DNA of 64,000 bases. Origin: a virus. Where the stretch lies: positions 32,001 through 96,000 of IMG/VR virus record IMGVR_UViG_3300049811_000692; one strand, written 5' to 3'. The position numbers and the translations under genes were made by a program. Positions 1 through 64,000 of the stretch are shown piece after piece. Position 1 is the stretch's first letter; every line of letters starts with the position of its first letter. The notes under the pieces are model-generated. The model was not told the DNA's origin, did not search any database, and saw only the letters and a program-made list of their open reading frames with translations.

Positions 1-107
1 CCATGAACGGCTACCGGCTGCGCCCCTGGGAGGTCGAGATGATCGGCATCCTCGATATGGCCTGGCTGGCCGCCATGTCGCCGACCCCAGGAGCGCGGAC
101 CATCTGA
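1..107 (+). CDS. tail assembly chaperone, 3' end (partial)
   Basis: Frame reads ...LRPWEVEMIGILDMAWL...* directly upstream of the tape measure gene; motif typical of gpT-like chaperone C-termini. Confidence 0.6.
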   Translation, partial: MNGYRLRPWEVEMIGILDMAWLAAMSPTPGARTI

Positions 108-147
108 TGGCTGGCGTGGCGGCACGGGATGTCGCCAGCCTGGACCC

Positions 148-3100
148 ATGATCCAGGAAGCCGCCGCCCTTTCCTTCACGATCGACAGCTCCCAGGCCGC
201 CAAGGCCGGCGAGGCGCTGGACCAGCTCACCAAGCAGGCGGGGCTCAGCGCCACCAGCACGAAGGAGCTCGCGGCGCAGGCGCGGGACAGCCAGCTCGCC
301 CTCCAGCAGTTCGCCCAGCAGGCGACGCTGGTCGAGGCGGGGCTGCGCCAGGCCGGCGGCGGGATCGATTACCTGGTGCAGCGCGTGCAGGTGCTCACCC
401 GCGAGATGGGGCTGTTCCAGGCCACGTCGCGGGACATGCAGGTCGCGCTCAACCAGCTCGCCGCGGCGGGGCAGCTGTTCGGCACCACGGCGGGTGGCAT
501 CGAGGCCTTCGCGCGGGTGAGCCGCACGGTCGGGCAGAACTCGATCGAGATGACGCAGTCGCTCCAGCGCATCACCCAGGCGCTCGACGGCGTGACGCTC
601 TCGGGCCAGCGAGCACGCTCGGTGCTGGAGAACTACGGCGTGCAGGTGGAGGGGCGGCCGACTGAGGACGCGGCCGACATCCTCAAGGAGTACGTGGCGG
701 CGCGGCGCCGCTTCCAGCCCGACTCGCGGCGCAACGAGGACGACTGGGCGGTCCTCGGCCCGGTGAGCATCGAGACGCTCGCGGCGATGAACCAGCCGGC
801 CTTCCGCTCGATCGAGCAGGAGCGGCGGTCCATGGAGGACAGCGTCGCGACGCGGCGCGTCCTGGCGCAGCAGGAGGCCACGGCGTCCCGCGAGGCGCGG
901 ACCGGCGTGCGCGCGCAGCAGTACGACGACCTCGCCCAGGAGTTCTACCGCGGCGGCATGGAGCGGTTCCTGCCGGGCTACCGCCCCACGCGCGAGGAGC
1001 TCGAGCGGCGCGCCGAGGCGCCGAACGCGCAGCCGCGCAGCCAGGCCTACACCTTCGAGCAGCGGGCGGACGGCACGGTGGGGACGCGGCGGGACAGCCG
1101 GGCGTCGCGCTACCTCGACGCGGAGGGGCGGCCGCTCACCGGGCCTGAGTACGAGGCGGCGGTGCGCGCGGGGCAGGAGGTTCAGCGCAACCCCGAGTTC
1201 GACATGATGAACCGGGTGATGCAGCCCTTCCGCGAGATGGGGGCGGCGTTCCGCTGGCTCGCCGACCCGCGCTTCGCGGAGAACCAGCGCGAGATCCGGT
1301 CGCGGTTCAATGAGGCGGCGCAGCGGGCCGGCGAAGGGACGGCCGAGGATGTGTGGGCCTTTGCGAGCGGCGAGATGTGGAGCCGCAGCTTCGGCGACAT
1401 GGGCCGCAACCTGCGGGGCAACTACGTGCCCGCGCCGGGCGCGCCGGCGCGCGAGACGTCCTACCGGACAGGTGACCTGCTTCAGCAGACCCGCATCATG
1501 GAGTCGCAGATCGGCCAGTCGCCGATGGAGCTGGCGAACCGGAGCTTCCTGCTTCAGGCGGCGCGGAGCTTCGGGAACATCAACCTGGAGGGCGCCGAAA
1601 CCCTCTCGGCAGAGCAGCTCCTCGCGCGCTTCCCAGACGAGGCCGGCCCGGGGGCGGTAGGCGGCCTCTCGCCGCGCGAGGTGGTCCGGCGCAACCGGGC
1701 GGCGCGCGACAACGCGGCCGTCGCCGACAACGACCGCGCGCGCGACGACCGCGACCTCATGCGCCGCGCGCAGATGGGGCAGATCACCCCGGCCGATCTC
1801 CCGCGCCGCACCGTCACCATTGGCGCCACCGACACCCAGGAGGAGATCAGCCTCGAATCGCTGGGCTTCACCGAGACGTCGAGCGCCCAGGCCCGCCAGC
1901 GCCTCCAGCAGCTCGCCCAGGCGGTGCTGCGCGTGCGCGCCACCATCGAGACCGAGGGCAAGCAGGTCGAGGAGCTGCTCAAGACCCTGGCCGAGGTGGA
2001 TCGCCAGCGCGAGGCCGAGATCGGCCTGCAGGTCGAGGGCACCACGCGCCGGATGGACTTCCGCGAGCGCATGCGTTCGACCCTGACGGACGCCTCGCCC
2101 GGCCGGCAGTTCGAGAACCTCTACCAGTCCACGCGGGCGACGGTGCTGGAGGAGACGGGCAGCCCGATCCTTGCCAACACCCGGGCGCTGGAGGCGCTGA
2201 CCGAGGCCGTCATCCAGATGGAGCGGCTCTACAACCGCATGATCGAGGAGACGCGCCAGGACACGCGCCAGTCGGCCGGCTGGACCAACTTCCTCCTGGG
2301 CGGCCCGCGCCCGGCCTTCGAGGGGACGGACGACCCGAACGACGTGCTGGCGCGCTACGGCGGCGGGGCGGGCGGCCGCGGCGGACCACCGCTCACCGAT
2401 GGCGGGACCGCGGCGGCACCCACCGGTGCGCGCCGGCAGGCGGGCCAGGAGATCGCCGCCGAGCTGCAGGGCTACGGCGTGCCTCGCACGATGGCGGTGG
2501 CCATGGTCGCCCAGGTCGATGTCGAGAGCAGCTTCAACCCGCGCGCGGTGGGCGACAACGGGGCCTCCTACGGCCTCCTCCAGTGGCAGGGCGAACGTCG
2601 CCGCCGCTTCGAGCAGGTGGTCGGCGGCCCCATCGAGCGCAGCACCCGCAGTCAGCAGGTGCAGTTCCTCGCCTATGAGGCGGGCTACCCCGACGCCATC
2701 CCCGGCGCGCCGCCCTCCACCGAGGCGCGCAACACCGAGTCCGCTCGGCGGGAAACGGTGCCGGATCGCGCGGCCGCCGCGCTCAGCCGCGACTTCGTGC
2801 GCCCGTTTAAGGTCTATGAGGAGCAGGTGACCCGCGGCCGCCGGGCGAACGCCTGGAACACGGTGATCCCCGACGAAGGGGCGGACCCTGCGCGCGTCGG
2901 CCCCGTCAACCTCGTCGTGCGCCTGCCCGGCGAGGTCGAGCCGCGCGAGCGGCTGGGCCGCGAGGCGGGGGTGGCGCTTCCCCTGCCGCCGCCGCCGCGG
3001 CCGCCCGCGGCGGGACCCGGCCAGCAGCTCCGGGAGCGATGGGAGGAATCGAACTTCGGCCCGATGGCCGACCGGCAGGAGGCGCAGGATCCGGCGACGG

Positions 3101-5604
3101 TGCCCCCGTCGCGCCGGCCCATGAGCTTCGGAGAGTTCCTGTCGCTCGGCATCCGGACCTCGCCGCGGCCGGCGGCCGCCGCGCCCCCGACGCCGCTCTC
3201 TTCGCTCCTGCCGGGCTTCATCGGCTCGGCGGCGGCGGCGACGCTCGACGGGGGAGAGCCCATCGTCATCGCGCGCGGCCCCGCGCCCCGCCCCGCGCCG
3301 CCGGTCCCGACCTTCCCGCGGCTCGAGCCGGCGCCGCGTCCGGCCGACACGCTGATCGCGCCACCTCCGCCCCCGGCGCCGCCGCGCCCCGCGCCGCCCG
3401 TGGCCGCGCAGCCGAGCGGCGGCGCGCTTCTGGACCGCCTCGGGCTCGACATGGGGGTGCCGGTGCTGGCGACGCCCGCAGGCCCGCCGCCGACGCTGCC
3501 GCTCACCCTCCCGGGGCTCCCGCCCCAGCCGCGCCGCTCGGTGGCGGCCGACCCCGGCGTGCGGCCGAACAGCCCGCTCCTCGCCGATCTCCGAGGCGTC
3601 GCCCCGGCGGCGCCGCCGCCCCCGCCCGCGCTGACCCCGAGCATGGACCCGCCGGCGCGCCGGGATACGGGCGTGCCGCCCGTCGCCTGGCCCTCGCTCA
3701 CGTCGCCGGCCGCGCTGCCCGTGCCGCCACCGCCCGCCCCGGCGCCCCGCGCCCCGGACCCGCTGTTCGATTCTCGGTCCTGGTCGCCTCCCGCCCCGGT
3801 GCCCGCGACGCCGATCGTCACCCCCGAAGCGGTGGCCCTGCCGCAACGCGGCGGCTGGACCTCCATGACGCGGCCGGCGCCGATCCCGAACAACACGCCC
3901 TTCGATCAAGGGTTGGACCGCCAGGCCGCGCAGCTGGGCGCCGCGCGCGCCCTGGATGCGGCACAGCAGGCCGAGGCGCAGGCGCAGGAGCGGACCCGCC
4001 GCTTCGAGCAGTCGATCCAGCTCGACCTGCCAGAGACGCCGCTGCGGATCGGACGCTTCGAGCCCCCAGGCCGCTACCGCGCGACGCGACCCAACGCGGT
4101 CGGCGTGCCCGAGATCGAGATCGTCCAGCCGCGCCAGGGCCGACCGCTGGGACCTCAGTCGGGCGACGTGACCGAGCTGCCCCCGGAGCGCGCCGTTGGG
4201 CGAGGCGGCGGCGGCGCGCCGGCACGCCCGAGCTACGACTTCGCCGCGGTCGAGGAGTTCGTGCGCTCGGGCCGCCCCGTCAGCCGCGACCGCCTGGCCG
4301 ACTACGAGCTGCAGCGCCGCGTCGGCGGCCAGGTTCAGGCGGTGGCCGGACTGACCGGCGAGCAGCGCGAGGGTCTGTTCGCCGAACGCCTTCAGCAGGA
4401 GGCGGCCCGCTCGCTGGAAGCCTTCGTGCAGCAGCTCGTCCGGGGCAACGCGGCTCAGGAGGACGCGATCAAGGTCATCGGCGCGCGCAGCGAGGCCGAG
4501 CGCGAGGCGATGACGGCGACCAACCAGGCGCGCCAGCAGGCCGAGACGCTGCGCGCCAACGCCCGCGCGCTGCCTGAAGGGAGCGCCGCGCGCGGGGCGC
4601 TGGAGGCCGCGGCCGGGGATCTCGAGCCGCGCGCACGCCGCCAGGTGTTCAACCGCCAGATCGCCCGCGCGGACGCGCGGATCGGCGAGCAGGAAGAAGA
4701 CCTGCAGGACGCCCGGGCGCTCGGGGATGCGTGGTTCATGACCAACACCGAGCGAGCGCGCCTCGCTGGGCGGCTGGGGGCGCGCCGGCAGGCCGAGCGG
4801 ACCATCATCGCCGGCGAGGACGACGGGGCGCGCGGGCAGCGCATCCTGCGCGCCGAGGAGGTGGCGGGCGCGCGCTCGGCCATGGACGAGCTCGAGCGGC
4901 AAAACCGGCTGGTCCGCGACTCCTTCCTCGACATCAACAGCGCCGCCGGCGCGGCGCTCAGCCAGATCATCGTGCGGGGCGGGAACGCCAAGCAGGTGAT
5001 GGCGGCGGTCCTGGCCGACTTCGCCTCCATGGGCATCCGCCGCGCCACCGCCTCGCTCGGCGAGGAGGCATTCTCGGCCATCGGCAAGCTGATCACCGGC
5101 CGCAGCGCAGATGGGCCGGCGCGAGGCGGCTTCGACGGCAGCGTCGCCTCCGCGGCGGCCGTCGCGGGCGGCGCGACCGAGAGCGCGGCCAGCGGCGCGA
5201 CCAGCCTGATCGGCACCGCGCTTTCCAGCATCGGCAGCCTCTTCGGCTTCGCGCAGGGTGGCGTGATCCGCCCCATGGCCCAGGGGGACATCCTCTTCGC
5301 GCCGACCTACAAGGCGATGGCCAACGGCGACACGGCGCTCATGGCCGAGGCCGGCCCCGAGGCGGTGCTGCCCCTGCGCCGAGACGCGAACGGCAACCTC
5401 GGCGTGGTCGCCGCCGGCGGCGGCGGCGGCGGGAACGTCATCAACATCACCGTCCAGGGCGGCAGCCGCGGCCCGGCGCAGGACCGCGAGCAGGCCGCCG
5501 CGATCGCCGACGCGGTGACCCGCGCGCTTGATGAGCGCCAGCGCCAGACCATGTTCGAGGAGATGCGGGTGGGGGGCATGTTCAACCCGCTCCATGGCGG
5601 GTGA
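148..5604 (+). CDS. tail tape measure protein with internal lysozyme-like domain and Pro-rich segment
   Basis: 1818 aa, Ala/Gln/Arg-rich helical; VESSFNPRAVGDNGASYGLLQW (phage tail lysozyme-like); C-terminal FAQGG...MAEAGPEAVLPL motif of lambda-type TMPs; followed by gpM/L/K/I/J. Confidence 0.9.
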   Translation: MIQEAAALSFTIDSSQAAKAGEALDQLTKQAGLSATSTKELAAQARDSQLALQQFAQQATLVEAGLRQAGGGIDYLVQRVQVLTREMGLFQATSRDMQVALNQLAAAGQLFGTTAGGIEAFARVSRTVGQNSIEMTQSLQRITQALDGVTLSGQRARSVLENYGVQVEGRPTEDAADILKEYVAARRRFQPDSRRNEDDWAVLGPVSIETLAAMNQPAFRSIEQERRSMEDSVATRRVLAQQEATASREARTGVRAQQYDDLAQEFYRGGMERFLPGYRPTREELERRAEAPNAQPRSQAYTFEQRADGTVGTRRDSRASRYLDAEGRPLTGPEYEAAVRAGQEVQRNPEFDMMNRVMQPFREMGAAFRWLADPRFAENQREIRSRFNEAAQRAGEGTAEDVWAFASGEMWSRSFGDMGRNLRGNYVPAPGAPARETSYRTGDLLQQTRIMESQIGQSPMELANRSFLLQAARSFGNINLEGAETLSAEQLLARFPDEAGPGAVGGLSPREVVRRNRAARDNAAVADNDRARDDRDLMRRAQMGQITPADLPRRTVTIGATDTQEEISLESLGFTETSSAQARQRLQQLAQAVLRVRATIETEGKQVEELLKTLAEVDRQREAEIGLQVEGTTRRMDFRERMRSTLTDASPGRQFENLYQSTRATVLEETGSPILANTRALEALTEAVIQMERLYNRMIEETRQDTRQSAGWTNFLLGGPRPAFEGTDDPNDVLARYGGGAGGRGGPPLTDGGTAAAPTGARRQAGQEIAAELQGYGVPRTMAVAMVAQVDVESSFNPRAVGDNGASYGLLQWQGERRRRFEQVVGGPIERSTRSQQVQFLAYEAGYPDAIPGAPPSTEARNTESARRETVPDRAAAALSRDFVRPFKVYEEQVTRGRRANAWNTVIPDEGADPARVGPVNLVVRLPGEVEPRERLGREAGVALPLPPPPRPPAAGPGQQLRERWEESNFGPMADRQEAQDPATVPPSRRPMSFGEFLSLGIRTSPRPAAAAPPTPLSSLLPGFIGSAAAATLDGGEPIVIARGPAPRPAPPVPTFPRLEPAPRPADTLIAPPPPPAPPRPAPPVAAQPSGGALLDRLGLDMGVPVLATPAGPPPTLPLTLPGLPPQPRRSVAADPGVRPNSPLLADLRGVAPAAPPPPPALTPSMDPPARRDTGVPPVAWPSLTSPAALPVPPPPAPAPRAPDPLFDSRSWSPPAPVPATPIVTPEAVALPQRGGWTSMTRPAPIPNNTPFDQGLDRQAAQLGAARALDAAQQAEAQAQERTRRFEQSIQLDLPETPLRIGRFEPPGRYRATRPNAVGVPEIEIVQPRQGRPLGPQSGDVTELPPERAVGRGGGGAPARPSYDFAAVEEFVRSGRPVSRDRLADYELQRRVGGQVQAVAGLTGEQREGLFAERLQQEAARSLEAFVQQLVRGNAAQEDAIKVIGARSEAEREAMTATNQARQQAETLRANARALPEGSAARGALEAAAGDLEPRARRQVFNRQIARADARIGEQEEDLQDARALGDAWFMTNTERARLAGRLGARRQAERTIIAGEDDGARGQRILRAEEVAGARSAMDELERQNRLVRDSFLDINSAAGAALSQIIVRGGNAKQVMAAVLADFASMGIRRATASLGEEAFSAIGKLITGRSADGPARGGFDGSVASAAAVAGGATESAASGATSLIGTALSSIGSLFGFAQGGVIRPMAQGDILFAPTYKAMANGDTALMAEAGPEAVLPLRRDANGNLGVVAAGGGGGGNVINITVQGGSRGPAQDREQAAAIADAVTRALDERQRQTMFEEMRVGGMFNPLHGG

Positions 5605-5670
5605 GCGCTTGACCAAGCGGCGCCTCGCGCCGCCATCGTGGGGTGACCCCATGGAAGCGGCCAAGCCCCG

Positions 5671-6108
5671 ATGACCGTCTCGACCAACGGCGGCCTCGTC
5701 ACCATCAGCGGCGACGGGGTCGCCACCTGGACCGGCAACACCCCCATCACCATCGGTGGCCAGCCGGTCTGGACGCCGCCGGTCGCGCCCGACCCGCCCG
5801 TGATGATGGACGAGACTCCGGCAGCGAACCGCTTCTCCTTCGGAGACGGCTACAGCCAGGACGCGCCCCGCGGCCTCAACTCGATCCCGTCCAAGGTCAC
5901 GATCTCGTTCTCGAACCTCTACACCTCGGACAAGGACGCCATCCTCCAGTTCCTTCGCGCACGGAAGGGCGTCGAGCCGTTCTGGTGGCAGCAGCCGAAC
6001 GAGCAGATGCGGCGCTGGGTCTCGCCCTCCTGGAACGTCGAGCAGCAGGGCTGGGATCGCTGGCGCGTCACCGCGCGCATCGAGCGCAGCGTGAAGCCGG
6101 GCACCTGA
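5671..6108 (+). CDS. lambda gpM-like distal tail protein
   Basis: FSFGDGYSQDAPRGLN...FLRARKGVEPFWW motif; position after TMP. Confidence 0.85.
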   Translation: MTVSTNGGLVTISGDGVATWTGNTPITIGGQPVWTPPVAPDPPVMMDETPAANRFSFGDGYSQDAPRGLNSIPSKVTISFSNLYTSDKDAILQFLRARKGVEPFWWQQPNEQMRRWVSPSWNVEQQGWDRWRVTARIERSVKPGT

Positions 6109-6109
6109 C

Positions 6110-7381
6110 ATGGTCGTCTATCGCAACCGGCGGGCCCAGGAGCTCGCGGCCGAGGAGCTGATCGACCTCTACGAGCTCGACGCGAGCAAGTACGGGGGCG
6201 GGCTGCGCTACTGGACCGCCGGCCCGATGGGCGAGGGCGCGCTGAACCTGTGCTGGAACGCGCAGACGAATGTCTCGGCGGCGGGGTGGTCGGCGAACGG
6301 GACGCCCGCCTACTTCGGCCCGGCCCGCCTCGATTCGATCGGCTCCAGCTACGTCTTCCAGCCGGGCAACCTTGCGGCGCGGTGGTCCTCCATCCCCGCC
6401 GACGTGTTCTACCGCGCGAGCTGGCTCGAGGAGACCAACATCGCGCCCGGGATGTGGGCGCAGGCGAGTGCCTTCGTGGCCGTCCACCGGGCCCGCATTC
6501 GCGTGACCATCGAGTTCCTCCAGGGCGGCTCGGTCATCCAGACGGCGAGCTCCCCCATCCTGCGATGGCCGAACAACGGCATGGGCACCAATTTCACTGA
6601 GCTGCGGCTGTACACGCCGCTCTTCGTGGAGGCGGTCGCCCCGGCGGGCGCCGAGAAGGTGCGCTTCTGCGTCGAGGTGAGCGGCCCAAACGCCGGCTCG
6701 GTGGGCACCAACTCCTACGCCTGGTTCACGCAGCCGGTCTTCGCGATCACGCCCATGCAGGTGAAGCGCGCCCTGGCCTTCACGCCGGGCACGAAAGGCA
6801 GCCAGGTCCGCTTCAACGGCATCACCTATCAGCCCGTGCCGGTGCGGCTCGAGGGGCTCCAGAAGCGCGGCCGCGGCCCCGTCCCGCGCCTCACCGTCGT
6901 GGTGCCGGACGTGGACAAGCTGATGACCATGCTGCTCGCCACTTACGGCAACCTGCTCGGCTGCAAGATCACCCGCCGCCAGGTGTTCCGCTCGGCGCTC
7001 GACGACGGCGAGAACGCCGACCCGACCGACTTCTTCGGGCCCGAGATCTTCTACATCGACCGGATCGTGCGCCACTCGCCCGGCCAGGAGGTCGTCATCG
7101 AGTGCGCCTCGCCCCTCGACATTCAGGGGACGATGCTGCCGGGGCGGCAGATGGTCCGCGACGTGTGCAGCCACACCTACCGGCTCTGGAACGGCGCGAC
7201 CTTCGCCTATGGCTCCTGCCCCTACGCCGGCGGGGCCATGTTCCGCGCCGACAACTCCGTGACGGGGTCGGTCGCGGAGGACCGCTGCGCCAAGAGCCTC
7301 AACGCCTGCCGGCTGCGCTTCGGGACGTCGGCGCCGCTGCCGTTCCGCGGCTTCCCCGGCATGGGACGGAGCCGCCTCTGA
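6110..7381 (+). CDS. lambda gpL-like minor tail protein with large internal insertion
   Basis: IDLYELDAS N-terminus, FNGITYQPVP, and C-terminal Fe-S cysteines (C..Y...C.Y...DRCAKSLNACRLRFG...FRGFPG). Confidence 0.9.
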   Translation: MVVYRNRRAQELAAEELIDLYELDASKYGGGLRYWTAGPMGEGALNLCWNAQTNVSAAGWSANGTPAYFGPARLDSIGSSYVFQPGNLAARWSSIPADVFYRASWLEETNIAPGMWAQASAFVAVHRARIRVTIEFLQGGSVIQTASSPILRWPNNGMGTNFTELRLYTPLFVEAVAPAGAEKVRFCVEVSGPNAGSVGTNSYAWFTQPVFAITPMQVKRALAFTPGTKGSQVRFNGITYQPVPVRLEGLQKRGRGPVPRLTVVVPDVDKLMTMLLATYGNLLGCKITRRQVFRSALDDGENADPTDFFGPEIFYIDRIVRHSPGQEVVIECASPLDIQGTMLPGRQMVRDVCSHTYRLWNGATFAYGSCPYAGGAMFRADNSVTGSVAEDRCAKSLNACRLRFGTSAPLPFRGFPGMGRSRL

Positions 7382-8115
7382 TGTTCGACCGCGCCATCAT
7401 CGACGCCATCAAGGAGCACGCCGCATCCAGCCTGGACCGGGAGGTCTGCGGGCTGGTGACGGCCGCGGGCTACGAGCCGCAGGAGAACCGCCACCCCGAG
7501 CCGGAGATGAACTTCGAGATGGGGCGGGAGGCGGCGGAGCGGATCGCCGCCGGCGAGGTGCTGGCCGTGGTCCACAGCCACACCGAGCGCGGCTACGACC
7601 ACCCTTCGATCATGGACCAGGAGCAGGCGCTCGCCATGGCCGTGCCGTGGGGCCTGTGCATCATCCGCGGCGGCACGCCATCGGAGCCGTTCTTCTGGGG
7701 CGAAGGCGTCCCGCCGCAGCCCTTCCTCCCGCGCGATTTCCGGTGGGGGCCAGAGGGCACCGATGGCCGCGGCGACTGCTTCGCCCTGGTGCGCGCCTGG
7801 TATGCCGCGCGGCGAGGCCTGGTGATCCCCGATGTGCCGCGCGACGAGACCTGGGAGAGCGAAATGCCGGATGCCTACGTGCTGGGCTGGCAGCGCGCGG
7901 GCTTCCAGCGAGTTCCGATCACCGACCTGCAGCCGGGCGACGGGGTGCTCATGGCCATCAACAGCCGGCGCGCCGCCCCGAACCACGCGGGCATCTACCT
8001 CGGGGACGAGATGATCCTCCACCACCTGCTCAACCGCCTGGCCGAGCGGACGCCAATCGGCTTCCTGCACCGCTCGATCGTCGCGTGCCTGCGTCCGCCG
8101 GAGGTCGCCCCATGA
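7381..8115 (+). CDS. lambda gpK-like tail assembly protein (JAB + NlpC/P60)
   Basis: EVCG, VVHSH...PS..D (JAB) and DCFALVR...NHAGIYLG..ILHH (NlpC/P60); ATG overlaps gpL stop. Confidence 0.9.
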   Translation: MFDRAIIDAIKEHAASSLDREVCGLVTAAGYEPQENRHPEPEMNFEMGREAAERIAAGEVLAVVHSHTERGYDHPSIMDQEQALAMAVPWGLCIIRGGTPSEPFFWGEGVPPQPFLPRDFRWGPEGTDGRGDCFALVRAWYAARRGLVIPDVPRDETWESEMPDAYVLGWQRAGFQRVPITDLQPGDGVLMAINSRRAAPNHAGIYLGDEMILHHLLNRLAERTPIGFLHRSIVACLRPPEVAP

Positions 8116-8867
8116 ACACGATCTGCCTCCATGGCGCGCTGCGGAAGCGCTACGGCGCCTCGTTCACGCTCGACGTGAAGACGCCGGCCGAGGCCGTGCG
8201 GGCGCTCGGGGTCCAGCTTCCGGGCTTCCTCGATGCCATCCGGGCGGGCGCGTGGCGCGTGGTGCGCGGCCCCCTGCGCGGCGGGCGCCGGCTGACGCCC
8301 GGCGAGCTCAACGTGAACCTCGGGGGCGAGATGCACATCCTGGCGGCGCCCAAGGGGGCGGGCGGGCGCGGGACGGGCAAGGTGGTGCTGGGGACCGTCC
8401 TGCTGGTCGCGGCGGTGGCGCTGGTCGCGCTGGCGCCGGTGGGCGCTGCGGCCGTCACCGGCGCGGCAGCCGCGGAGGTCGGCGCCATCAGCGGCGCGGG
8501 CCTTGGCACCAGCATCGGCTTCGGGATTGGCGCGGTCTCGGCGGGCAAGATCGCGCTCTTCGGGGCCGCGATGGTCTTCGCCGGCGTCTCCCAGATGCTC
8601 GCGCCGGCCCCCAAGCCGCCGCAGGCCATGGGCCCGTCGCAGCGCGACGAGGGCAGCTACCTCTTCAGCGGCGCGGGCAACACCGGCGTGCAGGGCGGGC
8701 CAGTGCCGCTCCTGTTCGGCAAGACGGTCTGCGGCGGCAAGCTCGTCTCCATGTCGGTGGACGTGGTGGACATCGGCCAGGCGCCGCCCGACGCGCCGGC
8801 CAGCCCGGTCACCGGCGTGGCGTACGGCAGCACCGTGTACGTCCCCTACGAGTACAACGGGGCGTAG
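8112..8867 (+). CDS. lambda gpI-like tail assembly protein
   Basis: ICLHGALRKRYG...TPAEAVRAL, hydrophobic middle, SYLFSG..NT..QGGPVPLLFG. Confidence 0.9.
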   Translation: MNTICLHGALRKRYGASFTLDVKTPAEAVRALGVQLPGFLDAIRAGAWRVVRGPLRGGRRLTPGELNVNLGGEMHILAAPKGAGGRGTGKVVLGTVLLVAAVALVALAPVGAAAVTGAAAAEVGAISGAGLGTSIGFGIGAVSAGKIALFGAAMVFAGVSQMLAPAPKPPQAMGPSQRDEGSYLFSGAGNTGVQGGPVPLLFGKTVCGGKLVSMSVDVVDIGQAPPDAPASPVTGVAYGSTVYVPYEYNGA

Positions 8868-8870
8868 CCG

Positions 8871-11800
8871 GTGGACGGTCCTCCTCCCATCGTGCGCGGC
8901 GAGGGCGGCAAGAAGTCCGCCCCGGTCGTCACGCCGCCGCCCGTCGAGGCCCCGAACAGCCTGCGCGCGCGCTCGCGGATCCGGGCGCTCTTCGCGCTGA
9001 GCGAGGGGCCCATCGCCGGCTTTTCGAACGTGCTGCGCCAGATCTATCTCGACGGCGTCCCGCTGGTGGACGCGAACGGCAAGACGAACTTCGAGGGCGT
9101 GACGGTCGAGACCCGCAACGGGGACGCGACGCAGCCGCCCTTCAACGACTTCCCGGTGGCGGAAGACACCTTCGCGGTCAGCGTGAAGGTCGAGCAGGCC
9201 GCGACGCCGCCGGTCCGGACGCTCGACTGCACGGCCCGCGACCGCATCCGCGTCATCGTCCAGGTGAGCGCGCTCTACCTGATGGACGACAAGGGGAACA
9301 TCGGCACCAACCGCGTCGAGTGGGCGCTCGACTGGCGCATCGCCGGCGGCGGAGGCTGGGTCCAGCTTCACGCCGGCGCGATCGACGGCAAGTGCATGTC
9401 GCCCTACCAGCGCGCGGTCACGCTGCCGGTGCCCCACAACGGGATGATCGAGCTCCGGCTGAGGCGGGTGTCTCCGGACCCGGCCGACAGCAAGAACCAG
9501 AGCGAACTGTTCTGGGTCAGCTACGCCTCGATCCTCGACCAGAAGCTCACCTACCCCGGCACGGCGCTGGTCGCGATCGGCTTCGACGCGACGAACCAGG
9601 GCGGCACCATGCCGCAGGTCACCTTCGAGCCGGATGGCGGAATCCTGTGCGAGGTGCCGGTCAACTACAACCCAGCGACCAGGGTCTATACCGGCATGTG
9701 GGACGGGACCTTCAAGAAGGCCTGGACCGACAACCCCGCCTGGATCTTCTGGACGCTCGCGACCAACCCGGACTGGGGCGGTGGAGCGGCTCTCTCGGCG
9801 GGCCTGACGTCGCCGGCGGCGGCCTACTCCGCGGCCACCGGGCTGGTGGACAAGTGGGCCCTCTACACGATCGGCCAGTACTGCGACGAGTTGGTTCCGA
9901 ACGGCCTTGGCGGAACGGAACCGCGCTACCGGTTCAACGCCTGGATCGATCGCGCTGACGAGGCGTACCGGGTGCTGCAGGCCATCGCCGGCGTCTTCCG
10001 CGCGATGGTGTATTGGGGCCGCGGCCAGATCGTGCCCGTGGCGGACATGCCCCGGAACCCGGTCAAGCTGGTCAGCAAGGTCAACGTCATCAACGGCGCG
10101 TTCGAGTACTCCGTCGCCTCCCTGCGGGCGCGGCACTCGGTCGTGCGGGTCCGCTGGCGCGATCCCGCGCTCCAGTACCGCGAGAACGTCGCGGTGGTGG
10201 AGGACGCGGACATGATGGCCGAGATCGGCGTCCGGCCGATCGATTACGAGGCGCTCGGCTGCACCTCGCTCGCCCAGGCGATCCGCATGGGCAAGTGGGT
10301 GCTCTACACGGAGAAGTACGAGAGCGGGTTGCTGACCTACCGGGCCGCGCTCGACCACATCACGGTCGCGCCCGGCGAGGTGATTGCGGTCCAAGACGAG
10401 GACCGGGCCGGCGTCGCCTTCTCCGGGCGCTTGGCGCGCAGCCGCCTCTCTACGACCTACGTTCAGCTGGATCGCCCTGTGACCCTGGTTGGCGGCCAGA
10501 CCTACAGCCTGCGGATCGTGTACGAGGACGGGACGCTGAGCGCGCTCCTGCCCATCACCACGCCCGCCAGCACGACGGACACGCTGACCCTGGGGACGGC
10601 GCTGGCGCAGAATGTCCTGCCCGAGGCGGTGTGGATGATCTACGCCTCGAACATCGAGCCCGAGACCTATCAGGTCGTCCACATCGAGGAGCAGCAGGAC
10701 GGCTCCTTCGAGGTGTCGGCGCTGCGGCACCACGCCGGCAAGTTCAACTACATCGAGCTGGGCTGGGCGCTGCCGGGGCGCCCAGAGACGATGTACCCGA
10801 CGAACGTCGGGGCGATGAGCTCGCCGACCAACCTCGTCATCCGCGAGTACCTCACGGGCGTGGGCGGCACGCCGCTGGTGCGGGTGGTGTTCTCCTGGTC
10901 CTTCGTCACCGACCCGCGGGTGGTGGCCTTCGAGGCGCGCTGGATCAAGGGCGGGATCGTCTCGCCGGTGCAGACCGTCACCGAGACGAGCGTCGAGTTC
11001 GCGGACCTGGTGCCCGGCACCTACAGCTTCCAGGTGCGCGCGCTGGGCGGGGCCGGCAACGCCTCGGCGTGGGTGACGCTGGACAACCAGGCGGTGGACG
11101 GCCAGGCCGACCCACCGGCGCCGCCCAGCGCTCTGCAGCTCCTCTCCGGCATCCGTAACGTGCAGGTGAACTGGACCCGGCCGGCCGGGCTCTACACCCG
11201 CAACTTCGAGGTCTGGGCGGCGACGACCGGCTTCAACAACCTGGCGAACGACGCGACCACGAACATCGGCTCGGCGCCGGCGTTCGGGGCGTTCTCCAAG
11301 ATCGGGGACACGGACGGCACGAGCTTCGTCCACGCCGACCTGCTGCCGTCGCACGTCTGGTGGTACATGGTCCGGACGATCGACGTCTTCGGCCAGTGGA
11401 GCACCTTCGTCGGCCCGGCCGGCGTGCGGACCTCGCAGCTGGTGGCGGCGGACATCCGCGACGGCATCATCAACACCGCGAAGTTCGCCTCGAGCATCAG
11501 CCCCGTGGGGCTGGTGACGTCGGGCGGCGTTCCGGCGTCGAAGGCCGAGGACGTGATCTACCACACGCCCACGAACCGGCTGTACCGCTGGGACGTGGGC
11601 GCCGCGGCCTACGTGGCGGTGGTGCGGACGTCGGAGCTCGACGGCGCGCTGGCGGCGACGAACTTCCCGACCGGCCTGCGCCCCGTCGAGGTCGTATCCT
11701 CGCTCCCCTCGACGGGCAACTTCGAGGGCCGGGTGGTGATGCTGACCACCGACGACAAGCTCTACCGGCACAACGGGACGGCCTGGATCTCGACCGTGGC

Positions 11801-13868
11801 CGCAGCGGACGTGTCGGGGGCGCTGGCGGCCGGCAACTTCCCGAACAGCCTGCGCCCGGTCGAGGTGGTGGCGACGCTCCCGGCAAGCGGGAACTTCGCG
11901 GGGCGCATGGCGTTCCTGACGACGGACAACAAGCTGTACCGGCACAACGGGACGGCCTGGATCGCGTCGCTGGCGGCGACGGACCTGACCGGGTCCATCA
12001 CCTCCACCCAGATCACGGACGGGGCGATCTCGACGCCCAAGCTCGCCGCCGGCGCGGTGACGGCGAGCGAGCTCGCCGCGAACGCGGTGACGGCCAACAA
12101 GATCCTGGCGGGCGCCGTCTCGGCGGCCGCCATCGCGGCCGGCGCCATCTCGGCCAGCAAGCTGGTGGTCGGGGACACCTCGAACATCTTCCCCGACTTC
12201 GATGCGATCGATCCGGGCTTCTGGGCCGGGCCACACAGCTTCGTGGGGCAGACCAGCGCGGCCTTCGGACGCCAGGCGCTCGTCATCCCCTTCAACGCGA
12301 GCACGATCGCTAGCGACTCCGGCTACATCCAGGTCGAGCCCGGAGCCGAATACCGGGTGGAGATGGGGCTGGCCTGCGAGGTGGCCGGCGCCTTGGCGAC
12401 GGGCCAGGTGGTCTGGTTCTCCATGAATGGGTCTGGTGTGCTGACCTACCTCTCGGCGGACACCTTCGCGTCGAGCGACGTGACGGCCGCGGCCCGCTAC
12501 GGGGCCAACGTGGTGGCGCCGGCGACGGCCCGCCGGGCGGTGATCCGCCTGACCCGCTGGTCAGGGGGCACGGGCGGGGTGACCGGCGGCGGCGTGGTGA
12601 TGCGGCGTCGGGCGACGGGAAGCCTAATCGTGGACGGCGCGATCACGGCCGCGAAGATCGCGACCGACGCGGTCGAGGCGGCGAAGATCCAAGCCGATGC
12701 GGTGACGGCGACGAAGATCGCCGCGGGCGCGGTGACGGCCGACAAGATCGCAGCGAACTCCATCGTGGCGTCCAAGGTGATGATCGGGGACACCTCGAAC
12801 GTGTTCCCCGACTACGACTGCGAGGACAGCAGCTTTTGGACCGGCGACCACACCTTCGCGACCATGGGGATCGCCAGCTATGGGCGCCGCGAACTGCGCA
12901 TCCCGATGGGGGCGAGCGACACCCAGTCGTTGAGCGGCTACTTCATGGTGGAGCCCAGCACGTCCTACTGGATCGAGGGCGCGCTGCGCTGCGACACCGC
13001 GGGCGACACCGTCACCTTGGTGATCGAGTGGTACACGCTGACGGGCGGCGGCGTGCCCTCCTACAGCTCCGAGACCGTGATCGGGACGAGCACCTCGACC
13101 AGTTGGAGTAGGCCGGGCCTGGCGGTGACGTCAGGCTCCAGCATCCGGCGCGCACGCATCCGGTTCCGCCGCACGGCGGGCGGCACGTCCCAGGTGCGCT
13201 GCGGCGGCGTGATGATCCGCCGCCGGGCCATCGGCAACCTGATCGTGGACGGGTCGATCACGGCCGAGAAAATCGCGGCCAACGCCATCACGGCCAACGA
13301 GATTGCGGCCAACGCCATCACGGCGAGCGAGCTGGCGGCCGACTCGGTGGTCTTTGGGAAGGTGGCGGCGGGGGCGATCAAGAGCGCCCAGATCGCTACG
13401 GGCGAGATCCGAGCCACGCATATGGCGTCGGAGACGATCCTGACCCAGACGGGGCAGATCGCGGACCTGATCGTCGCGGAGGCGAAGATCCAGGGAGAGG
13501 CGGTCTCACACGTTTTTCAGGCAACGCAAATATTTGACCCGCCCTGGTATAACATCAGCTGGGCGCACATCCTTTCCGCCCGCTTTTACAGCAATAGTGC
13601 CAGAACAGGTCTCTTGGCTTGTTTTTACCGAGTTGGGAAAAACGGGTCGGCGAGCATCGGGCATTCCATCAATTGCTGGGTAACGCCCGATTCGGGCGGC
13701 GGCGGCATGGTCGCCGAGGCCGGGGGGGACATTTGGTTTGAAACGGCGGTGACGACGGGCTTTGTCTATGTGCCGCCGGGGTGGTTCACCTTGAACATCT
13801 ACGTTTCAAGTGGCGCGAACGCAGCATTTCACCGCGTCCACCCTGTCCTGTTTTTGAGGTCCCGATGA
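8871..13868 (+). CDS. lambda gpJ-like central tail fibre / host specificity protein
   Basis: 1665 aa; LSEGPIAG, WTDNPAW, DKWALY.IGQYCDELV, GCTS..QA.R.GKW, FN3-like segments, AITA.KIAA repeats. Confidence 0.92.
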   Translation: MDGPPPIVRGEGGKKSAPVVTPPPVEAPNSLRARSRIRALFALSEGPIAGFSNVLRQIYLDGVPLVDANGKTNFEGVTVETRNGDATQPPFNDFPVAEDTFAVSVKVEQAATPPVRTLDCTARDRIRVIVQVSALYLMDDKGNIGTNRVEWALDWRIAGGGGWVQLHAGAIDGKCMSPYQRAVTLPVPHNGMIELRLRRVSPDPADSKNQSELFWVSYASILDQKLTYPGTALVAIGFDATNQGGTMPQVTFEPDGGILCEVPVNYNPATRVYTGMWDGTFKKAWTDNPAWIFWTLATNPDWGGGAALSAGLTSPAAAYSAATGLVDKWALYTIGQYCDELVPNGLGGTEPRYRFNAWIDRADEAYRVLQAIAGVFRAMVYWGRGQIVPVADMPRNPVKLVSKVNVINGAFEYSVASLRARHSVVRVRWRDPALQYRENVAVVEDADMMAEIGVRPIDYEALGCTSLAQAIRMGKWVLYTEKYESGLLTYRAALDHITVAPGEVIAVQDEDRAGVAFSGRLARSRLSTTYVQLDRPVTLVGGQTYSLRIVYEDGTLSALLPITTPASTTDTLTLGTALAQNVLPEAVWMIYASNIEPETYQVVHIEEQQDGSFEVSALRHHAGKFNYIELGWALPGRPETMYPTNVGAMSSPTNLVIREYLTGVGGTPLVRVVFSWSFVTDPRVVAFEARWIKGGIVSPVQTVTETSVEFADLVPGTYSFQVRALGGAGNASAWVTLDNQAVDGQADPPAPPSALQLLSGIRNVQVNWTRPAGLYTRNFEVWAATTGFNNLANDATTNIGSAPAFGAFSKIGDTDGTSFVHADLLPSHVWWYMVRTIDVFGQWSTFVGPAGVRTSQLVAADIRDGIINTAKFASSISPVGLVTSGGVPASKAEDVIYHTPTNRLYRWDVGAAAYVAVVRTSELDGALAATNFPTGLRPVEVVSSLPSTGNFEGRVVMLTTDDKLYRHNGTAWISTVAAADVSGALAAGNFPNSLRPVEVVATLPASGNFAGRMAFLTTDNKLYRHNGTAWIASLAATDLTGSITSTQITDGAISTPKLAAGAVTASELAANAVTANKILAGAVSAAAIAAGAISASKLVVGDTSNIFPDFDAIDPGFWAGPHSFVGQTSAAFGRQALVIPFNASTIASDSGYIQVEPGAEYRVEMGLACEVAGALATGQVVWFSMNGSGVLTYLSADTFASSDVTAAARYGANVVAPATARRAVIRLTRWSGGTGGVTGGGVVMRRRATGSLIVDGAITAAKIATDAVEAAKIQADAVTATKIAAGAVTADKIAANSIVASKVMIGDTSNVFPDYDCEDSSFWTGDHTFATMGIASYGRRELRIPMGASDTQSLSGYFMVEPSTSYWIEGALRCDTAGDTVTLVIEWYTLTGGGVPSYSSETVIGTSTSTSWSRPGLAVTSGSSIRRARIRFRRTAGGTSQVRCGGVMIRRRAIGNLIVDGSITAEKIAANAITANEIAANAITASELAADSVVFGKVAAGAIKSAQIATGEIRATHMASETILTQTGQIADLIVAEAKIQGEAVSHVFQATQIFDPPWYNISWAHILSARFYSNSARTGLLACFYRVGKNGSASIGHSINCWVTPDSGGGGMVAEAGGDIWFETAVTTGFVYVPPGWFTLNIYVSSGANAAFHRVHPVLFLRSR

Positions 13869-14275
13869 AGGTATGGACGGCGTTTCCGGTGGGCGGGGGA
13901 TTGGCAAGGTGGAAAGCCTTTTCTCCCGTGGCGGACTGCCCCGACCCGGCACCGGAAGCTGGTGTGGAGCTGGTCGAGGGCGACTACCCGAGCGAGACGC
14001 ACTACCGCACAGCCGGCGGCGACATCCTCCCGCGCGGCGCCATCCTCGGCGCCCTTCCCCCAACGGTGGCGGCCGACGGGATCGAGGAGGTCGTCATGGC
14101 GGGCCTGCCGATGCCCTGCGAGCTCACCGTGGAGGACCCGAACAAGCAGATGACCCAGGCCACAGTCACCGGCGGCACGGTGACTCTCACCTTCGCGCTG
14201 GCCGGCACATGGACGATCTGGGTGGAGGCGCCGCCCGAGTACCAGACCTGGAAGGGGACGATCCTTGCGACTTGA
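13865..14275 (+). CDS. small tail-associated protein
   Basis: ATGA overlap with gpJ stop; 136 aa. Confidence 0.6.
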   Translation: MKVWTAFPVGGGLARWKAFSPVADCPDPAPEAGVELVEGDYPSETHYRTAGGDILPRGAILGALPPTVAADGIEEVVMAGLPMPCELTVEDPNKQMTQATVTGGTVTLTFALAGTWTIWVEAPPEYQTWKGTILAT

Positions 14276-14675
14276 TCTTGGCCCGGCCCTGGCGGCCGTG
14301 AAGGCTGAGGCGCTGGCGCGGGTGGACGCCGAGGCCGAAGAGGCCCGCCGGGCCTGGATCACGCTCGGGGCCGGGCAGGCCATGGAGTACATGGCCACCG
14401 AGGCCGACGCGCGGGCCTACCAAGCGGCGCGCGCGGCCAGCGCCCCGGCAGATCCCATCGGGTCATGGCCCTGGCTCGAAGCGGAGCAGGCGGCGCGGGG
14501 CGGCGCGATGCCGCTTGGCGATATCGCCGACGAGGTGGTCGCGAACGCGAATGGGTGGACGGCGGCGGGCGCCGCCATCAAGGCGCTCCGGCGCGGCCGC
14601 AAGCTGCAGATCGAGTCCGCCGCGACCATCACGGCCGTGCGCGCGGCATTCCCGATCCCCTGGCCGGCGCCTTGA
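14265..14675 (+). CDS. putative tail fibre assembly-type protein
   Basis: TTG start; VDAEAE.AR...GQAMEY...EARAY...WPWL.AE pattern typical of fibre-adjacent small proteins. Confidence 0.6.
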   Translation: MRLDLGPALAAVKAEALARVDAEAEEARRAWITLGAGQAMEYMATEADARAYQAARAASAPADPIGSWPWLEAEQAARGGAMPLGDIADEVVANANGWTAAGAAIKALRRGRKLQIESAATITAVRAAFPIPWPAP

Positions 14676-14733
14676 GCCTTGCGTGGCGCTCAAAGGGGTC
14701 GCCACACATGAGGTGCAGCAGGAGAGTGGCCGC

Positions 14734-15081
14734 ATGGGAAAAATGCATCCGCAGGACCGAGAGCGGGCGCGCTACGTGCTGTCGCAGTCGTTCTCGACGC
14801 CGAGCACCAAGAGCAACGCCCAGGTGATGGAGGGGACGCTCTGGTTCTTCGTTGCGGGAACCTTCGCTGGGGAGATCAGCGTCGAGGGGTCGCTGGACGG
14901 AGGCGTGACCTGGGCTCCGGTCCTTGCTGACAGCGCGGGGTCGCGTCTGGCGCTTTCCGAAACCGGAATGCTGTCCATTCCTTCCCCGGAAGCGGCAACC
15001 CTCATGCGCCTTGGAACAAGCGCCTCCTTCTCAGGAACCGCGCTCGCGCGCCTGTCCGGGGGGTGGGCGCCGGCGCCATGA
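14734..15081 (+). CDS. hypothetical virion protein
   Basis: GGAG SD; GTF.G.ISVEGSLDGGVTW beta-sandwich-like motif. Confidence 0.55.
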   Translation: MGKMHPQDRERARYVLSQSFSTPSTKSNAQVMEGTLWFFVAGTFAGEISVEGSLDGGVTWAPVLADSAGSRLALSETGMLSIPSPEAATLMRLGTSASFSGTALARLSGGWAPAP

Positions 15082-17051
15082 GCGCAACGATGGGCCGGGC
15101 CTTTACGGGTGTCACTCCTGGTGTCCTGCAGTGGCAGAACCGCGCCCTGCCCTTGCCGCCCCAGGCGTTCGATCGCCGGGCGGGCGATCCTGAATACCAA
15201 GGACAACAGGCGGCGCTCTCCAAGTGGATCGCCGCGCTCGATGGCGACTACCGCCACGGCCATCTGCCGCGCGGCCTGTACCGCCTGAGCGGCGCCGAGC
15301 AGATCACGAAGGTCGTTGGAAACGCCATCAGCATCCAGGGCGACGGCCGCGGCCGGTCGATCATCTGGGCCGACGACACCTTCACGGGCGTCATGCTGCA
15401 TTTCGAGGACATCTGGTGGGCCAGCGACCAATCGCGCGCCCCGTCCGGCGTGGTCCCCAGCCCTGGCCAGTACGCGGCCAACAACTGGTCCTACCAGCTC
15501 AATCAGGCGTGGCAGGGGCGCCTCGCGCTCCGGGATTTCTCCCTGGTCGGGAGCATCGTGAACCGCGCAACGGGCGCCATTGCCGCGCCGCGCCAGCACG
15601 GGATCCAGTTCACGGATCGAATCGACCACGCGCAACTCATCGGCCTTGACCTCCTCAACATGGCCGGCAGCGGCATCCGGCAGGTGACAGGCCCCGGCTT
15701 GGGCGCGGCCGGCCTTCGTGAGTGCCAGGTCGAGCGGTTGATGTTCCGGCACTGCGGGTGGGGGCAGGAGTTCCCGGCCTTCGACCTCAATTTCACCGGC
15801 ACCGGCGGCAGCCAGGGTAATTACTACCGCATCAGGGGTAGCGAATGGGCCAACTGCCACGGGACGCACATCCGCATCAGAAACGAAGGCAACGGGAGCG
15901 CTGGCGCGACGCGCATCATTGATTTTCTGGACCTCACGTCGCATGGCGAAAGTAGCTGGAACCCCGCGGGGGCCGGATACGACGCCTCGATCCCGTTGCC
16001 GGGCGGCTCCCGCTGGCACCTGATCGACATACTGGGCCACGTCGATACTGTCCATTTTCGCGGCGTGAGAACAACACACTCCCTTGACGGGCACTTCATC
16101 TATCATATCGGCGCCGTCAACGGAAAAACGCCATTTGAAATCTTCATCACCGAGTCCTTCAATGAAGGAGCCGGAACAAATCTACTATGGGTCGAGCACG
16201 GCTACGAAATCGTCGCGGATTTCTACGAAACAGCGGGCGGCCTAATTCGCGTCGGGAGCGGCGTAACGGGGGCCGTTACTCTTCGCGGCCCAGCCCACGA
16301 TAAGTTGAACGTCGATATCGCGGAGCCGGTTAGGCACCTAGTCTCCATGGCGGGGTCGAGCCCGCGCACGAACCTCCCGCTCCGCGTCGCGCATGTGGAT
16401 AGTCGCCACGCGAGGAGCGAGGGGTCCGCCTTGACCATCGGCCGCGCCAGCGTCCTGCAATACGCCAGAACCCTCGGCACGGGTGCGACAACCAACTTCG
16501 CGTTCACGGACGATTCACTCGTAGGCCAGAACGTGATCGCCGGCACACAAGCGGGCGAAGCCATCCGGCTTGAGGCCGGCACGATGGCGCTCATCGCCTA
16601 CCATGTGCTCGCCATCGGGGTGACGACCATCCGGGCAGAGTGGCGAGGCGTGGTGCTCGCGCACCGCCTCACCAACGCGGCCAGCCTGACGATCATCGGC
16701 GGCGCCGGCGCGTCGATCCCACCCGACACATCGGATACGGCTCCCGGGGCCTCTGCCCGCCTCGCCATCGCGGCGGACACGGTTCAGGGTGGGGTGCAGT
16801 TCACCGCGACGCAGGCGTCCACCATCAACTGGCACCTTCGGGCCGAGGTAATCACGATCGGTCAGGTGGTGGCGGGCAACCTGGGCGTTGCCCAGGCGCT
16901 CCTTGAGCAGGCCGCCGCCGGCCCGATTGCCGAGCTGGCCACGTCCCGCGTGCGCGGCTTCTTCGCGGATGACGCGGCTGCGGGCGCGGCGGGCGTGACC
17001 AGCGGCCAGCGCTTCATCCTCGCTACAGGCAAGCTCGCGGTGAAGACATGA
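15078..17051 (+). CDS. tailspike-like beta-helix (pectate-lyase-like) protein
   Basis: LPRGLYRL...ISIQGDGRGRSII start typical of right-handed beta-helix; lower-GC central part. Confidence 0.65.
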   Translation: MSATMGRAFTGVTPGVLQWQNRALPLPPQAFDRRAGDPEYQGQQAALSKWIAALDGDYRHGHLPRGLYRLSGAEQITKVVGNAISIQGDGRGRSIIWADDTFTGVMLHFEDIWWASDQSRAPSGVVPSPGQYAANNWSYQLNQAWQGRLALRDFSLVGSIVNRATGAIAAPRQHGIQFTDRIDHAQLIGLDLLNMAGSGIRQVTGPGLGAAGLRECQVERLMFRHCGWGQEFPAFDLNFTGTGGSQGNYYRIRGSEWANCHGTHIRIRNEGNGSAGATRIIDFLDLTSHGESSWNPAGAGYDASIPLPGGSRWHLIDILGHVDTVHFRGVRTTHSLDGHFIYHIGAVNGKTPFEIFITESFNEGAGTNLLWVEHGYEIVADFYETAGGLIRVGSGVTGAVTLRGPAHDKLNVDIAEPVRHLVSMAGSSPRTNLPLRVAHVDSRHARSEGSALTIGRASVLQYARTLGTGATTNFAFTDDSLVGQNVIAGTQAGEAIRLEAGTMALIAYHVLAIGVTTIRAEWRGVVLAHRLTNAASLTIIGGAGASIPPDTSDTAPGASARLAIAADTVQGGVQFTATQASTINWHLRAEVITIGQVVAGNLGVAQALLEQAAAGPIAELATSRVRGFFADDAAAGAAGVTSGQRFILATGKLAVKT

Positions 17052-18975
17052 TGGCGCTCACCCCCGTTACGCCGGCCGGCGTTCGCCGCACCCCGAACCT
17101 CGGCAGCTTCTACTCGCTTCCCAGCGGGGCGGGCCCCCGTATTCTGTCGCCGACCGATTGGATTGACCTCATCATCTGCTGGGGACAGTCCAACATGGGG
17201 AACGGCGGGTGGCCGGGGAACCCAAACAGCGACCTGGCCTTTGAGCCCTACCCGGGACGGCTGCTCTGCCTCGATAGAAGCGAGCTTCACGCCGTCCAGG
17301 GAGACGAAGGGTCGAACTTCCTGGACCCCGCCGAAATCCTGGCGTTCCGCTCTCTCCTTGATCGTGCCGGCGAGCCGATCTTCCAGAGCATGGCGATCGC
17401 CGTGGCCTACGCCGACATCTGCGAGGCGCGTCGCCAGCCGTGGCCGGCGACCGTGATCCTCACCGTGACGCAGCCCGGGACCGCCCTCAATCACCACCTC
17501 CCAGCCTCGATCCCGGGGAGCAACGCGGACGGGGTGCGGAACTCCACAAACCTCCTCAACGGGGTCCGCGCGGTGGTGAACCTCGCCGCGAAGCATGGCA
17601 TGCGCGTTCGCGCGCGCTCGATCGGCTCGCGGGGCGAGGGGCGCGTGCAGGCGCCCATCCTCTTGGCCGACTACGGCGCCACTCTTTCCGCCTACGGCGC
17701 GTGGCAGGATGCCGAGGTGCGGGCGATCACGCGACAGCCGAACCCGCTGCGGATCGGCATACTGCAGACCGGCCAGCCGCGGAGCAGCGCGGCCGTCGCG
17801 GATGTCGCATCCGTGATGCAGCAGCAGGCCGCCCTTGTGCGGGCAGAACCCGCTAGGTGGTTCATGATGGCGCCGCTCTATGCCTCGACCCTGCGCGGCT
17901 CCGCGGCCAACTCCCACCCGGCGCCGGCGGGCCGGAAAATGGGCGCGGCGGCCGCCGGCGTGGCGCTTGCCGTAGAGGCCGCCGGCGGCACCTGGAATGA
18001 CCTCTCGATCGACGCCATCCGGCCGGTCAGCTCCACCGTCCTGCGCGCCTTCGTCCGCTTCCCGCCGGGCGTCACGCCCACCCTCGCGCTCGACACCACC
18101 TGGCAGGCGGCGAGGCGGGGCTGCCGACCCTCATCCGGCACTACCTCCGGGCCGAGGGAATCGACCTCGCGCAGCGCACGACGCCGATCGAGCAGCAGAT
18201 GGCTCCGGCGCTCGACGCCGAAATCCTTGCCGACCCCGAGCTATCCTTCTGGGTCCGCGCGGACGCGGCGAATGTGGTGGAGACGGTGGGGCCGGTCGTG
18301 CACCAGTGGCGCGACCGCCGGCCGGGCAATGCGGTCGTGTTCACCCAGGCGGCCGCCGGGCGCCGAGGCGCGCCCGTCATCTCCTTGGTAGGCACCGAGC
18401 GCGCCGTGCGCTGCGTCTCAGCCACCAGCCACAGGTGGGATGAGGTCACCCCGACCGACACGCGGCAGCCCTTCACGTTCGCGCTCCTCGCCCGCGTCGC
18501 GTCCAACGTGCTCACGACCACGTTCTTGCTGGGCAAGGCGACCGTGGGTGGGAGCTCGCAAGACACCACCGGCATCGTCATCCACGACTCGAGCGGCGTC
18601 CCGACGCTGCGGCTTCGGCATGGTAGCGGCTCGGCCGGCACCGTCGCCGATTTCGCACCCTTCACGCGGAACGAATGGAGCCTCATCGTCTTCTCGGGTG
18701 ATGGCTCGGGCGGCATGCGGATGCGCTACAACGGCCGCCCGTGCTGCGCGCTGCGCCCGACCGCGTGGGATTTGACCGCGACCATCCCGGCCAGCACGCC
18801 CTTCTCGCTCGGATCGCAGAGCGTCTCGGCCAACGCCTTCTCGGCAGACGCCGACATCGCGGCCGTCATGGGCTGGCGCGGGACGGACCTTCTTCGCCCC
18901 GCTGGACTCGCGAAGGTGCGGCGCCTGGAGGCGTATTTCGCCCGGGTCTATGGGGTGCCGATCAAGAGCTTGTAG
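17048..18975 (+). pseudogene. SGNH/acetylesterase-like protein and LamG-like protein joined across a frame break near 18110
   Basis: GQSN motif and S-H-P near the end of ORF 17048; sense codon usage moves to the -1 frame at ~18105-18125 (FWVRAD...QWRDR, LamG-like). Confidence 0.5.
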
Positions 18976-19076
18976 GCGAGCCGCACCTTCGCCATGAGCC
19001 TTGCGCACCGAAAGATGTGGCCGCCACACCGATAGGGGCGGGCATCACGCCTGCATGACATGCATGGAGGCGCCCC

Positions 19077-19514
19077 GTGGCCAACCTGACCGACTGGACC
19101 GAGAACAACTTCCTCGACTTCCTTCTTCGCGGGCAGGCCTGGACCTTGCCGGCGGATCTGCACATCGGGCTCTTCACCGTGGCGCCGACGGACGCGGGCG
19201 GCGGCACCGAAGTCACCGGCGGGTCCTACGCGCGCGTGGCCATCACGCGGTCGCTGGCGAACTGGGCGGGCACGCAGTCGGCCGGCAGCACCACCGCCTC
19301 GACCGGCACCGGCGGCCAGACCTCGAACAACGGCACCGTGACCTTCGCGGCCCCCACGGCGAACTGGGGCACCGTCGTCGCGATCGGCGTCTTCACGGCT
19401 TCGTCCGGCGGCAACCTCGTCTTCTGGGCGCCGCTCGGCACGTCGAAGACCATCAACAGCGGCGACCAGGCCCCGGTCATCTCGGCGGGTCAGCTCACGC
19501 TCACCATCGCGTAA
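19077..19514 (+). CDS. conserved phage virion/tail protein
   Basis: GGAGG SD, GTG start; LFT.AP.DAGGGTEVTGGSYAR.A...NWGTV...GGNL motif. Confidence 0.75.
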   Translation: MANLTDWTENNFLDFLLRGQAWTLPADLHIGLFTVAPTDAGGGTEVTGGSYARVAITRSLANWAGTQSAGSTTASTGTGGQTSNNGTVTFAAPTANWGTVVAIGVFTASSGGNLVFWAPLGTSKTINSGDQAPVISAGQLTLTIA

Positions 19515-19524
19515 GGCGCGCGCC

Positions 19525-20007
19525 ATGGAATGGGCTGCTCTTCCAGAGCCGAAGCGCCAGGCGCTTCTGGCCCGCCTCGCGGAGCCCGACGTGGCGGGAC
19601 TTCCCGAGTGGGCCGCGGCGGCGGCGTTGAACGCGCCCGACGCAGGGTTGCCGACGGCGCGCGTGCATGTCGCCACCAGCGACGTCTATGGGCACTTGCT
19701 GACGACCGGCGAGTGGCCACCGATCATCATGGCGGCCGAGGCGGGGGGCGGCGCACAGGAAGCGGTTCGGGGGCTCTGCATCCTGGTTCGCGACACCCTG
19801 CAGATGACCTCCCAGCTCGAGACGGGGAAGCCAGAGCGGTACGCGGCGGTGGTGCAGGTGCTTGCCGGCCTCAAGGCAGCGAGCCTCATTTCGGCCAGCA
19901 CAGAGACGGCGCTGCTGGCGCTGGCGGAGGCGCCCCAGTCCTGGGCGCAGGCGAACGGCATCGTCGTGACCGACCAGCTGGTGGGCGCGGCTCGGGGAGG
20001 CATCTGA
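19525..20007 (+). CDS. hypothetical protein
   Basis: 160-aa ORF packed in the late operon. Confidence 0.6.
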   Translation: MEWAALPEPKRQALLARLAEPDVAGLPEWAAAAALNAPDAGLPTARVHVATSDVYGHLLTTGEWPPIIMAAEAGGGAQEAVRGLCILVRDTLQMTSQLETGKPERYAAVVQVLAGLKAASLISASTETALLALAEAPQSWAQANGIVVTDQLVGAARGGI

Positions 20008-20008
20008 C

Positions 20009-20440
20009 ATGGCCCAATCCCAGTGGGGCGCGCCCGCCGCCGAGACGAACATCGCCGGCACGGCGCTGAACGGCTTGATCGCGGGCACGACCAGCCTCCC
20101 CATGGAGTTCGAGAACGGCACGGGCCGCATCATCAACGCGCGCCTTCGCCTGGTGCTCGGCTCCATCACCCCGGCCGTGGGCGGCACCGTGGTGCTCCGC
20201 CTGGTGAATTGGGATGCGGCCAACAGCGTGTGGGAGGACTACAGCGCCCTGAGCGGCCATCACGAGTCCTACGCGATCGCGCTCATCCCCTCGGTCGGCG
20301 CGATCAAGCGCGCCATCCTCCCCATGGTGCGTATCTACCCGTGGAGGGTGGGCTTCGTGCTGACGAACAGCAGCGGCGTGAACCTCGCGGCGAGCGGGAA
20401 CGGCCTCTTCCTGAGCACCTTCCCCGAAGAGATGACCTAG
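20009..20440 (+). CDS. hypothetical virion protein
   Basis: GGAGG SD; 143 aa, tightly packed. Confidence 0.6.
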   Translation: MAQSQWGAPAAETNIAGTALNGLIAGTTSLPMEFENGTGRIINARLRLVLGSITPAVGGTVVLRLVNWDAANSVWEDYSALSGHHESYAIALIPSVGAIKRAILPMVRIYPWRVGFVLTNSSGVNLAASGNGLFLSTFPEEMT

Positions 20441-20446
20441 CCCCCC

Positions 20447-21256
20447 ATGCCGCGCGGCTTGAACCCACAGGACGACGCCCGCATCCAGGGGCGTCTGTGG
20501 ACCCCTGGCGCGGCCTTTCCTGACGTGGCCGCGTGGCACAGCGCGCTCAATATCGACCGCGCCACCATCACAAACTCCAAGTGGGCGGGGCTTGATAATC
20601 TGGCGGGGCATGCTCGCCTAGTACACACGGCCGATATTTCCCGGCCTCCCCTGGCCACCAATGCGCGGGGCCAGCCCATCATCAATCTTCCGGCTCACGG
20701 CACCTGGCTCTACCACGAGTCCCAGGTTCCGCTGCAAAGTTCCTTTTCTGTTTCGCTCTTGTTCCGCGCCGGCGCTGGTTCCGGCTCAAATGCGCGAGTT
20801 CTGGGCTTCGTGGGCAATTCGGCCGACATGGACTATAACCAAGCGAGCGCGATGGGACTGATCTATCGCAACTCGGCAACCACGTATGGTCTTTACTACA
20901 ACAATGGCGCGGTGGACCTGACATACACCCATGCGGATGGGTGGGGGATCATTACCGTGGAGGCGAGCGTGGCCGCCAATACGATCCGCGTCTTCTCGCG
21001 CGGCGCGGAGGTCGGGTCACGCTCCTGGAACGGGGGCAGCATCGGAGCCGGGCACTTCATTCTGGGGGCCTACCGCATCTCTTCGGCGACGGCGGAGGTG
21101 ATCGGCGAATACGGGGAGATGGTCGCGGTGCGGGGCGAGGCCGGGCGCCGACACCGTGAGCGCGTCGAGGGATACATGGCGTGGAGGTGGGGTGTCGCAG
21201 ACACGATGGCGGCCACACACCCGTACCGGACCCGCCCGCCCCTCCTCGGGGTGTGA
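20447..21256 (+). CDS. LamG/lectin-like virion protein
   Basis: LWTP...AAWHSA N-terminus and RERVEGYMAWRWG...HPY..RPP C-terminus; lower-GC core. Confidence 0.6.
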   Translation: MPRGLNPQDDARIQGRLWTPGAAFPDVAAWHSALNIDRATITNSKWAGLDNLAGHARLVHTADISRPPLATNARGQPIINLPAHGTWLYHESQVPLQSSFSVSLLFRAGAGSGSNARVLGFVGNSADMDYNQASAMGLIYRNSATTYGLYYNNGAVDLTYTHADGWGIITVEASVAANTIRVFSRGAEVGSRSWNGGSIGAGHFILGAYRISSATAEVIGEYGEMVAVRGEAGRRHRERVEGYMAWRWGVADTMAATHPYRTRPPLLGV

Positions 21257-21259
21257 CGC

Positions 21260-22399
21260 ATGACGCTCCGCCTTCGCTTCCCCACCCTCTTCTTCCCCTC
21301 ATCTGGCGCCGTCATCGAGCTGGCTGGCGCCGCGACCGCCTCGGGCGTCGCCGCCGGCGTCGTCCGCCCTGGTGCGCGGCTTGCTGGCGCCGCGACCGCC
21401 TCGGGCGTCGCCGCCGGTAATCTCCGGCCCGGCTCGCAGCTCGCGGGCGCCGCAACCGCGTCGGGCGTCGCCACCGGCGCCGTCCGGCCTGGTGCGCGGC
21501 TGGCTGGCGCCGGGACGGCCTCGGGTATCGCCGCAGGTGCCGTCCGGCCCGGCGCGCAGCTCGCGGGCGCCGCCGTCGCCGCGGCCAGCGCCACCGGCGA
21601 CCTGGCCGCGGGCCAGGCCGACCTCGCTGGCGCCGCGACCGCCTCGGGCGTCGCCACCGGCGTCGTCAGGCCTGGCGCGCGCCTTGCGGGCGCGGCCATC
21701 GCCGCTGCCAGCGCGACCGGCGATCTCGTCTCGACTCAGGCGGCCCTCGCCGGCGCCGCAACCGCCTCGGGCGTCGCCACCGGCGCGCTTCGCCCCGGCG
21801 CGCGGCTCGCGGGCGCCGCGACCAGCGCCGGCACGGCGGCGGGGCAGCTCCTCACGACGCCGGCCGGCTTGGCCGGCACCGCCACAGGATCCGGCGTCGC
21901 CGCAGGTGAGCTGCGCCCGGGCGTGCGCCTGGCCGGCGCGGCCGCCGCCACCGCGGTCGCGGACAGCGAAGTCCAGGTTGGGGCGCGCCTTGCCGCCACC
22001 GCCGCGGCCAGTGGCGTGGCCGCCGGCTCGCTCGCGGGTGTGGGCGCGCAGATGGCGGCCGCGGCGACCGCGACCGGCGTCGCCGCCGGCACGCTGCGCC
22101 GAGGCGTCGCGCTCGAGGGGGCTGCCACCGGCAGCGGGATCGCGGCCGGGTCCGTGCGAGTCGGTGTGCGGCTCGATGCCGAGGCCCTGGCGGCGCTGCA
22201 GGCGCTCGGGAACCTCCGCTCCGGCGCGCGCCTGGCCGGCGCCGCCACCGGCACGGCGACGGGCTTCTGCTCCTGGGGCCTCATCCCCCCGCCGCCTGAG
22301 ATCTGGCTCAACCCGCACGTCACGCTGGCGCCGGCCGCCACCGTGCGGACAGAACAGAAGAGGGCCGCGCTCGTCAGCGTTCGCCTCGAGGCTAGGTAG
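21260..22399 (+). CDS. Ala/Gly-rich repeat protein (~20-aa LAGAATASGVAxGxxRPGAx units)
   Basis: Tandem ~60-bp DNA repeats visible from 21320 to ~22260. Confidence 0.7.
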   Translation: MTLRLRFPTLFFPSSGAVIELAGAATASGVAAGVVRPGARLAGAATASGVAAGNLRPGSQLAGAATASGVATGAVRPGARLAGAGTASGIAAGAVRPGAQLAGAAVAAASATGDLAAGQADLAGAATASGVATGVVRPGARLAGAAIAAASATGDLVSTQAALAGAATASGVATGALRPGARLAGAATSAGTAAGQLLTTPAGLAGTATGSGVAAGELRPGVRLAGAAAATAVADSEVQVGARLAATAAASGVAAGSLAGVGAQMAAAATATGVAAGTLRRGVALEGAATGSGIAAGSVRVGVRLDAEALAALQALGNLRSGARLAGAATGTATGFCSWGLIPPPPEIWLNPHVTLAPAATVRTEQKRAALVSVRLEAR

Positions 22400-22407
22400 G
22401 AGCGAAG

Positions 22408-22683
22408 ATGATCGTCGGAGACACCATGCGAGTGCGGGTCGCCTTCCTCGACCAGGAAGGCCGCGCCATGGCGGCCTCGGGAATCGAGGTCCGGGTGAAG
22501 CCGCCGGCGGGCGGCGCGCAGATCTATCCGGCCGAGAGCCTGTCGCAGCCCGAGCCCGGAGTCGTTGTGTTCGACGTCGTGGCCCTGACGGCAGGGACCT
22601 ACGTGGCGCGCGCGAGCTGCACAGGCCCCGTGGCGGCGGCCGTCGAGACTTCGTGGGAGGTCGCCGCGTCGGCAGTCCTATGA
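22408..22683 (+). CDS. small Ig-like virion protein
   Basis: AGGAG SD; 91 aa. Confidence 0.6.
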   Translation: MIVGDTMRVRVAFLDQEGRAMAASGIEVRVKPPAGGAQIYPAESLSQPEPGVVVFDVVALTAGTYVARASCTGPVAAAVETSWEVAASAVL

Positions 22684-22742
22684 CCGCCCTGGACAACCAG
22701 GGCGGGCATACCGCCAAGCTCCTGAGAGAGCAGGAGCCATCC

Positions 22743-23012
22743 ATGGGGGAGTACGATCGCGAGTTGGGCAAGATCACGGGGCGGCTCGATGCCATCGACG
22801 CCCACCTCCGTGACGTGCTCGACGAGCTGCGCCGGGAGCGCGAAGCGCGGGTGGCGACGGCCCAGCGGCTCGCGGCCCTGGAGGCGAGCGGGAAGCTCAG
22901 CGGCGGCGGCGGCGCGCCGGGCGCGGGGCACACGGTCGTCGGCGCGGTGCTGATCCTGCTCGGCGCCGGCGTGGCGTGGATCACGAAGTTCTTGGTGGCG
23001 GGAGCTGGATGA
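22743..23012 (+). CDS. coiled-coil protein with C-terminal TM segment (lysis-region, XhlA-like)
   Basis: AGGAG SD; MGEYDRELGKI..RLDAID..L, C-terminal hydrophobic helix. Confidence 0.55.
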   Translation: MGEYDRELGKITGRLDAIDAHLRDVLDELRREREARVATAQRLAALEASGKLSGGGGAPGAGHTVVGAVLILLGAGVAWITKFLVAGAG

Positions 23013-23260
23013 TGCTGGACATTCTGATGCGCGAGCTGGGGCGGATGACCCGGGAGCAGAGCACCTGGACGGGTGTGGCGCTGCTCGCGATCATCATGCT
23101 GCTGCTCAAGGTGGTCTGGGGCGTGTCGGGCGACGAGGTGGCCCGCGAGGTGGCGGGCTTCGCCGCGGCGCTGGGAGGCCTCGCCGGCCTCGCCAAGATC
23201 ATCCTGCCCGACCGGGCCGCCCCGCCGCCCCAGAACGAAAAACCCCCCACCGCCGGTTAG
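23009..23260 (+). CDS. putative holin
   Basis: Two TM segments; REQSTWTG motif and charged C-terminus. Confidence 0.6.
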   Translation: MMLDILMRELGRMTREQSTWTGVALLAIIMLLLKVVWGVSGDEVAREVAGFAAALGGLAGLAKIILPDRAAPPPQNEKPPTAG

Positions 23261-23276
23261 GGCGATGGGGGGGGTG
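23238..23276. terminator. hairpin between convergent late and early genes
   Basis: AAAAACCCCCCACCGCC-GGTTAG-GGCGATGGGGGGGG inverted repeat; U-tract on minus strand. Confidence 0.6.
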
Positions 23277-23279
23277 GGC

Positions 23280-23930
23280 TCAGGAGGCCTTTCGGCGTCC
23301 TGCTAGAACGTCGAGCCGCGCGATGGCGGAATCGACCTTCTTGATGAGGGCGTCCCTCTTGCCGAGGAACTCCTTGGAGAGCGCCTCGAGCTCGGTCTTG
23401 AGGGCGGTCACTTCGGCGCGCATGCCGGCGACCTCGGGATCCACGCGGATCGGCCCGTAGGCCGCCTCGCGGATCGTCGCGACCCAGGACCAGGGGAGGT
23501 TGAGTTCCCCGCCGATCTTCTGGTCGCTGTAGCCATCCAAGTAGCAGCCGGCGTCGTCGTCGAAGACGGCGTCGAGCTTCTGCCGGATTTGGAGGCGCTG
23601 CGCGCCGGATGGATTCCGCTCGGCGGGCGGGTTGGTGTTGGCGGCCACGGGGGCCTCCTCAGTTAGGGGTTGTGTGGAAGGTGCTGCGTCACCGTGCGCG
23701 CGGAGAGCGCGGGCGGCTTGGCAGGCTGGGCAGCGGGCGTCGGAGGCGCGATTGGGGTGGGCAAGCCACCCTTGCTTCACGGCCTTCTTCGCCATGGTCT
23801 CGGGGTTCATGGGCCCGTAAGGGATCCGAACATCGAGGGTTGTCCCGCAATCGTTGCAGGTGAAACGAGCGATGGGCACGAACCGCCCACCGTCCGCCTG
23901 GACGCTGCCCTTCTCAAAGCCAAGGGCCAT
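23280..23930 (-). CDS. Zn-finger/coiled-coil hypothetical protein
   Basis: CNDC...CPAC; own promoter at ~23976-24004. Confidence 0.65.
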   Translation of the reverse strand: MALGFEKGSVQADGGRFVPIARFTCNDCGTTLDVRIPYGPMNPETMAKKAVKQGWLAHPNRASDARCPACQAARALRAHGDAAPSTQPLTEEAPVAANTNPPAERNPSGAQRLQIRQKLDAVFDDDAGCYLDGYSDQKIGGELNLPWSWVATIREAAYGPIRVDPEVAGMRAEVTALKTELEALSKEFLGKRDALIKKVDSAIARLDVLAGRRKAS

Positions 23931-23975
23931 GTGAGAGGGCTCCATGTTGCCGGGCCAATTCCCGGACAACGGCCC

Positions 23976-24004
23976 ATTATACCACACTTAAATGTGATTG
24001 ACAC
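23976..24004 (-). promoter_or_regulatory. sigma70-type promoter with operator in spacer
   Basis: GTGTCA-N17-TATAAT with TG extension; CACA-N6-TGTG at 23983-23996. Confidence 0.65.
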
Positions 24005-24330
24005 ACATCAATCAGCGCGCCCGCCGGGGCGGCGGGGTCGTCGCCACGCAGGCCGCCGGGAACCAGAGGCGGTCGCGGGCGAGGGTCAGCTCGACCGCCT
24101 GATGGGCCGCGAGGCAGCTCTCGGCCGCGGTCTCCCGGACCTGGCACTCGAGGCGCACCCCGCTGGCAGGGGGCTGGCAGACGTAGAAGAGGAGGACGAA
24201 GACGGCTGTCATTGGGCGACCCCACCACACATCTCGATGTGCGTAAAGTCAGGGAAGGGAATCGGCGGGGCGCCGGATCGAGGCGACGGAACGCCACCAA
24301 TAAAATCCGCGACTTGCGGCTTTTCCGGCG

Positions 24331-24378
<48 letters not shown>

Positions 24379-24389
24379 AAATCAAGGCC

Positions 24390-25475
24390 TTACGGGTCGT
24401 CATTTCCGGAGTTCCGTCGCCGGTTCCGTCGCCCTTCCGCCGCCACCCGCGCCTCGGCCGCCCGCTCGAACTGCTCGGGCGTGAAGCGGACGTACCGCCG
24501 GCGCATCTGGGGCGTCTTGTGGCCCCCGTGGCTGCTCAGCCCGATCTCATCCGCCCCCGAATCCGCCAGCTCCGTCAGCCCGGTCGCCCGCAGGTCCCGG
24601 AACTGCAGGTCGTCCGGCACGCCAGCCGCCTTGGCGACCTCCCGGAAGACGTGTCGGAAGTGGTCCTGGCGCCAGGGGCGCTTCGTCGCCTCGCAGATCA
24701 CGACCTGCACGCCCGTCCGGGGCGTCGCAGCGAGCGCGGCGGCGAGGTCGGGGTAGGCGCCGGCCACCAAGGGGATGACCTCGCCCGTCTTGCGGGTCCC
24801 CACCTGGCGCTGGTCGAGCGCGGTCCACGTCAGGCCGATCACGTCGCCCTGGCGCAGGGTCGCCCGCCAGGAGAGCAGCACCGCCAGCGCCATGCTCGGC
24901 CAGCCCATCTCCCGCGCCGCGGCGATCACCGCCTCGATCTGCTCGGCGCTCCAGCGCTGCTTGCGGGAGGCGATGCCCTGAAGCTCCATCCGGGCCCAGG
25001 GGTTGTCCCGCCGGTCCACATGGTCCCGCCGGCCGCCCCAGTTCCACACCCGCCGCGCGTACCGGCAGGCGTAGTGCGCGGTTGCCTTCCCGTGGTCGAG
25101 GCACAGGGCCTCGTACAGCCGATCCGCGTGGCGCGGCTTGAGGGCGCCCGCCGGGAAGCCGCCCAGCGCCACGCCCCCGACCGGCAGGCCGCATAGCAGC
25201 CGGCCCAGCCACAGGTAGTCCTTCTTCGTGGAGGGGGCGAGGCGCCCGAATCGCTCATCCTGCTCGAACAGCGTGAACAGCCAGCGCACCGAGCCCGGTG
25301 CCGGCCCTTGGCCCTTCTGCAGCTCTGCGTTGATCTGCCGCGCCAGCGCCCAGGCGACCGTCTGATCGGCGCCGAGCGCCCGAGGCTTCATCTGGCCCCG
25401 GAGCTGCCGGGGCGGCTCCCAGAACCAGCGGCCCTTCCTCTGGATGGTGTGGGGTGGGCGGTCGGTCTCGCTCAT
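24390..25475 (-). CDS. int: tyrosine integrase
   Basis: LRQGDV (R), FRDLRAT (H/R-x-x-R box), GHKT..M..RY catalytic motifs; adjacent to tRNA-derived att. Confidence 0.9.
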   Translation of the reverse strand: MSETDRPPHTIQRKGRWFWEPPRQLRGQMKPRALGADQTVAWALARQINAELQKGQGPAPGSVRWLFTLFEQDERFGRLAPSTKKDYLWLGRLLCGLPVGGVALGGFPAGALKPRHADRLYEALCLDHGKATAHYACRYARRVWNWGGRRDHVDRRDNPWARMELQGIASRKQRWSAEQIEAVIAAAREMGWPSMALAVLLSWRATLRQGDVIGLTWTALDQRQVGTRKTGEVIPLVAGAYPDLAAALAATPRTGVQVVICEATKRPWRQDHFRHVFREVAKAAGVPDDLQFRDLRATGLTELADSGADEIGLSSHGGHKTPQMRRRYVRFTPEQFERAAEARVAAEGRRNRRRNSGNDDP

Positions 25476-25484
25476 CGGTCCCCC

Positions 25485-25730
25485 TCAGCGGAGGCCGAGC
25501 GCCCGATCCAGGAGGCGCTCGGCGCCCTCCACGGTAGCCCCGGGACCATGGGGGGTGTCCAGGGCACGCTCCACTGCCGCCCGGCTCCAGCGCGCCCGGA
25601 GGTCGTCAGGAGACACCCCCCAGAGCGGCATTGGGAGCTGCCCCTCCTGCATGCGCGCATGCAGCTCCTTCGCCGTCACCTGGAGGTGCCGGAGCAGCTG
25701 CGCGCGCGTGAAGGTGCCGGGTGTCTCCAT
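25485..25730 (-). CDS. excisionase/AlpA-like HTH protein
   Basis: 81 aa, ...GQLPMP...RWSRAAVERALD; immediately upstream of int. Confidence 0.65.
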   Translation of the reverse strand: METPGTFTRAQLLRHLQVTAKELHARMQEGQLPMPLWGVSPDDLRARWSRAAVERALDTPHGPGATVEGAERLLDRALGLR

Positions 25731-26323
25731 CAGGCCGAGAGCTGGAACACCAGATCGAGCGGCAGGGGCTCGTCGCCGCTGTACCTCATGCCCATGCGCC
25801 GAGGTCGGGGCACGACCCGTTCCGCCTCCCGCGCCAGATCGGCGGCGGCCCGCCAGGACGAGATGGTGTTCGTCTTGGCGTGCTCCGCGCAAAACAGCCG
25901 CCGCGGCGACCCCGTGGGGGCGTCGCAGTACCGCTGGTAGAGCGGGTCGCGCCGCCCCGCCTCGCCCCACAGAGGATGCCGGCAGCAGCCCTCGCCGCGC
26001 GTGGCGATGGCCGTCGGCGCGCGCGGCGGCGGCGAAGCGAGCGGCGGGGGCGCGGTAGGCCCCCGGGCCGCCGGCGCCGTCCGCGCGGGCGCCCTTGTGG
26101 CGGCGTTGGCGCCTTGCTCGCGCCCCTTCCGGCGCAGCGTTCCCCGGATGTGGCCCTTGAACTGCCCGCGGCACGGGAGGCCAAGCCGCCGCGCGCGGCC
26201 GGCCACCGTTCCGGGGGAGATGCCCATCGCCAGACCGATGGTCGTGATCGTGTGCGAGGGATCGTTCCACAGCCTGGCGAAGCGATCGATCATCTCCGCC
26301 GGCCAGGGCTTCGGCGCGCCCAT
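25730..26323 (-). CDS. gcrA: GcrA-like cell-cycle regulator
   Basis: W......LW...T...IG..MGIS..TVAGRARRLGL HTH and C-terminal CRHPLW...YC......FCAEH. Confidence 0.8.
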   Translation of the reverse strand: MGAPKPWPAEMIDRFARLWNDPSHTITTIGLAMGISPGTVAGRARRLGLPCRGQFKGHIRGTLRRKGREQGANAATRAPARTAPAARGPTAPPPLASPPPRAPTAIATRGEGCCRHPLWGEAGRRDPLYQRYCDAPTGSPRRLFCAEHAKTNTISSWRAAADLAREAERVVPRPRRMGMRYSGDEPLPLDLVFQLSA

Positions 26324-27294
26324 CAGCGCAGCGGCGAGGGGGCCGTGCCGTGGAAGATCGGCGTCGTCTCGCCGACCGTCTCCCGGACCACTCGCACCAC
26401 GTCCGCGAAGGCCGCCTTGAGGGTGAGGTCCGGCCGGTGCAGGAGCGGCGCGAAGAACAGCCCGCCTCCCTGGGCCCGGAAGCGCAGCCGCACCGCGATG
26501 GTGAAGGGCGGCGCCCCCTCAAACACGGGGATGGCCAGGAGGAAGGCCCGCGGGATGCGAACCAGATCCTTGCCGCCGAGCTTGTTGGTGTAGGTCGCCT
26601 CCTCCTCGCCGGTCGAGAGGTTGGTCTTGCCGCCGTAGGTCTGGTCGGACGTCACCTCGAGATCGGCCGCCAGCTGGCGCAGCTGGGCGTGGTCCGCGAA
26701 GGCGACGGCGCCCACCGCCTGCAGGGTGACCTTCAGGCGCTCGGCCTCGTCGGCGCTCGGGGCGAAGATGTCGGCGTAGCGGTCCTCGATCAGCGCAGCG
26801 AAGGTGGCCTGCCCCACGTACTGGCCCGAGGCCTTCGTCCAGAACTGCCAGCTCTCGGAGAGGGTGAGGGGCAGGAACGCGCGGTACTCCTGCCAGCGCG
26901 GGCCGATCGAGTCGAGCTCGGCGAGGTCGGCGCCGGACGGCGCGTGGTCGATGATCGCCGTGAGGCCGGGCTTGCCCTCGTCCGTGTAGATCACGCTGTC
27001 CTCGTCGCGCTGCCGCACCACCCAGGCCGCGAAGCAGGCCGGGTTGTGCAGCACCGTCGTGCCGCGCATGGCGTCGGGGGCCAGGCCGGCCTTCTCGATC
27101 TCGGCGGTGACGTTCTTCACCTGCTGGTCGGCGCGCGCGACCAGGAAGCTTGCGTTGTCCACCTGCATGAAGCGCGGCGCCATGTGGCGCTCCGCGAAAG
27201 CGAGGGTCGCCTTCACGGCCAGGGGCGCCTGATCGGCCAGGGCGCCGCTGGTGTCGTCCTCGTTGAGGGGCTCGGTGACGTCGGTGGTGTTCAT
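26323..27294 (-). CDS. YfdQ/DUF2303-family protein
   Basis: AIIDH, W..YRA, FA.LIED, IP..F.LAIPVFEG...RLRFR. Confidence 0.8.
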   Translation of the reverse strand: MNTTDVTEPLNEDDTSGALADQAPLAVKATLAFAERHMAPRFMQVDNASFLVARADQQVKNVTAEIEKAGLAPDAMRGTTVLHNPACFAAWVVRQRDEDSVIYTDEGKPGLTAIIDHAPSGADLAELDSIGPRWQEYRAFLPLTLSESWQFWTKASGQYVGQATFAALIEDRYADIFAPSADEAERLKVTLQAVGAVAFADHAQLRQLAADLEVTSDQTYGGKTNLSTGEEEATYTNKLGGKDLVRIPRAFLLAIPVFEGAPPFTIAVRLRFRAQGGGLFFAPLLHRPDLTLKAAFADVVRVVRETVGETTPIFHGTAPSPLR

Positions 27295-27331
27295 GCTGCT
27301 CTCTCTGGGTTGAGGGGGTGAGGGACGGCGC

Positions 27332-27676
27332 TCAGCCGCCGTCCACGATGCGGGCGCGCTGCGTCGCCTCGACCACGCGCAGCTCCATCTCGGTCTGGCG
27401 CGGGTCCTTGCGGGTGAGGTTGTTGTCCGGCGTCGCGTACATGATCGTCGCCGCCGGCGTGATCTTCGGGGTCTTCACGTCGATGTCCGTGCCGACCTCG
27501 ATCGCACCCGAGCGCTTCGCGAGCGTGAGGGTGAGCTTGATCTTGGCGACCGGCGCCTTGGCGGTTCGGCCGTCCGCGTTCTCGACGGAGGCGACCGCCT
27601 CGGTCAGCGAGTCGTTGAGGCGCCCGAGCACCTCGCCGTAGCCGAGCTCGCGCAGGAAAGTGACGAAGTCAGGCAT
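27332..27676 (-). CDS. DUF2303 partner protein
   Basis: YATPDNNLTRKDPRQ.EM.L C-terminus, usual neighbour of YfdQ. Confidence 0.7.
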   Translation of the reverse strand: MPDFVTFLRELGYGEVLGRLNDSLTEAVASVENADGRTAKAPVAKIKLTLTLAKRSGAIEVGTDIDVKTPKITPAATIMYATPDNNLTRKDPRQTEMELRVVEATQRARIVDGG

Positions 27677-27986
27677 CGCTCCACTCCAAAATGGCCCTCA
27701 TGGCCGGGTTGATGGACACGCACACACGCGCGTGGCGGCGACGGGAGGCGCAAATCCAGGCGCCCTCCGCGAGGCAGAACGGCGTCTCGCCCAGGATGAG
27801 CGTCCGCTCGGGCGCCCCCCGCGTGCGGATCCGGAAGACCATGAGCTTCGGGTCCAGCTCATCGAGCCGCTCGAACTGCATGTCGTGCTGCTGGCCGCCC
27901 GCGCGGTAGGACATGCGGTGCCCGGGCTTGATCGCCTGGCACTTCCAGCCGTGCTGCGGGGGCGAGGGAGGGCGCCGGTCAGTCAC
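27669..27986 (-). CDS. hypothetical protein
   Basis: Overlapping operon arrangement. Confidence 0.55.
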   Translation of the reverse strand: MTDRRPPSPPQHGWKCQAIKPGHRMSYRAGGQQHDMQFERLDELDPKLMVFRIRTRGAPERTLILGETPFCLAEGAWICASRRRHARVCVSINPAMRAILEWSDA

Positions 27987-28179
27987 GGCTCATCGCGATC
28001 GTCTTGGCGCGGAAGGCCTCGCGGGCCTCCTTCAGCATGCGGTCGAGGATCTCGCCCGGCACGCCCGCCACGGCGGCGCGCTCGGCCGCGGCCACCATGG
28101 AGCGCCGGCACGACAGGATCGCGCGCGACAGGCGCCCCTGCTCGCTCTCGCGGATCGAGAGCTCCTGCATCGGCCCCAT
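27979..28179 (-). CDS. hypothetical protein
   Basis: TGATG coupling to upstream gene. Confidence 0.5.
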   Translation of the reverse strand: MGPMQELSIRESEQGRLSRAILSCRRSMVAAAERAAVAGVPGEILDRMLKEAREAFRAKTIAMSRD

Positions 28180-28541
28180 CAGACGCGGCTCCCTTGGCGC
28201 TGGTTGGCCTGGAAGGTCCGCCACACCTCGATCCGGAGCTCGTGGTAGCGGCGCATGTGCTGCAGCGTGACCTTGCGCGTGATGGCCTCCTCCCGGGCTT
28301 TCAGCGCGCGCTCGTAGGCGGCGCTGGTGAGGCCCTCGGCCTCGCGCCGGTCCTGCGAGCGCTCCTCGGAGGTCAGGACCACCGAGGCGCGGACGCGCCG
28401 CAGGTTGTCCTCGGCCGTCTCGACCAGGGCGACGGCGCGCGCCGCCTCCTCGGCGGTGGAGAGCAGGTACTCGAGGCTCTCCTCCACGTCCTGCTCGTCC
28501 ACGGCGTCGCGGATGACGCGGCCCGGCTGGTCACGCGGCAT
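28179..28541 (-). CDS. coiled-coil protein adjacent to ERF
   Basis: ...IEVWRTFQANQR C-terminus. Confidence 0.6.
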   Translation of the reverse strand: MPRDQPGRVIRDAVDEQDVEESLEYLLSTAEEAARAVALVETAEDNLRRVRASVVLTSEERSQDRREAEGLTSAAYERALKAREEAITRKVTLQHMRRYHELRIEVWRTFQANQRQGSRV

Positions 28542-29319
28542 CGGGCACCTCCGGCCACGTCACGCCCTCGATCGCCGGCGGGGCATCGCCCACCAGCGCG
28601 ACGTAGGAATCGAAGACGCTCCCGATGTGGACGTCCGACATGACCTGCAGCCACGCAGCGCGCTTTCGGAGCGCCTCCTCGGCCTTCTCCGCCTCACGCA
28701 TCTCCAGGCGGAGCTTCTGGACCATCTCGTGCGGCCGCGGCTCTGCCTTCTCGGCCTCGGGCGCCGCGTCGGCGGCCCCGGCCGGCTCGGGTGCGACGGC
28801 CCGGGCGCGCGGCTTGACGACCTTGGGCTTGCTGGCCTGGGCCGCGCGCGCGATGCCCCCATCGTCCTCCTCGTCCTGTGGCGCGAGGCCCAGGAAGAGC
28901 GCCAGGCCGTAGCGGCGCATGTAGGTCAGGCGCGAGCCGGCCACCTGGGGGTCGGGATCGACCGGCAGCGCGAAGGGCAGCGCCCCGCAGCGCCACTGGC
29001 CGCTCTCGACGTGGGTGAGGCGGGTGACCATCAGGCCGGTGCGCTGGCCGACGATCAGCACGTCCTGCTCGAGCAGCAGGCCCTCCGCGACGAGTGCCGG
29101 CTCGACGGCGGTCAGGTGTGCGGTCAGGTCGGCGTAGCGGTAGGTCCCCTGGGGCGCGCCCGTCTGGTCGTCGATCGAGACGCCGACGGCGCCACGCCGG
29201 ATCGGCTGGAACGCCGCCTTCGCCCGCATGAGGGCGGGGAGCAGCTTCTCCTGCTCGCGGCTCTGGCGCTGCCCGAAGTCAGACAGCGGCAGGGTCATCG
29301 GGAGGAAGGCCTCAGACAT
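28531..29319 (-). CDS. ERF-family ssDNA annealing protein
   Basis: YRYADL, LTHVESGQW, GSRLTYMRRYGL...DEEDDG. Confidence 0.88.
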   Translation of the reverse strand: MSEAFLPMTLPLSDFGQRQSREQEKLLPALMRAKAAFQPIRRGAVGVSIDDQTGAPQGTYRYADLTAHLTAVEPALVAEGLLLEQDVLIVGQRTGLMVTRLTHVESGQWRCGALPFALPVDPDPQVAGSRLTYMRRYGLALFLGLAPQDEEDDGGIARAAQASKPKVVKPRARAVAPEPAGAADAAPEAEKAEPRPHEMVQKLRLEMREAEKAEEALRKRAAWLQVMSDVHIGSVFDSYVALVGDAPPAIEGVTWPEVPDAA

Positions 29320-29677
29320 GGCCGTTGCCCCCGAACAGCGGGGCGGTGGCCGTGCCGCGCGGGAGCGGGCGGCTCCGGTCGTTCGGCCGCGCCTTCAGCC
29401 CGAGGGTGGAGGTCGCCCGGTAGTAGATCGAGGCGTGGGAGCGCCCGAGGATGCGGGCGATCTCCTCGATCGGCTTCTCCTCGCCCCACAGCTTGGCGAG
29501 CAGCTCGTCATCCGCAGGCAGGAAGTGCCGGCGGGTGGCGGGCGGGGGCCTGGGGGCGGCGGCCTCGGTCTCGGCGGCGAGGATCTGCAGCGCCATGCGC
29601 AGCCCCTTCGCGACATCGGCGTGGCCGAGCTCCTCGGACGTCTCGGCGGCGAGGCGGATCTTCTCGCTGGCCTGCAT
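29312..29677 (-). CDS. small HTH protein
   Basis: DDELLAKLW..EKPIEEIARILGRS..SI. Confidence 0.6.
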   Translation of the reverse strand: MQASEKIRLAAETSEELGHADVAKGLRMALQILAAETEAAAPRPPPATRRHFLPADDELLAKLWGEEKPIEEIARILGRSHASIYYRATSTLGLKARPNDRSRPLPRGTATAPLFGGNGHV

Positions 29678-30579
29678 CAGGCGGCCTCCTCTGTCGCGGC
29701 CTTCAAGGGCCGCACGGTGATCGCGTTGCTCTTGGAGGCCGTGACTTCGACGCCGTGGCCGTAGGCGCGCTTGATGCCCTCGGGGAGCAGGCCCTTCAGC
29801 TCGCCGTGCGCCTGATCGTAGGCCTCCTTCATGGGGAGCGCCTCGAGGAAGCGCCCGGCTGCATCGGCCCAGGCGTTGCTCAGCGCCATGTCCTGCTCGC
29901 CCTGGCGCACCGGCACGACCTTGATGGTGCGCTTGGCGAGCGCCACAGGCTCGGTGCGCTCGCCCGACTGGACCGAGGCCCAGAACGCCTCCTCGGCGCG
30001 GATCAGGTCGGCGAGCAGGTCGAGATCCTGGCCGACCTCGAACACCTCGAAGCGCAGCGTCCCGAAGAGGACGCACAGGTAGGCGACCTCGGCCTTGGCG
30101 CAGTGCATCTCGTGCTGGAGCTGCGCGGCGCCGTACTTGTCCACGACCTCCTGGTCCTTGGTCCAGGCGTTGACGTGCTTCGCCTGCAGCACTGCGCGGC
30201 GGCCCTTGCCGTCGTCGTCGAGCCAGCCGTCGAGGGTGGCCGCCATCCAGGGGCGCCGGGTGTCGCGCACCCGCTCGCCGCGGCGGGTGACGGTCCAGCC
30301 GTTCTGCTTGGCGCCCCAGGCGAGGATGAAGGCCTCGGTCCAGAGGCCGAGCTGGACGTAGATCAGGTTCGACAGGTCGTCGGGCTCGCGCTCGCCGCGC
30401 TTCACGGCGCGGAGCTTGCCGACCTCCTTGGGGTCGCCCTTGTAGATCACCGTGGCGTCGGAGCCGCCGATGAAGTTCCGCCGAGCGAGGATGTCTTCGG
30501 GCGTCAGGCCGAAGAGGGGGAGCCGCGCGAGCTTGCCGTCATCCGTGAAGCCGAGAGCGCGACAGGTTGCTGGGTCCAT
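29677..30579 (-). CDS. YqaJ/lambda-exonuclease-family protein
   Basis: R.NFIGGSDA, WMAATLDG, QLQHEM; GAGG SD. Confidence 0.85.
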   Translation of the reverse strand: MDPATCRALGFTDDGKLARLPLFGLTPEDILARRNFIGGSDATVIYKGDPKEVGKLRAVKRGEREPDDLSNLIYVQLGLWTEAFILAWGAKQNGWTVTRRGERVRDTRRPWMAATLDGWLDDDGKGRRAVLQAKHVNAWTKDQEVVDKYGAAQLQHEMHCAKAEVAYLCVLFGTLRFEVFEVGQDLDLLADLIRAEEAFWASVQSGERTEPVALAKRTIKVVPVRQGEQDMALSNAWADAAGRFLEALPMKEAYDQAHGELKGLLPEGIKRAYGHGVEVTASKSNAITVRPLKAATEEAA

Positions 30580-30740
30580 CGTGGACACCTCTGTGAGGGG
30601 GTGGCGATGACCGGTGTTTATCACAGCAGAATGTGAGCGCAACCCCATTTCCGAGGGCGGGCGCGAGTTTCCCGCGCGCGCGTTGTGAAGGGTGTTGTGA
30701 TGGAGATTCCTTCCTCTTCTCTCCTCTCCTCTCCTCTCCG

Positions 30741-30830
30741 TCGGTGATCGATCACCGACATGTCGGTGATCCAACACCGACCGCTCGGTGTTCGCTCGGT
30801 GTTCTGTCGGTGCTCAAACACCGATTTTTT
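30741..30830. repeat. iteron cluster, putative replication origin
   Basis: TCGGTG/CACCGA hexamers at ~11-bp period (30741, 30753, 30763, 30775, 30785, 30796, 30807, 30819), then a T-tract. Confidence 0.6.
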
Positions 30831-30863
30831 CGCATGATTTGGAGAACAAGCCATTGAAACGAC

Positions 30864-30892
30864 AAAAACCCCGCCGGTTTCCCGGCGGGGGC
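30864..30892 (-). terminator. intrinsic terminator downstream of cassette array 1
   Basis: CCCCGCCGG/CCGGCGGGG stem + TTTTT on minus strand. Confidence 0.7.
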
Positions 30893-31155
30893 CTTGTCAA
30901 AGCACCAGCGCTCCAATGGCGCCGCTGAGGGTCATCCCCAAAAAAACGGCGCCGGCAGCGAGGGCCAGGAGGGCCATCCACTGCCGAGCCGCCTCGGGCA
31001 CCGCGCCAAGCAACGCGCGGGCCGCGGAGCGCGGCGCCTGAGGAAATCGGGACGCCCGCCACAAGATCATGGGGAGTTGCCTTTCTGTCTTTCGCCCCGG
31101 CCTGGGGCGCAGCGGGCCGGCGCACCTGCGCCGGCAAGCCGACCGACCCAGCGGG

Positions 31156-31764
31156 TCAGTCGGGGAGCTCGATGTCGCCCCACGCTTCGGGGCCTTCTTC
31201 GTGAACCTCGATGCTGTCGCGATCGATGTCGAAGGAGGCCTCGTCGATCTGGCGGCAGACGTTGTGGAGCATCATCTCGAGCAGCTGCTCGGTGAAGGCC
31301 GGATTTGTGCGGATGGCGTCAAGGACGCGACGCTCGGCCTCCTTCTCGGAGAAGGCGCGCACCAGCACGAAGGCTTCCGGCTGGAAGCCATCGTCGGCCA
31401 TCACGCGCACCGTGTAGGGGATGCGAAGGTCGTCCTCGTCATCTTCAGCGCCGGCACCCTCGAACGGGTCCGTGCCGTCGCCCCCGATCCCGTCCTTGCG
31501 GGCGATCGCGGAGATGTCGTGCAGGTGGACCGAGGGGCCGATGAAGCTCTGCATCGAATGCCCCTCGAGCCGAGGGTCGTGCGAGGCGACGTAGTGCAGG
31601 ACCGCCTCGTCCGCGCGCTGGTAGCGCACGACGAGCGGCTGCGGAGACAGCACGCACGCCAGGGCGGCGAGCGTGCCGGCCGGGCAGGCGTTACGGAGGT
31701 AGGACTGGTATGAGCAGCTTCTCCCCGTCGCCGTGACCCGGTCGTAGTAGGTGACCATCAGCAT
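31156..31764 (-). CDS. cassette gene, acidic hypothetical
   Basis: Preceded by leader copy 1. Confidence 0.7.
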   Translation of the reverse strand: MLMVTYYDRVTATGRSCSYQSYLRNACPAGTLAALACVLSPQPLVVRYQRADEAVLHYVASHDPRLEGHSMQSFIGPSVHLHDISAIARKDGIGGDGTDPFEGAGAEDDEDDLRIPYTVRVMADDGFQPEAFVLVRAFSEKEAERRVLDAIRTNPAFTEQLLEMMLHNVCRQIDEASFDIDRDSIEVHEEGPEAWGDIELPD

Positions 31765-31837
31765 GGCGGATGGGTCTCTTCGGCCCCGGGCAGGGGGCCG
31801 CGACTGGCCGCCCCAGGGTGGGGCGGCGGAACCCGGC

Positions 31838-32176
31838 TCACGCCGGGCTGGAGGGCTTCTTCAGCGCCTCCCGCAGCTTCTCGCCGCGCAGGATGGTGGT
31901 GGAGCCCGGCAGGATCCCCTCGAAGGGCACGGGATGGGGCGGGAACTCGCCCGGGCGGTCCTTGTAGGCCGACCGAATCAGGTCGCCGAGCTCGTTCATG
32001 GAGTAGAGCCCCATGGGCCCGTGCAGCTGGCTGAGCATCCAGTGCGGGGGGTTCTTGTTGCCGCGGCCGTAGGCCTTGCGGAGCCGCTTCATCGCCTGGG
32101 CGCGGGAGATGCCGCGCGCCCAGACATTCGGCCCGACGGCGAAGTAGCCGTACACCGTCTTCTTGGGTTCGGTCAT
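31838..32176 (-). CDS. cassette gene, hypothetical
   Basis: Start MTEPKK follows leader SD. Confidence 0.75.
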   Translation of the reverse strand: MTEPKKTVYGYFAVGPNVWARGISRAQAMKRLRKAYGRGNKNPPHWMLSQLHGPMGLYSMNELGDLIRSAYKDRPGEFPPHPVPFEGILPGSTTILRGEKLREALKKPSSPA

Positions 32177-32269
32177 GGTGGTGTCCTTCGTCCCGATCAG
32201 GGGACGCGACTGGCTGCCCCAGGACGGGGCGGCGGGGCCCGGGCGCTGAAGCGCCACGGGCAGGGAGGA

Positions 32270-32803
32270 TCACCGCAGGGGAGGCGTCAGATCGACGGCG
32301 GGCGGCTCGAGGCCGGGCGGCGCGAGGTGCGGCACGCAGGTCTGGTACCGGTAGTCCTGCACCGCGTTGTACTCGTCGGAGCCGACCTCGGGCATGCAGA
32401 TGCCCTCGTCGAAGTCGGCCGCCAGCTCCAGCACCGCGCGTCCGTGTCGAAGGAGGCGGGGGTACTGGTTGTCGCTCAGGTAATCGTCGGGATCGACATA
32501 GACGCGCCCGCGCATGGTGTAGCGGCCGTCGTCCTCGAAGTGGGCTTCCTTCCCCCAGACGAGCGCCGAGGTCATGAACCCGGCGGCGTCGTTGTCGAGG
32601 ATGTGGAAGCCGCCGTTGCTCTGGCTCTCGGCGCTGAGCTCGTCGATCGCGTCGTAAAGGGCGCGCTCCTGGCCGTGGCCGGGGTTGCGGGAAATGTACT
32701 CGTCCATCTGCTCCCGCAGCCAGCGCCGCCCCGCGTTGTTGGCCGTGATGATGAGCTGGTCGCCCTTCTCCTCGAAGAGGATCTGCGGGCAGTTCTTCGT
32801 CAT
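32270..32803 (-). CDS. cassette gene, hypothetical
   Basis: Leader SD. Confidence 0.75.
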   Translation of the reverse strand: MTKNCPQILFEEKGDQLIITANNAGRRWLREQMDEYISRNPGHGQERALYDAIDELSAESQSNGGFHILDNDAAGFMTSALVWGKEAHFEDDGRYTMRGRVYVDPDDYLSDNQYPRLLRHGRAVLELAADFDEGICMPEVGSDEYNAVQDYRYQTCVPHLAPPGLEPPAVDLTPPLR

Positions 32804-32893
32804 CGGGGTGGTCCTTCGTCCCGATCAGGGGACGCGACTGGCCGCCTCACGCTGAGGCGGCGGGGGCCAGGGCGCGCGGGGCGCCGCTGGCAA

Positions 32894-33313
32894 TCACACG
32901 CCGGGATCCTCGCGGCGTTGCCGCAAGTACAGGCGGGCGTCCGGGCCCAACCTCCTCAGGATCTCTTCGCCAACCTCGGCGACTTCCTTGTGGACGTTGA
33001 TGAGGCGCTCGAACTGAGCCCGCGCCGCGGCTTCGGACCGCTCAATCGTCTCGTTCAGCCAATCTAGTGCAGTGGGCGTGGGGGCGTCTTCGTCGGCAGC
33101 CGCGGCTCCTCGGGTGTTCACGAGCAGCATGACCGCGCGGCAGGCAGCCAGCCACTCCAAGGTCACGCCAAGCAGCCGGCTGGCCACGTATTCGCGACCT
33201 TCCGCCTTGAGCGCGGCGATCGTGTAGATCAGGCTTGATGACGCCATGGTAGGCGATATGTCGAGTAGAGCTTCGGCCCGAAGCGCCATGTCGTAATCAA
33301 TCTCGGCAGGCAC
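32894..33313 (-). CDS. cassette gene, hypothetical (lower GC)
   Basis: GTG start after leader SD. Confidence 0.7.
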   Translation of the reverse strand: MPAEIDYDMALRAEALLDISPTMASSSLIYTIAALKAEGREYVASRLLGVTLEWLAACRAVMLLVNTRGAAAADEDAPTPTALDWLNETIERSEAAARAQFERLINVHKEVAEVGEEILRRLGPDARLYLRQRREDPGV

Positions 33314-33404
33314 GGTGGTCTCCTTCGCCCCGATCAGGGGGCGCGACTGGCCGCCTCACGCTGAGGCGGCGGGGCCAGAGCGTAGCGGCGCTCTGGCGAG
33401 GTGA

Positions 33405-33662
33405 TTAGGCCGTGGCGGGCTCGATGAAGCCCTCGTCGTTCTCGGGGTCGGGCGGGAGGTAGGCGTCGTAGGGGTTCTGGTCGGAGACCAGGTGCCCGAA
33501 CGGCACGAACTCGCACTCGTCGCCTGAGCGGTTGATCGCCACGATCACGTAGCGGGGATTGCGGGTCTTGGCGTCCAGGCACTCGAGCAGCGCCAGGTGG
33601 CCGGAGGCCGCCGCGCGCAACATCGTGTTGAAGTTGGCGCGGAGGGGCTCGGGGATGGCCAT
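33405..33662 (-). CDS. cassette gene, DUF6117-like
   Basis: MAIPE..RANF.T.LRAA..G.LALLEC.DA.T...RYVI...PFG.L...NPYDAY.PP. Confidence 0.7.
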   Translation of the reverse strand: MAIPEPLRANFNTMLRAAASGHLALLECLDAKTRNPRYVIVAINRSGDECEFVPFGHLVSDQNPYDAYLPPDPENDEGFIEPATA

Positions 33663-33754
33663 AGGGCTTGGTCCTTCGCCCCGATCAGGGGGCGCGACTG
33701 GCCGCCTCACGCTGAGGCGGCGGGGAGCAGGGCGCAACGGCGCCCCGCTCGGTG

Positions 33755-34141
33755 TCAGGCGGGCGCAGCGGTCATCCAGGCGATCGGCGAGACTTCCTCC
33801 TCGGGGAGAGAGGCCTGCTCGTCGCGCGCGATGACGTGCTCGCGGATGTGGGCCGGGAGGTCGAGCCATCGGACGCGCTCGCGGGCGTAGCGCTGCCGAT
33901 ACTGGGAGAACTCCCAGAGCTGCATCTCGCCCATCAGGCTGACGCCCTGCGGGTGCTCGGGCCCATCCGACATGCCCAGGAAGGCCACCCAGCCTTCGCG
34001 GCCGGCGGCCCACTCCTTGCCGGTGAAGAACACCGTGTAGCGCTCACCCTCGTTGCGACTGTCGAAGCAGTCGCAGATGAAGGCGGGCGCGTTTTCGAGC
34101 CACCGCGCGCGGGCCCGCTTCGGGAGGCGGTGTTTTCTCAT
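33755..34141 (-). CDS. cassette gene, hypothetical
   Basis: ERYTVFF...MS..P.HPQGV...W.DLP motif. Confidence 0.75.
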   Translation of the reverse strand: MRKHRLPKRARARWLENAPAFICDCFDSRNEGERYTVFFTGKEWAAGREGWVAFLGMSDGPEHPQGVSLMGEMQLWEFSQYRQRYARERVRWLDLPAHIREHVIARDEQASLPEEEVSPIAWMTAAPA

Positions 34142-34233
34142 CGGGGTAGTCCTTCGCCCCGATCAGGGGGCGCGACTGGCCGCCCCGGGACAGGGCGGCG
34201 GGGCCAGGGCGCACGGGGCGCCGCTGGCGGGCA

Positions 34234-34464
34234 CTACAGCCGCCGCCGCGAGAGCAGCGGCGGGTAGGTGGTGGGGAACCCGGGCGGGCGAGGCTCGCGC
34301 CAGGCGTCCGGGTCAGGCCAGGCGACGTAGATGTTCGTCGGCCAGGTGGCGCGCCAACCGGCGGCCTCGGCTTCCGCCGCCTCCTTCGTCGGAAGCGGCT
34401 CGGCCGACGCAAAGCGGTCGGTGGTCTGGTTCCAGACGCACCAGGCCTCTCGGATGTCCGTCAC
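34234..34464 (-). CDS. small hypothetical, translationally coupled (no leader)
   Basis: GTGA overlap with upstream stop; AWCVWN motif shared with 52701-53339. Confidence 0.6.
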   Translation of the reverse strand: MTDIREAWCVWNQTTDRFASAEPLPTKEAAEAEAAGWRATWPTNIYVAWPDPDAWREPRPPGFPTTYPPLLSRRRL

Positions 34465-34880
34465 TGCGGCTCGATCTTCGCCGCGACGTGGATGTGGAAC
34501 ATCCCGGGCGTGCTCATCTCGGTGATCGTCTCGCCCGTCCGCGCCATGCGGCCGAGGAAGATGACCAGCTTGCGGACGGTCTCGACGTCGATCTTCACGT
34601 CCACGATGTCCTCGCCGTACTCGCCGCCCTCCTCGGGGCCGGTGATGACGCCGATGCCGGAGAGCGGCTGCTGGTTGAGGGCCTGCAGCGAGAAGAAGTT
34701 GGCGGGGCCGTAAAGCAGCCCCTCGTCATCCACCCACAGGTAGTCGCCGGTCGGGAAGCGCCCGGCGCAGGTCATGGGGCGGTTGTCCCAGAAGGCGCAG
34801 ATCTCGCGGTGCGTGACCTGGCCGGGAAGTTCCACGACCTCCACCGTCTCGGTGTTGGGGTCGATCTTGATGATCTTCAT
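34461..34880 (-). CDS. cassette gene, DUF3846-like
   Basis: MKIIKIDP...LWVDDEGLL...PLSG.GVITG. Confidence 0.7.
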   Translation of the reverse strand: MKIIKIDPNTETVEVVELPGQVTHREICAFWDNRPMTCAGRFPTGDYLWVDDEGLLYGPANFFSLQALNQQPLSGIGVITGPEEGGEYGEDIVDVKIDVETVRKLVIFLGRMARTGETITEMSTPGMFHIHVAAKIEPQ

Positions 34881-34973
34881 GGTGGTGTCCTTCGTCCCGA
34901 TCAGGGGACGCGACTGGCCGCCCCAAGACGGGGCGGCGGGTGCCCGGGCGCCGAAGCGCCGCGGGCGGGAGGG

Positions 34974-35537
34974 TCAGGCGGCCTCCTCCTCGTCATCCGG
35001 CTCCGCGAGCTCCGCGGGGAGCTCGTTGAGCGGGTAGGTGCCGTGGAGGTGGAGCGGCTCGTTCATGTCCCGGTAGCGGTTGCCCTCGTCGGGCTTCGTC
35101 CGGGGCCAGCGGCTCACGTACACCTCGAGCACCTCGTCATCGAGGTTCACGAGGTAGCCGTACTCGGCGTCGTAGCCGGCCATGCCGGCGTCGAGATTGG
35201 AGGCTATCGCCCCGCGCACCAGGCGCTTGACGATGGTCCCCTGGTCGCGCCGGAAGAACGAGTAGGCGTCGCTGCCAGTGCTGACGCTGCGGTCGTGCGC
35301 GTCGGCGCCCCAGCGGCTCACCATCTCCGGGGTGATCGGGTCATTCCACGAGATCTGCTCGACCTTGGTCGCGAGCTCCCGGAGCCGGTCGATCCAGCCG
35401 TCGCCGTGCAGCTCGCGGAACTCGGTGAGCTCCTTGAGGATGGTGGCGCCGACGCCGGCGAAGTAGCCGTCGAACTGGTTGTAGGCGATCTTGTCCGTGC
35501 CGCCGATGCGGACGCCGGTGAGGGATCGGGTACCCAT
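34974..35537 (-). CDS. cassette gene, hypothetical
   Basis: MGTR.L.G...YNQFDGY..G.G...EYGY.VNLD...LEVY motif. Confidence 0.75.
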   Translation of the reverse strand: MGTRSLTGVRIGGTDKIAYNQFDGYFAGVGATILKELTEFRELHGDGWIDRLRELATKVEQISWNDPITPEMVSRWGADAHDRSVSTGSDAYSFFRRDQGTIVKRLVRGAIASNLDAGMAGYDAEYGYLVNLDDEVLEVYVSRWPRTKPDEGNRYRDMNEPLHLHGTYPLNELPAELAEPDDEEEAA

Positions 35538-35636
35538 GGTAGGGGTGGTCCTTCGTCCCCAGGCAGGGGAACGCGACTGGCCGCCTCACGTTGAGGCGGC
35601 GGGTGCGGAGGGCGCCGAAGCGCCCCCCGCGGTGCG

Positions 35637-36833
35637 TCAGATCGTCACCTTGTTCATCAAGGCGCCGGCCTTCCGCTCGAGCGCGACGCGCTCGTCCTGG
35701 TGCGGGATGTCACGGGCCATGGCGGTGATGCCCTGGACCATGTCCCAGATCGAACGGGCCGGGCGGCCCTCGGTCTGCATGACGCTCTCCAGGATCGCCT
35801 TGGCGCCCGACTTCGAGAAGTCGCGCTGCCCGAGCCACTCGAGCGCCTCGTCGTCGGTCTTGGCGACGGTGAGACGCTTCGCCTCGATGGCCTTGCGGGC
35901 CACCGCACTCGCGGAGATGTTGGAGAAGTCCTTGAGGGTCGGCATCACCTCCCCCCGGAAGCGATCCGGGAGGCCAGAGGTGTGACGGAGCGCGATCTCG
36001 TTGCGCCCTTCGACTCCCCACAAATTGCGATTCAGGCAAATCGCCCGAAGGTACATCGTCACCACCCTGAGGGAGGCAGCGCCGACCTCTGAGTTGGAGA
36101 CCATGAAGCCCGGGAAGATCAGATCGGGGTCGCCGTTGTCGAGCTTGCCGATCTCGATCGGGTACTGGTCCCGACACAGGAAGAGGAACACGTCGCGATC
36201 GCTCGCGTAGAGCGTGGTGCTCTGCTTCGAGAGATAGTCGGGGTTCGGATCGTAGGTCCCCGTGGTCCAGTCGATGACACCCGGCACCTTCCAGGTGCCG
36301 TCCTCGGTGATGGCCTTGACCGCCTCGACCACGTCCGCGTCCCACACCCGCCCGTAGGTGGGCGAGGTGATGGCGCGCAGCTCGGTGCGGCCCTCCGGCG
36401 TCGTGGTCTTCAGGAGCTTGATGCTCTCCTCGGATGAACGGCTGAGGAGATCCTGAACGACGGCGGGGGCGAGCCGGGTGCGTCGCAGATAGCGGGCCGG
36501 GAAGTCGATGTGCTGACACAGCTGGCTGAACGACCAGTGCGTCGGGTAGCCCTCGCCATCGGGGGCGAGGATCCGCATGGTGTCGGCCGAGAGGTTCTCG
36601 TCGGCCAGCACCCTCAGCGACCGCGTCCCGTAGGTGTTGACGATCGAGTTCTCCATGCGCGCCTTCACGGCGTCCAGGAGGTCGTCCAGCGACAGAAAGC
36701 GCTGGTCGTCAGGGCGGGTGTACCACTGGGAACTCAGGGACCCGTCGAGGGCCCCGCGCCGCACGTCCACGCGCCGCGCCCCCGAGGGGGCGGAGGGCAG
36801 GGTGGCCGCGGGCGGGATGATGGTATCCGGCAT
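35637..36833 (-). CDS. cassette gene, DUF932-family protein
   Basis: SSQW..RPDDQRFLSL, LRAITSP.YGR.WD, YASDRDVF.FL, NSEVG, C.NRNLWG. Confidence 0.8.
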   Translation of the reverse strand: MPDTIIPPAATLPSAPSGARRVDVRRGALDGSLSSQWYTRPDDQRFLSLDDLLDAVKARMENSIVNTYGTRSLRVLADENLSADTMRILAPDGEGYPTHWSFSQLCQHIDFPARYLRRTRLAPAVVQDLLSRSSEESIKLLKTTTPEGRTELRAITSPTYGRVWDADVVEAVKAITEDGTWKVPGVIDWTTGTYDPNPDYLSKQSTTLYASDRDVFLFLCRDQYPIEIGKLDNGDPDLIFPGFMVSNSEVGAASLRVVTMYLRAICLNRNLWGVEGRNEIALRHTSGLPDRFRGEVMPTLKDFSNISASAVARKAIEAKRLTVAKTDDEALEWLGQRDFSKSGAKAILESVMQTEGRPARSIWDMVQGITAMARDIPHQDERVALERKAGALMNKVTI

Positions 36834-36936
36834 AGTGCCGTGGTCCTTCTTCGGCCCCAGGCAGGGGGCCGCGACTGGCCAGAGCAATACGCTCCGGCGG
36901 AAGTGCCCGCGGCACAGAGGCGCCGCGGGCGGGCGA

Positions 36937-37449
36937 TCAGCCGGGCGGCAGATCGATGGGGTGGCCAGCTCCCTTCAGCAGGTCGGCGATGCGCTGGGCG
37001 ACCAGCGCCGGATTGTCCAAGTCGCCGAGGTAGGTGCCGGGGTTGAACAGTCGGGCCGTGTCGTAGCGGCCGAGCTCAAAAAACCGCCCGCACGCCTCGA
37101 AGTCCTGTTCCGGATCCACGCCGAACGGGCGTTCCGCGGAGCGTGTTTCCGGCTCGGCATACAGGACCGAGATGTCGGCGGCCCGGTTGAAGCCGAGCTT
37201 GACCAGCTCGCGCGCAGACCGGATCGGGGTCCAGTTGAAGTTCTCCCAGAGCGCCATGCAGAACCCCTGGCTCTGGAACCAGGGGTCGAGGGAGGCGTGT
37301 CCTGCCGCGCAGGCGGCGGTGCCGCATTCGTTGGCCTTGCCCCACGACCCCATGTTGAGGTCCAGGAAGAAGGGAGGGGCGGGAGCCTTCTCGGCCTCCG
37401 CGAGCGTCAGCATGATCGCCCGGAGGCGCTGGAGTGCTTCCACGTTCAT
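36937..37449 (-). CDS. cassette gene, paralog 1 of CGT.ACA.G family
   Basis: ECGTAACAAGHA.LDPWF. Confidence 0.75.
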   Translation of the reverse strand: MNVEALQRLRAIMLTLAEAEKAPAPPFFLDLNMGSWGKANECGTAACAAGHASLDPWFQSQGFCMALWENFNWTPIRSARELVKLGFNRAADISVLYAEPETRSAERPFGVDPEQDFEACGRFFELGRYDTARLFNPGTYLGDLDNPALVAQRIADLLKGAGHPIDLPPG

Positions 37450-37542
37450 GGTGGGTGTCCTTCGTCCCCAGGCAGGGGGACGCGACTGGCCGCCTCGATG
37501 GGAGGCGACGGGGCCCGGGCGCCGAGGCGCCGCGGGCGAGGG

Positions 37543-38076
37543 TCAGGTGAGGCCCGCCTCCCGGCGAGCCTCGGCCTCCAGCTTGAGCCGGGCGAGCAGC
37601 TTCTCGACGCGGTTCAGGACGGCCTGCGGCGAGCCGAGTTCCGAGCGCTCGTATTCGTCGGGATCGAAGAGGTAGCGCGCGCGGGGCTCGGGGATACCGA
37701 AGAAGCTTGCCGCCGCGTGGTAGTTGAGGGGCCACTCGTAGGGATTGATCTCGGCGAGCTCCTCTTCGGGCGGGCCGCTCGGCGTTTTGTGGATCGGCAT
37801 GACGGTGCGCCCCATGCAGGTGACTTTCGCGAGCTCTTCCACAGTGAAAGCCGCCGTGCCGCGCGCGGTGACCAGAAAGAGCCCGCGCTCCTGGAACCAG
37901 GGGTCCAGGCAGGCGAGGCCGACCGCGCAGGCGGTGGTACCGCATTCAGAGCGGCCATGAGCCCAGAGATCCATCCGGAGGTGGATGATGGGTGGCGAGA
38001 GCGCGTCCTGCGCCTCAATCTGCTGCGCAAGCAGGTCGCAGAGCCGTTCGAGCGCCTCGATGTTGGGTGTAGTCAT
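37543..38076 (-). CDS. cassette gene, paralog 2 of CGT.ACA.G family
   Basis: ECGTTACAVGLACLDPWFQERG. Confidence 0.8.
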   Translation of the reverse strand: MTTPNIEALERLCDLLAQQIEAQDALSPPIIHLRMDLWAHGRSECGTTACAVGLACLDPWFQERGLFLVTARGTAAFTVEELAKVTCMGRTVMPIHKTPSGPPEEELAEINPYEWPLNYHAAASFFGIPEPRARYLFDPDEYERSELGSPQAVLNRVEKLLARLKLEAEARREAGLT

Positions 38077-38168
38077 CGTGGTGTCCTTCGTCCCCAGGCA
38101 GGGGGACGCGACTGGCCGCCTCGATGTGAGGCGGCGGGGCCCGGGCGCCGAGGCGCCGCGGGCGAGGG

Positions 38169-38705
38169 TCAGGTGAGGCCCGCCTCGCGGCGAGCCTCGG
38201 CCGTCAGCTTGAGCTGGGCGAGCAGCTCCTCGACGCGGTTCAGGACGGCCTGCGGCGAATTGCGCTCGCCGCGGCCGTACTCTTCCGGATCAAAGAGGCC
38301 GCGCGCCTGCCAGGGCTTGATCCCAAAGAACGACGCGCCCGCGTTGTACTCGTGGGGCCAGTCGAATGGGTCGCGGCCCGTATCCGGGTTGTTCGGGTCT
38401 CGATGGATCGGGAAGAGCCGCTTGCCAGGGTGGCGCTTGAGGTCGTCGAGCGTTCGGGCGATGTCGCCGTCGCTGCTCACCAGCACAAGCCCGCGCTCCT
38501 GGAACCAGGGGTCGAGGCAGGCGAGGCCCAAGGCGCAGGCCGTTGAGCCGCAATCGGCGCGGTAAGGTTCGGAGCGCCCCCAGTTGCACATGTCGAGGCG
38601 GATCTCAACAAAGCGCTGCAGCACAGGAGCGGCTTTCTCGACCGCGATTTGCTCCGCGAGCAGACGGCAGAGCCGCTCGAGCGCCTCGATGTTGGGTGTG
38701 GTCAT
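38169..38705 (-). CDS. cassette gene, paralog 3 of CGT.ACA.G family
   Basis: DCGSTACALGLACLDPWFQERG; same N- and C-termini as paralog 2. Confidence 0.8.
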   Translation of the reverse strand: MTTPNIEALERLCRLLAEQIAVEKAAPVLQRFVEIRLDMCNWGRSEPYRADCGSTACALGLACLDPWFQERGLVLVSSDGDIARTLDDLKRHPGKRLFPIHRDPNNPDTGRDPFDWPHEYNAGASFFGIKPWQARGLFDPEEYGRGERNSPQAVLNRVEELLAQLKLTAEARREAGLT

Positions 38706-38816
38706 CGTGGGTGGTCCTTCGTCTCCAGGCAGGGGGACGCGACTGGCCGCCTCGATTCGAGGCGGCGGGAACAACCGGCTGGGGTGGCACAAAGGGCTGC
38801 ACACCAGATGTGGTGG

Positions 38817-38845
38817 ATCATATCATAATGTGGCTCGCCGCACAA
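38817..38845 (-). promoter_or_regulatory. putative promoter of array 1 with operator-like sites
   Basis: TTGTGC-N17-TATGAT; CATA-N6-TGTG at 38819-38832 and CACA-N5-TGTG at 38800-38812. Confidence 0.55.
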
Positions 38846-39078
38846 CCGGCAGCATGAGTCAAGTCACAGAAAAAAGTGAAAATCCTCTTGCGTGAGGGGC
38901 GGCTCGCGGTATCGTGGGGGCTTCCCGGTGCCGGAAAAAGTTGACCCGCCGGCGGGGCAGCCGGCGGGTCATGCGAGGCGCCTGGGAAGGAGCGCACTGC
39001 GCGCGCGGCAATGGGGTAACCGCCCCAGAGATGTAGCGCGCATGGCCTTCGGAATCAACATCTAAATGGGAAGAACAG

Positions 39079-40626
39079 ATGGGGATGTGGGCACCTGGGA
39101 AGGTCGGAATCAGTCACCCGGACAAGGGCGTGCTCGGGCTCTCCGGGACCCGCCTCCCCCCCGCCAACATCGAAGCCGAGCAGGCCCTCCTCGGCGCCCT
39201 CCTCTCCAACAACAAGGCGCGCGAACGCATCGGCGAACTCGCCCCGCATCACTTCGCCGACCCCGCCCACAGCGCCATCTTCGCGGCCATCATGCGGCGC
39301 CTCGACGCCGGCCAGATCGCGGACGCCGTCAGCGTCCGCAATGAGGTCGAGCATCACCCCGATCTCGCCGAAGCCGGCGGCGGCGCCTACCTCGCCCAGC
39401 TCCTCGCCGCCATGGTCGGCATCGTCAACGCCGGCGAGTACGCCCGACTCATCCGCGACGCCTGGGTGCGTCGCCAGATCATCGCGGTCGCGGAGGAGGC
39501 CGCCCGCGGCGCCTACTGGGAGGAGGGAGCAGATCAGGACGGGGGCGAGATCCTTCAGCGCGTGGTCGAGCAGGTCGAGGCGCTGCGCGAGCAGAGCGGC
39601 ACCGGCGTCCCGCTCCTCGATCCCGCGACCGCCATCAACGCCATGCTCGCCGAGGCCGAGCAGGCGCACCGCAACGGCGGCGTGCGCGGCATCCCCACCT
39701 GCTTCAAACCCGTCGATGAGCTGTTCATGGGCGCGGTCCCGGGCGGGCTCTACATCCTCGGCGCCAGGCCCGGCATGGGGAAGTCGGCCCTCGCCATGCA
39801 GATCGCGCTCCGACTGGCCGCGCGGCGCCAGAAGGCGATCGAGAAGGGCGCGGAGCCGCCGCCTGGGCGCGTGTTTTTCGCCTCGCTCGAGATGACAGCG
39901 GTGCAGCTCATGGAGCGCGCCATTTCCGTGGCCTCAGGCGTCTATGCGAACGACATCGGCCGCGGCCGCATCTACGACGACCCGGACAAGATGCGGCGGG
40001 TGATGGAGGCGCGGGACCGCATTGCCTCGCTCCCGGTGCTGATCGAGGACGCGGCCCAGGTCAGCATCGGCACGATCGAGCGCCGCGCCATCGAAGCCCG
40101 GCGCAAGCTCCAAGGCCTCGACCTCATCGTGGTCGATCACCTCCACATCGTCGATCGAGGCAAGACCTCCGGGAAGTTCGGCGACACCCAGGCCGTGGGC
40201 GAGATCAGCCGCGGGCTCAAGGCGATGGCGAAGCGCCTGAAGGTCCCTGTCCTGGCGCTGGCGCAGCTCAACCGCGGGGTCGAGACACGCGACGACAAGC
40301 GCCCCACGCTCGCCGACCTGCGCCAGTCGGGCGACATCGAGCAGGACGCCGATGGCGTACTCTTCCTCTACCGGCACGAGTACTACCTCGGGAACCAGCC
40401 GCCCGCGCCGGCGGGCAACGAGCGCCCCGAGAAGCACACGGAGCGGTGCTCCCAGTGGCTCGCCGAGAAGGATCTCTGGCGGGGCAAGGCCGAGGTCATC
40501 ATCGCGAAGAACCGCGGCGGCGAGAACAACGTCACCGCCATGCTCGGCTGGGACGCGCCTCGCACCCGCTTCACCGACCACATCGACGACGTCATCCACC
40601 CTGACAGATCAGAGGAGGCCTCCTGA
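39079..40626 (+). CDS. dnaB: replicative DNA helicase
   Basis: PANIEAEQALLGALL, Walker A GARPGMGKS, FASLEM, VVDHL, LAQLNR, DLRQSGDIEQDAD. Confidence 0.95.
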   Translation: MGMWAPGKVGISHPDKGVLGLSGTRLPPANIEAEQALLGALLSNNKARERIGELAPHHFADPAHSAIFAAIMRRLDAGQIADAVSVRNEVEHHPDLAEAGGGAYLAQLLAAMVGIVNAGEYARLIRDAWVRRQIIAVAEEAARGAYWEEGADQDGGEILQRVVEQVEALREQSGTGVPLLDPATAINAMLAEAEQAHRNGGVRGIPTCFKPVDELFMGAVPGGLYILGARPGMGKSALAMQIALRLAARRQKAIEKGAEPPPGRVFFASLEMTAVQLMERAISVASGVYANDIGRGRIYDDPDKMRRVMEARDRIASLPVLIEDAAQVSIGTIERRAIEARRKLQGLDLIVVDHLHIVDRGKTSGKFGDTQAVGEISRGLKAMAKRLKVPVLALAQLNRGVETRDDKRPTLADLRQSGDIEQDADGVLFLYRHEYYLGNQPPAPAGNERPEKHTERCSQWLAEKDLWRGKAEVIIAKNRGGENNVTAMLGWDAPRTRFTDHIDDVIHPDRSEEAS

Positions 40627-41675
40627 TGGCCCGCATTCGCTCCGTCCATCCCGGCCTCTTCACGGACGAGGCCTTCATGTGCCTCACCCCTTGGGCGCGC
40701 ATCCTCCTGGTCGGTCTGCTCACCGAGGCCGACGACAACGGCGTCTTCGCCTGGAAGCCCGTCACCCTGAAGGTCCGTCTGCTCCCCGCCGATCATGTGG
40801 ACGTGAACCCCCTGCTCGCCGAGCTTCAGCAGGCCGGATTCCTCCGCCAGTACGACGTGCGGGGCAGCCTCTACGGCGCCGTCCGCAACTTCTGCCGCTG
40901 GCAGCGCCCTGAGCGCCCGAACACCGTCCACCCGCTCCCGGACGCGATCGCCGAGTTTGTGGCGCTCGGGGCGCGCGGCCGCGGGCGGCGCAAGCAGGAG
41001 GCCCCGCCGCCGGCGGCGCCCGCCCCCGCGCAGGAGGCCTCACCGAGGCCGCGGCAGCGCGAGTACCCGTCGCTCGAGCTGCTCCAGGGCGGCCGCGCCC
41101 AGCCGCCAGAGCGGGAGGAGAGGCCCGCGGCCGCGCCGCCGCAGCGCCCGCGCGAGGCCTGGGAGGAGGGGCCGCCGGCCTGGCTGGAGGCCGCGACACC
41201 GCCCGCCGAGGAAGACCTGCGGGCTCCGGCCGCGCGCGGCAGCGGCCGCGGGGACTGGCCGACGGGCGAGCGCCAGGAGGATGGCTCGCTCCTCTGCGCG
41301 GACGGCAAGGTCAGGGCATCCCGCCAGCTCCTCGAGAAGCTGAGCGGGGGGCCGTTGAAGCCCTCCAAGGTGCGGGGCTGGGCGCACTGGATCGACCGCT
41401 CGATCAAGTACGGGGATTGGGGCTGCGGCGGCGTGGTCTGGGACGGCGCCTGCCGTGACATCCGGGCGATCCTGGGCTGGCCCGACGGCATGGCCGCCGA
41501 CTGGGGCCCGCTGGCGGAGTGGTGCCACGCCGGCCTGGATTTCCCGACGATCGAGCGCGTGTTGCGCGAGGGCGTGGCGTCCATGGGCGAGAAGCCCATC
41601 ACCTCGCTCGCCTTCTTCCAGGCGCCCATGGCGGTGCTGATGGAGCGCGCCGGCTACCGCCGGGCCAGCGCTTAG
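40626..41675 (+). CDS. phage replication initiator-like protein
   Basis: MARIRSVHP.LFTDE...L.TEADD.G...NF..WQRP N-terminal domain; coupled to dnaB. Confidence 0.75.
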   Translation: MARIRSVHPGLFTDEAFMCLTPWARILLVGLLTEADDNGVFAWKPVTLKVRLLPADHVDVNPLLAELQQAGFLRQYDVRGSLYGAVRNFCRWQRPERPNTVHPLPDAIAEFVALGARGRGRRKQEAPPPAAPAPAQEASPRPRQREYPSLELLQGGRAQPPEREERPAAAPPQRPREAWEEGPPAWLEAATPPAEEDLRAPAARGSGRGDWPTGERQEDGSLLCADGKVRASRQLLEKLSGGPLKPSKVRGWAHWIDRSIKYGDWGCGGVVWDGACRDIRAILGWPDGMAADWGPLAEWCHAGLDFPTIERVLREGVASMGEKPITSLAFFQAPMAVLMERAGYRRASA

Positions 41676-42121
41676 TCGGGGAGGAAGGCCCAGATCGGCT
41701 TCGCGCGGTAGGGCACGCCGAGCTCCTCGACCAGCCGGAAGAACTGCCCGCCGGTCGAGACGACTTCCACGCGGAAGCCGAGCGCGCGCAGCTTCGGGTG
41801 CATCTCCCGCTGCGCCTCGGATAGCCGGGTGGCTTTCTGCACCACCGTGTTGCCGAGACGGATCTCGGGCGCCTTCATCTCGATGAAGGTGACGCGCGCG
41901 CCCTGCTGCAGCAGGACGAGGTCGGGCATCCCGGCGCGTGCGCCTTCGGCCTTGAGGATTGCGCCGCTGATGCCGTCTCGCCGGCCGCCGTTCGGAATGG
42001 AGAACAGGATCGCGTCGGTGTCCGCGACGTTGCGGTCCCACCAGTCCACGATGGAGACCTGAAGGTCGCTTTCCTGGTGGCGGGGGCGCCCGCGGCGCGC
42101 CTGCCCGGCCAGCCCCCCCAT
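41672..42121 (-). CDS. VRR-NUC nuclease
   Basis: E.DLQ..IV, SIPNGG.R, G..AGMPDL...FIEMKA...Q. Confidence 0.85.
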   Translation of the reverse strand: MGGLAGQARRGRPRHQESDLQVSIVDWWDRNVADTDAILFSIPNGGRRDGISGAILKAEGARAGMPDLVLLQQGARVTFIEMKAPEIRLGNTVVQKATRLSEAQREMHPKLRALGFRVEVVSTGGQFFRLVEELGVPYRAKPIWAFLPD

Positions 42122-42160
42122 GAAAACGCCTCTTGTAGGCATCACAACTCCGTGTGGTAA

Positions 42161-42439
42161 TTAGGCCCGCCTCGAATCCCGAGACGCCGGCGCCTTGGCG
42201 CGGCTTCGCTGGACGAGGATGGTGATCTGAGCGTCCGGAAACAGGATGTTCTCGATGGCACGGAGGGTGGCGAACTGTGGACGCCAGGACGGCGAGGCGT
42301 CGGCCGCGCGCCGCTTTCCGCCGAAGCCGCGGAGGGTGTTCGGGTGCAGGCCCGTGCGTTCCGCCAGCGCCTTCTTCGAGAGCTTCTGCTTCTGGGCTTC
42401 GGCCTCGAGGAGCTCGATGAGAGATTCTAGGCAACTCAT
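42161..42439 (-). CDS. Cro-like HTH protein
   Basis: AAGGAGG SD; SKKALAERTGLHPNTLR; divergent from repressor. Confidence 0.75.
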   Translation of the reverse strand: MSCLESLIELLEAEAQKQKLSKKALAERTGLHPNTLRGFGGKRRAADASPSWRPQFATLRAIENILFPDAQITILVQRSRAKAPASRDSRRA

Positions 42440-42484
42440 ACCTCCTTGTGTCCGATCACACGGAGATGTGGAAGAGGGAAGAGA

Positions 42485-43246
42485 ATGACCGACGAGCAAC
42501 CCCGTATGCGTGCCGGGACGAGCGCACGCGAGCGGGCGGAGGCGGAGCGTCGGGCAGCGCAGAGACGCAAGGCGATCCAGAGGTTCATGGCCGAGCGAGA
42601 TCTGAAGCCGGCCGAGTGGGCGCGGAATGCGGGCCTGCCCAACGCGAACGCGATCTACAACCTGCGCACGGGCGCGAGCCGGTCGCTCTCGCAGGAGACG
42701 CTGGAGCGGCTGGCCAGGGCCGCCGGCGCGTCGGTGGCCGAGCTCATTGGCGAGGCTGCGGCCAGCGAGCGCATGGTGAACATGGTGTCGGTCGCGATCG
42801 ACGCCGAAAGCGGGGCGTGGCGGCGCAGCTACGAGGTGGGCGGGGCGAGGCGCCCGGCGCTGCCGGTGCCGCCCGGGATGCCGGTCGATGAGGCGGCGAT
42901 GGTGGCCGACAACCACGCCTCGACCTACTACCAGGCGGGGATGATCGTGGGCGTGCAGTCCTTCGGCACGCTCGGGCGTCGCGGCCTGATCCACGGCGAT
43001 CGGGTGCTGGTGCATCGCGTGCGGGAGCGGAAGCACGAGACGACCATCCGGCTGGTGGTGGAGGGCGGCTCGGCCAAGAACCGAAGCGGGGAGCTGCACT
43101 TCGCGAGCCGCGATCGCCGGTTCGGGGCCATCGTCCCTGTGCCGACCTGGCCCTACGATGGGTCGTGGTGGGAGACGGACGGCGATCGCTTTCAGATCCG
43201 CGGCCGCGTGGTGCTCGGCTACCTCCTCGACGACGACGGGGCCTGA
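42485..43246 (+). CDS. CI-like repressor (XRE HTH + S24-like C-terminal fold)
   Basis: WARNAGL...IYNL.TG.SRSLS.ETLERLA; ...IRGRVV end; divergent from Cro-like gene. Confidence 0.75.
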   Translation: MTDEQPRMRAGTSARERAEAERRAAQRRKAIQRFMAERDLKPAEWARNAGLPNANAIYNLRTGASRSLSQETLERLARAAGASVAELIGEAAASERMVNMVSVAIDAESGAWRRSYEVGGARRPALPVPPGMPVDEAAMVADNHASTYYQAGMIVGVQSFGTLGRRGLIHGDRVLVHRVRERKHETTIRLVVEGGSAKNRSGELHFASRDRRFGAIVPVPTWPYDGSWWETDGDRFQIRGRVVLGYLLDDDGA

Positions 43247-43250
43247 ACGC

Positions 43251-43290
43251 AAGAAACCCCCGATCTTCTCGATGAAGATCGGGGGTTTCT
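43251..43290. terminator. bidirectional terminator
   Basis: AGAAACCCCCGATCTTC/GAAGATCGGGGGTTTCT inverted repeat. Confidence 0.75.
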
Positions 43291-43614
43291 GCGTCCTGTA
43301 TCGTGGTCCAGGCCGTCCTGCTGCGGGGCCTCGCGGCGCCCAGTATGAGGTGGGCGCGCTAGGCCGGCGCGGCGGGTCGTGACGCCACCTCTGCCCCTGG
43401 ATCAGCCACGATCCGGGGTGGTCATTTGGCAGCAGAGGCTCAGGTGCGAGCTTGCGGGCAACACAGAGGTGCGTCGAAGTGGGTCTGCAAGCGCTGCGGT
43501 GCTTGCGCCTTGCCGCCTCACGAGGGCGGTTCGGCTCGCTTCCTGTCTCAACCCTCGGGATGAGGGGCAGTAGATACATAGGGGAGCGACAGCGAGGACT
43601 TCACTTGTCCTAAG

Positions 43615-43644
43615 TAATATAACAAAACGACCCGTCAGATGCAA
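43615..43644 (-). promoter_or_regulatory. strong sigma70-like promoter facing a gene-free region
   Basis: TTGCAT-N17-TATATT with TG extension. Confidence 0.65.
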
Positions 43645-43677
43645 GAAAAACCCGACGATTGCTCGTCGGGTTTCTTG
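43644..43677. terminator. terminator ending cassette array 2
   Basis: AAACCCGACGA/TCGTCGGGTTT stem with flanking A/T tracts. Confidence 0.75.
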
Positions 43678-44277
43678 TCAGGTCGTCGCCTCGGGCTCGT
43701 AGAGCCGGAGGAGGGGGTAAGGCTCCGCGTCACGGTCGAAGTTGATGAACCGGGCCGAGTGCCGGCGCGCGACCGAGAAGCAGGCCTCCAAGGCGCGCGG
43801 CGCAGGAGGTTCGATCTCGATCATGAGATCGTCTTCGTCCTCGGACGGGACGACTACCACCCACCCGTCGATGTGGCGATGGGTGCGGTGCGGGGGCAGC
43901 TTGGCGCCCTGCAGGAAGGCGCCGCTGCCCGCAAGGCGGTAGGCGGTCACCGCCGCCTCCTCCATCGCGGCCCACTCGTCGAGAAGCTGGGTGGTCTCGG
44001 GGTCGAGGTGGGCGGCGCAGAGGTCGAGAATGATCCTGGTCGGGTAGGGGTCCTCGATCGCCGCCTTCAGGCGTGCGATGAGGGCCTCGACCTCGAGCAG
44101 CAGTTCGTTCGACTGCTCGTCGGCGCTCTGGCGGTCGCGGGCCAGCTCGCCAGTCAAGGTCGTGATCGGCGTGCCGTCGGCGGCCCGGAGGACCGTGCAG
44201 GCGCTCTCCAGGAGGTTCTGGCGGTCCGCCTCGATGTAGGCGAGCGCGTCGTGCGCCGCCTCGATGAGATCGGGCAT
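43678..44277 (-). CDS. cassette gene, hypothetical
   Basis: Leader SD; LDL..AHL...FDRDA.P...L..Y motif. Confidence 0.75.
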   Translation of the reverse strand: MPDLIEAAHDALAYIEADRQNLLESACTVLRAADGTPITTLTGELARDRQSADEQSNELLLEVEALIARLKAAIEDPYPTRIILDLCAAHLDPETTQLLDEWAAMEEAAVTAYRLAGSGAFLQGAKLPPHRTHRHIDGWVVVVPSEDEDDLMIEIEPPAPRALEACFSVARRHSARFINFDRDAEPYPLLRLYEPEATT

Positions 44278-44370
44278 GGTGGTGTCCTACGGCCCCAGGC
44301 TGGGGGCCGCGACTGGCCGCCCCACAGCGGGGCGGCGGGGCCAGGACGCAACGGCGTCCTGGCAAGGTGG

Positions 44371-44805
44371 TCAGGTCTCGGCGTCCTCGTCCACCACGCG
44401 GCGCGGCAGCTTGATGTCGAGCCCGGTGGCCGTGGCCGCGAGGGCCAGGCCGGCGGCCCAGAGGGAAGGGCCGCCATCCGACGACACCTTGATGGCGTCG
44501 GGGGCGTGGTGGGCCGCGATGGCCAGGATCGCCGTCACCGCGGTGTCGTAGGGGTAGCCGCGGGTCTTGCAGAAGTTGAAGTACCCGTCCGCGTAGGCCC
44601 GGCCGATCGGCTCCTGCGTGAGCAGGAACGTCTCGCAGTCCTGCCCATCCACGCCGTTGAAGGCGATGGCGGAGGAGGAGTCGCCGCGCTCGAGGCGGAC
44701 GGCGCCGTGAGCCTCGGTCAGCGCCGCGGTCGCGTCGAGGCGGATGCGGCGCCACTCTTCGTTGGTGAACGGGCGCGTGATGCGCCAGTAGTGGGTGTGG
44801 CCCAT
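44371..44805 (-). CDS. cassette gene, hypothetical
   Basis: MGHTHYW...FNG...ETF...FNFCKTR..PYD..V...SSDG. Confidence 0.75.
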   Translation of the reverse strand: MGHTHYWRITRPFTNEEWRRIRLDATAALTEAHGAVRLERGDSSSAIAFNGVDGQDCETFLLTQEPIGRAYADGYFNFCKTRGYPYDTAVTAILAIAAHHAPDAIKVSSDGGPSLWAAGLALAATATGLDIKLPRRVVDEDAET

Positions 44806-44896
44806 GGGGCGTGGTCCTTCGCCCCGAACAGGGGGCGCGACTGGCCGCCCCACAGCGGGGCGGCGGGGCCAGGGCGCGCGAGGCGCCGCTGGCGGG

Positions 44897-45544
44897 TTAG
44901 AGGCGGGCGCAGCGATCGCCATCCTTGGTGAAGCGGTACTCGTTGATGGTGATCGCCTCGTCCACGTACTCGTCCGAGTTGCGGTATTCGTCCTCGGTGA
45001 GCACCTGCTTCAGCAGCCACACGGCGAGGTCGCGCAGGAGCCTGGTGATTGCCTCCTCGGCGCCTTCGGTCATGTCCTGGTGGGTCGGGCTGTCCCGCTC
45101 CACGTCGATGACCATGCAGTACTCGTGGTTGTAGGGCGGGCTGTAGCCGACCTTCGCGCGCAGCTGGTAGAAGTTGGCCTTCTGGACCTTCTGCAGCTCG
45201 TCGGCGATGCGGTGGAGCTCGTTGTCTATGGGGGCGTAGTCGCGGATCGCCTGGGTCGAGCCCTTGGCGTAGCGATAGGTGCCCTCGAAGCGGGCGCCCT
45301 GCCCCTGGCAGTAGAGGTGGGACCAGAAGACGCAGGGATTGCGGCGGGTGCCCCCGCCGTAGAGCCTGACCGGGTAGGTCGCGAGCTCGACGCCGAGGAT
45401 CTCGCAGATCTGCTCGAAGTCGGACGTCACGCTATCGAAGTCGTCGTCGGAGAACGCCTCGCGCCACCAGGCGCGGGCGCGTTCCTTCGCGTCGTCGTCG
45501 AGCTCCTCGAAGAGGTAGACCGCGACGACCATGGTTTCGGGCAT
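44897..45544 (-). CDS. cassette gene, conserved plasmid/phage protein
   Basis: VY.FEEL.D.AKERARAWWR...QGQGA.FEG...NEY.FT.DG. Confidence 0.75.
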   Translation of the reverse strand: MPETMVVAVYLFEELDDDAKERARAWWREAFSDDDFDSVTSDFEQICEILGVELATYPVRLYGGGTRRNPCVFWSHLYCQGQGARFEGTYRYAKGSTQAIRDYAPIDNELHRIADELQKVQKANFYQLRAKVGYSPPYNHEYCMVIDVERDSPTHQDMTEGAEEAITRLLRDLAVWLLKQVLTEDEYRNSDEYVDEAITINEYRFTKDGDRCARL

Positions 45545-45626
45545 GGTGGTGTCCTTCGCCCCGAACAGGGGGCGCGACTGGCCGCACCAGGGCGGTGCGG
45601 CGGGCCGCCCTACTGGGGCGGGGTCG

Positions 45627-45914
45627 TCAGATGATGCGCAGCGGCGGACGCCCAGCGCGGTAGCGCTGGATGATCCAGGCCGTGATGTAGGCCCAGGCGG
45701 CGAGGGTCGCGATCCAAAAGAGCGCGGTCTCGGCCACGTCGCTCCGGCCGATCAGCCACCAGGTCAGGGGCGGGCCGATCAGGTTCTCGGTCAGCCACCA
45801 GAAGGGGCTGAGGAAGGTGCCCGTGGCGGCCAGCGTCAGCACGCCGATGGCGGCGGCAAACAGGAAGGTCGGCACGGGGTAGAGGAAGACGGCGCAGAAG
45901 GCGCGGAACAGCAT
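45627..45914 (-). CDS. cassette gene, membrane protein
   Basis: Start MLFRAF after leader; hydrophobic. Confidence 0.65.
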   Translation of the reverse strand: MLFRAFCAVFLYPVPTFLFAAAIGVLTLAATGTFLSPFWWLTENLIGPPLTWWLIGRSDVAETALFWIATLAAWAYITAWIIQRYRAGRPPLRII

Positions 45915-46014
45915 CGGGGTGGTCCTTTCGGCCCATGCAGGGGCCGCGACTGGCCGCCCCAGGGCGGGGCGGCAAGAGCCGAGCTTACAGGCGCTCGGCG
46001 GGCCTTGATCCAGA

Positions 46015-46401
46015 TCAGGTGTGGATCGTCCACGCCCGCTCTTCGGGGTGGAGGATGATTCCTCCCGCGTAAAGGAGCTGGATGCCGGTGCTGCCTGCGG
46101 GCGCGGTGCTGATGCTCCAGTCGAGGTTCGGCGTCGTGTCATCGCCCCAGACCGGGGCAATGAGCAGGACCACCGGCCGCTCGCTGCGCGCCGCGTAGAG
46201 GGACGCGGTGTGGAGCACCTCGCCCATGCAGCGGTCGAGGGAGGCGCGGACGTTGTTGGTCCGCGCCCACTCCAGGAGGTCCCGGAGGTGGCCGGGGTTC
46301 CCGTAGCGGATCGTCAGGCCGTGCTTGCCCTGGGGCAGGTCGTCCTGGCGGGTGATCGGCCCGCGCAGAGGGGCCGTCGGGATGGTAAGGAGGTCGCCCA
46401 T
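46015..46401 (-). CDS. cassette gene, DUF4120-like
   Basis: GGIILH...WTIHT* C-terminus. Confidence 0.65.
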   Translation of the reverse strand: MGDLLTIPTAPLRGPITRQDDLPQGKHGLTIRYGNPGHLRDLLEWARTNNVRASLDRCMGEVLHTASLYAARSERPVVLLIAPVWGDDTTPNLDWSISTAPAGSTGIQLLYAGGIILHPEERAWTIHT

Positions 46402-46500
46402 GGTGGGGTGTCCTTCGGCCCCCAGTCAGGGGGGCCGCGACTGGCCGCCCCACAGCGGGGCGGCGGGGCCAGGGCGCGCGGGGCGCCGCTGGCGGGATGG

Positions 46501-46995
46501 TCACTCGGGGACCAGCAGACGGGCCGCGTCGATGGCGTCCTGGCTCTCATCCTCGAGGTTGCCGAGGTTGAGGTCCGGGCAGTCCAGCAGGCGCCGGAGC
46601 GCCTCCTGCAGCCTCTCGATGGTGTCGGCCGCGGTCTGAAGGTCGCGGGCGACGTTCTGGAGGCACTCGGTCTGCTCGGTGAGGGTGTAGGGCTCGAAGC
46701 AGGCCGGGCGGAGCCAGCGCCCTTCGTAGAGGCGCAGGTCGGCCCGCGCGGCCGGATCGGTGACGTCCTCGGGCCACACGATGGGCGGCTCGGCGTCGCC
46801 GGCGAAGCGCGTGTAGTGCGGGTCGTCCGCTTCCTGCTCGTCGTAGTAGCCGTCGGGCGGGGCGAGGGGGCGGCCTTCGCTGTCGAACTCGCCACCGTCG
46901 AGCGCGGCGCCGATGTCAAAGGTGTCGAGCCAGCGCCCGGTGTTCGAGGCGCCGAGCGCGGCCTCGCGCAGCCGCGCGGGGGTGATGTTCAGCAT
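46501..46995 (-). CDS. cassette gene, hypothetical
   Basis: Start MLNITP after leader. Confidence 0.7.
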   Translation of the reverse strand: MLNITPARLREAALGASNTGRWLDTFDIGAALDGGEFDSEGRPLAPPDGYYDEQEADDPHYTRFAGDAEPPIVWPEDVTDPAARADLRLYEGRWLRPACFEPYTLTEQTECLQNVARDLQTAADTIERLQEALRRLLDCPDLNLGNLEDESQDAIDAARLLVPE

Positions 46996-47090
46996 GGTGC
47001 TGTCCTTCGGCCCCAGGCAGGGGGCCGCGACTGGCCGCCCCACAGCGGGGCGGCGGGCCAAGGCGCGCGGGGCGCGCCTTGGGTGATGTG

Positions 47091-47792
47091 TCAGTCCTCG
47101 TCCTCAAGGAGGGCCTTCAGGTCGAACGGCCTGTCGTAGGCGATCGCGGCATGCGCCGGCACCGCGTACTCGTAGATCTTGAAGCGGTTCGTGCCGCCCG
47201 CCAGCGAGCCTTCGCCGGAGAAATTGCTCCCCTCGTCGTAGCAGACGATGTGGAAGGCGATGTCCGGGTAGGTCTCGCAGATCTTCTCGAAGATCGGCTC
47301 GGGCGGCGACCAGGCGGTGTCGAACCTGAACTCCAGATCGTGCTCGGTCTGCGAGACGACGTGGAACTGGTAAGCGTTCCACTTCGTCCCCCAGTTGGCG
47401 ACCGACCAGCCGTACCAGTTGTAGTGGCCGGTCTGGCGGTGGAGCTGGATCATCTTCTCGGCCGTGGGGATGGCGGTGGGATGATCCTTCTTCAGCCAGG
47501 CGAGCACGTCCTCGCGGGTCTTCAGGCCTTGGGTCTCGGCCCACGGGTAGGCCCGCGGGTCGCAGGGTTCCGACATGACGCCGCCGGCGGGCTCGCCGAG
47601 CGCCCAGAGGGCGTAGCTCTCGCTCGAGCCCGAGACGGTCTCGGCCATGCCGGGCGGCATGGGGATCAGCGTGTTGAAGTCGAAGATCCGGTCGCCGTTC
47701 TCGCGCGTGGTCGTGACCGCCGCGAGGAACGCGGCGATCCGTCCCTCCGCGGGGCAGTAGGCCCGGACGCGGTGGGTGACGTGGTTGGGCAT
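47091..47792 (-). CDS. cassette gene, DUF1281/YubB-like
   Basis: MPNHV, FDFN.LIPMP, WY.W...NWGTKWNA, FDTAWSPP. Confidence 0.8.
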   Translation of the reverse strand: MPNHVTHRVRAYCPAEGRIAAFLAAVTTTRENGDRIFDFNTLIPMPPGMAETVSGSSESYALWALGEPAGGVMSEPCDPRAYPWAETQGLKTREDVLAWLKKDHPTAIPTAEKMIQLHRQTGHYNWYGWSVANWGTKWNAYQFHVVSQTEHDLEFRFDTAWSPPEPIFEKICETYPDIAFHIVCYDEGSNFSGEGSLAGGTNRFKIYEYAVPAHAAIAYDRPFDLKALLEDED

Positions 47793-47883
47793 GGTGCTGT
47801 CCTTCGGCCCCAGGCAGGGGGCCTCAACTGGCCGCACCAGGTGGTGCGGCGGGCCGCCCCCTATGATGGAGGCGGTGGTCGCA

Positions 47884-48102
47884 TCATGCGACCTGTCGGT
47901 GGATGGCGTCCGACGCCTCGGCCGGGGTCGAGTACGAGCCGATCAGCTCGCTCTCGCTTCGGCCGGAGGCGAAGATGAGCTGCCGGGAGACCGTGTGCCG
48001 CCCGGAAGACGACGAGAGGACGTAGCTCCGGTGGACGACGGGGTCGTGGCGGTGAGGGGGAGGCGCGCCGCGGGAGGGGCGCCGACCGCGGTGGGTGGTC
48101 AC
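47884..48102 (-). CDS. cassette gene, small hypothetical
   Basis: GTG start after leader SD. Confidence 0.55.
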   Translation of the reverse strand: MTTHRGRRPSRGAPPPHRHDPVVHRSYVLSSSSGRHTVSRQLIFASGRSESELIGSYSTPAEASDAIHRQVA

Positions 48103-48193
48103 AGGTTGTGGTCCTTCGCCCCATGCAGGGGGCGCGACTGGCCGCCCCAGGGTGGGGCGGCGGGGCCAGGGCGCGCGAGGCGCCGCTGGCGGG

Positions 48194-48469
48194 TCACGAA
48201 GCCAGGCGCGCAAGCTCCTGGTCGAGGGCTTCGCGCGAGGTGGCGACGATCCGGAAGACCGCGCGCGATGAGCCGGTTGCGCAGCGCGTGGCCTGCCAGG
48301 CGTCGGGCCAGGTGTCGGGGTCGCAGAAGATCGGCGACGCCGGCCGGATGTTCCAAGGGCCCTCGAACGAAGTCGTGGCGCGGAGGCGGTCGGCGAACAC
48401 GCTGGCAGACACCTCGTGGATTGCGGGGCCTGGCTGGGTCGCCAGGAGGTGCATCGTGGTGTCGCTCAC
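48194..48469 (-). CDS. cassette gene, small hypothetical
   Basis: GTG start after leader SD. Confidence 0.6.
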   Translation of the reverse strand: MSDTTMHLLATQPGPAIHEVSASVFADRLRATTSFEGPWNIRPASPIFCDPDTWPDAWQATRCATGSSRAVFRIVATSREALDQELARLAS

Positions 48470-48561
48470 GGGGTTGTGGTCCTTCGCCCCATGCAGGGGG
48501 CGCGACTGGCCGCCCCAGGACAGGGCGGCGGGGCCAGGGCGCGCGAAGCGCCGCTGGCGAG

Positions 48562-48819
48562 TCATGCCTCGTTGAGATGGAAGGCGATTTGTGTCCCGTC
48601 GGCATCCCGATGGGAGATGTGAATCACGTCCCTCTCGACGCAGGTGAAGGCGACGCTTGGCCGCCCGGGGCCGAGGCCCAGGACAAGCGGCGTGGAGCCG
48701 ATCGGCACGGCCTCCCAGATGAAGGGAAGGCCGAGGGGGTCGCCGTGGGTCGGTGGCGCGCCGAGCAGCTCGGCGGCCGCGTCGATGAGCGACTTGCCCA
48801 GGACGAACGCGAGCGCCAT
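48562..48819 (-). CDS. small hypothetical, translationally coupled (no leader)
   Basis: TGATG overlap. Confidence 0.55.
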   Translation of the reverse strand: MALAFVLGKSLIDAAAELLGAPPTHGDPLGLPFIWEAVPIGSTPLVLGLGPGRPSVAFTCVERDVIHISHRDADGTQIAFHLNEA

Positions 48820-48965
48820 CAGCGGTCGCCGGTGAAGAGCGATCGCCGCCGCTGGTGACGGCGCCGCTCGAGCTGCGCATGGACGGCGAGGATGGCGGCG
48901 ACGGCCAGGAAGGCGAGGCCGCCGATGGTGCCGGCGACGTGAAGCACGGCCAGGAAGAAAGCCAT
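48819..48965 (-). CDS. cassette gene, 48-aa single-TM peptide
   Basis: MAFFLAVLHVAGTIGGLAFLAVAAILAVHAQLERRRHQRRRSLFTGDR*; below ORF-track cutoff, starts right after leader SD. Confidence 0.6.
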   Translation of the reverse strand: MAFFLAVLHVAGTIGGLAFLAVAAILAVHAQLERRRHQRRRSLFTGDR

Positions 48966-49061
48966 GGTGGGTGTCCTTCGTCCCCAGGCAGGGGGACGCG
49001 ACTGGCCGCCCCAGGGCGGGGCGGCGGGGCCAGGGCGCGCGAGGCGCCGCTGGCGGGCGAG

Positions 49062-49712
49062 CTACAGGGGCTCGATGTTGTCGATGATGGTGGCGTCGCC
49101 AGCGTAGCCGCCGATCCACTCGCCGTCGGGATCGCCCTCTTCGAGCATCTCCTCGGCGAGCTGCCGGGCGTGCATGGCGCTGCGCGCCTCGATCTTCACC
49201 TTCAGGGTCTCCCAGCGCTTGCGCGAGAAGGTCACCGCGTAGGTGCCGACCTCCTCGGCCGCATCGGGCGGAAGCTCGATGGGCGGAAGGGGCGCCAGAT
49301 CGACTTTGCTCTCGGCGAGGAGGAGTGCGATGGCGGCCGGCCCTCGCTCCAGGGTGGCCGCCATGGTGGCCAGACCGATGGTCGGGTTGCCGTCGTGGTC
49401 GGCCGTGTAGGCGACCGGATCAGCGCCGGGACGGTAGATCGTCACGGCCGGCCCGTACTCGTAGCCAGGGCCAGTGTGGACCCTTGCGTGCAGCTGAAAC
49501 CGCACGAGCAGATCCGTCAGCGAGTTCCATGTGCCGTAGTTCACCTCGTCCTGGTCAATCAGGATGTGCTCCTCGTCGGAGGAGCCATCGATGACCTCCT
49601 CGATGTTCGAGAAGGTGACGGGCTCCCTGTCGAGGAGGTCTCGCAGGCCGGTAAGGGCGTCCGCCGAAATGGGGCCGCCGATGGTGACGTTGACGGTGCA
49701 GCGATCACCCAT
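49062..49712 (-). CDS. cassette gene, hypothetical
   Basis: Start MGDRC after leader. Confidence 0.75.
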   Translation of the reverse strand: MGDRCTVNVTIGGPISADALTGLRDLLDREPVTFSNIEEVIDGSSDEEHILIDQDEVNYGTWNSLTDLLVRFQLHARVHTGPGYEYGPAVTIYRPGADPVAYTADHDGNPTIGLATMAATLERGPAAIALLLAESKVDLAPLPPIELPPDAAEEVGTYAVTFSRKRWETLKVKIEARSAMHARQLAEEMLEEGDPDGEWIGGYAGDATIIDNIEPL

Positions 49713-49788
49713 GGGGGTGTCTCCTTCGTCCCCAGGCAGGGGGACGCGACTGGCCGCCCCAGGGCGGGGCGGCGGGAGGCGGATATGC

Positions 49789-49823
49789 AAAAGCCCCCAC
49801 CCGCGGGGGCGGATGGGGGCTTT
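49789..49823 (-). terminator. intrinsic terminator-like hairpin inside array 2
   Basis: AAAGCCCCCATCCGC/GCGGGTGGGGGCTTTT. Confidence 0.6.
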
Positions 49824-49827
49824 CGGG

Positions 49828-49998
49828 TCAGGCGGCCGCGTCGAGCTCGTTCTGGAGCTTGGCGTTGCGCTCGCGCAGGCGGGCGACGGCGCGGGCCGGC
49901 TCACCCCGGGGGTGGACCATGTCGTACACGATCACGCCGCCGATTGCGGTCATGGCGCCGTAGAAGCCGGCGACCAGGAAGTTGGTGGCGATGCCCAT
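49828..49998 (-). CDS. cassette gene, small TM + coiled-coil peptide
   Basis: MGIATNFLVAG... after leader. Confidence 0.6.
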   Translation of the reverse strand: MGIATNFLVAGFYGAMTAIGGVIVYDMVHPRGEPARAVARLRERNAKLQNELDAAA

Positions 49999-50196
49999 GG
50001 TGGGGTTGTCCTTCGGCCCAGTCAGGGGCCTCGACTGACCACCCCACAGCGGGGCGGCTGGTCGGCCCCCCGCTCGACCGCCGCCCGAGGGAGCGGCAGG
50101 AGCAGGGGGCCCTTTCGCGCCTCGACCGGAGGCGCACGACGGGCCGCCTCGGTGGGGCGGCAAGGTGCCCAGCTGCCGGCTGGGCTCGGGGTCGGT

Positions 50197-50394
50197 TCAG
50201 CCGACCAACTTCGGGGCCTGCCCGCGCGGGGGCTGGCGGGCCGCGATCTCGTTCTGGAGCCGCTGGGCGCGGCGCTCGAGGGCGAGCTGCTGGCCGACAC
50301 GGAAGGCGGCGGCGCCGATGCCGACGCCCGCGACGACCGTGAAGCCGATCACGGCCGCCTGAGCGGCCTTTTCCGAGACGAACGCGAGGTTCAT
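50197..50394 (-). CDS. cassette gene, small TM + coiled-coil peptide
   Basis: 65 aa after degenerate leader. Confidence 0.6.
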   Translation of the reverse strand: MNLAFVSEKAAQAAVIGFTVVAGVGIGAAAFRVGQQLALERRAQRLQNEIAARQPPRGQAPKLVG

Positions 50395-50600
50395 GGGGAA
50401 TGTCCTTCGGCCCAGACAGGGGCCTCAGCTGGCCGCCCCAGGGTGGGGTGGCTGGGCCCTCGCCGTCGGAGGGGTCCGGCGGCGAGGGGGAGGGTAGTAG
50501 GGGTAGTGGTTCGATCCCCGGCCGGGGGATCTCGACGGGCCACCCCAGCATGGGGTGGCGCCAGACCGCCCGGGCACGAGGCCCAGGCGATTGGAAAGGG

Positions 50601-50771
50601 TCAGGCGGCCTTCTTGGTCTCCTCGACCGCCTTCGCGGCGCGGCGCTTGGCGAGCGCCTGGCGGGCGGCCGGGATGCCGTGCGTGACGGTGAGGGTCACG
50701 CCGACGCCGGCGGCGACGCCGATGGCGTACGGGAGGGCGGGGCGAACGAAGGCGAGGGCGTTCTGGAACAT
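50601..50771 (-). CDS. small TM peptide, first gene of array 2 operon
   Basis: GGAG SD; MFQNALAFVRPALPYAIGVAAGVGVTL...KKAA*; AT-rich promoter-like TTGCCA-N17-TAATAAT at ~50822-50852. Confidence 0.6.
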   Translation of the reverse strand: MFQNALAFVRPALPYAIGVAAGVGVTLTVTHGIPAARQALAKRRAAKAVEETKKAA

Positions 50772-50861
50772 GATGTTCTCCAGTCCAATCAGAGAGGGGT
50801 AATTCCCTGCTCTGTAGGTGTATTATTACGCCTAAATACGTGTCATGGCAAGTAAAAAGTG

Positions 50862-50899
50862 AAGAAACCCAAGAAAAACGGGTGTTTTTCTTGGGTTCT
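50862..50899. terminator. bidirectional terminator
   Basis: AACCCAAGAAAAAC/GTTTTTCTTGGGTT inverted repeat. Confidence 0.7.
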
Positions 50900-50905
50900 G
50901 GGCCG

Positions 50906-51373
50906 TCAGAAGGGCAACAGTGCCTCTTCAGGTGGCGGGGAGATGTGGCCGCTCACGCGAAGCCGGATGGTGTTCTGAGCTTCGAGCAGGCCGTAAAAGG
51001 CGTGATCGAAGCTGCGGATGAAGTCCGGATTCAGGTGTGTGAGCGCCTGATCGTAGCAGGGGCTCACACGGTTAGTGGCGATGGTCATTGCCTGGGGTGA
51101 GCAGGCGAAGAGCGCCGCCGTAACCGCGTCGCGACGCCGAACGACCATCCCGAAGAACGGGATGAGGTCGAGGTCGAAGTTCTCCAGGGTGGCCGAGGGC
51201 TCCTCGTCGCGGCCGACGTCCAGGTGGTAGAGGCTCTCGTCGAGCCGGCCGAGCATGTTGTGGTGGAGCTCGCGGAGTTCCATGCCGCAGATTGACCGGT
51301 AGTTGGGGGGCGCGAGGCCGCAGAACGGCGGCTCGGGTTCGTCGGGCACGTAGCCCGAATCAAAGGGGGCCAT
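50906..51373 (-). CDS. stand-alone hypothetical with degenerate leader hairpin
   Basis: CTGCCC-TCGCC-GGGCAG-AAGGA before ATG; promoter TTGCTT-N16-TATATT at ~51438-51465. Confidence 0.65.
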   Translation of the reverse strand: MAPFDSGYVPDEPEPPFCGLAPPNYRSICGMELRELHHNMLGRLDESLYHLDVGRDEEPSATLENFDLDLIPFFGMVVRRRDAVTAALFACSPQAMTIATNRVSPCYDQALTHLNPDFIRSFDHAFYGLLEAQNTIRLRVSGHISPPPEEALLPF

Positions 51374-51464
51374 GATGGCGTCCTTCTGCCCGGCGAGGGC
51401 AGCGGGATGCGGCCCCTGAGACGCAGGGCGATGAGCCAATATACCACAACGGACTGAAAAAGCA

Positions 51465-51501
51465 AGAAAACCCGCCGCAACCGAAGTCGCGGCGGGGTCT
51501 T
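51465..51501 (-). terminator. terminator ending array 3
   Basis: CCCGCCGC/GCGGCGGG stem + TTTTCTT on minus strand. Confidence 0.7.
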
Positions 51502-51503
51502 GG

Positions 51504-52040
51504 TCACAGCTCGCGCAGGAGCGCGACGAGCCGGTGAAGGGCGTCGATCGCGTGGTTGTGCTCGGCCCAATCCTCGCTGCGGCTCTCGCTCGCGGCCTGC
51601 TCCACCAAGGCGCGCTGCTGTTGGGCGACCATCTCCAAGATCAGGGTGACGCCTGCGCGGTGGATGGAGTGGGATCCCATGATGAGCAGGAGCTGGATGG
51701 CGATGTCCTGGTTGCGCTCGCCGAGGGCGCCAGTGTCGGCGTCCTGGTCCACCAGGCGAGGGACGAGATCGCGCAAGGCCTGCAGCACGGAGGCGGGATA
51801 GGTGGACCGGAGCAGCTGCTCCAGTGCAAGCGTGCAGAAGAGCGTGTCGCCGGCGGCGAACAGGCGGTGGTGGCGACCGTCCCAGGCCCAGCGAACCGGG
51901 ATCTGCCGGTTGTCCTGCAGGGTGAGGGTGGCAGGAAACGGATCGTTGCCGGCGCGGATGTGCTGGTCGGCGTCCACCTTGTCGGCGGGGATGCGGCACG
52001 GAATGTGCCCGTACAGCCATCCGTTGATCGTCGAGGTCAT
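51504..52040 (-). CDS. cassette gene, hypothetical
   Basis: Start MTSTING after leader. Confidence 0.7.
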   Translation of the reverse strand: MTSTINGWLYGHIPCRIPADKVDADQHIRAGNDPFPATLTLQDNRQIPVRWAWDGRHHRLFAAGDTLFCTLALEQLLRSTYPASVLQALRDLVPRLVDQDADTGALGERNQDIAIQLLLIMGSHSIHRAGVTLILEMVAQQQRALVEQAASESRSEDWAEHNHAIDALHRLVALLREL

Positions 52041-52131
52041 GGCGGTGATCTCCTTCGTCCCCAAGCAGGGGGACGCGACTGGCCGCCCCAGGGCGGGGCG
52101 GCGGGTCCCTGGCCTTGCGGCCAGGGGGTGC

Positions 52132-52302
52132 TCAGCGCCGTCGCCGGCGCGGGCGCTTGTACCAGGAGCGATCCCGGACGACCCGCACGAGCGGCGGGGC
52201 GGCCAGGTTCTCCCAGCGCAGCATCCGCGCCGCCGCGGCGGCGTCGCGCCTCGTGCGGTAGCAGGTCGGCGCCAGAAGGCCATCGACGCGCAGGGTGTAC
52301 AT
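52132..52302 (-). CDS. small basic peptide, translationally coupled
   Basis: TGATG overlap. Confidence 0.5.
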   Translation of the reverse strand: MYTLRVDGLLAPTCYRTRRDAAAAARMLRWENLAAPPLVRVVRDRSWYKRPRRRRR

Positions 52303-52607
52303 CACGCACCCCCCTGGTGGCGCGCCTTGAGGAGCTCGTAGCTCCAAGACGTGATGCCGATGGGGGTGAGGCCGATGTCGAGCAAGGTCTCGTTCATCGC
52401 GAGAACCTCGCCCTCAATCTCGGCCGTGCGGATGATGTGCCCGCCCGTGATGCAGGGCGTCGCGCAGGTGCGGATGCGCTCGAAGAGCTCCTGGGCCTGG
52501 TGGCCGAGGACCATCGCGGGGTCGCACAGCACGAGGCTGCCCCAGGGGGTGCGGCGCCCCAGCATGGGCGTGCGGGTGGGCTCTGAGAAGTCGAGGTGCA
52601 GGGCCAT
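52302..52607 (-). CDS. cassette gene, hypothetical
   Basis: Leader SD. Confidence 0.7.
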   Translation of the reverse strand: MALHLDFSEPTRTPMLGRRTPWGSLVLCDPAMVLGHQAQELFERIRTCATPCITGGHIIRTAEIEGEVLAMNETLLDIGLTPIGITSWSYELLKARHQGGA

Positions 52608-52700
52608 AGTGGTGTCCTTCGTCCCCGAGCAGGGGGACGCGACTGGCCGCCCCAGGACGGGGCGGCGGGTGCCCGGGCGCCAAAGCGCCGCGGGCGGGGG

Positions 52701-53339
52701 TCAGGAGGCGGGGGCCGCCAGTTGGGCGACCGGCAGCTCTGCCGGCTCCTGGTAGAGCTTCCCGTCGTCGGGGTTCACGTACCAGTTGGCCGGCCCGAAG
52801 AGCCGGGCGCCCTTGGCGAGCATGTCCCCGATCTCCTGGGGCCAGTCCCCGTCCCAGAAGCCGCAGCCGTGGCCTTCGCGGGTGTACCAGAAGTCACGGC
52901 CGGCGTGCTCCCAGACCGTGTCGGTGGGGGACCCGGGCTTGTGGGTGTGCTCGGCGCTGGCGATGCGCGCGGCGTAGTGGGTCAGGAAAACCTCGCAGTC
53001 GGCCGTGATGGCCTTGTGCAAGGTCGAGCTGATCATCTCCCAGGTCCAAGTCTCGTCTTCGGGGCAGGCCGAGAAGAGCGCCGCGGCCACGTAGTCGCCT
53101 CGGAACTCCTGAAGCTTCGGGTGCGGGTTGAGCGTGGACGGCGCGCCGTGCGGCTTGAGGTCGCCCATGCGGAAGTCGGGGTCGCGGCGGACCTCGTACT
53201 GGCCGGCGGTCCACAGGCGGCGCCACTTGTCGGCCCAGGCCATGGCTTCCTCCTTCGTCAGGTAGGGGCCGCTGGCCAGCATGCCGGCGGTGTTGTTCCA
53301 GACGCACCAGGCCGGCTCGAGGTCGGGGGTGTTGGTCAT
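52701..53339 (-). CDS. cassette gene, hypothetical
   Basis: AG.DFWYTR.GHG.GFWD.DW motif. Confidence 0.75.
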   Translation of the reverse strand: MTNTPDLEPAWCVWNNTAGMLASGPYLTKEEAMAWADKWRRLWTAGQYEVRRDPDFRMGDLKPHGAPSTLNPHPKLQEFRGDYVAAALFSACPEDETWTWEMISSTLHKAITADCEVFLTHYAARIASAEHTHKPGSPTDTVWEHAGRDFWYTREGHGCGFWDGDWPQEIGDMLAKGARLFGPANWYVNPDDGKLYQEPAELPVAQLAAPAS

Positions 53340-53430
53340 GGTGGTGTCCTTCGCTCCGATCAGGGAGCGCGACTGGCCGCCTCACGTCGAGGCGGCGGGG
53401 CCCGGGCGCCAAAGCGCCGCGGGCGGGCCT

Positions 53431-54090
53431 TCACCCGCGGATGGCGGGCTCGGGGTAGTGGAGGGGGCGCGCGCCGGTGATGCGGACCAGGAGGCGGCTT
53501 TCGCCGCTCTCTGAGCCGGAAAACGAAAGGGCGTTGGCGACGGCCGCTTCGCGCGAGAAGTACGGGCCGCGGGGGCTCACGCGGTCGAAGCCGCCGCTGT
53601 CCTCCGTGGCGTCCCAGTACCAGCCCGTCGGCGTGGCATCGGCATCCCACCAGACGGTGACGTCCAGGGTGGGGCGCTCGACGCGCACCTCCTCGGGATT
53701 GAGGAGGCCGAGGCGGTTGGCCACGAACTCGGGAGGCGCGCCGAGCGCCTGGGCGCAGATCATGAGCCGCGCCGTCTGGGCGATCTCCTCGTGGTAGTCG
53801 CTGTAGAAGACGACCACGGGGTCGTTCGGGGCGTAGTTTCCGCCCAGCAGGCGGTGCGCCACGTAGCGCGCCCCGTCATCGGTCAGGCGGTTCTGCAGGA
53901 AGACCTGGCAGCCTTCGCAGTGCGAGGGGTAATCGCACTCGTCGTCCGTCGTCGGGCCCTTCGGCCAGTCGTCGGAGTCGTAGCTGCTCTCGTCGCCTTC
54001 ATCGACGTGCTTGGGCATGGGCAGGTGGCGCTTGATGTGGTCGGTGCAGTCCTCGCACCAGAGCGTGGCGCGGTAGGTGTACACGTCCAT
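53431..54090 (-). CDS. cassette gene, Cys-cluster hypothetical
   Basis: WCEDC...YDSDDWPK...HCEGC...LT.DG..YV. Confidence 0.75.
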   Translation of the reverse strand: MDVYTYRATLWCEDCTDHIKRHLPMPKHVDEGDESSYDSDDWPKGPTTDDECDYPSHCEGCQVFLQNRLTDDGARYVAHRLLGGNYAPNDPVVVFYSDYHEEIAQTARLMICAQALGAPPEFVANRLGLLNPEEVRVERPTLDVTVWWDADATPTGWYWDATEDSGGFDRVSPRGPYFSREAAVANALSFSGSESGESRLLVRITGARPLHYPEPAIRG

Positions 54091-54184
54091 CGTGGATGTC
54101 CTTCGTCCCCGAGCAGGGGGACGCGACTGGCCGCCTCACGTCGAGGCGGCGGGTGCCCGGGCGCCGAAGCGCCGCGGGCGGGGG

Positions 54185-55129
54185 TTACTCCTCGCGGACG
54201 GAGGTGATCTCGGGCTCGCTCTCGGTGCCGGAAATCAGATCCCAGTCGAGATCGCCGAGCTCGTCGTTGTCGTCCATCTCGCAGACGATGTTCTCGGCCT
54301 CCTCGCGGGAGGAGGCCGTGACCATCATGGTGGTCTCCTCGGCGACGGTGCGCCGCAGGCGAACGCGGTACTCGCGCTGCACGCGGTCGGTTTCGTCGCG
54401 GTAGGCGATGGTCATATCGCACCATTTGATCGCGCCGGCATCGCCGGCGACGGGCGGGATCTCGTAGATCTTGAGCGGCCAGTTGCGCGGGCCGACGCTC
54501 CAGTACTTGCGCCAGGCGCGGATCACGCCCGGCATGTCGCCCTTCTCCGCCCGGACGAGCAGATCGTATTCAGAGCCGTCGTCGATTTCGGAGCCGGCGT
54601 AGATCGCGGAGTCGTCCGACACGCCGCGGACCAGGTAGAGGGTCGTGAGCGGCTCGGGCGTCTCCGCAGGCGGCGCCACGGCGGGCGCAGCCTCCGCGGG
54701 AGGCGGGTTGGCAGGGAAGCGCCGCACCGCCTCCTCCACGAAGCCGAGGGCCTGGGAATGGCCGGTGCGGCCCCAGTGGGCCCGCGCCTGCTCCACGGTG
54801 AAGTTCCGGCAGCCGGCGCAGATATGCAGGCCGTCCCGCATGGGGATGGCCCAGAAGACGTAGCCGCGATCGTCCATGCCGAGCCGGTGATGCTGGAGGT
54901 GCGGCTGGTGCGTGTTGATGCAGACGCGCTCCGTCACCATCAGGCCCGGCGGGATCTCGCGGATCGTCGTGGCGACATAGAGGGCGCCCTGGACCGTGAG
55001 GTCGGCGGGCAAGATCTCGATGCCGGTGTCGAGCGTATCGAGGGTGGTTGTGATCAAGGCGCCGACCGGCAGACCCGAGGTCCGCAGAAGTTCTCGCGCG
55101 GTAGATCCGGCGTAGCAGTTCTTGGTCAT
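54185..55129 (-). CDS. cassette gene, multi-domain mosaic hypothetical
   Basis: LP..LTV.G.L repeats, AGCR.FT..QA..HW, acidic C-terminal domain. Confidence 0.75.
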   Translation of the reverse strand: MTKNCYAGSTARELLRTSGLPVGALITTTLDTLDTGIEILPADLTVQGALYVATTIREIPPGLMVTERVCINTHQPHLQHHRLGMDDRGYVFWAIPMRDGLHICAGCRNFTVEQARAHWGRTGHSQALGFVEEAVRRFPANPPPAEAAPAVAPPAETPEPLTTLYLVRGVSDDSAIYAGSEIDDGSEYDLLVRAEKGDMPGVIRAWRKYWSVGPRNWPLKIYEIPPVAGDAGAIKWCDMTIAYRDETDRVQREYRVRLRRTVAEETTMMVTASSREEAENIVCEMDDNDELGDLDWDLISGTESEPEITSVREE

Positions 55130-55221
55130 GGTGGTGTCCTTCGTCCCCGAGCAGGGGGACGCGACTGGCCGCCCCAAGACGGAGCGGCGGGGCCAGGGCG
55201 CCGGGGCGCCGCTGGCGGGGG

Positions 55222-55473
55222 TCACGCGGGCTCAATAGCTTCGATGTGGTGTGCCCCCAACACGATCCCGTAGTAGCGGGCGTCGTGCAGAAGGAGGCCC
55301 TGTGCCTTTGGGTCGATCCAACCAAGCTCGACCACATGGAAGCATCCGGCTGTTGATCCGGTCCTGATGGGCCGGCAGCGCGTGTGGCGGGGGATCACAA
55401 CGTCGTATTGTAGATCGGAGCTGGATCGCCCCCATGTGAAGCGAAGCTCCTCGCGGGTCCGATAGGTGGTCAT
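55222..55473 (-). CDS. small hypothetical, translationally coupled (lower GC)
   Basis: TGATG overlap; HDA.YYGI motif. Confidence 0.6.
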   Translation of the reverse strand: MTTYRTREELRFTWGRSSSDLQYDVVIPRHTRCRPIRTGSTAGCFHVVELGWIDPKAQGLLLHDARYYGIVLGAHHIEAIEPA

Positions 55474-55799
55474 CACCGAAACCCGTGCGCGGAGCCGAGC
55501 TGGCCGTCGAGCATTCGGACGGCGCCGAGGTCGGCCATGCGCCAGTTAGCGTCGGGCACCTCGTGATGGAGGCGGCGCGTCGCGTCTGCGGCTCGCCGGT
55601 TGTAGGCCTGGTAGGCGCGGTCGGCGACAGGGCCAAACCTCATCGGGTCGTAGCGCACGGCGTTTGGGCCGATGTGGCGCACCGACTCCAGGGCGGCCGC
55701 GAGGAGGCGCAGGTTGATGGTGCAAGAGTACGACCAGCGCTTGTACGCGGCGTCGATCTCCAGGTCGGTCTCCATCGGCTGGAGGCCTTCGATGGCCAT
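55473..55799 (-). CDS. cassette gene, hypothetical
   Basis: Start MAIEGL after leader. Confidence 0.7.
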   Translation of the reverse strand: MAIEGLQPMETDLEIDAAYKRWSYSCTINLRLLAAALESVRHIGPNAVRYDPMRFGPVADRAYQAYNRRAADATRRLHHEVPDANWRMADLGAVRMLDGQLGSAHGFR

Positions 55800-55893
55800 G
55801 GTGGGTGTCCTTCGTCCCCAGGCAGGGGGACGCGACTGGCCGCCTCGAGGTGAGGCGGCGGGTGCCCGGGCGCCAAAGCGCCGCGGGCGGGGG

Positions 55894-56310
55894 TCACGCG
55901 GCGGCGGGCCGCGGGTAGAGCAGCTCGAGCGGGTACTCGCGCAGCAGCACCTCATGGAACGTCTCGCCGATGTAGTCGGCGTTCTCGCTCTCCTCGCTCG
56001 TGTCCGGGCGCATCAGCTCGAGCGTCAGCGTGCGGACGAAGCACGGTCGGGCGATCACGTAGAAGCGCTCGGTCGGTTCGTAGAGGCCGCTTTCGCCCAT
56101 GCGTCGGTACGAGGTGCTGAACGTCAGTTTCGTCGCGCTTGAGCTGTCGAGGTCGAACTCGGTGCCGGCGTCGAAGCCGCTGCCTGAGGGCAGGTACTCC
56201 CGCGCTATGTAGGCGGCGCGCTCCGCGTGCATGGAGGCCATGACGTTGAGGGAGCGGTGGTAGGCGTCGGCTGTGCCGGCGAGCGCGCGGTAAAGCGGCG
56301 TGGTTCGCAT
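55894..56310 (-). CDS. cassette gene, hypothetical (first of array 3)
   Basis: LPSGSGFD.G...KL.F...M.E.G.Y motif. Confidence 0.75.
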   Translation of the reverse strand: MRTTPLYRALAGTADAYHRSLNVMASMHAERAAYIAREYLPSGSGFDAGTEFDLDSSSATKLTFSTSYRRMGESGLYEPTERFYVIARPCFVRTLTLELMRPDTSEESENADYIGETFHEVLLREYPLELLYPRPAAA

Positions 56311-56387
56311 GGTGTTGTCCTTCGTCCCCGAGCAGGGGGACGCGACTGGCCGCCCCACGACGGGGCGGCGGGACGCTCGCAGAGACG

Positions 56388-56416
56388 ACTGTAGCACAAA
56401 ACCATGTGATATTCAA
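56388..56416 (-). promoter_or_regulatory. promoter of array 3 with operator in spacer
   Basis: TTGAAT-N17-TACAGT; CACA-N6-TGTG at 56395-56408; second operator at 56446-56459 before ssb. Confidence 0.65.
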
Positions 56417-56488
56417 TGAAACTGGCGATTAGCGCGCTTGCGCGACACATTCAGATGTGATTGATGGAGGAGGACAACAGGGGGTCCC

Positions 56489-56983
56489 ATGCCGTCGCTC
56501 AACAGGGTCGAGATCATCGGAAGGCTGGGCAGGGACCCGGAGCAGCGCAACTTCCAGGGCGGCGGCTCCGTGGTGAACATGCGCGTCGCCACCGAGGAGA
56601 CGTGGGCGGACAAGAGCGGCGAGACGCAGAAGCGCGTCGAGTGGATCTCCGTCGCCTCCTTCGTGGACAAGCTCAACGACTTCATCATGCGCGCCGCGCA
56701 GAAGGGCTCCCTCGTCCGCATCGAGGGCAAGCTCGAGACCCGCAAGTGGCAGAATCGCTCAGGCGAGGACCGTTACACGACCGAGGTCGCCATCCGCCCC
56801 TACGGCGGCTCCTTCATGATGCTCGACGGGTGGCGCGAGGACGCAAGCCGCGGCGCCAAGGGCGGCTCCCGCAGCGGCAACCAGGGCTGGGATCGCGACG
56901 ACGGCGACTCTGGCAGCCGCGGCAGGACCTACACCCACCCCGGCGCCAAGGGGCCCGACCTCGACGACGACATTCCGTTTTAA
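56489..56983 (+). CDS. ssb: single-stranded DNA-binding protein
   Basis: SLNRV.IIGRLGRDPE, VATEE.W.DK, EGKLETRKW, DDDIPF. Confidence 0.95.
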   Translation: MPSLNRVEIIGRLGRDPEQRNFQGGGSVVNMRVATEETWADKSGETQKRVEWISVASFVDKLNDFIMRAAQKGSLVRIEGKLETRKWQNRSGEDRYTTEVAIRPYGGSFMMLDGWREDASRGAKGGSRSGNQGWDRDDGDSGSRGRTYTHPGAKGPDLDDDIPF

Positions 56984-56999
56984 GACAGGGACTTAATCC

Positions 57000-57725
57000 A
57001 TGACCGCGCCCCATCTCTTCCTCGATCTCGATGGCGTGCTCGCCGACTTCGACGGCCACGTCATCCGCCACACCGGCCTCGAGCCCGCCGCCACCCCGCC
57101 CAAGGATCTGTGGCGGGCCATCGGCGCCGTGCGCGGCTTCTGGGAGGGCATCGAGCCCTTCCCCTACACCGCCGACTTCTGGGCCATCGCCAAGCGCTGG
57201 AAGCCCACCATCATCACCGGCCTCCCGGTCTCCAAGACCGAGGTCGCGCGCGACGCGAAGCTCGCCTGGGTCGCCCGCCACCTGGGCGAGGACGTGCCGG
57301 TCATCACCTGCTGGTCGCGCGACAAGCCGGCCCACATGAAGGCCCCGGGCGACATCCTGGTGGACGACCGCCCCAGCAACGTGAACGACTGGGCAGCCGC
57401 CGGCGGGCGCGCGCTCCTCTGGGATGGCCCCGGCCCCATCCTCTCGCGCATCACCGAGATCATGCTGCGCGCCTCGGGCGACATGATCCTCGGCGGCGCC
57501 GATCCGGTGGTCGTGCTGCGCGCCCGCGCCCTCTACCACCTGCAGGCCCCGGAGAAGGAGTTCGACGAGGACTTCATCCGTGGCATGGCGGCCCGAGCCT
57601 ACGCGCCCCGCCCCAACTTCACGCCGGCCCAGGTGCGGCAGATCAATCGCCTCGCCCTGAAGTACGGGCGCCACATCGATCAGCGCCTCGTCCCGGCCTC
57701 CCTGAAGCAGGCCGAGACCGTCTGA
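57000..57725 (+). CDS. HAD-family 5'-nucleotidase (NT5C-like) with C-terminal extension
   Basis: FLDLDGVLADF, IITG, K.AW, ILVDD...N...W..AGG. Confidence 0.8.
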   Translation: MTAPHLFLDLDGVLADFDGHVIRHTGLEPAATPPKDLWRAIGAVRGFWEGIEPFPYTADFWAIAKRWKPTIITGLPVSKTEVARDAKLAWVARHLGEDVPVITCWSRDKPAHMKAPGDILVDDRPSNVNDWAAAGGRALLWDGPGPILSRITEIMLRASGDMILGGADPVVVLRARALYHLQAPEKEFDEDFIRGMAARAYAPRPNFTPAQVRQINRLALKYGRHIDQRLVPASLKQAETV

Positions 57726-58135
57726 TGGCGGCGCCCGTCTTCTATCGTGCCGACGGCTCCGCGGCCTACCCGAGCGTCCGCGCCTGGGCCACCGGCACGG
57801 CCGGGGCCGCGCTGCCGATGCCCCACCTCTGGAGGGGCCTGCGCGAGAGCAAGGAGAGGTGGGAGGTCGCGGTCCTGGTGAAGGGACTTGGCCGCGTCGA
57901 GGGCATCCCCGGGCGCAGCCCGGACCCGGGCGTCTTCACGGTCCTGCGGGACGACCTCAGCCTCGTCGCCTTCCCCGAGGAAGATGTGCTGATGCCGGCG
58001 CTCTGGATCGAGAATATCGGCATCGCCGCCCGCGCTCAGTACGCCGTGCGGGCCGCAGTCCGGGGCGACTTCAGCGACCTGCTCTGGACCCGGCAGAGCA
58101 TCTGCGCCTTCACCGAGAGGTTCCTCACCCCGTGA
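57725..58135 (+). CDS. hypothetical protein
   Basis: TGATG coupling. Confidence 0.55.
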   Translation: MAAPVFYRADGSAAYPSVRAWATGTAGAALPMPHLWRGLRESKERWEVAVLVKGLGRVEGIPGRSPDPGVFTVLRDDLSLVAFPEEDVLMPALWIENIGIAARAQYAVRAAVRGDFSDLLWTRQSICAFTERFLTP

Positions 58136-58560
58136 TCACCCGTCGCCTGTTCGGCGTGCTGGCGGCCGCCGGCGCCGCCGCGAAGCCCAAGATCGGCAGC
58201 GCCTCCGCCCGAGAGGCGGCCCTCGACGCCAACGGCATGGTCAGCCGCCACGACTTCGCCAGCAGCGCCCGCGGACAGGTCGGTGGCCTGCAGATGCCCA
58301 GGATGCCGAACCCCGCGGTGCGCCTCGCCGCCAAGCTCGCCTTCGCGGAGCACGAGCGCCGCGAGCGCCGGGCGGGCTTCCAGCGCGCCCTCCTGAACGG
58401 CGTCCCGCTCAGCGTCGCGAGCAACGGCTCCTGGAGCCCGACCTTCGCCGCCATCGTCGCGGCCCGGAAGCTCAACGACGACTTCGAGCGCCGCTCCGAC
58501 AGATGGAGCGCCCTCCAGGAGCGCTTCTTCGAGTCGATGGGCAGCGGGGGGCCGTTCTGA
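58132..58560 (+). CDS. hypothetical protein with TRR-hydrophobic N-terminus
   Basis: GTGA coupling; MITRRLFGVLAAAGAAA. Confidence 0.5.
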   Translation: MITRRLFGVLAAAGAAAKPKIGSASAREAALDANGMVSRHDFASSARGQVGGLQMPRMPNPAVRLAAKLAFAEHERRERRAGFQRALLNGVPLSVASNGSWSPTFAAIVAARKLNDDFERRSDRWSALQERFFESMGSGGPF

Positions 58561-59012
58561 TGAACGCCTACAGCTTCGGCCCGTGCCAGATCACCTTCCT
58601 CGACTACAGCAGCCCGCCGCAGCCCTGGGTGCCGCCGAGCGGGTGGATGGATCAGCCGCCGCCCCAGAACCGCTTCTTGCTGATCCAGAGGCGCTCGGGC
58701 CGCGTGCTGGGCACCTGCAACCCCTACGCCCTCCAGCCAGGGCGGACCTACCTCAACGTCGCGAGCCACAGCGACGTTACCTGGTTCCGGCTCTCCGAGC
58801 AGGCCTCGGAAATCGTGCCGCTCCAGCACGTCCACCTCAGCCTCATTCGGGTGGACGTCGTGGTCATCACCAAGGCGGGCGACGTCCACGCCACCTACCG
58901 CTGGGCCGGCTTCTCGCCGCGACCGAGCTCCGGACTCGGCCCCAAGCATATCTACCGCGTCGTCGCCGGCCTGACCGGTTTCCAGATGGAGAGCTTCCCC
59001 ACCGATGAGTGA
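58560..59012 (+). CDS. hypothetical protein
   Basis: TGATG coupling. Confidence 0.5.
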   Translation: MNAYSFGPCQITFLDYSSPPQPWVPPSGWMDQPPPQNRFLLIQRRSGRVLGTCNPYALQPGRTYLNVASHSDVTWFRLSEQASEIVPLQHVHLSLIRVDVVVITKAGDVHATYRWAGFSPRPSSGLGPKHIYRVVAGLTGFQMESFPTDE

Positions 59013-59541
59013 CCTTCGCCAAGTGCCCGTCCAGCTGCTCCGCGAGGCCAAGGACGAGATTGAGAGGCGCGCCTCGGCGCCGGGTGCCTCGGCCGAGCTG
59101 CTCCTCCTGGTGCGCCGCCTGGCCCACTTCATCGAGGTCGCCCCGCCGCCCGCCGACGCCCAGCAGGGCCCTCGCCCCGCCGCCCACCCGGCCATGTGGG
59201 TCGGGGGAAAGATCCGCCTCTGGGACGACCCGACCGGCCCGCTCATGGCGGGCGCCGTCCCCGCGACGCCGGTCTATCAGCACGAGGTCCGCGCCATCGC
59301 GGCCGAGGTGTTCGCGGGCCTCAAGGACGATCTCGTCCGGGAGATCGTCGCGCTGATGCAGCCGCCGCGCCCACCCGCAGCGCCCGGGGCGCCCCCGCGC
59401 GACGCCATCGCGCTCCTCACGACCTGCTGGTGCGCGCGCGAAGCCAAGATCCACCCGATCTGGCTCGATCACGAGCAGGCCCAGCGCTGCCCGATCTGCT
59501 GGCAGGCCAAGCCCACCCCCACCGCTCAGGAGACCCCCTGA
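59005..59541 (+). CDS. hypothetical protein with C-terminal Cys cluster
   Basis: CWC...CPIC. Confidence 0.55.
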   Translation: MSDLRQVPVQLLREAKDEIERRASAPGASAELLLLVRRLAHFIEVAPPPADAQQGPRPAAHPAMWVGGKIRLWDDPTGPLMAGAVPATPVYQHEVRAIAAEVFAGLKDDLVREIVALMQPPRPPAAPGAPPRDAIALLTTCWCAREAKIHPIWLDHEQAQRCPICWQAKPTPTAQETP

Positions 59542-60314
59542 TGTTCTGGCCCTACAAGCTCACCCACGGCCATTCCGCGGACCCGGTCAACGGCGCCTGC
59601 GTCCTCGACGCGGTCAACTGGCTCGTCCACGGCGAGCACGGCGACGCGCCGCCCTGCGTCTGCCCGGTCATCGCGGGCACCGCCATCTGGCTCAACGACA
59701 GCTTCAACGACGAGCAGCGCCAGCGCCTCATCCCCTTCATGCCCCGCATCGCCGGATCGAGGGGCGGCGTCGGCGCGGTGCGCCGGCGCGTGAACGCGCT
59801 GCTCAACACCTACGTCCTGCAAGGCAAGATCCCGGTCCGGGGCGACAAGCTCGAGACCTTCGTGGGCTTCATCGACAACGACCGCTCGGTCGTCAATTTC
59901 TTGGAGCCGCGGGTCATGAATAGGGGCCTGCCGCGCGAAGACATCGCCGCCGACGCCACGCTCTACGGCGCCACGAATCCCCGCATGTTGGACGGGCTGA
60001 TCGGGCTCGCGGAGGTGGATGTCCCTCTGACCAACCACAGCGTCATCCGCGTCGTCATCACCGCCACGCGGACCAAGGGCCTGCCGCCCACTTCGGATCG
60101 CTGGGACGCCTGCATGCGCGCGGTGGGGCCTCAGCTGCTCGGCCAGCGCAGCCGCAACCCCAAGCTCATCGCCCGCGACGAGCCCGACCGCCTCCTCGAC
60201 TTCCTCGACCTCCTCCTCTCCCTCGGCCCCGAGGGCGAGCCCTGGTCCGCAGACGCCATCCAGGCGGGCGTCCTGCGCTACAGCGAGGCCTCGGGCCTCC
60301 CCATCCCCGCCTGA
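59541..60314 (+). CDS. hypothetical protein
   Basis: AGGAG SD; L..G.S..P..GACV.DAV.W...D.PPCVCPVI...LND motif. Confidence 0.65.
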   Translation: MFWPYKLTHGHSADPVNGACVLDAVNWLVHGEHGDAPPCVCPVIAGTAIWLNDSFNDEQRQRLIPFMPRIAGSRGGVGAVRRRVNALLNTYVLQGKIPVRGDKLETFVGFIDNDRSVVNFLEPRVMNRGLPREDIAADATLYGATNPRMLDGLIGLAEVDVPLTNHSVIRVVITATRTKGLPPTSDRWDACMRAVGPQLLGQRSRNPKLIARDEPDRLLDFLDLLLSLGPEGEPWSADAIQAGVLRYSEASGLPIPA

Positions 60315-60328
60315 AGGAGCCCCCCAGC

Positions 60329-60523
60329 ATGATCGCCCTCTCCGGCGCCTTCGCCGTCCTCGTCATCGTCCTCGGCGTCGCCACCACCATCGCGGCCGCC
60401 TTCTACGTCTTCGAGGACGACCTCAAGACGACCCAGCGCCAGCGCGCCGGCGTCTTCGCCCTCGGCTGCCTGACCGCCCTGGTCATCGCAGCCCTGGCCT
60501 CGTTCTCGCTGAACCCCGCATGA
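60329..60523 (+). CDS. small 2-TM protein
   Basis: AAGGAG SD; hydrophobic. Confidence 0.6.
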   Translation: MIALSGAFAVLVIVLGVATTIAAAFYVFEDDLKTTQRQRAGVFALGCLTALVIAALASFSLNPA

Positions 60524-60765
60524 CGCCGGCCGACACCCTCCAGACCATCGCGGTCATCCTCGCCGTCCTCGGGATCGGCGCCGGCGTCCTGGCGGGGACC
60601 CTGGCGACCGTCCGCTTCATCTACGGCCCGCGCCCCTATGACGAGGACAAGCCGGGCGACGGCAACATCGCCGGCCTCTGGCTCATGTCCTTCCTGTTCT
60701 TCGTCCTCGCCATCATCGCGAGCGGCATCGGCGCGGGCTTCATCAGCGCGAGCGTCACCAAGTAG
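60520..60765 (+). CDS. small 2-TM protein
   Basis: ATGA overlap; hydrophobic. Confidence 0.6.
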   Translation: MTPADTLQTIAVILAVLGIGAGVLAGTLATVRFIYGPRPYDEDKPGDGNIAGLWLMSFLFFVLAIIASGIGAGFISASVTK

Positions 60766-60785
60766 CCCTTGCTTCGCCGAGCCGC

Positions 60786-61751
60786 ATGCGCCCACCCTGG
60801 GCCATGCGGCTCAGGCTTCATCTCCCCCTCCCGCTCCACGTCGTCGCCGGCCTCATCTTGCTGGGCGCGCTGCTGGTCGCCTGCCTCGAGCAGCCCAAGC
60901 GCGCCAGCGCCCCGACAGGGGCTCTCGACCAGGCGGAAGCCATCCGCTTCCTCGTCCAGCACGAGTGCGCCAACCACGTCCTCACCCCGCTCCAAGAGAA
61001 CTGCCTGGCGCCTCGCCCCGCGCGGCCCGGCACGCTCACCTACCGCCGCTTCGACTGGTCGGGCGTCCAGGCGCAGGACGCGCTCCTCCTCGGCCCCGAC
61101 CGCGTCGTACAGACCTTCGACTTCGGCGACGCCCCCCGCGCCTTCGCCCGCTTCGACCAGGGCCGCGGCGACGGGGGCGATCTCATCTCCATCACCGCCG
61201 CCGGCGCCTTCATCACCCTGACCGAGGACGGGGGCGCGGGCCGCCAGCACTGGCAGGAGCCGGGCTGTCCCCCCTCCCGCGGCTGGCTGCTCTTCGCCTA
61301 CCCCCTGACGCCCAGCGCCCCAGGCTCCCGCGGCGGCTCGCTCGGCCGCAGCTCGGCCGAGGGCGCTTGCACCACCAGCTTCTCCCCCGTCACCACGGTC
61401 TGGGCGCGCACCACCTTCACCTTCCCCTGGCGCGAGGGGGACGGCCCCATGCACATGACGGCCCGCCCCGCGATCGTCTCCGAGCACTACGCAGGCCCGG
61501 CCGAGCGCCCTCATCACATGGAGCGCTTCGTCTTCGTCGAGCACCTTGGGAAAATCGCCTGGGAGAGATGGGAGAACGTCCTGTCCTCGCGTCGCGATCA
61601 GGCCGAGCTCATGCAGTCCATCTTCGCCATGAACGCCGACGGCCGCTGCCCCATCGAGGCGCGGCCGCCGGAAGGCTCATGGGTTCGAGCCGATTGTCGG
61701 GTCTGGACCAAGGTCGCCCCTGGTCCAGCCCAACCGATGGGGTGGCCTTAG
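60786..61751 (+). CDS. secreted/lipoprotein-like hypothetical
   Basis: Hydrophobic N-terminus ending LVAC. Confidence 0.55.
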   Translation: MRPPWAMRLRLHLPLPLHVVAGLILLGALLVACLEQPKRASAPTGALDQAEAIRFLVQHECANHVLTPLQENCLAPRPARPGTLTYRRFDWSGVQAQDALLLGPDRVVQTFDFGDAPRAFARFDQGRGDGGDLISITAAGAFITLTEDGGAGRQHWQEPGCPPSRGWLLFAYPLTPSAPGSRGGSLGRSSAEGACTTSFSPVTTVWARTTFTFPWREGDGPMHMTARPAIVSEHYAGPAERPHHMERFVFVEHLGKIAWERWENVLSSRRDQAELMQSIFAMNADGRCPIEARPPEGSWVRADCRVWTKVAPGPAQPMGWP

Positions 61752-63226
61752 TCCTCCTCGCCGTCCCGCATCTTGATCGAGGGGATGATGCGATCGCCGC
61801 CCAGCGTCTCGATCAGGTAGCGCACGACGCCACCCGACCAGCCGTTGATCCGCACCACCGCCCCCTCCGTCGTGAGCCCCCGCATCGTCGGCGCGAGGTT
61901 CACGATCGCCACCGGCAGCCGCGGCCGCCCCGTCAGCGCGAACTGGCTCTGCTCGTCCGTCAGGACGACCACGCGATCGACCTCCGACTGGCCGAGCGCC
62001 CAGTACACCGCCTTGGGCACGTCCGTGCCGCCCGACGGCAGAGACGCCAGCGCCCGCGCCAGCTCGACCCCGCGTGCCTCGGGGTCCGGCAGCTGCTCGA
62101 CCGCCGTGTGGAAGCCGACCAGCAGGCTCCGCTCGCACACCTCGGCCAGCACCGAGGCCAGCACCGCCGCCACCCGCGCCCGTGACGTCGTCCCGTGATC
62201 GCTGACCGGGGCGACCATCGACCCCGACACGTCCACCAGGATCGCCGTGCGACCGGGCAGCTTCGGCAGCTCCCCGCACGAGCGCAGCGCCAGCCGCTCC
62301 AGGGCCGGCACCGCCAGCGGAGGCGCATACTCGGCCGCCAGGTAGACCTGGTGCGGCCACAGCAGCGCCCCGCTCGCGCGCTCCACCGCCGCCACGATCA
62401 GATCCGGGTCCACCCCCACCGCGGTCATGTTGCGCAGGTTGCGGATCAGGGCCACCTCGCCGAGCGTCTCTCCCGCCAGCATGTCCTCCCACACCACGCG
62501 CTTGTCCGCGCCCGGCTCCGAGAGCCGCGACTCCCAGGTGTCGGGCGCCTTCACCGTGTCGTCGGCCAGCGCCTTGAAGGTCGCCGCGTAGATCGGGTCC
62601 ACCTCCGGCTCCACCGGGCGCACCGCCCGCCCCTCGGCCTTCGCGAGATCCTCCTCCTCGGCCACCCGCAGCCCGTGCTTCCACAGCGCCACCGGCTTCG
62701 GGTGCGTCAGGAACAGCAGATCCCGCAGCCGCACCTTCACGTTGCGCAGCGTCCCGTACTTCTCGAGCTGGTAGGGGGTCCACTCCTGGAACTTCTGCCT
62801 GATCGCGCGCTTCCACGCCGCCGGCAGGGGCTTCTTCCCGTCCCGCCAGTAGAGCGCCACCAGATCGAGCGCGTCCTTCGGCGTCCGCAGCACCCGCAGC
62901 AGCGACGCCTCCACCTTCCCCGGCGCCCGCAGCCTCGCCAGCTCGTCGAAGACCACCAGCGGCGCATGCCGCAGCCCCGTCGAGGTCCGCGCCAGGAACG
63001 CCTCACGCACCGCGAGCTGGGGATGAACGGCCTTCACCAGCTCCCGCAGCCGCGCCTCGATCTCCGCACCCTCCAGGTAGAAGCTCTTCTCGCCGAGCAG
63101 GCACGTCTGCATCAGGCGCTTCAGCTCTACCTCCGGCGCGAAGCCCTGCTTGGCCCCCGCCTCATGCACGACAGCCTCGCTCACACGGCGCCGCGCCGCG
63201 GCGTCCAGCACATTCAACCGACCCAT
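61748..63226 (-). CDS. Ro60-related TROVE + vWA RNA-binding protein
   Basis: YQLEKY...RDLLFLTHPKP, TWES.LS, ALIRNLRNM, MIDAS DVSGSM...GGTD...LTDEQ; GAGGTG SD. Confidence 0.9.
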   Translation of the reverse strand: MGRLNVLDAAARRRVSEAVVHEAGAKQGFAPEVELKRLMQTCLLGEKSFYLEGAEIEARLRELVKAVHPQLAVREAFLARTSTGLRHAPLVVFDELARLRAPGKVEASLLRVLRTPKDALDLVALYWRDGKKPLPAAWKRAIRQKFQEWTPYQLEKYGTLRNVKVRLRDLLFLTHPKPVALWKHGLRVAEEEDLAKAEGRAVRPVEPEVDPIYAATFKALADDTVKAPDTWESRLSEPGADKRVVWEDMLAGETLGEVALIRNLRNMTAVGVDPDLIVAAVERASGALLWPHQVYLAAEYAPPLAVPALERLALRSCGELPKLPGRTAILVDVSGSMVAPVSDHGTTSRARVAAVLASVLAEVCERSLLVGFHTAVEQLPDPEARGVELARALASLPSGGTDVPKAVYWALGQSEVDRVVVLTDEQSQFALTGRPRLPVAIVNLAPTMRGLTTEGAVVRINGWSGGVVRYLIETLGGDRIIPSIKMRDGEED

Positions 63227-63247
63227 GGGGTTCACCTCTTCGTCGGG

Positions 63248-63352
63248 GGAGAAGGGAAAAACCCCTGAGCCGGAACCGAGCGAAGACGGCCTCGCAGCTT
63301 ACAAAGATGCAGCCGTCCCCTACACCAGACCCAGGGGCACACACCTTCGACC
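63248..63352 (-). ncRNA. candidate Y-RNA-like RNA, copy 1
   Basis: Long irregular rod with G-U pairs on minus strand; conserved with copy 2; directly upstream of Ro60 gene. Confidence 0.55.
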
Positions 63353-63490
63353 ACATCACATCAGAATGTGCAAGAGCCATCCGAAAGGGGCCAGCCCACC
63401 CCCAGAACGCAGTTGGGGCGGGCCCCCGCCAAGGAGCCCGCCCCGCACACTGCCGTCACTCTTCCGAACCATGACCCAACTCGCCAACCG

Positions 63491-63578
63491 GGCGAGCGCC
63501 CCAAGCGGAACAGATCGAAGACGGCCTCGCTTCTCCAAAAGATGCAGCCGCCCCCTACACCAGCCCGGGACACCCACC
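63491..63578 (-). ncRNA. candidate Y-RNA-like RNA, copy 2
   Basis: Same UGGUGUAG / GGGRCGGCU-GC...GC-GA-GGCCGUCUUC / GUUCC core; different but paired outer stem. Confidence 0.55.
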
Positions 63579-63618
63579 TTCCACCACATCACACTCGAAT
63601 GTGCAATCCCCTCCGAAC

Positions 63619-63651
63619 AAAAAAATCCCCGCCGACCGAAGCCGACGGGGA
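63619..63651 (-). terminator. intrinsic terminator
   Basis: CCCCGTCGGC-TTCG-GTCGGCGGGG-ATTTTTTT. Confidence 0.75.
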
Positions 63652-64000
63652 AGTCAGGATTCATCATCCAGGGAGGAAACGCCCATGCGCCGGGGTAGGC
63701 GCTCGGACAACCGAAGACCAGCACATCCCATCGAGTCGCGCCAGACATATTCAAATGTGCCCAGACCCGAAAATCCCGCCCCACCGGGATCGCTCGTCTG
63801 CCCGAAACCCCAGCACGCCCCTTGCCTAAGCCGGGGTATCCGCCCCCATTGTGATGGGATGCCCCCCGACGATCCCCCGGACGAGCCGCCCGGCAGCGAG
63901 CCGGCTCCCCCTGATCCGCCGAAGAACGCGGGACGCCGCCGCGCCAGGAAGCCCTACACGGGGCCGCTCACAGGCTGGATCCCGACGCCGCGCGAGTGGC

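Follow-up and report, generated by a model that had tools for sequence, protein, structure and literature searches.

Introduction

Structured elements between cistrons are best known from the early region of phage T7, where the cut at an RNase III site leaves a protective 3' hairpin on the upstream mRNA. T7 carries just a handful of such sites, each a lone irregular hairpin of ~20 bp or more. In the alphaproteobacterial, polycistronic puf mRNA of Rhodobacter capsulatus, stable segments are delimited by endonucleolytic cuts and by 5' and 3' hairpins between the cistrons, all within a single operon whose hairpins are not repeated. The early region of the Streptomyces phage phiC31 combines terminators that lack poly-U tails with early promoters and inverted repeats that are both conserved, the repeats having been described as promoters and repressor operators that act on DNA. 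In cluster K mycobacteriophages, an SD-containing motif (SAS/ESAS) lies a few bases before the start codons of many unrelated genes, in the non-structural genome half only and in a single orientation; about half of the copies follow an inverted repeat whose spacer varies, the consensus differs from subcluster to subcluster, and the function was left unassigned (PMC3203893). According to the authors, departures in the two ESAS arms do not support RNA pairing, and DNA binding was favoured (Pope et al. 2011, PMC3203893). In T4-type phages, a small composite stem-loop unit, the PeSL, flanks each small ORFan in hyperplastic early regions (PMC2839356, PMC4122927) that show fast gene turnover between relatives (Arbiol et al. 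2010, PMC2839356; Comeau et al. 2014, PMC4122927). The PeSL includes a recognisable sigma-70 early promoter, and exchange mediated by PeSLs has been demonstrated in pairs of closely related phages (PMC2839356, PMC4122927).

Here we describe a ~95-base spacer of three hairpins, with a ribosome-binding site at its end, that precedes 32 unrelated small early genes of an uncultured temperate siphovirus. The 105-kb contig was taken from IMG/VR (record IMGVR_UViG_3300049811_000692), and the window analysed is a 64,000-nt part of it (positions 32,001 to 96,000). The host is probably a high-GC alphaproteobacterium, and the actinophage flavour of the precedents named in an earlier note on this DNA is therefore off the mark. 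Like SAS/ESAS, the module carries an SD, heads many unrelated genes in one orientation and has a consensus that varies by lineage. However, its sequence is unrelated, SAS/ESAS hosts are Actinobacteria, and the module is built of three helices, one of them joined directly to the SD, with a conserved GUCG in single-stranded form; unlike ESAS, it retains pairing through compensatory changes. It shares with PeSLs the conserved composite stem-loop unit at small ORFans and an array content that differs among relatives, but it lacks sigma-70 hexamers, and its available relatives are more diverged than the PeSL pairs. As in T7, structured elements stand between successive cistrons of a predicted long early transcript, whereas here each of the 32 sites of putative cleavage consists of three short helices of 7-11 bp. 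Unlike in puf, the SD-abutting helix repeats from gene to gene. As in phiC31, many early genes are preceded by a U-tract-free GC hairpin and a conserved palindromic intergenic sequence, although host and sequences are unrelated. No Rfam family matched the module, in a check that the earlier note had proposed, and no paper describing it was found in the literature searched.

Results

Thirty-two modules head the genes of three early arrays

The order of the unit is stop codon, hairpin A, CCCC, hairpin B, CAGUCG, hairpin C, AAGGA, 7-16 nt and start codon. Hairpin B is a 21-bp near-perfect palindrome with 8-bp arms and a variable 5-bp centre; in most copies it lies 32-36 nt from the preceding stop codon and 57-63 nt from the start codon. 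The 3' arm of hairpin C adjoins AAGGA flush and is followed by a G-free, CA-rich spacer. Hairpin A, a GC hairpin, lacks a U tract and is conserved in structure only; B, the single-stranded CAGUCG and C are conserved in sequence and structure alike. The hairpins are perfect, without extrahelical bases, and the single-stranded segments are not AU-rich.

Hand parsing and a covariance model built from the modules bore out the 32 copies counted in the earlier note, which head unrelated genes as it had stated: 12 with starts at 31764-38705, 13 at 44277-50394 and 7 at 52040-56310. All 32 are on the minus (coding) strand, between a stop and a start codon, and are confined to the three arrays. The hairpin-B pattern gave 35 matches against 2.2 expected from shuffles, and B plus CAGTCG, with at most one mismatch, gave 27, all on the minus strand and within the window, with none elsewhere in the 105-kb genome. 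Full copies score 64-88 bits; each core is given below with its start codon (ATG unless GTG is stated) and its score in bits, and all features are on the minus strand.

Array 3 (51504-56373) begins directly downstream of a sigma-70-like promoter, TTGAAT-17-TACAGT, at ~56391-56419, and comprises seven module-headed and two stop-overlapping genes. Its leading core, at 56308-56373 (56310; 87.6), is promoter-proximal and lacks hairpin A. Hairpin A occupies the ~35 nt above the end coordinate of the next core, 55797-55863 (55799; 86.7), lies upstream of 55127-55192 (55129; 84.7) and has a UUCG loop upstream of 54088-54154 (54090; 85.8). The C stem is CGCUCC/GGAGCG at 53337-53400 (53339; 77.1), and the array continues with 52605-52670 (52607; 85.7) and 52038-52106 (52040; 84.7). 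A canonical U-tract terminator at 51471-51496 closes it.

Array 2 (43678-50851) contains a promoter-like site at 50851-50822, the gene 50771-50601, 13 module-headed genes and one stop-overlapping gene; a U-tract terminator-like hairpin (50865-50898) stands directly before its promoter, and no terminator was found after its last gene. The first two cores depart from the consensus, that at 50392-50456 (50394; 64.2) by a CAGCUG linker and an A.C mismatch in B, and that at 49996-50062 (49998; 64.7) by two G-U pairs in B. At 49710-49777 (49712; 84.1), a U-tract terminator at 49810-49793 replaces hairpin A. These are followed by 48963-49029 (48965; 87.1), two cores with GTG starts at 48467-48533 (GTG 48469; 69.4) and 48100-48165 (GTG 48102; 73.5), then 47790-47854 (47792; 72.2), with linker CAGUUG, and 46993-47058 (46995; 83.1). 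The C stem extends to 8 bp at 46399-46468 (46401; 73.3). The remaining cores are 45912-45977 (45914; 67.8), 45542-45605 (45544; 77.4), 44803-44868 (44805; 74.3) and 44275-44340 (44277; 80.6), the last with SD UAGGA.

Array 1 (30869-38870) has an AT-rich promoter region at ~38800-38870, 12 module-headed genes, one stop-overlapping gene, one diverged copy and, at its end, a canonical U-tract terminator (30869-30890). Its promoter-proximal core, 38703-38770 (38705; 76.1), also lacks hairpin A. Downstream lie 38074-38139 (38076; 82.2), 37447-37513 (37449; 80.4), 36831-36902 (36833; 63.7), which heads a DUF932-like gene, 35535-35604 (35537; 79.4), 34878-34941 (34880; 81.0), 34139-34203 (34141; 74.4), 33660-33725 (33662; 74.2), 33311-33374 (GTG 33313; 73.6), 32801-32865 (32803; 78.4), 32174-32237 (32176; 75.2) and 31762-31831 (31764; 71.9), where the SD is AAGAGA.

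Beyond the full modules there are two diverged but working-looking copies and about three relics. What had been called a relic at 51381 proved to be a diverged but complete-looking two-hairpin leader at 51371-51428 (CCCUG..CAGGG, UGCCC..GGGCA, GAAGGA; 18.5 bits), which heads the gene at ATG 51373 and has a terminator and a promoter-like stretch just upstream. The diverged copy at 31080-31139 (GCCGGCGC..GCGCCGGC, CCGCU, GCGCCCC..GGGGCG; 29.2 bits) heads a 57-aa ORF at 31070-30897. Among the relics, that at 50496-50563 (37.8 bits) is without SD or gene, and its linker, CCGUCGA, equals that of the modules in relatives G001, G003 and G004; another, at 50103-50165 (28.5 bits), has the linker CCGUCG. 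Four genes of the arrays begin without a module (low ends 34234, 48562, 52132 and 55222) and overlap the upstream stop codon, read in the sequence as GTGA or TGATG, and the other exception, gene 50771-50601, has a promoter-like site upstream, both as the earlier note had described.

The hairpins covary and show a weak strand asymmetry

Pairing was found in 98.7% of cells, against 39-54% in slid controls, and double-change cells numbered 33, against 8.2 +/- 2.2 in shuffles (0 of 500 shuffles reached 33). Once the copies of a relative were added, compensatory change was seen at 8 of the 15 pairs. In B, C-G became U-A in 10 copies, A-U in 3 and also G-C; the arms are GCCGGAGC/GCTCTGGC, also given as GCCGGAGC/GCUCUGGC, in the module at 36833, and GCCGCACC/GGTGCGGC, also given as GCCGCACC/GGUGCGGC, in those at 45544 and 47792. 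Hairpin C covaries through three pair types (CGU/ACG, CGC/GCG, CGG/CCG and CGCUCC/GGAGCG occur among the copies), with at least 10 stem variants, and the lengths of its C-run and G-run agree in 31/32 copies. The B variants and C alternations cited in the earlier note are thus real, and its view that pairing rather than sequence is kept holds in part, as covariation exceeds both the shuffled and the slid controls. In MFE folds, A, B and C form in nearly all copies. Covariation in a perfect palindrome fits RNA pairing, single-stranded DNA pairing or quasi-palindrome correction alike.

Evidence on the strand came from imperfect pairs. A recount in B and C gave 8 G-U against 3 A-C pairs on the coding strand of the 32 copies, in agreement with the earlier tally. 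Pooled with a relative the ratio was 15 to 4 (p ~0.01), and the excess is significant only with these pooled, non-independent copies. The earlier argument from G-U pairs for RNA therefore stands for pooled B and C; it fails for hairpin A, where internal G-U pairs show no strand bias (6 sense vs 7 antisense), and is reversed by the predicted whole-module energy, the antisense strand being slightly more stable (-53.6 vs -50.0 kcal/mol). Its description of the C(UUCG)G loop of hairpin A as frequent was overstated, the loop occurring in only 3/30 copies. Predicted SD accessibility was 0.55 versus 0.50 in shuffled leaders, a small gain (p = 0.011), and the predicted accessibility of the entire initiation region was not improved over shuffled leaders. 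Taken together, the strand asymmetry of the module is weak, and absent in hairpin A.

This weak asymmetry counts in favour of a function on DNA, in which hairpin B would be a multi-copy double-stranded site for a dimeric phage regulator, such as the CI-like HTH protein encoded at 42446-43246 and shared with G001 and G002, and would work as an operator or a roadblock by which the early arrays are silenced or timed. The 8-bp arms around a 5-bp variable centre have classical operator geometry, and the B stem, near-invariant inside one genome and different among related genomes, behaves as co-evolution with a DNA-binding protein would predict; DNA binding was also what the ESAS authors preferred (PMC3203893). 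However, symmetric compensatory changes in B are unexpected for independently read half-sites, and G002 has, at one position of B, a conserved U.G pair that would become a C.A mismatch on the opposite strand. Hairpin A, kept as structure only, likewise speaks against a DNA site, which also gives no reason for hairpin C, asymmetric, covarying, matched in arm length and welded to the SD. We consider a DNA site of this kind unlikely.

The modules lie inside predicted operons

All three arrays start at promoter-like DNA, and the array-leading modules adjoin ordinary promoters on the downstream side. A sigma-70 scan of the minus strand found one promoter-like site in the array 2-3 stretch, which heads array 2 and is outside the modules, and 0 in array 1, with none inside a module. 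Hairpin A has no U tract, and the modules are therefore internal to the predicted operons. Precisely the two promoter-proximal copies lack this hairpin, which, together with the promoter-like array starts, places B and C downstream of the predicted transcription starts.

These observations bear on a second proposal, that the unit is a composite terminator-promoter of the PeSL kind and each gene its own transcription unit: hairpin A would stop transcription, the B-linker would be a phage-specific promoter and CGUCG an ECF-sigma-like -10 element. The sequence CGTC resembles the -10 element of ECF-type promoters, and CGTCG(A) is the most widely conserved element among the relatives. A stem-loop followed by a conserved box before every small ORF of a plastic region is also the PeSL layout (PMC2839356, PMC4122927). 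Nevertheless, the unit has no AT-rich hexamers, its modules contain no sigma-70 scan site, a conserved AAC-type -35 element is not visible, and the genome yielded neither a sigma factor nor a single-subunit RNA polymerase, the polymerase search being one without a positive control. The array-leading copies directly follow ordinary promoters, hairpin A lacks the U tract that the real terminators of the phage have, and an internal start would leave the covariation of hairpin C unexplained. Such a composite unit is, in our estimate, quite unlikely.

Related phages carry lineage-specific versions of the module

Four relatives (G001-G004; terminase ~60% identical) and the more distant L100 carry lineage-specific versions, with 6 to ~20 copies each. 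Common to these are a small hairpin, a single-stranded (C)CGUCG(A) or CCGCCGA, an upstream GC hairpin and a G-rich arm that abuts the SD, as in the phage studied here. Relatives whose structural proteins are 35-60% identical have nearly no array genes in common except the DUF932 gene.

Mostly ORFan, co-oriented and unrelated genes that relatives hardly share would also be expected if the units were mainly recombination substrates that shuffle gene cassettes, with the SD merely travelling along, either through homologous recombination from one repeat to another, the mechanism proposed for PeSLs, or by site-specific recombination at single-stranded DNA hairpins, as at attC. Neighbouring modules are more alike than distant ones, identical B loops come in runs, and gene-less relics exist. 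Like integron attC sites, the modules are structure-conserved palindromic repeats between co-oriented, unrelated, promoterless ORFs. Unlike attC, they take in an SD, keep a register to the start codon, lack a GTTRRRY-type core site in their consensus and form hairpins without extrahelical bases. The phage has no integron-type integrase (IntI), its sole integrase, ~5 kb beyond array 1, being a phage tyrosine integrase of the ordinary type, and the divergence of the relatives prevented the mapping of any breakpoint. Recombination would leave the constant spacing to the start codon and the C-SD junction unexplained, and we regard it as very unlikely to be the main role. Of the plug-in module proposed in the earlier note, a conserved, structured element with one copy per gene thus stands; its captured ORFs and autonomous mobile cassettes are putative, no integron-type integrase being present and the relatives being too diverged to place breakpoints.

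Many near-identical copies alongside relics could also suggest a selfish, REP- or MITE-like repeat of intergenic regions, spread without a function of its own and carrying the SD by chance. The uniform orientation and register to genes and the confinement to early arrays are at odds with this, and no transposase was found among the proteins scanned, in a scan that did not target RAYT specifically. Furthermore, the design is kept in phages diverged to ~50% protein identity while its sequence is lineage-specific, which argues for selection. We hold a selfish repeat to be highly improbable.

Discussion

The interpretation put forward in the earlier note is, overall, partly supported. An RNA-level role in expression or processing is the best fit to the position of the module, given its span from stop codon to SD, its intra-operon site and its place downstream of promoters where hairpin A is absent. 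We lean, if only slightly, towards a transcribed intercistronic RNA element that serves the stability or processing of mRNA segments and standardises translation starts. Against it count the weak strand bias, the slightly more stable predicted fold of the antisense strand and the small gain in SD accessibility. In addition, helices of 7-11 bp are too short for classical RNase III sites, and single-stranded segments that are not AU-rich differ from the usual RNase E sites.

The module is homogeneous within each genome and varies between related genomes while its GUCG core is kept, which suggests recognition by a trans-acting factor of host or phage. No candidate for such a factor was identified.

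As a cis-acting intercistronic RNA module within three early operons, the repeat would place hairpin A at the 3' end of the upstream cistron, and B, the single-stranded CAGUCG and C in the 5' leader of the downstream one. Transcription would pass through the modules, and the long early transcript may be divided into segments, possibly by a cut in or near (C)CGUCG(A), with A (and B) shielding the 3' end of each segment and C the 5' end. Every unrelated ORF of the arrays would in this way receive one uniform ribosome-binding context.

A structured module heads the genes of three early arrays

In the phage under study (G000), the hairpin-B pattern matched 35 times, against 2.2 matches expected from shuffles. 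The longer pattern of hairpin B plus CAGTCG (up to one mismatch) matched 27 times; all 27 fall within the window on its minus strand, and the rest of the genome has none. Copy-by-copy parsing yielded 32 modules, with 12 in array 1 (30869..38870), 13 in array 2 (43678..50851) and 7 in array 3 (51504..56373), which agreed with the count and split put forward in the earlier note. All copies are located on the minus strand of these early arrays, and none was found in the structural half or the rest of the genome.

Each module begins 3-15 nt after a stop codon with hairpin A, followed by CCCC or ACCC, hairpin B (8 bp, 5-nt loop), CAGUCG, hairpin C (6-8 bp, loop CUGNNN), AAGGA, a G-free, CA-rich spacer of 7-16 nt, and ATG or GTG. 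The consensus at the 3' end reads ...GGGGNCGAAGGAC(A/C)n-ATG. The three helices (A about 10 bp, B 8 bp, C 6-8 bp) are separated by single strands, and in most copies hairpin B lies 57-63 nt ahead of the start codon and 32-36 nt behind the preceding stop codon. Hairpin B, the linker, hairpin C and the Shine-Dalgarno (SD) sequence were conserved in both sequence and structure, being uniform within a genome and different between genomes. Hairpin A, present in 30 of the 32 units with a folding energy of -14 to -32 kcal/mol, varied widely in sequence and always kept its fold. Two relic modules in the window carry the linker CCGUCG(A), as used in the related phages G001, G003 and G004.

GC3-based gene calling placed 39 minus-strand genes between 30897 and 56310, of which 32 are headed by a module, two by diverged copies (ATG at 51373 and ATG at 31070), four overlap the upstream stop codon and one follows a promoter. 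The encoded proteins are mutually unrelated apart from one family of three paralogues and a single N-terminal segment that two proteins have in common. Almost none matched Pfam or PHROGs; the exceptions were DUF932-like, DUF3846, DUF5983 and DUF1281_C proteins, families typical of anti-restriction genes and of the leading regions of plasmids and ICEs.

The paralogues, the only gene family inside the arrays, are the three tandem genes that open array 1 (36937-38705, minus strand; 178, 177 and 170 aa, 31-57% identical). A stop-overlapping gene of 76 aa (34234-34464, minus strand) contains a 68-aa segment that is 43% identical to the N-terminus of a gene in a different array, gene 53339 (52701-53339, minus strand). 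The head of array 2 (50771-49828 and 48965-48819, minus strand) encodes very small hydrophobic ORFs of 56, 65, 56 and 48 aa, each with one predicted membrane-like segment; three of these ORFs carry a module each, and the gene at 50771-50601 follows the promoter instead.

Modules lie within predicted operons

A consensus scan of the minus strand identified canonical U-tract terminators. One (51496-51471) immediately follows the final gene of array 3, one closes array 1 (30890-30869), and two others are at 50898-50865 and 49810-49793. Array 2 is headed by the promoter-like sequence TTGCCA-18-AATAAT (50851-50822, minus strand). A second promoter-like sequence, TTGAAT-17-TACAGT, occurs about 18 nt upstream of the first hairpin B of array 3, and a promoter-like AT-rich stretch lies upstream of the first hairpin B of array 1. 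The promoter scan returned one minus-strand site in the stretch of arrays 2 and 3, one plus-strand site in that of array 1 and none within the modules. The modules are thus placed, on a transcript predicted from these signals, at intercistronic positions between a promoter and, in arrays 1 and 3, a U-tract terminator, with B-C downstream of the predicted transcription starts. Since hairpin A never has a U tract and is missing only from the two promoter-proximal copies, it is assigned to the end of the gene before it, and B-C to the start of the gene that follows.

Base pairing in the module is selected

Standard pairs filled 98.7% of the pair cells across the 32 copies, and sliding the partner by 1-3 columns reduced pairing to 39-54%. 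Compensatory change was found in 5 of the 15 pairs. Changes on both sides occurred in 33 cells compared with 8.2 ± 2.2 in shuffles, and none of 500 shuffles reached the observed value. For example, position 3 of hairpin C is U-A in 15 copies, G-C in nine and C-G in eight, and position 7 of hairpin B is C-G in 21, U-A in 10 and G-C in one. Hairpin C occurs in at least 10 stem variants, with C-run and G-run of equal length in 31 of 32 copies. Copies within one genome share descent, so fewer independent events lie behind the cell counts than the figures suggest; this effect bears less on the length covariation and on the comparison across genomes. When G000 was pooled with its relative G002, compensatory change extended to 8 of 15 pairs at 97.8% pairing, in an alignment that was fitted to the model and leans towards structure. 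Judged from the aligned copies, the pairing is selected, and the conserved pairing described in the earlier note held up against both the shuffled and the slid controls.

Related phages carry their own versions of the module

Relatives were reached via the DUF932 gene and via the terminase, which led to four IMG/VR records (G001-G004). Their structural proteins are 35-60% identical to those of G000 and their terminases about 60%, and all four contain module arrays. G002, a 103-kb provirus from an isolate genome (IMGVR_UViG_2882837327_000005), has six copies of the form GUCRCCCC-N5-GGGGYGGC, then CCGCCGA or GCGCCCA, a second hairpin, and GAAAGGA or GAAGAGGA; all six were recovered by the G000 covariance model (E = 4e-11 to 7e-3). 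Each of G001, G003 and G004 holds about 15-20 copies. Most of these have a rearranged form, GCCCCC-[GGGC-N3/4-GCCC]-GUCGANNN-GGGGGC-(A/C)AGGAG, in which the G-rich arm adjoining the SD pairs with the C-run upstream of the small hairpin. The exact rearranged pattern occurred 34 times in IMG/VR, only in contigs of these three phages and with no chance matches. The covariance model also matched additional copies in G003 that follow the pattern B-CCGUCGA-C-GAAGGGAC. In L100, a more distant phage, the unit GAAACC-hairpin-GGGUCG-hairpin(AUYCC loop)-CCUGAGGAG is repeated in at least 10 copies.

Besides the DUF932 gene, essentially no array genes are common to these phages. Most of the 80 DUF932 loci in IMG/VR were without any such module; an association with the DUF932 gene as such was therefore ruled out, and the module is a trait of the arrays of this phage lineage. 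Array DNA is shared with the relatives only in scattered stretches of 65-76% identity, and no closer relative was found in INPHARED, IMG/VR or JGI metagenome searches. A megablast search of INPHARED phages with 12.5 kb gave no match. The exact type-1 pattern gave nothing beyond single chance matches in IMG/VR and, among the matches listed, likewise in GTDB genomes; a stricter type-1 pattern gave none in JGI metagenomes. The module is real, strongly non-random, covarying, lineage-conserved and intercistronic.

Other repeats were observed in phages of the DUF932 set. In the DUF932-carrying phages L079 (5994, 7004, 9957, 12053) and L097 (1056, 2675, 4886, 7247), gene starts are associated with a different repeat, (C)TACCACGGAG or CTGCCACGGAG, which immediately follows AT-rich promoter-like DNA and precedes the ATG by 5-8 nt. 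L067 (6714, 7668, 12280, 12752) and L069 (4358, 5222, 8044) have the repeated intergenic motifs CTCAATCAGTCCACG, and AATCACGACTCAATA followed by TTCCCACGGAG. Two relatives contain short tandem arrays resembling iterons or origin repeats: a 12-bp unit repeated four times adjoining a 22-bp unit repeated four times in L046 (5261-5427), and TTGGGTATCGGTGGG units of about 22-45 bp in L045 (18737-18871).

The phage and its probable host

The source is a 105,428-bp linear IMG/VR virus record (91% complete by CheckV), of which the window covers bases 32001-96000 at about 70% GC. Protein annotation identified a portal, a MuF-like protein, a prohead protease, a tail tube, a tape measure with a lysozyme domain, and gpL-like and gpJ-like tail proteins, together with lysogeny and recombination genes (a tyrosine integrase at 24390-25475, ERF, YqaJ and a CI-like HTH protein) and replication genes (DnaB, a replication initiator and SSB). 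The annotated proteins are those of a temperate siphovirus. The replication initiator, recognized by PHROG matches, is encoded at 40626-41675 (plus strand) and adjoins DnaB. The portal is nearest to those of Brevundimonas phages (41% identity), and the best named cellular homologues of the DUF932-like gene, the only array gene that is widely conserved, are in Rhodovarius, Sphingobium, Rhizorhabdus and Mesorhizobium. Both results point to a high-GC alphaproteobacterium, rather than an actinobacterium, as the probable host.

A Ro60-like protein with TROVE and Ro60 vWA domains is encoded at 61748-63235 (minus strand). The relatives G001 and G002 have no homologue of this gene yet carry modules, so a link between the two is not supported, and no Rfam Y RNA matched the window at gathering score.

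Comparison with known systems

The Rfam comparison suggested by the earlier note gave no match at gathering score over the whole window. Relaxing the threshold to E ≤ 5 over 43600-56500 (about 13 kb, arrays 2 and 3) gave none associated with a module either. Known ribozymes (hammerhead, twister, pistol, hatchet, HDV-like) and Y RNA were dropped as candidates, as none of their Rfam covariance models matched in these scans. In integron attC arrays, an IntI-type integrase adjoins the array and R/L core sites read RYYYAAC ... GTTRRRY. The IntI model TIGR02249 was without a match in the genome, the only integrase (24390-25475) being an ordinary Phage_integrase match, and the module consensus has no GTT or AAC core; the attC family was ruled out on both grounds.

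The start-associated sequences (SAS) of cluster K mycobacteriophages are 13-bp asymmetric GGGATAGGAGCCC repeats a few bp upstream of start codons, and the accompanying ESAS are 17-bp imperfect inverted repeats whose arm departures, according to the authors, do not support RNA pairing (PMC3203893). The module resembles SAS in placement and is unrelated in sequence. In contrast to ESAS, its arms of 8 bp and 6-8 bp are paired in 98.7% of cells and show compensatory changes. Both systems are confined to non-structural genes, in one orientation and with a lineage-specific consensus. The PeSL elements of T4-type phages place a stem-loop with each ORFan in plastic early regions, with sigma-70 promoters inside the units (PMC2839356, PMC4122927). 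Between closely related T4-type phages, indel and replacement breakpoints map to these units. The module likewise has a stem-loop adjoining each small ORF (hairpin A, 30 of 32 units), but the promoter scan found no sigma-70-type promoter in any unit.

The substrate in T7-type RNase III sites is a single helix that spans about two turns, 20 bp or longer. Like the module on its predicted transcript, they are intercistronic in an early polycistronic RNA, whereas the module helices are about 10, 8 and 6-8 bp long and split by single strands. The Rhodobacter puf mRNA provides an example of segmental stability to which the proposed module segments may be likened. Altogether, the module is without a match in Rfam or the papers searched and belongs with the repeated regulatory cassettes of phage early and accessory regions; its mechanism is inferred.

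Evidence for and against RNA-level action, and a possible mechanism

Action at the RNA level is the best-supported reading, and we regard it as somewhat better than an even chance from the sequences at hand. The module keeps register with the stop codon, SD and start codon, its asymmetric parts occur in coding-strand orientation only, it is located within predicted operons, A is split from B-C at promoters, and the C-SD junction is welded and kept in every lineage version. On the coding strand, imperfect pairs in hairpins B and C are G-U in 15 cases and A-C in 4 (p ~0.01, one-sided binomial), five of these being one position across the G002 copies and so not independent. Hairpin A was without strand bias (6 versus 7 internal G-U pairs), and the predicted fold of the whole module was slightly more stable in antisense (-53.6 vs -50.0 kcal/mol), which may reflect G-richness; these two results gave no sign of a sense-strand folding advantage. 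Covariation of a palindrome can also arise via single-stranded DNA or quasi-palindrome correction. If hairpin B were a DNA operator, the CI-like HTH protein would be the obvious candidate factor. Its gene (42446-43246, plus strand) lies between arrays 1 and 2 and is shared with G001 and G002.

Only the fold of hairpin A is conserved, whereas B, linker, C and SD are conserved in sequence too, which suggests two roles. Hairpin A could act as a generic protective 3' hairpin, and B-GUCG-C could be the target of a specific trans-acting factor that either cleaves the RNA there or binds to it. Cleavage in or near GUCG would yield an upstream segment ending in two hairpins and a downstream segment beginning with hairpin C directly before a standard SD, products that would resemble T7 early mRNAs. 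A more specific and rather unlikely version is that B plus (C)CGUCG(A) is recognized and cleaved by a dedicated host or phage endoribonuclease, or belongs to an undescribed self-cleaving fold, and that the long early transcripts are thereby converted into uniform monocistronic mRNAs. Each mRNA would start with hairpin C, followed by a standard ribosome-binding site, and end in protective hairpins. If true, the module would be nature's equivalent of the synthetic RiboJ and Csy4 insulators, and the phage clade could express any newly acquired ORF predictably.

Other candidates fared less well. Predicted SD accessibility was 0.55 versus 0.50 for shuffled leaders (p = 0.011), with no gain for the whole initiation region; a pure SD-unmasking role is thus weakly supported by these predictions, and it was dropped as the main role given the small effect. 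A loop-spacer pseudoknot was ruled out because the loops vary and the spacer lacks G, and a tRNA-like CCA tail after B because it is not conserved in the relatives. A phage sigma factor or single-subunit RNA polymerase was also dropped, since no sigma factor was detected in the phage genome and no such polymerase was detected either, the latter being weak evidence because the polymerase model matched no control genome.

Implications

One structured leader before dozens of unrelated genes in one genome is a rare natural case of standardised expression, and 32 copies here plus lineage-specific versions in five further genomes provide natural variation supporting the base pairing. The mycobacteriophage SAS/ESAS repeats have awaited an explanation since 2011; the module combines the same placement with clear covariation, so stem-disrupting and stem-restoring tests would be directly interpretable here. 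If it acts as RNA, the module would be a new cis-regulatory RNA class absent from Rfam and a possible source of parts that insulate genes in synthetic operons of Alphaproteobacteria. It would also explain how phages keep fast-turnover accessory arrays expressible at 70% GC.
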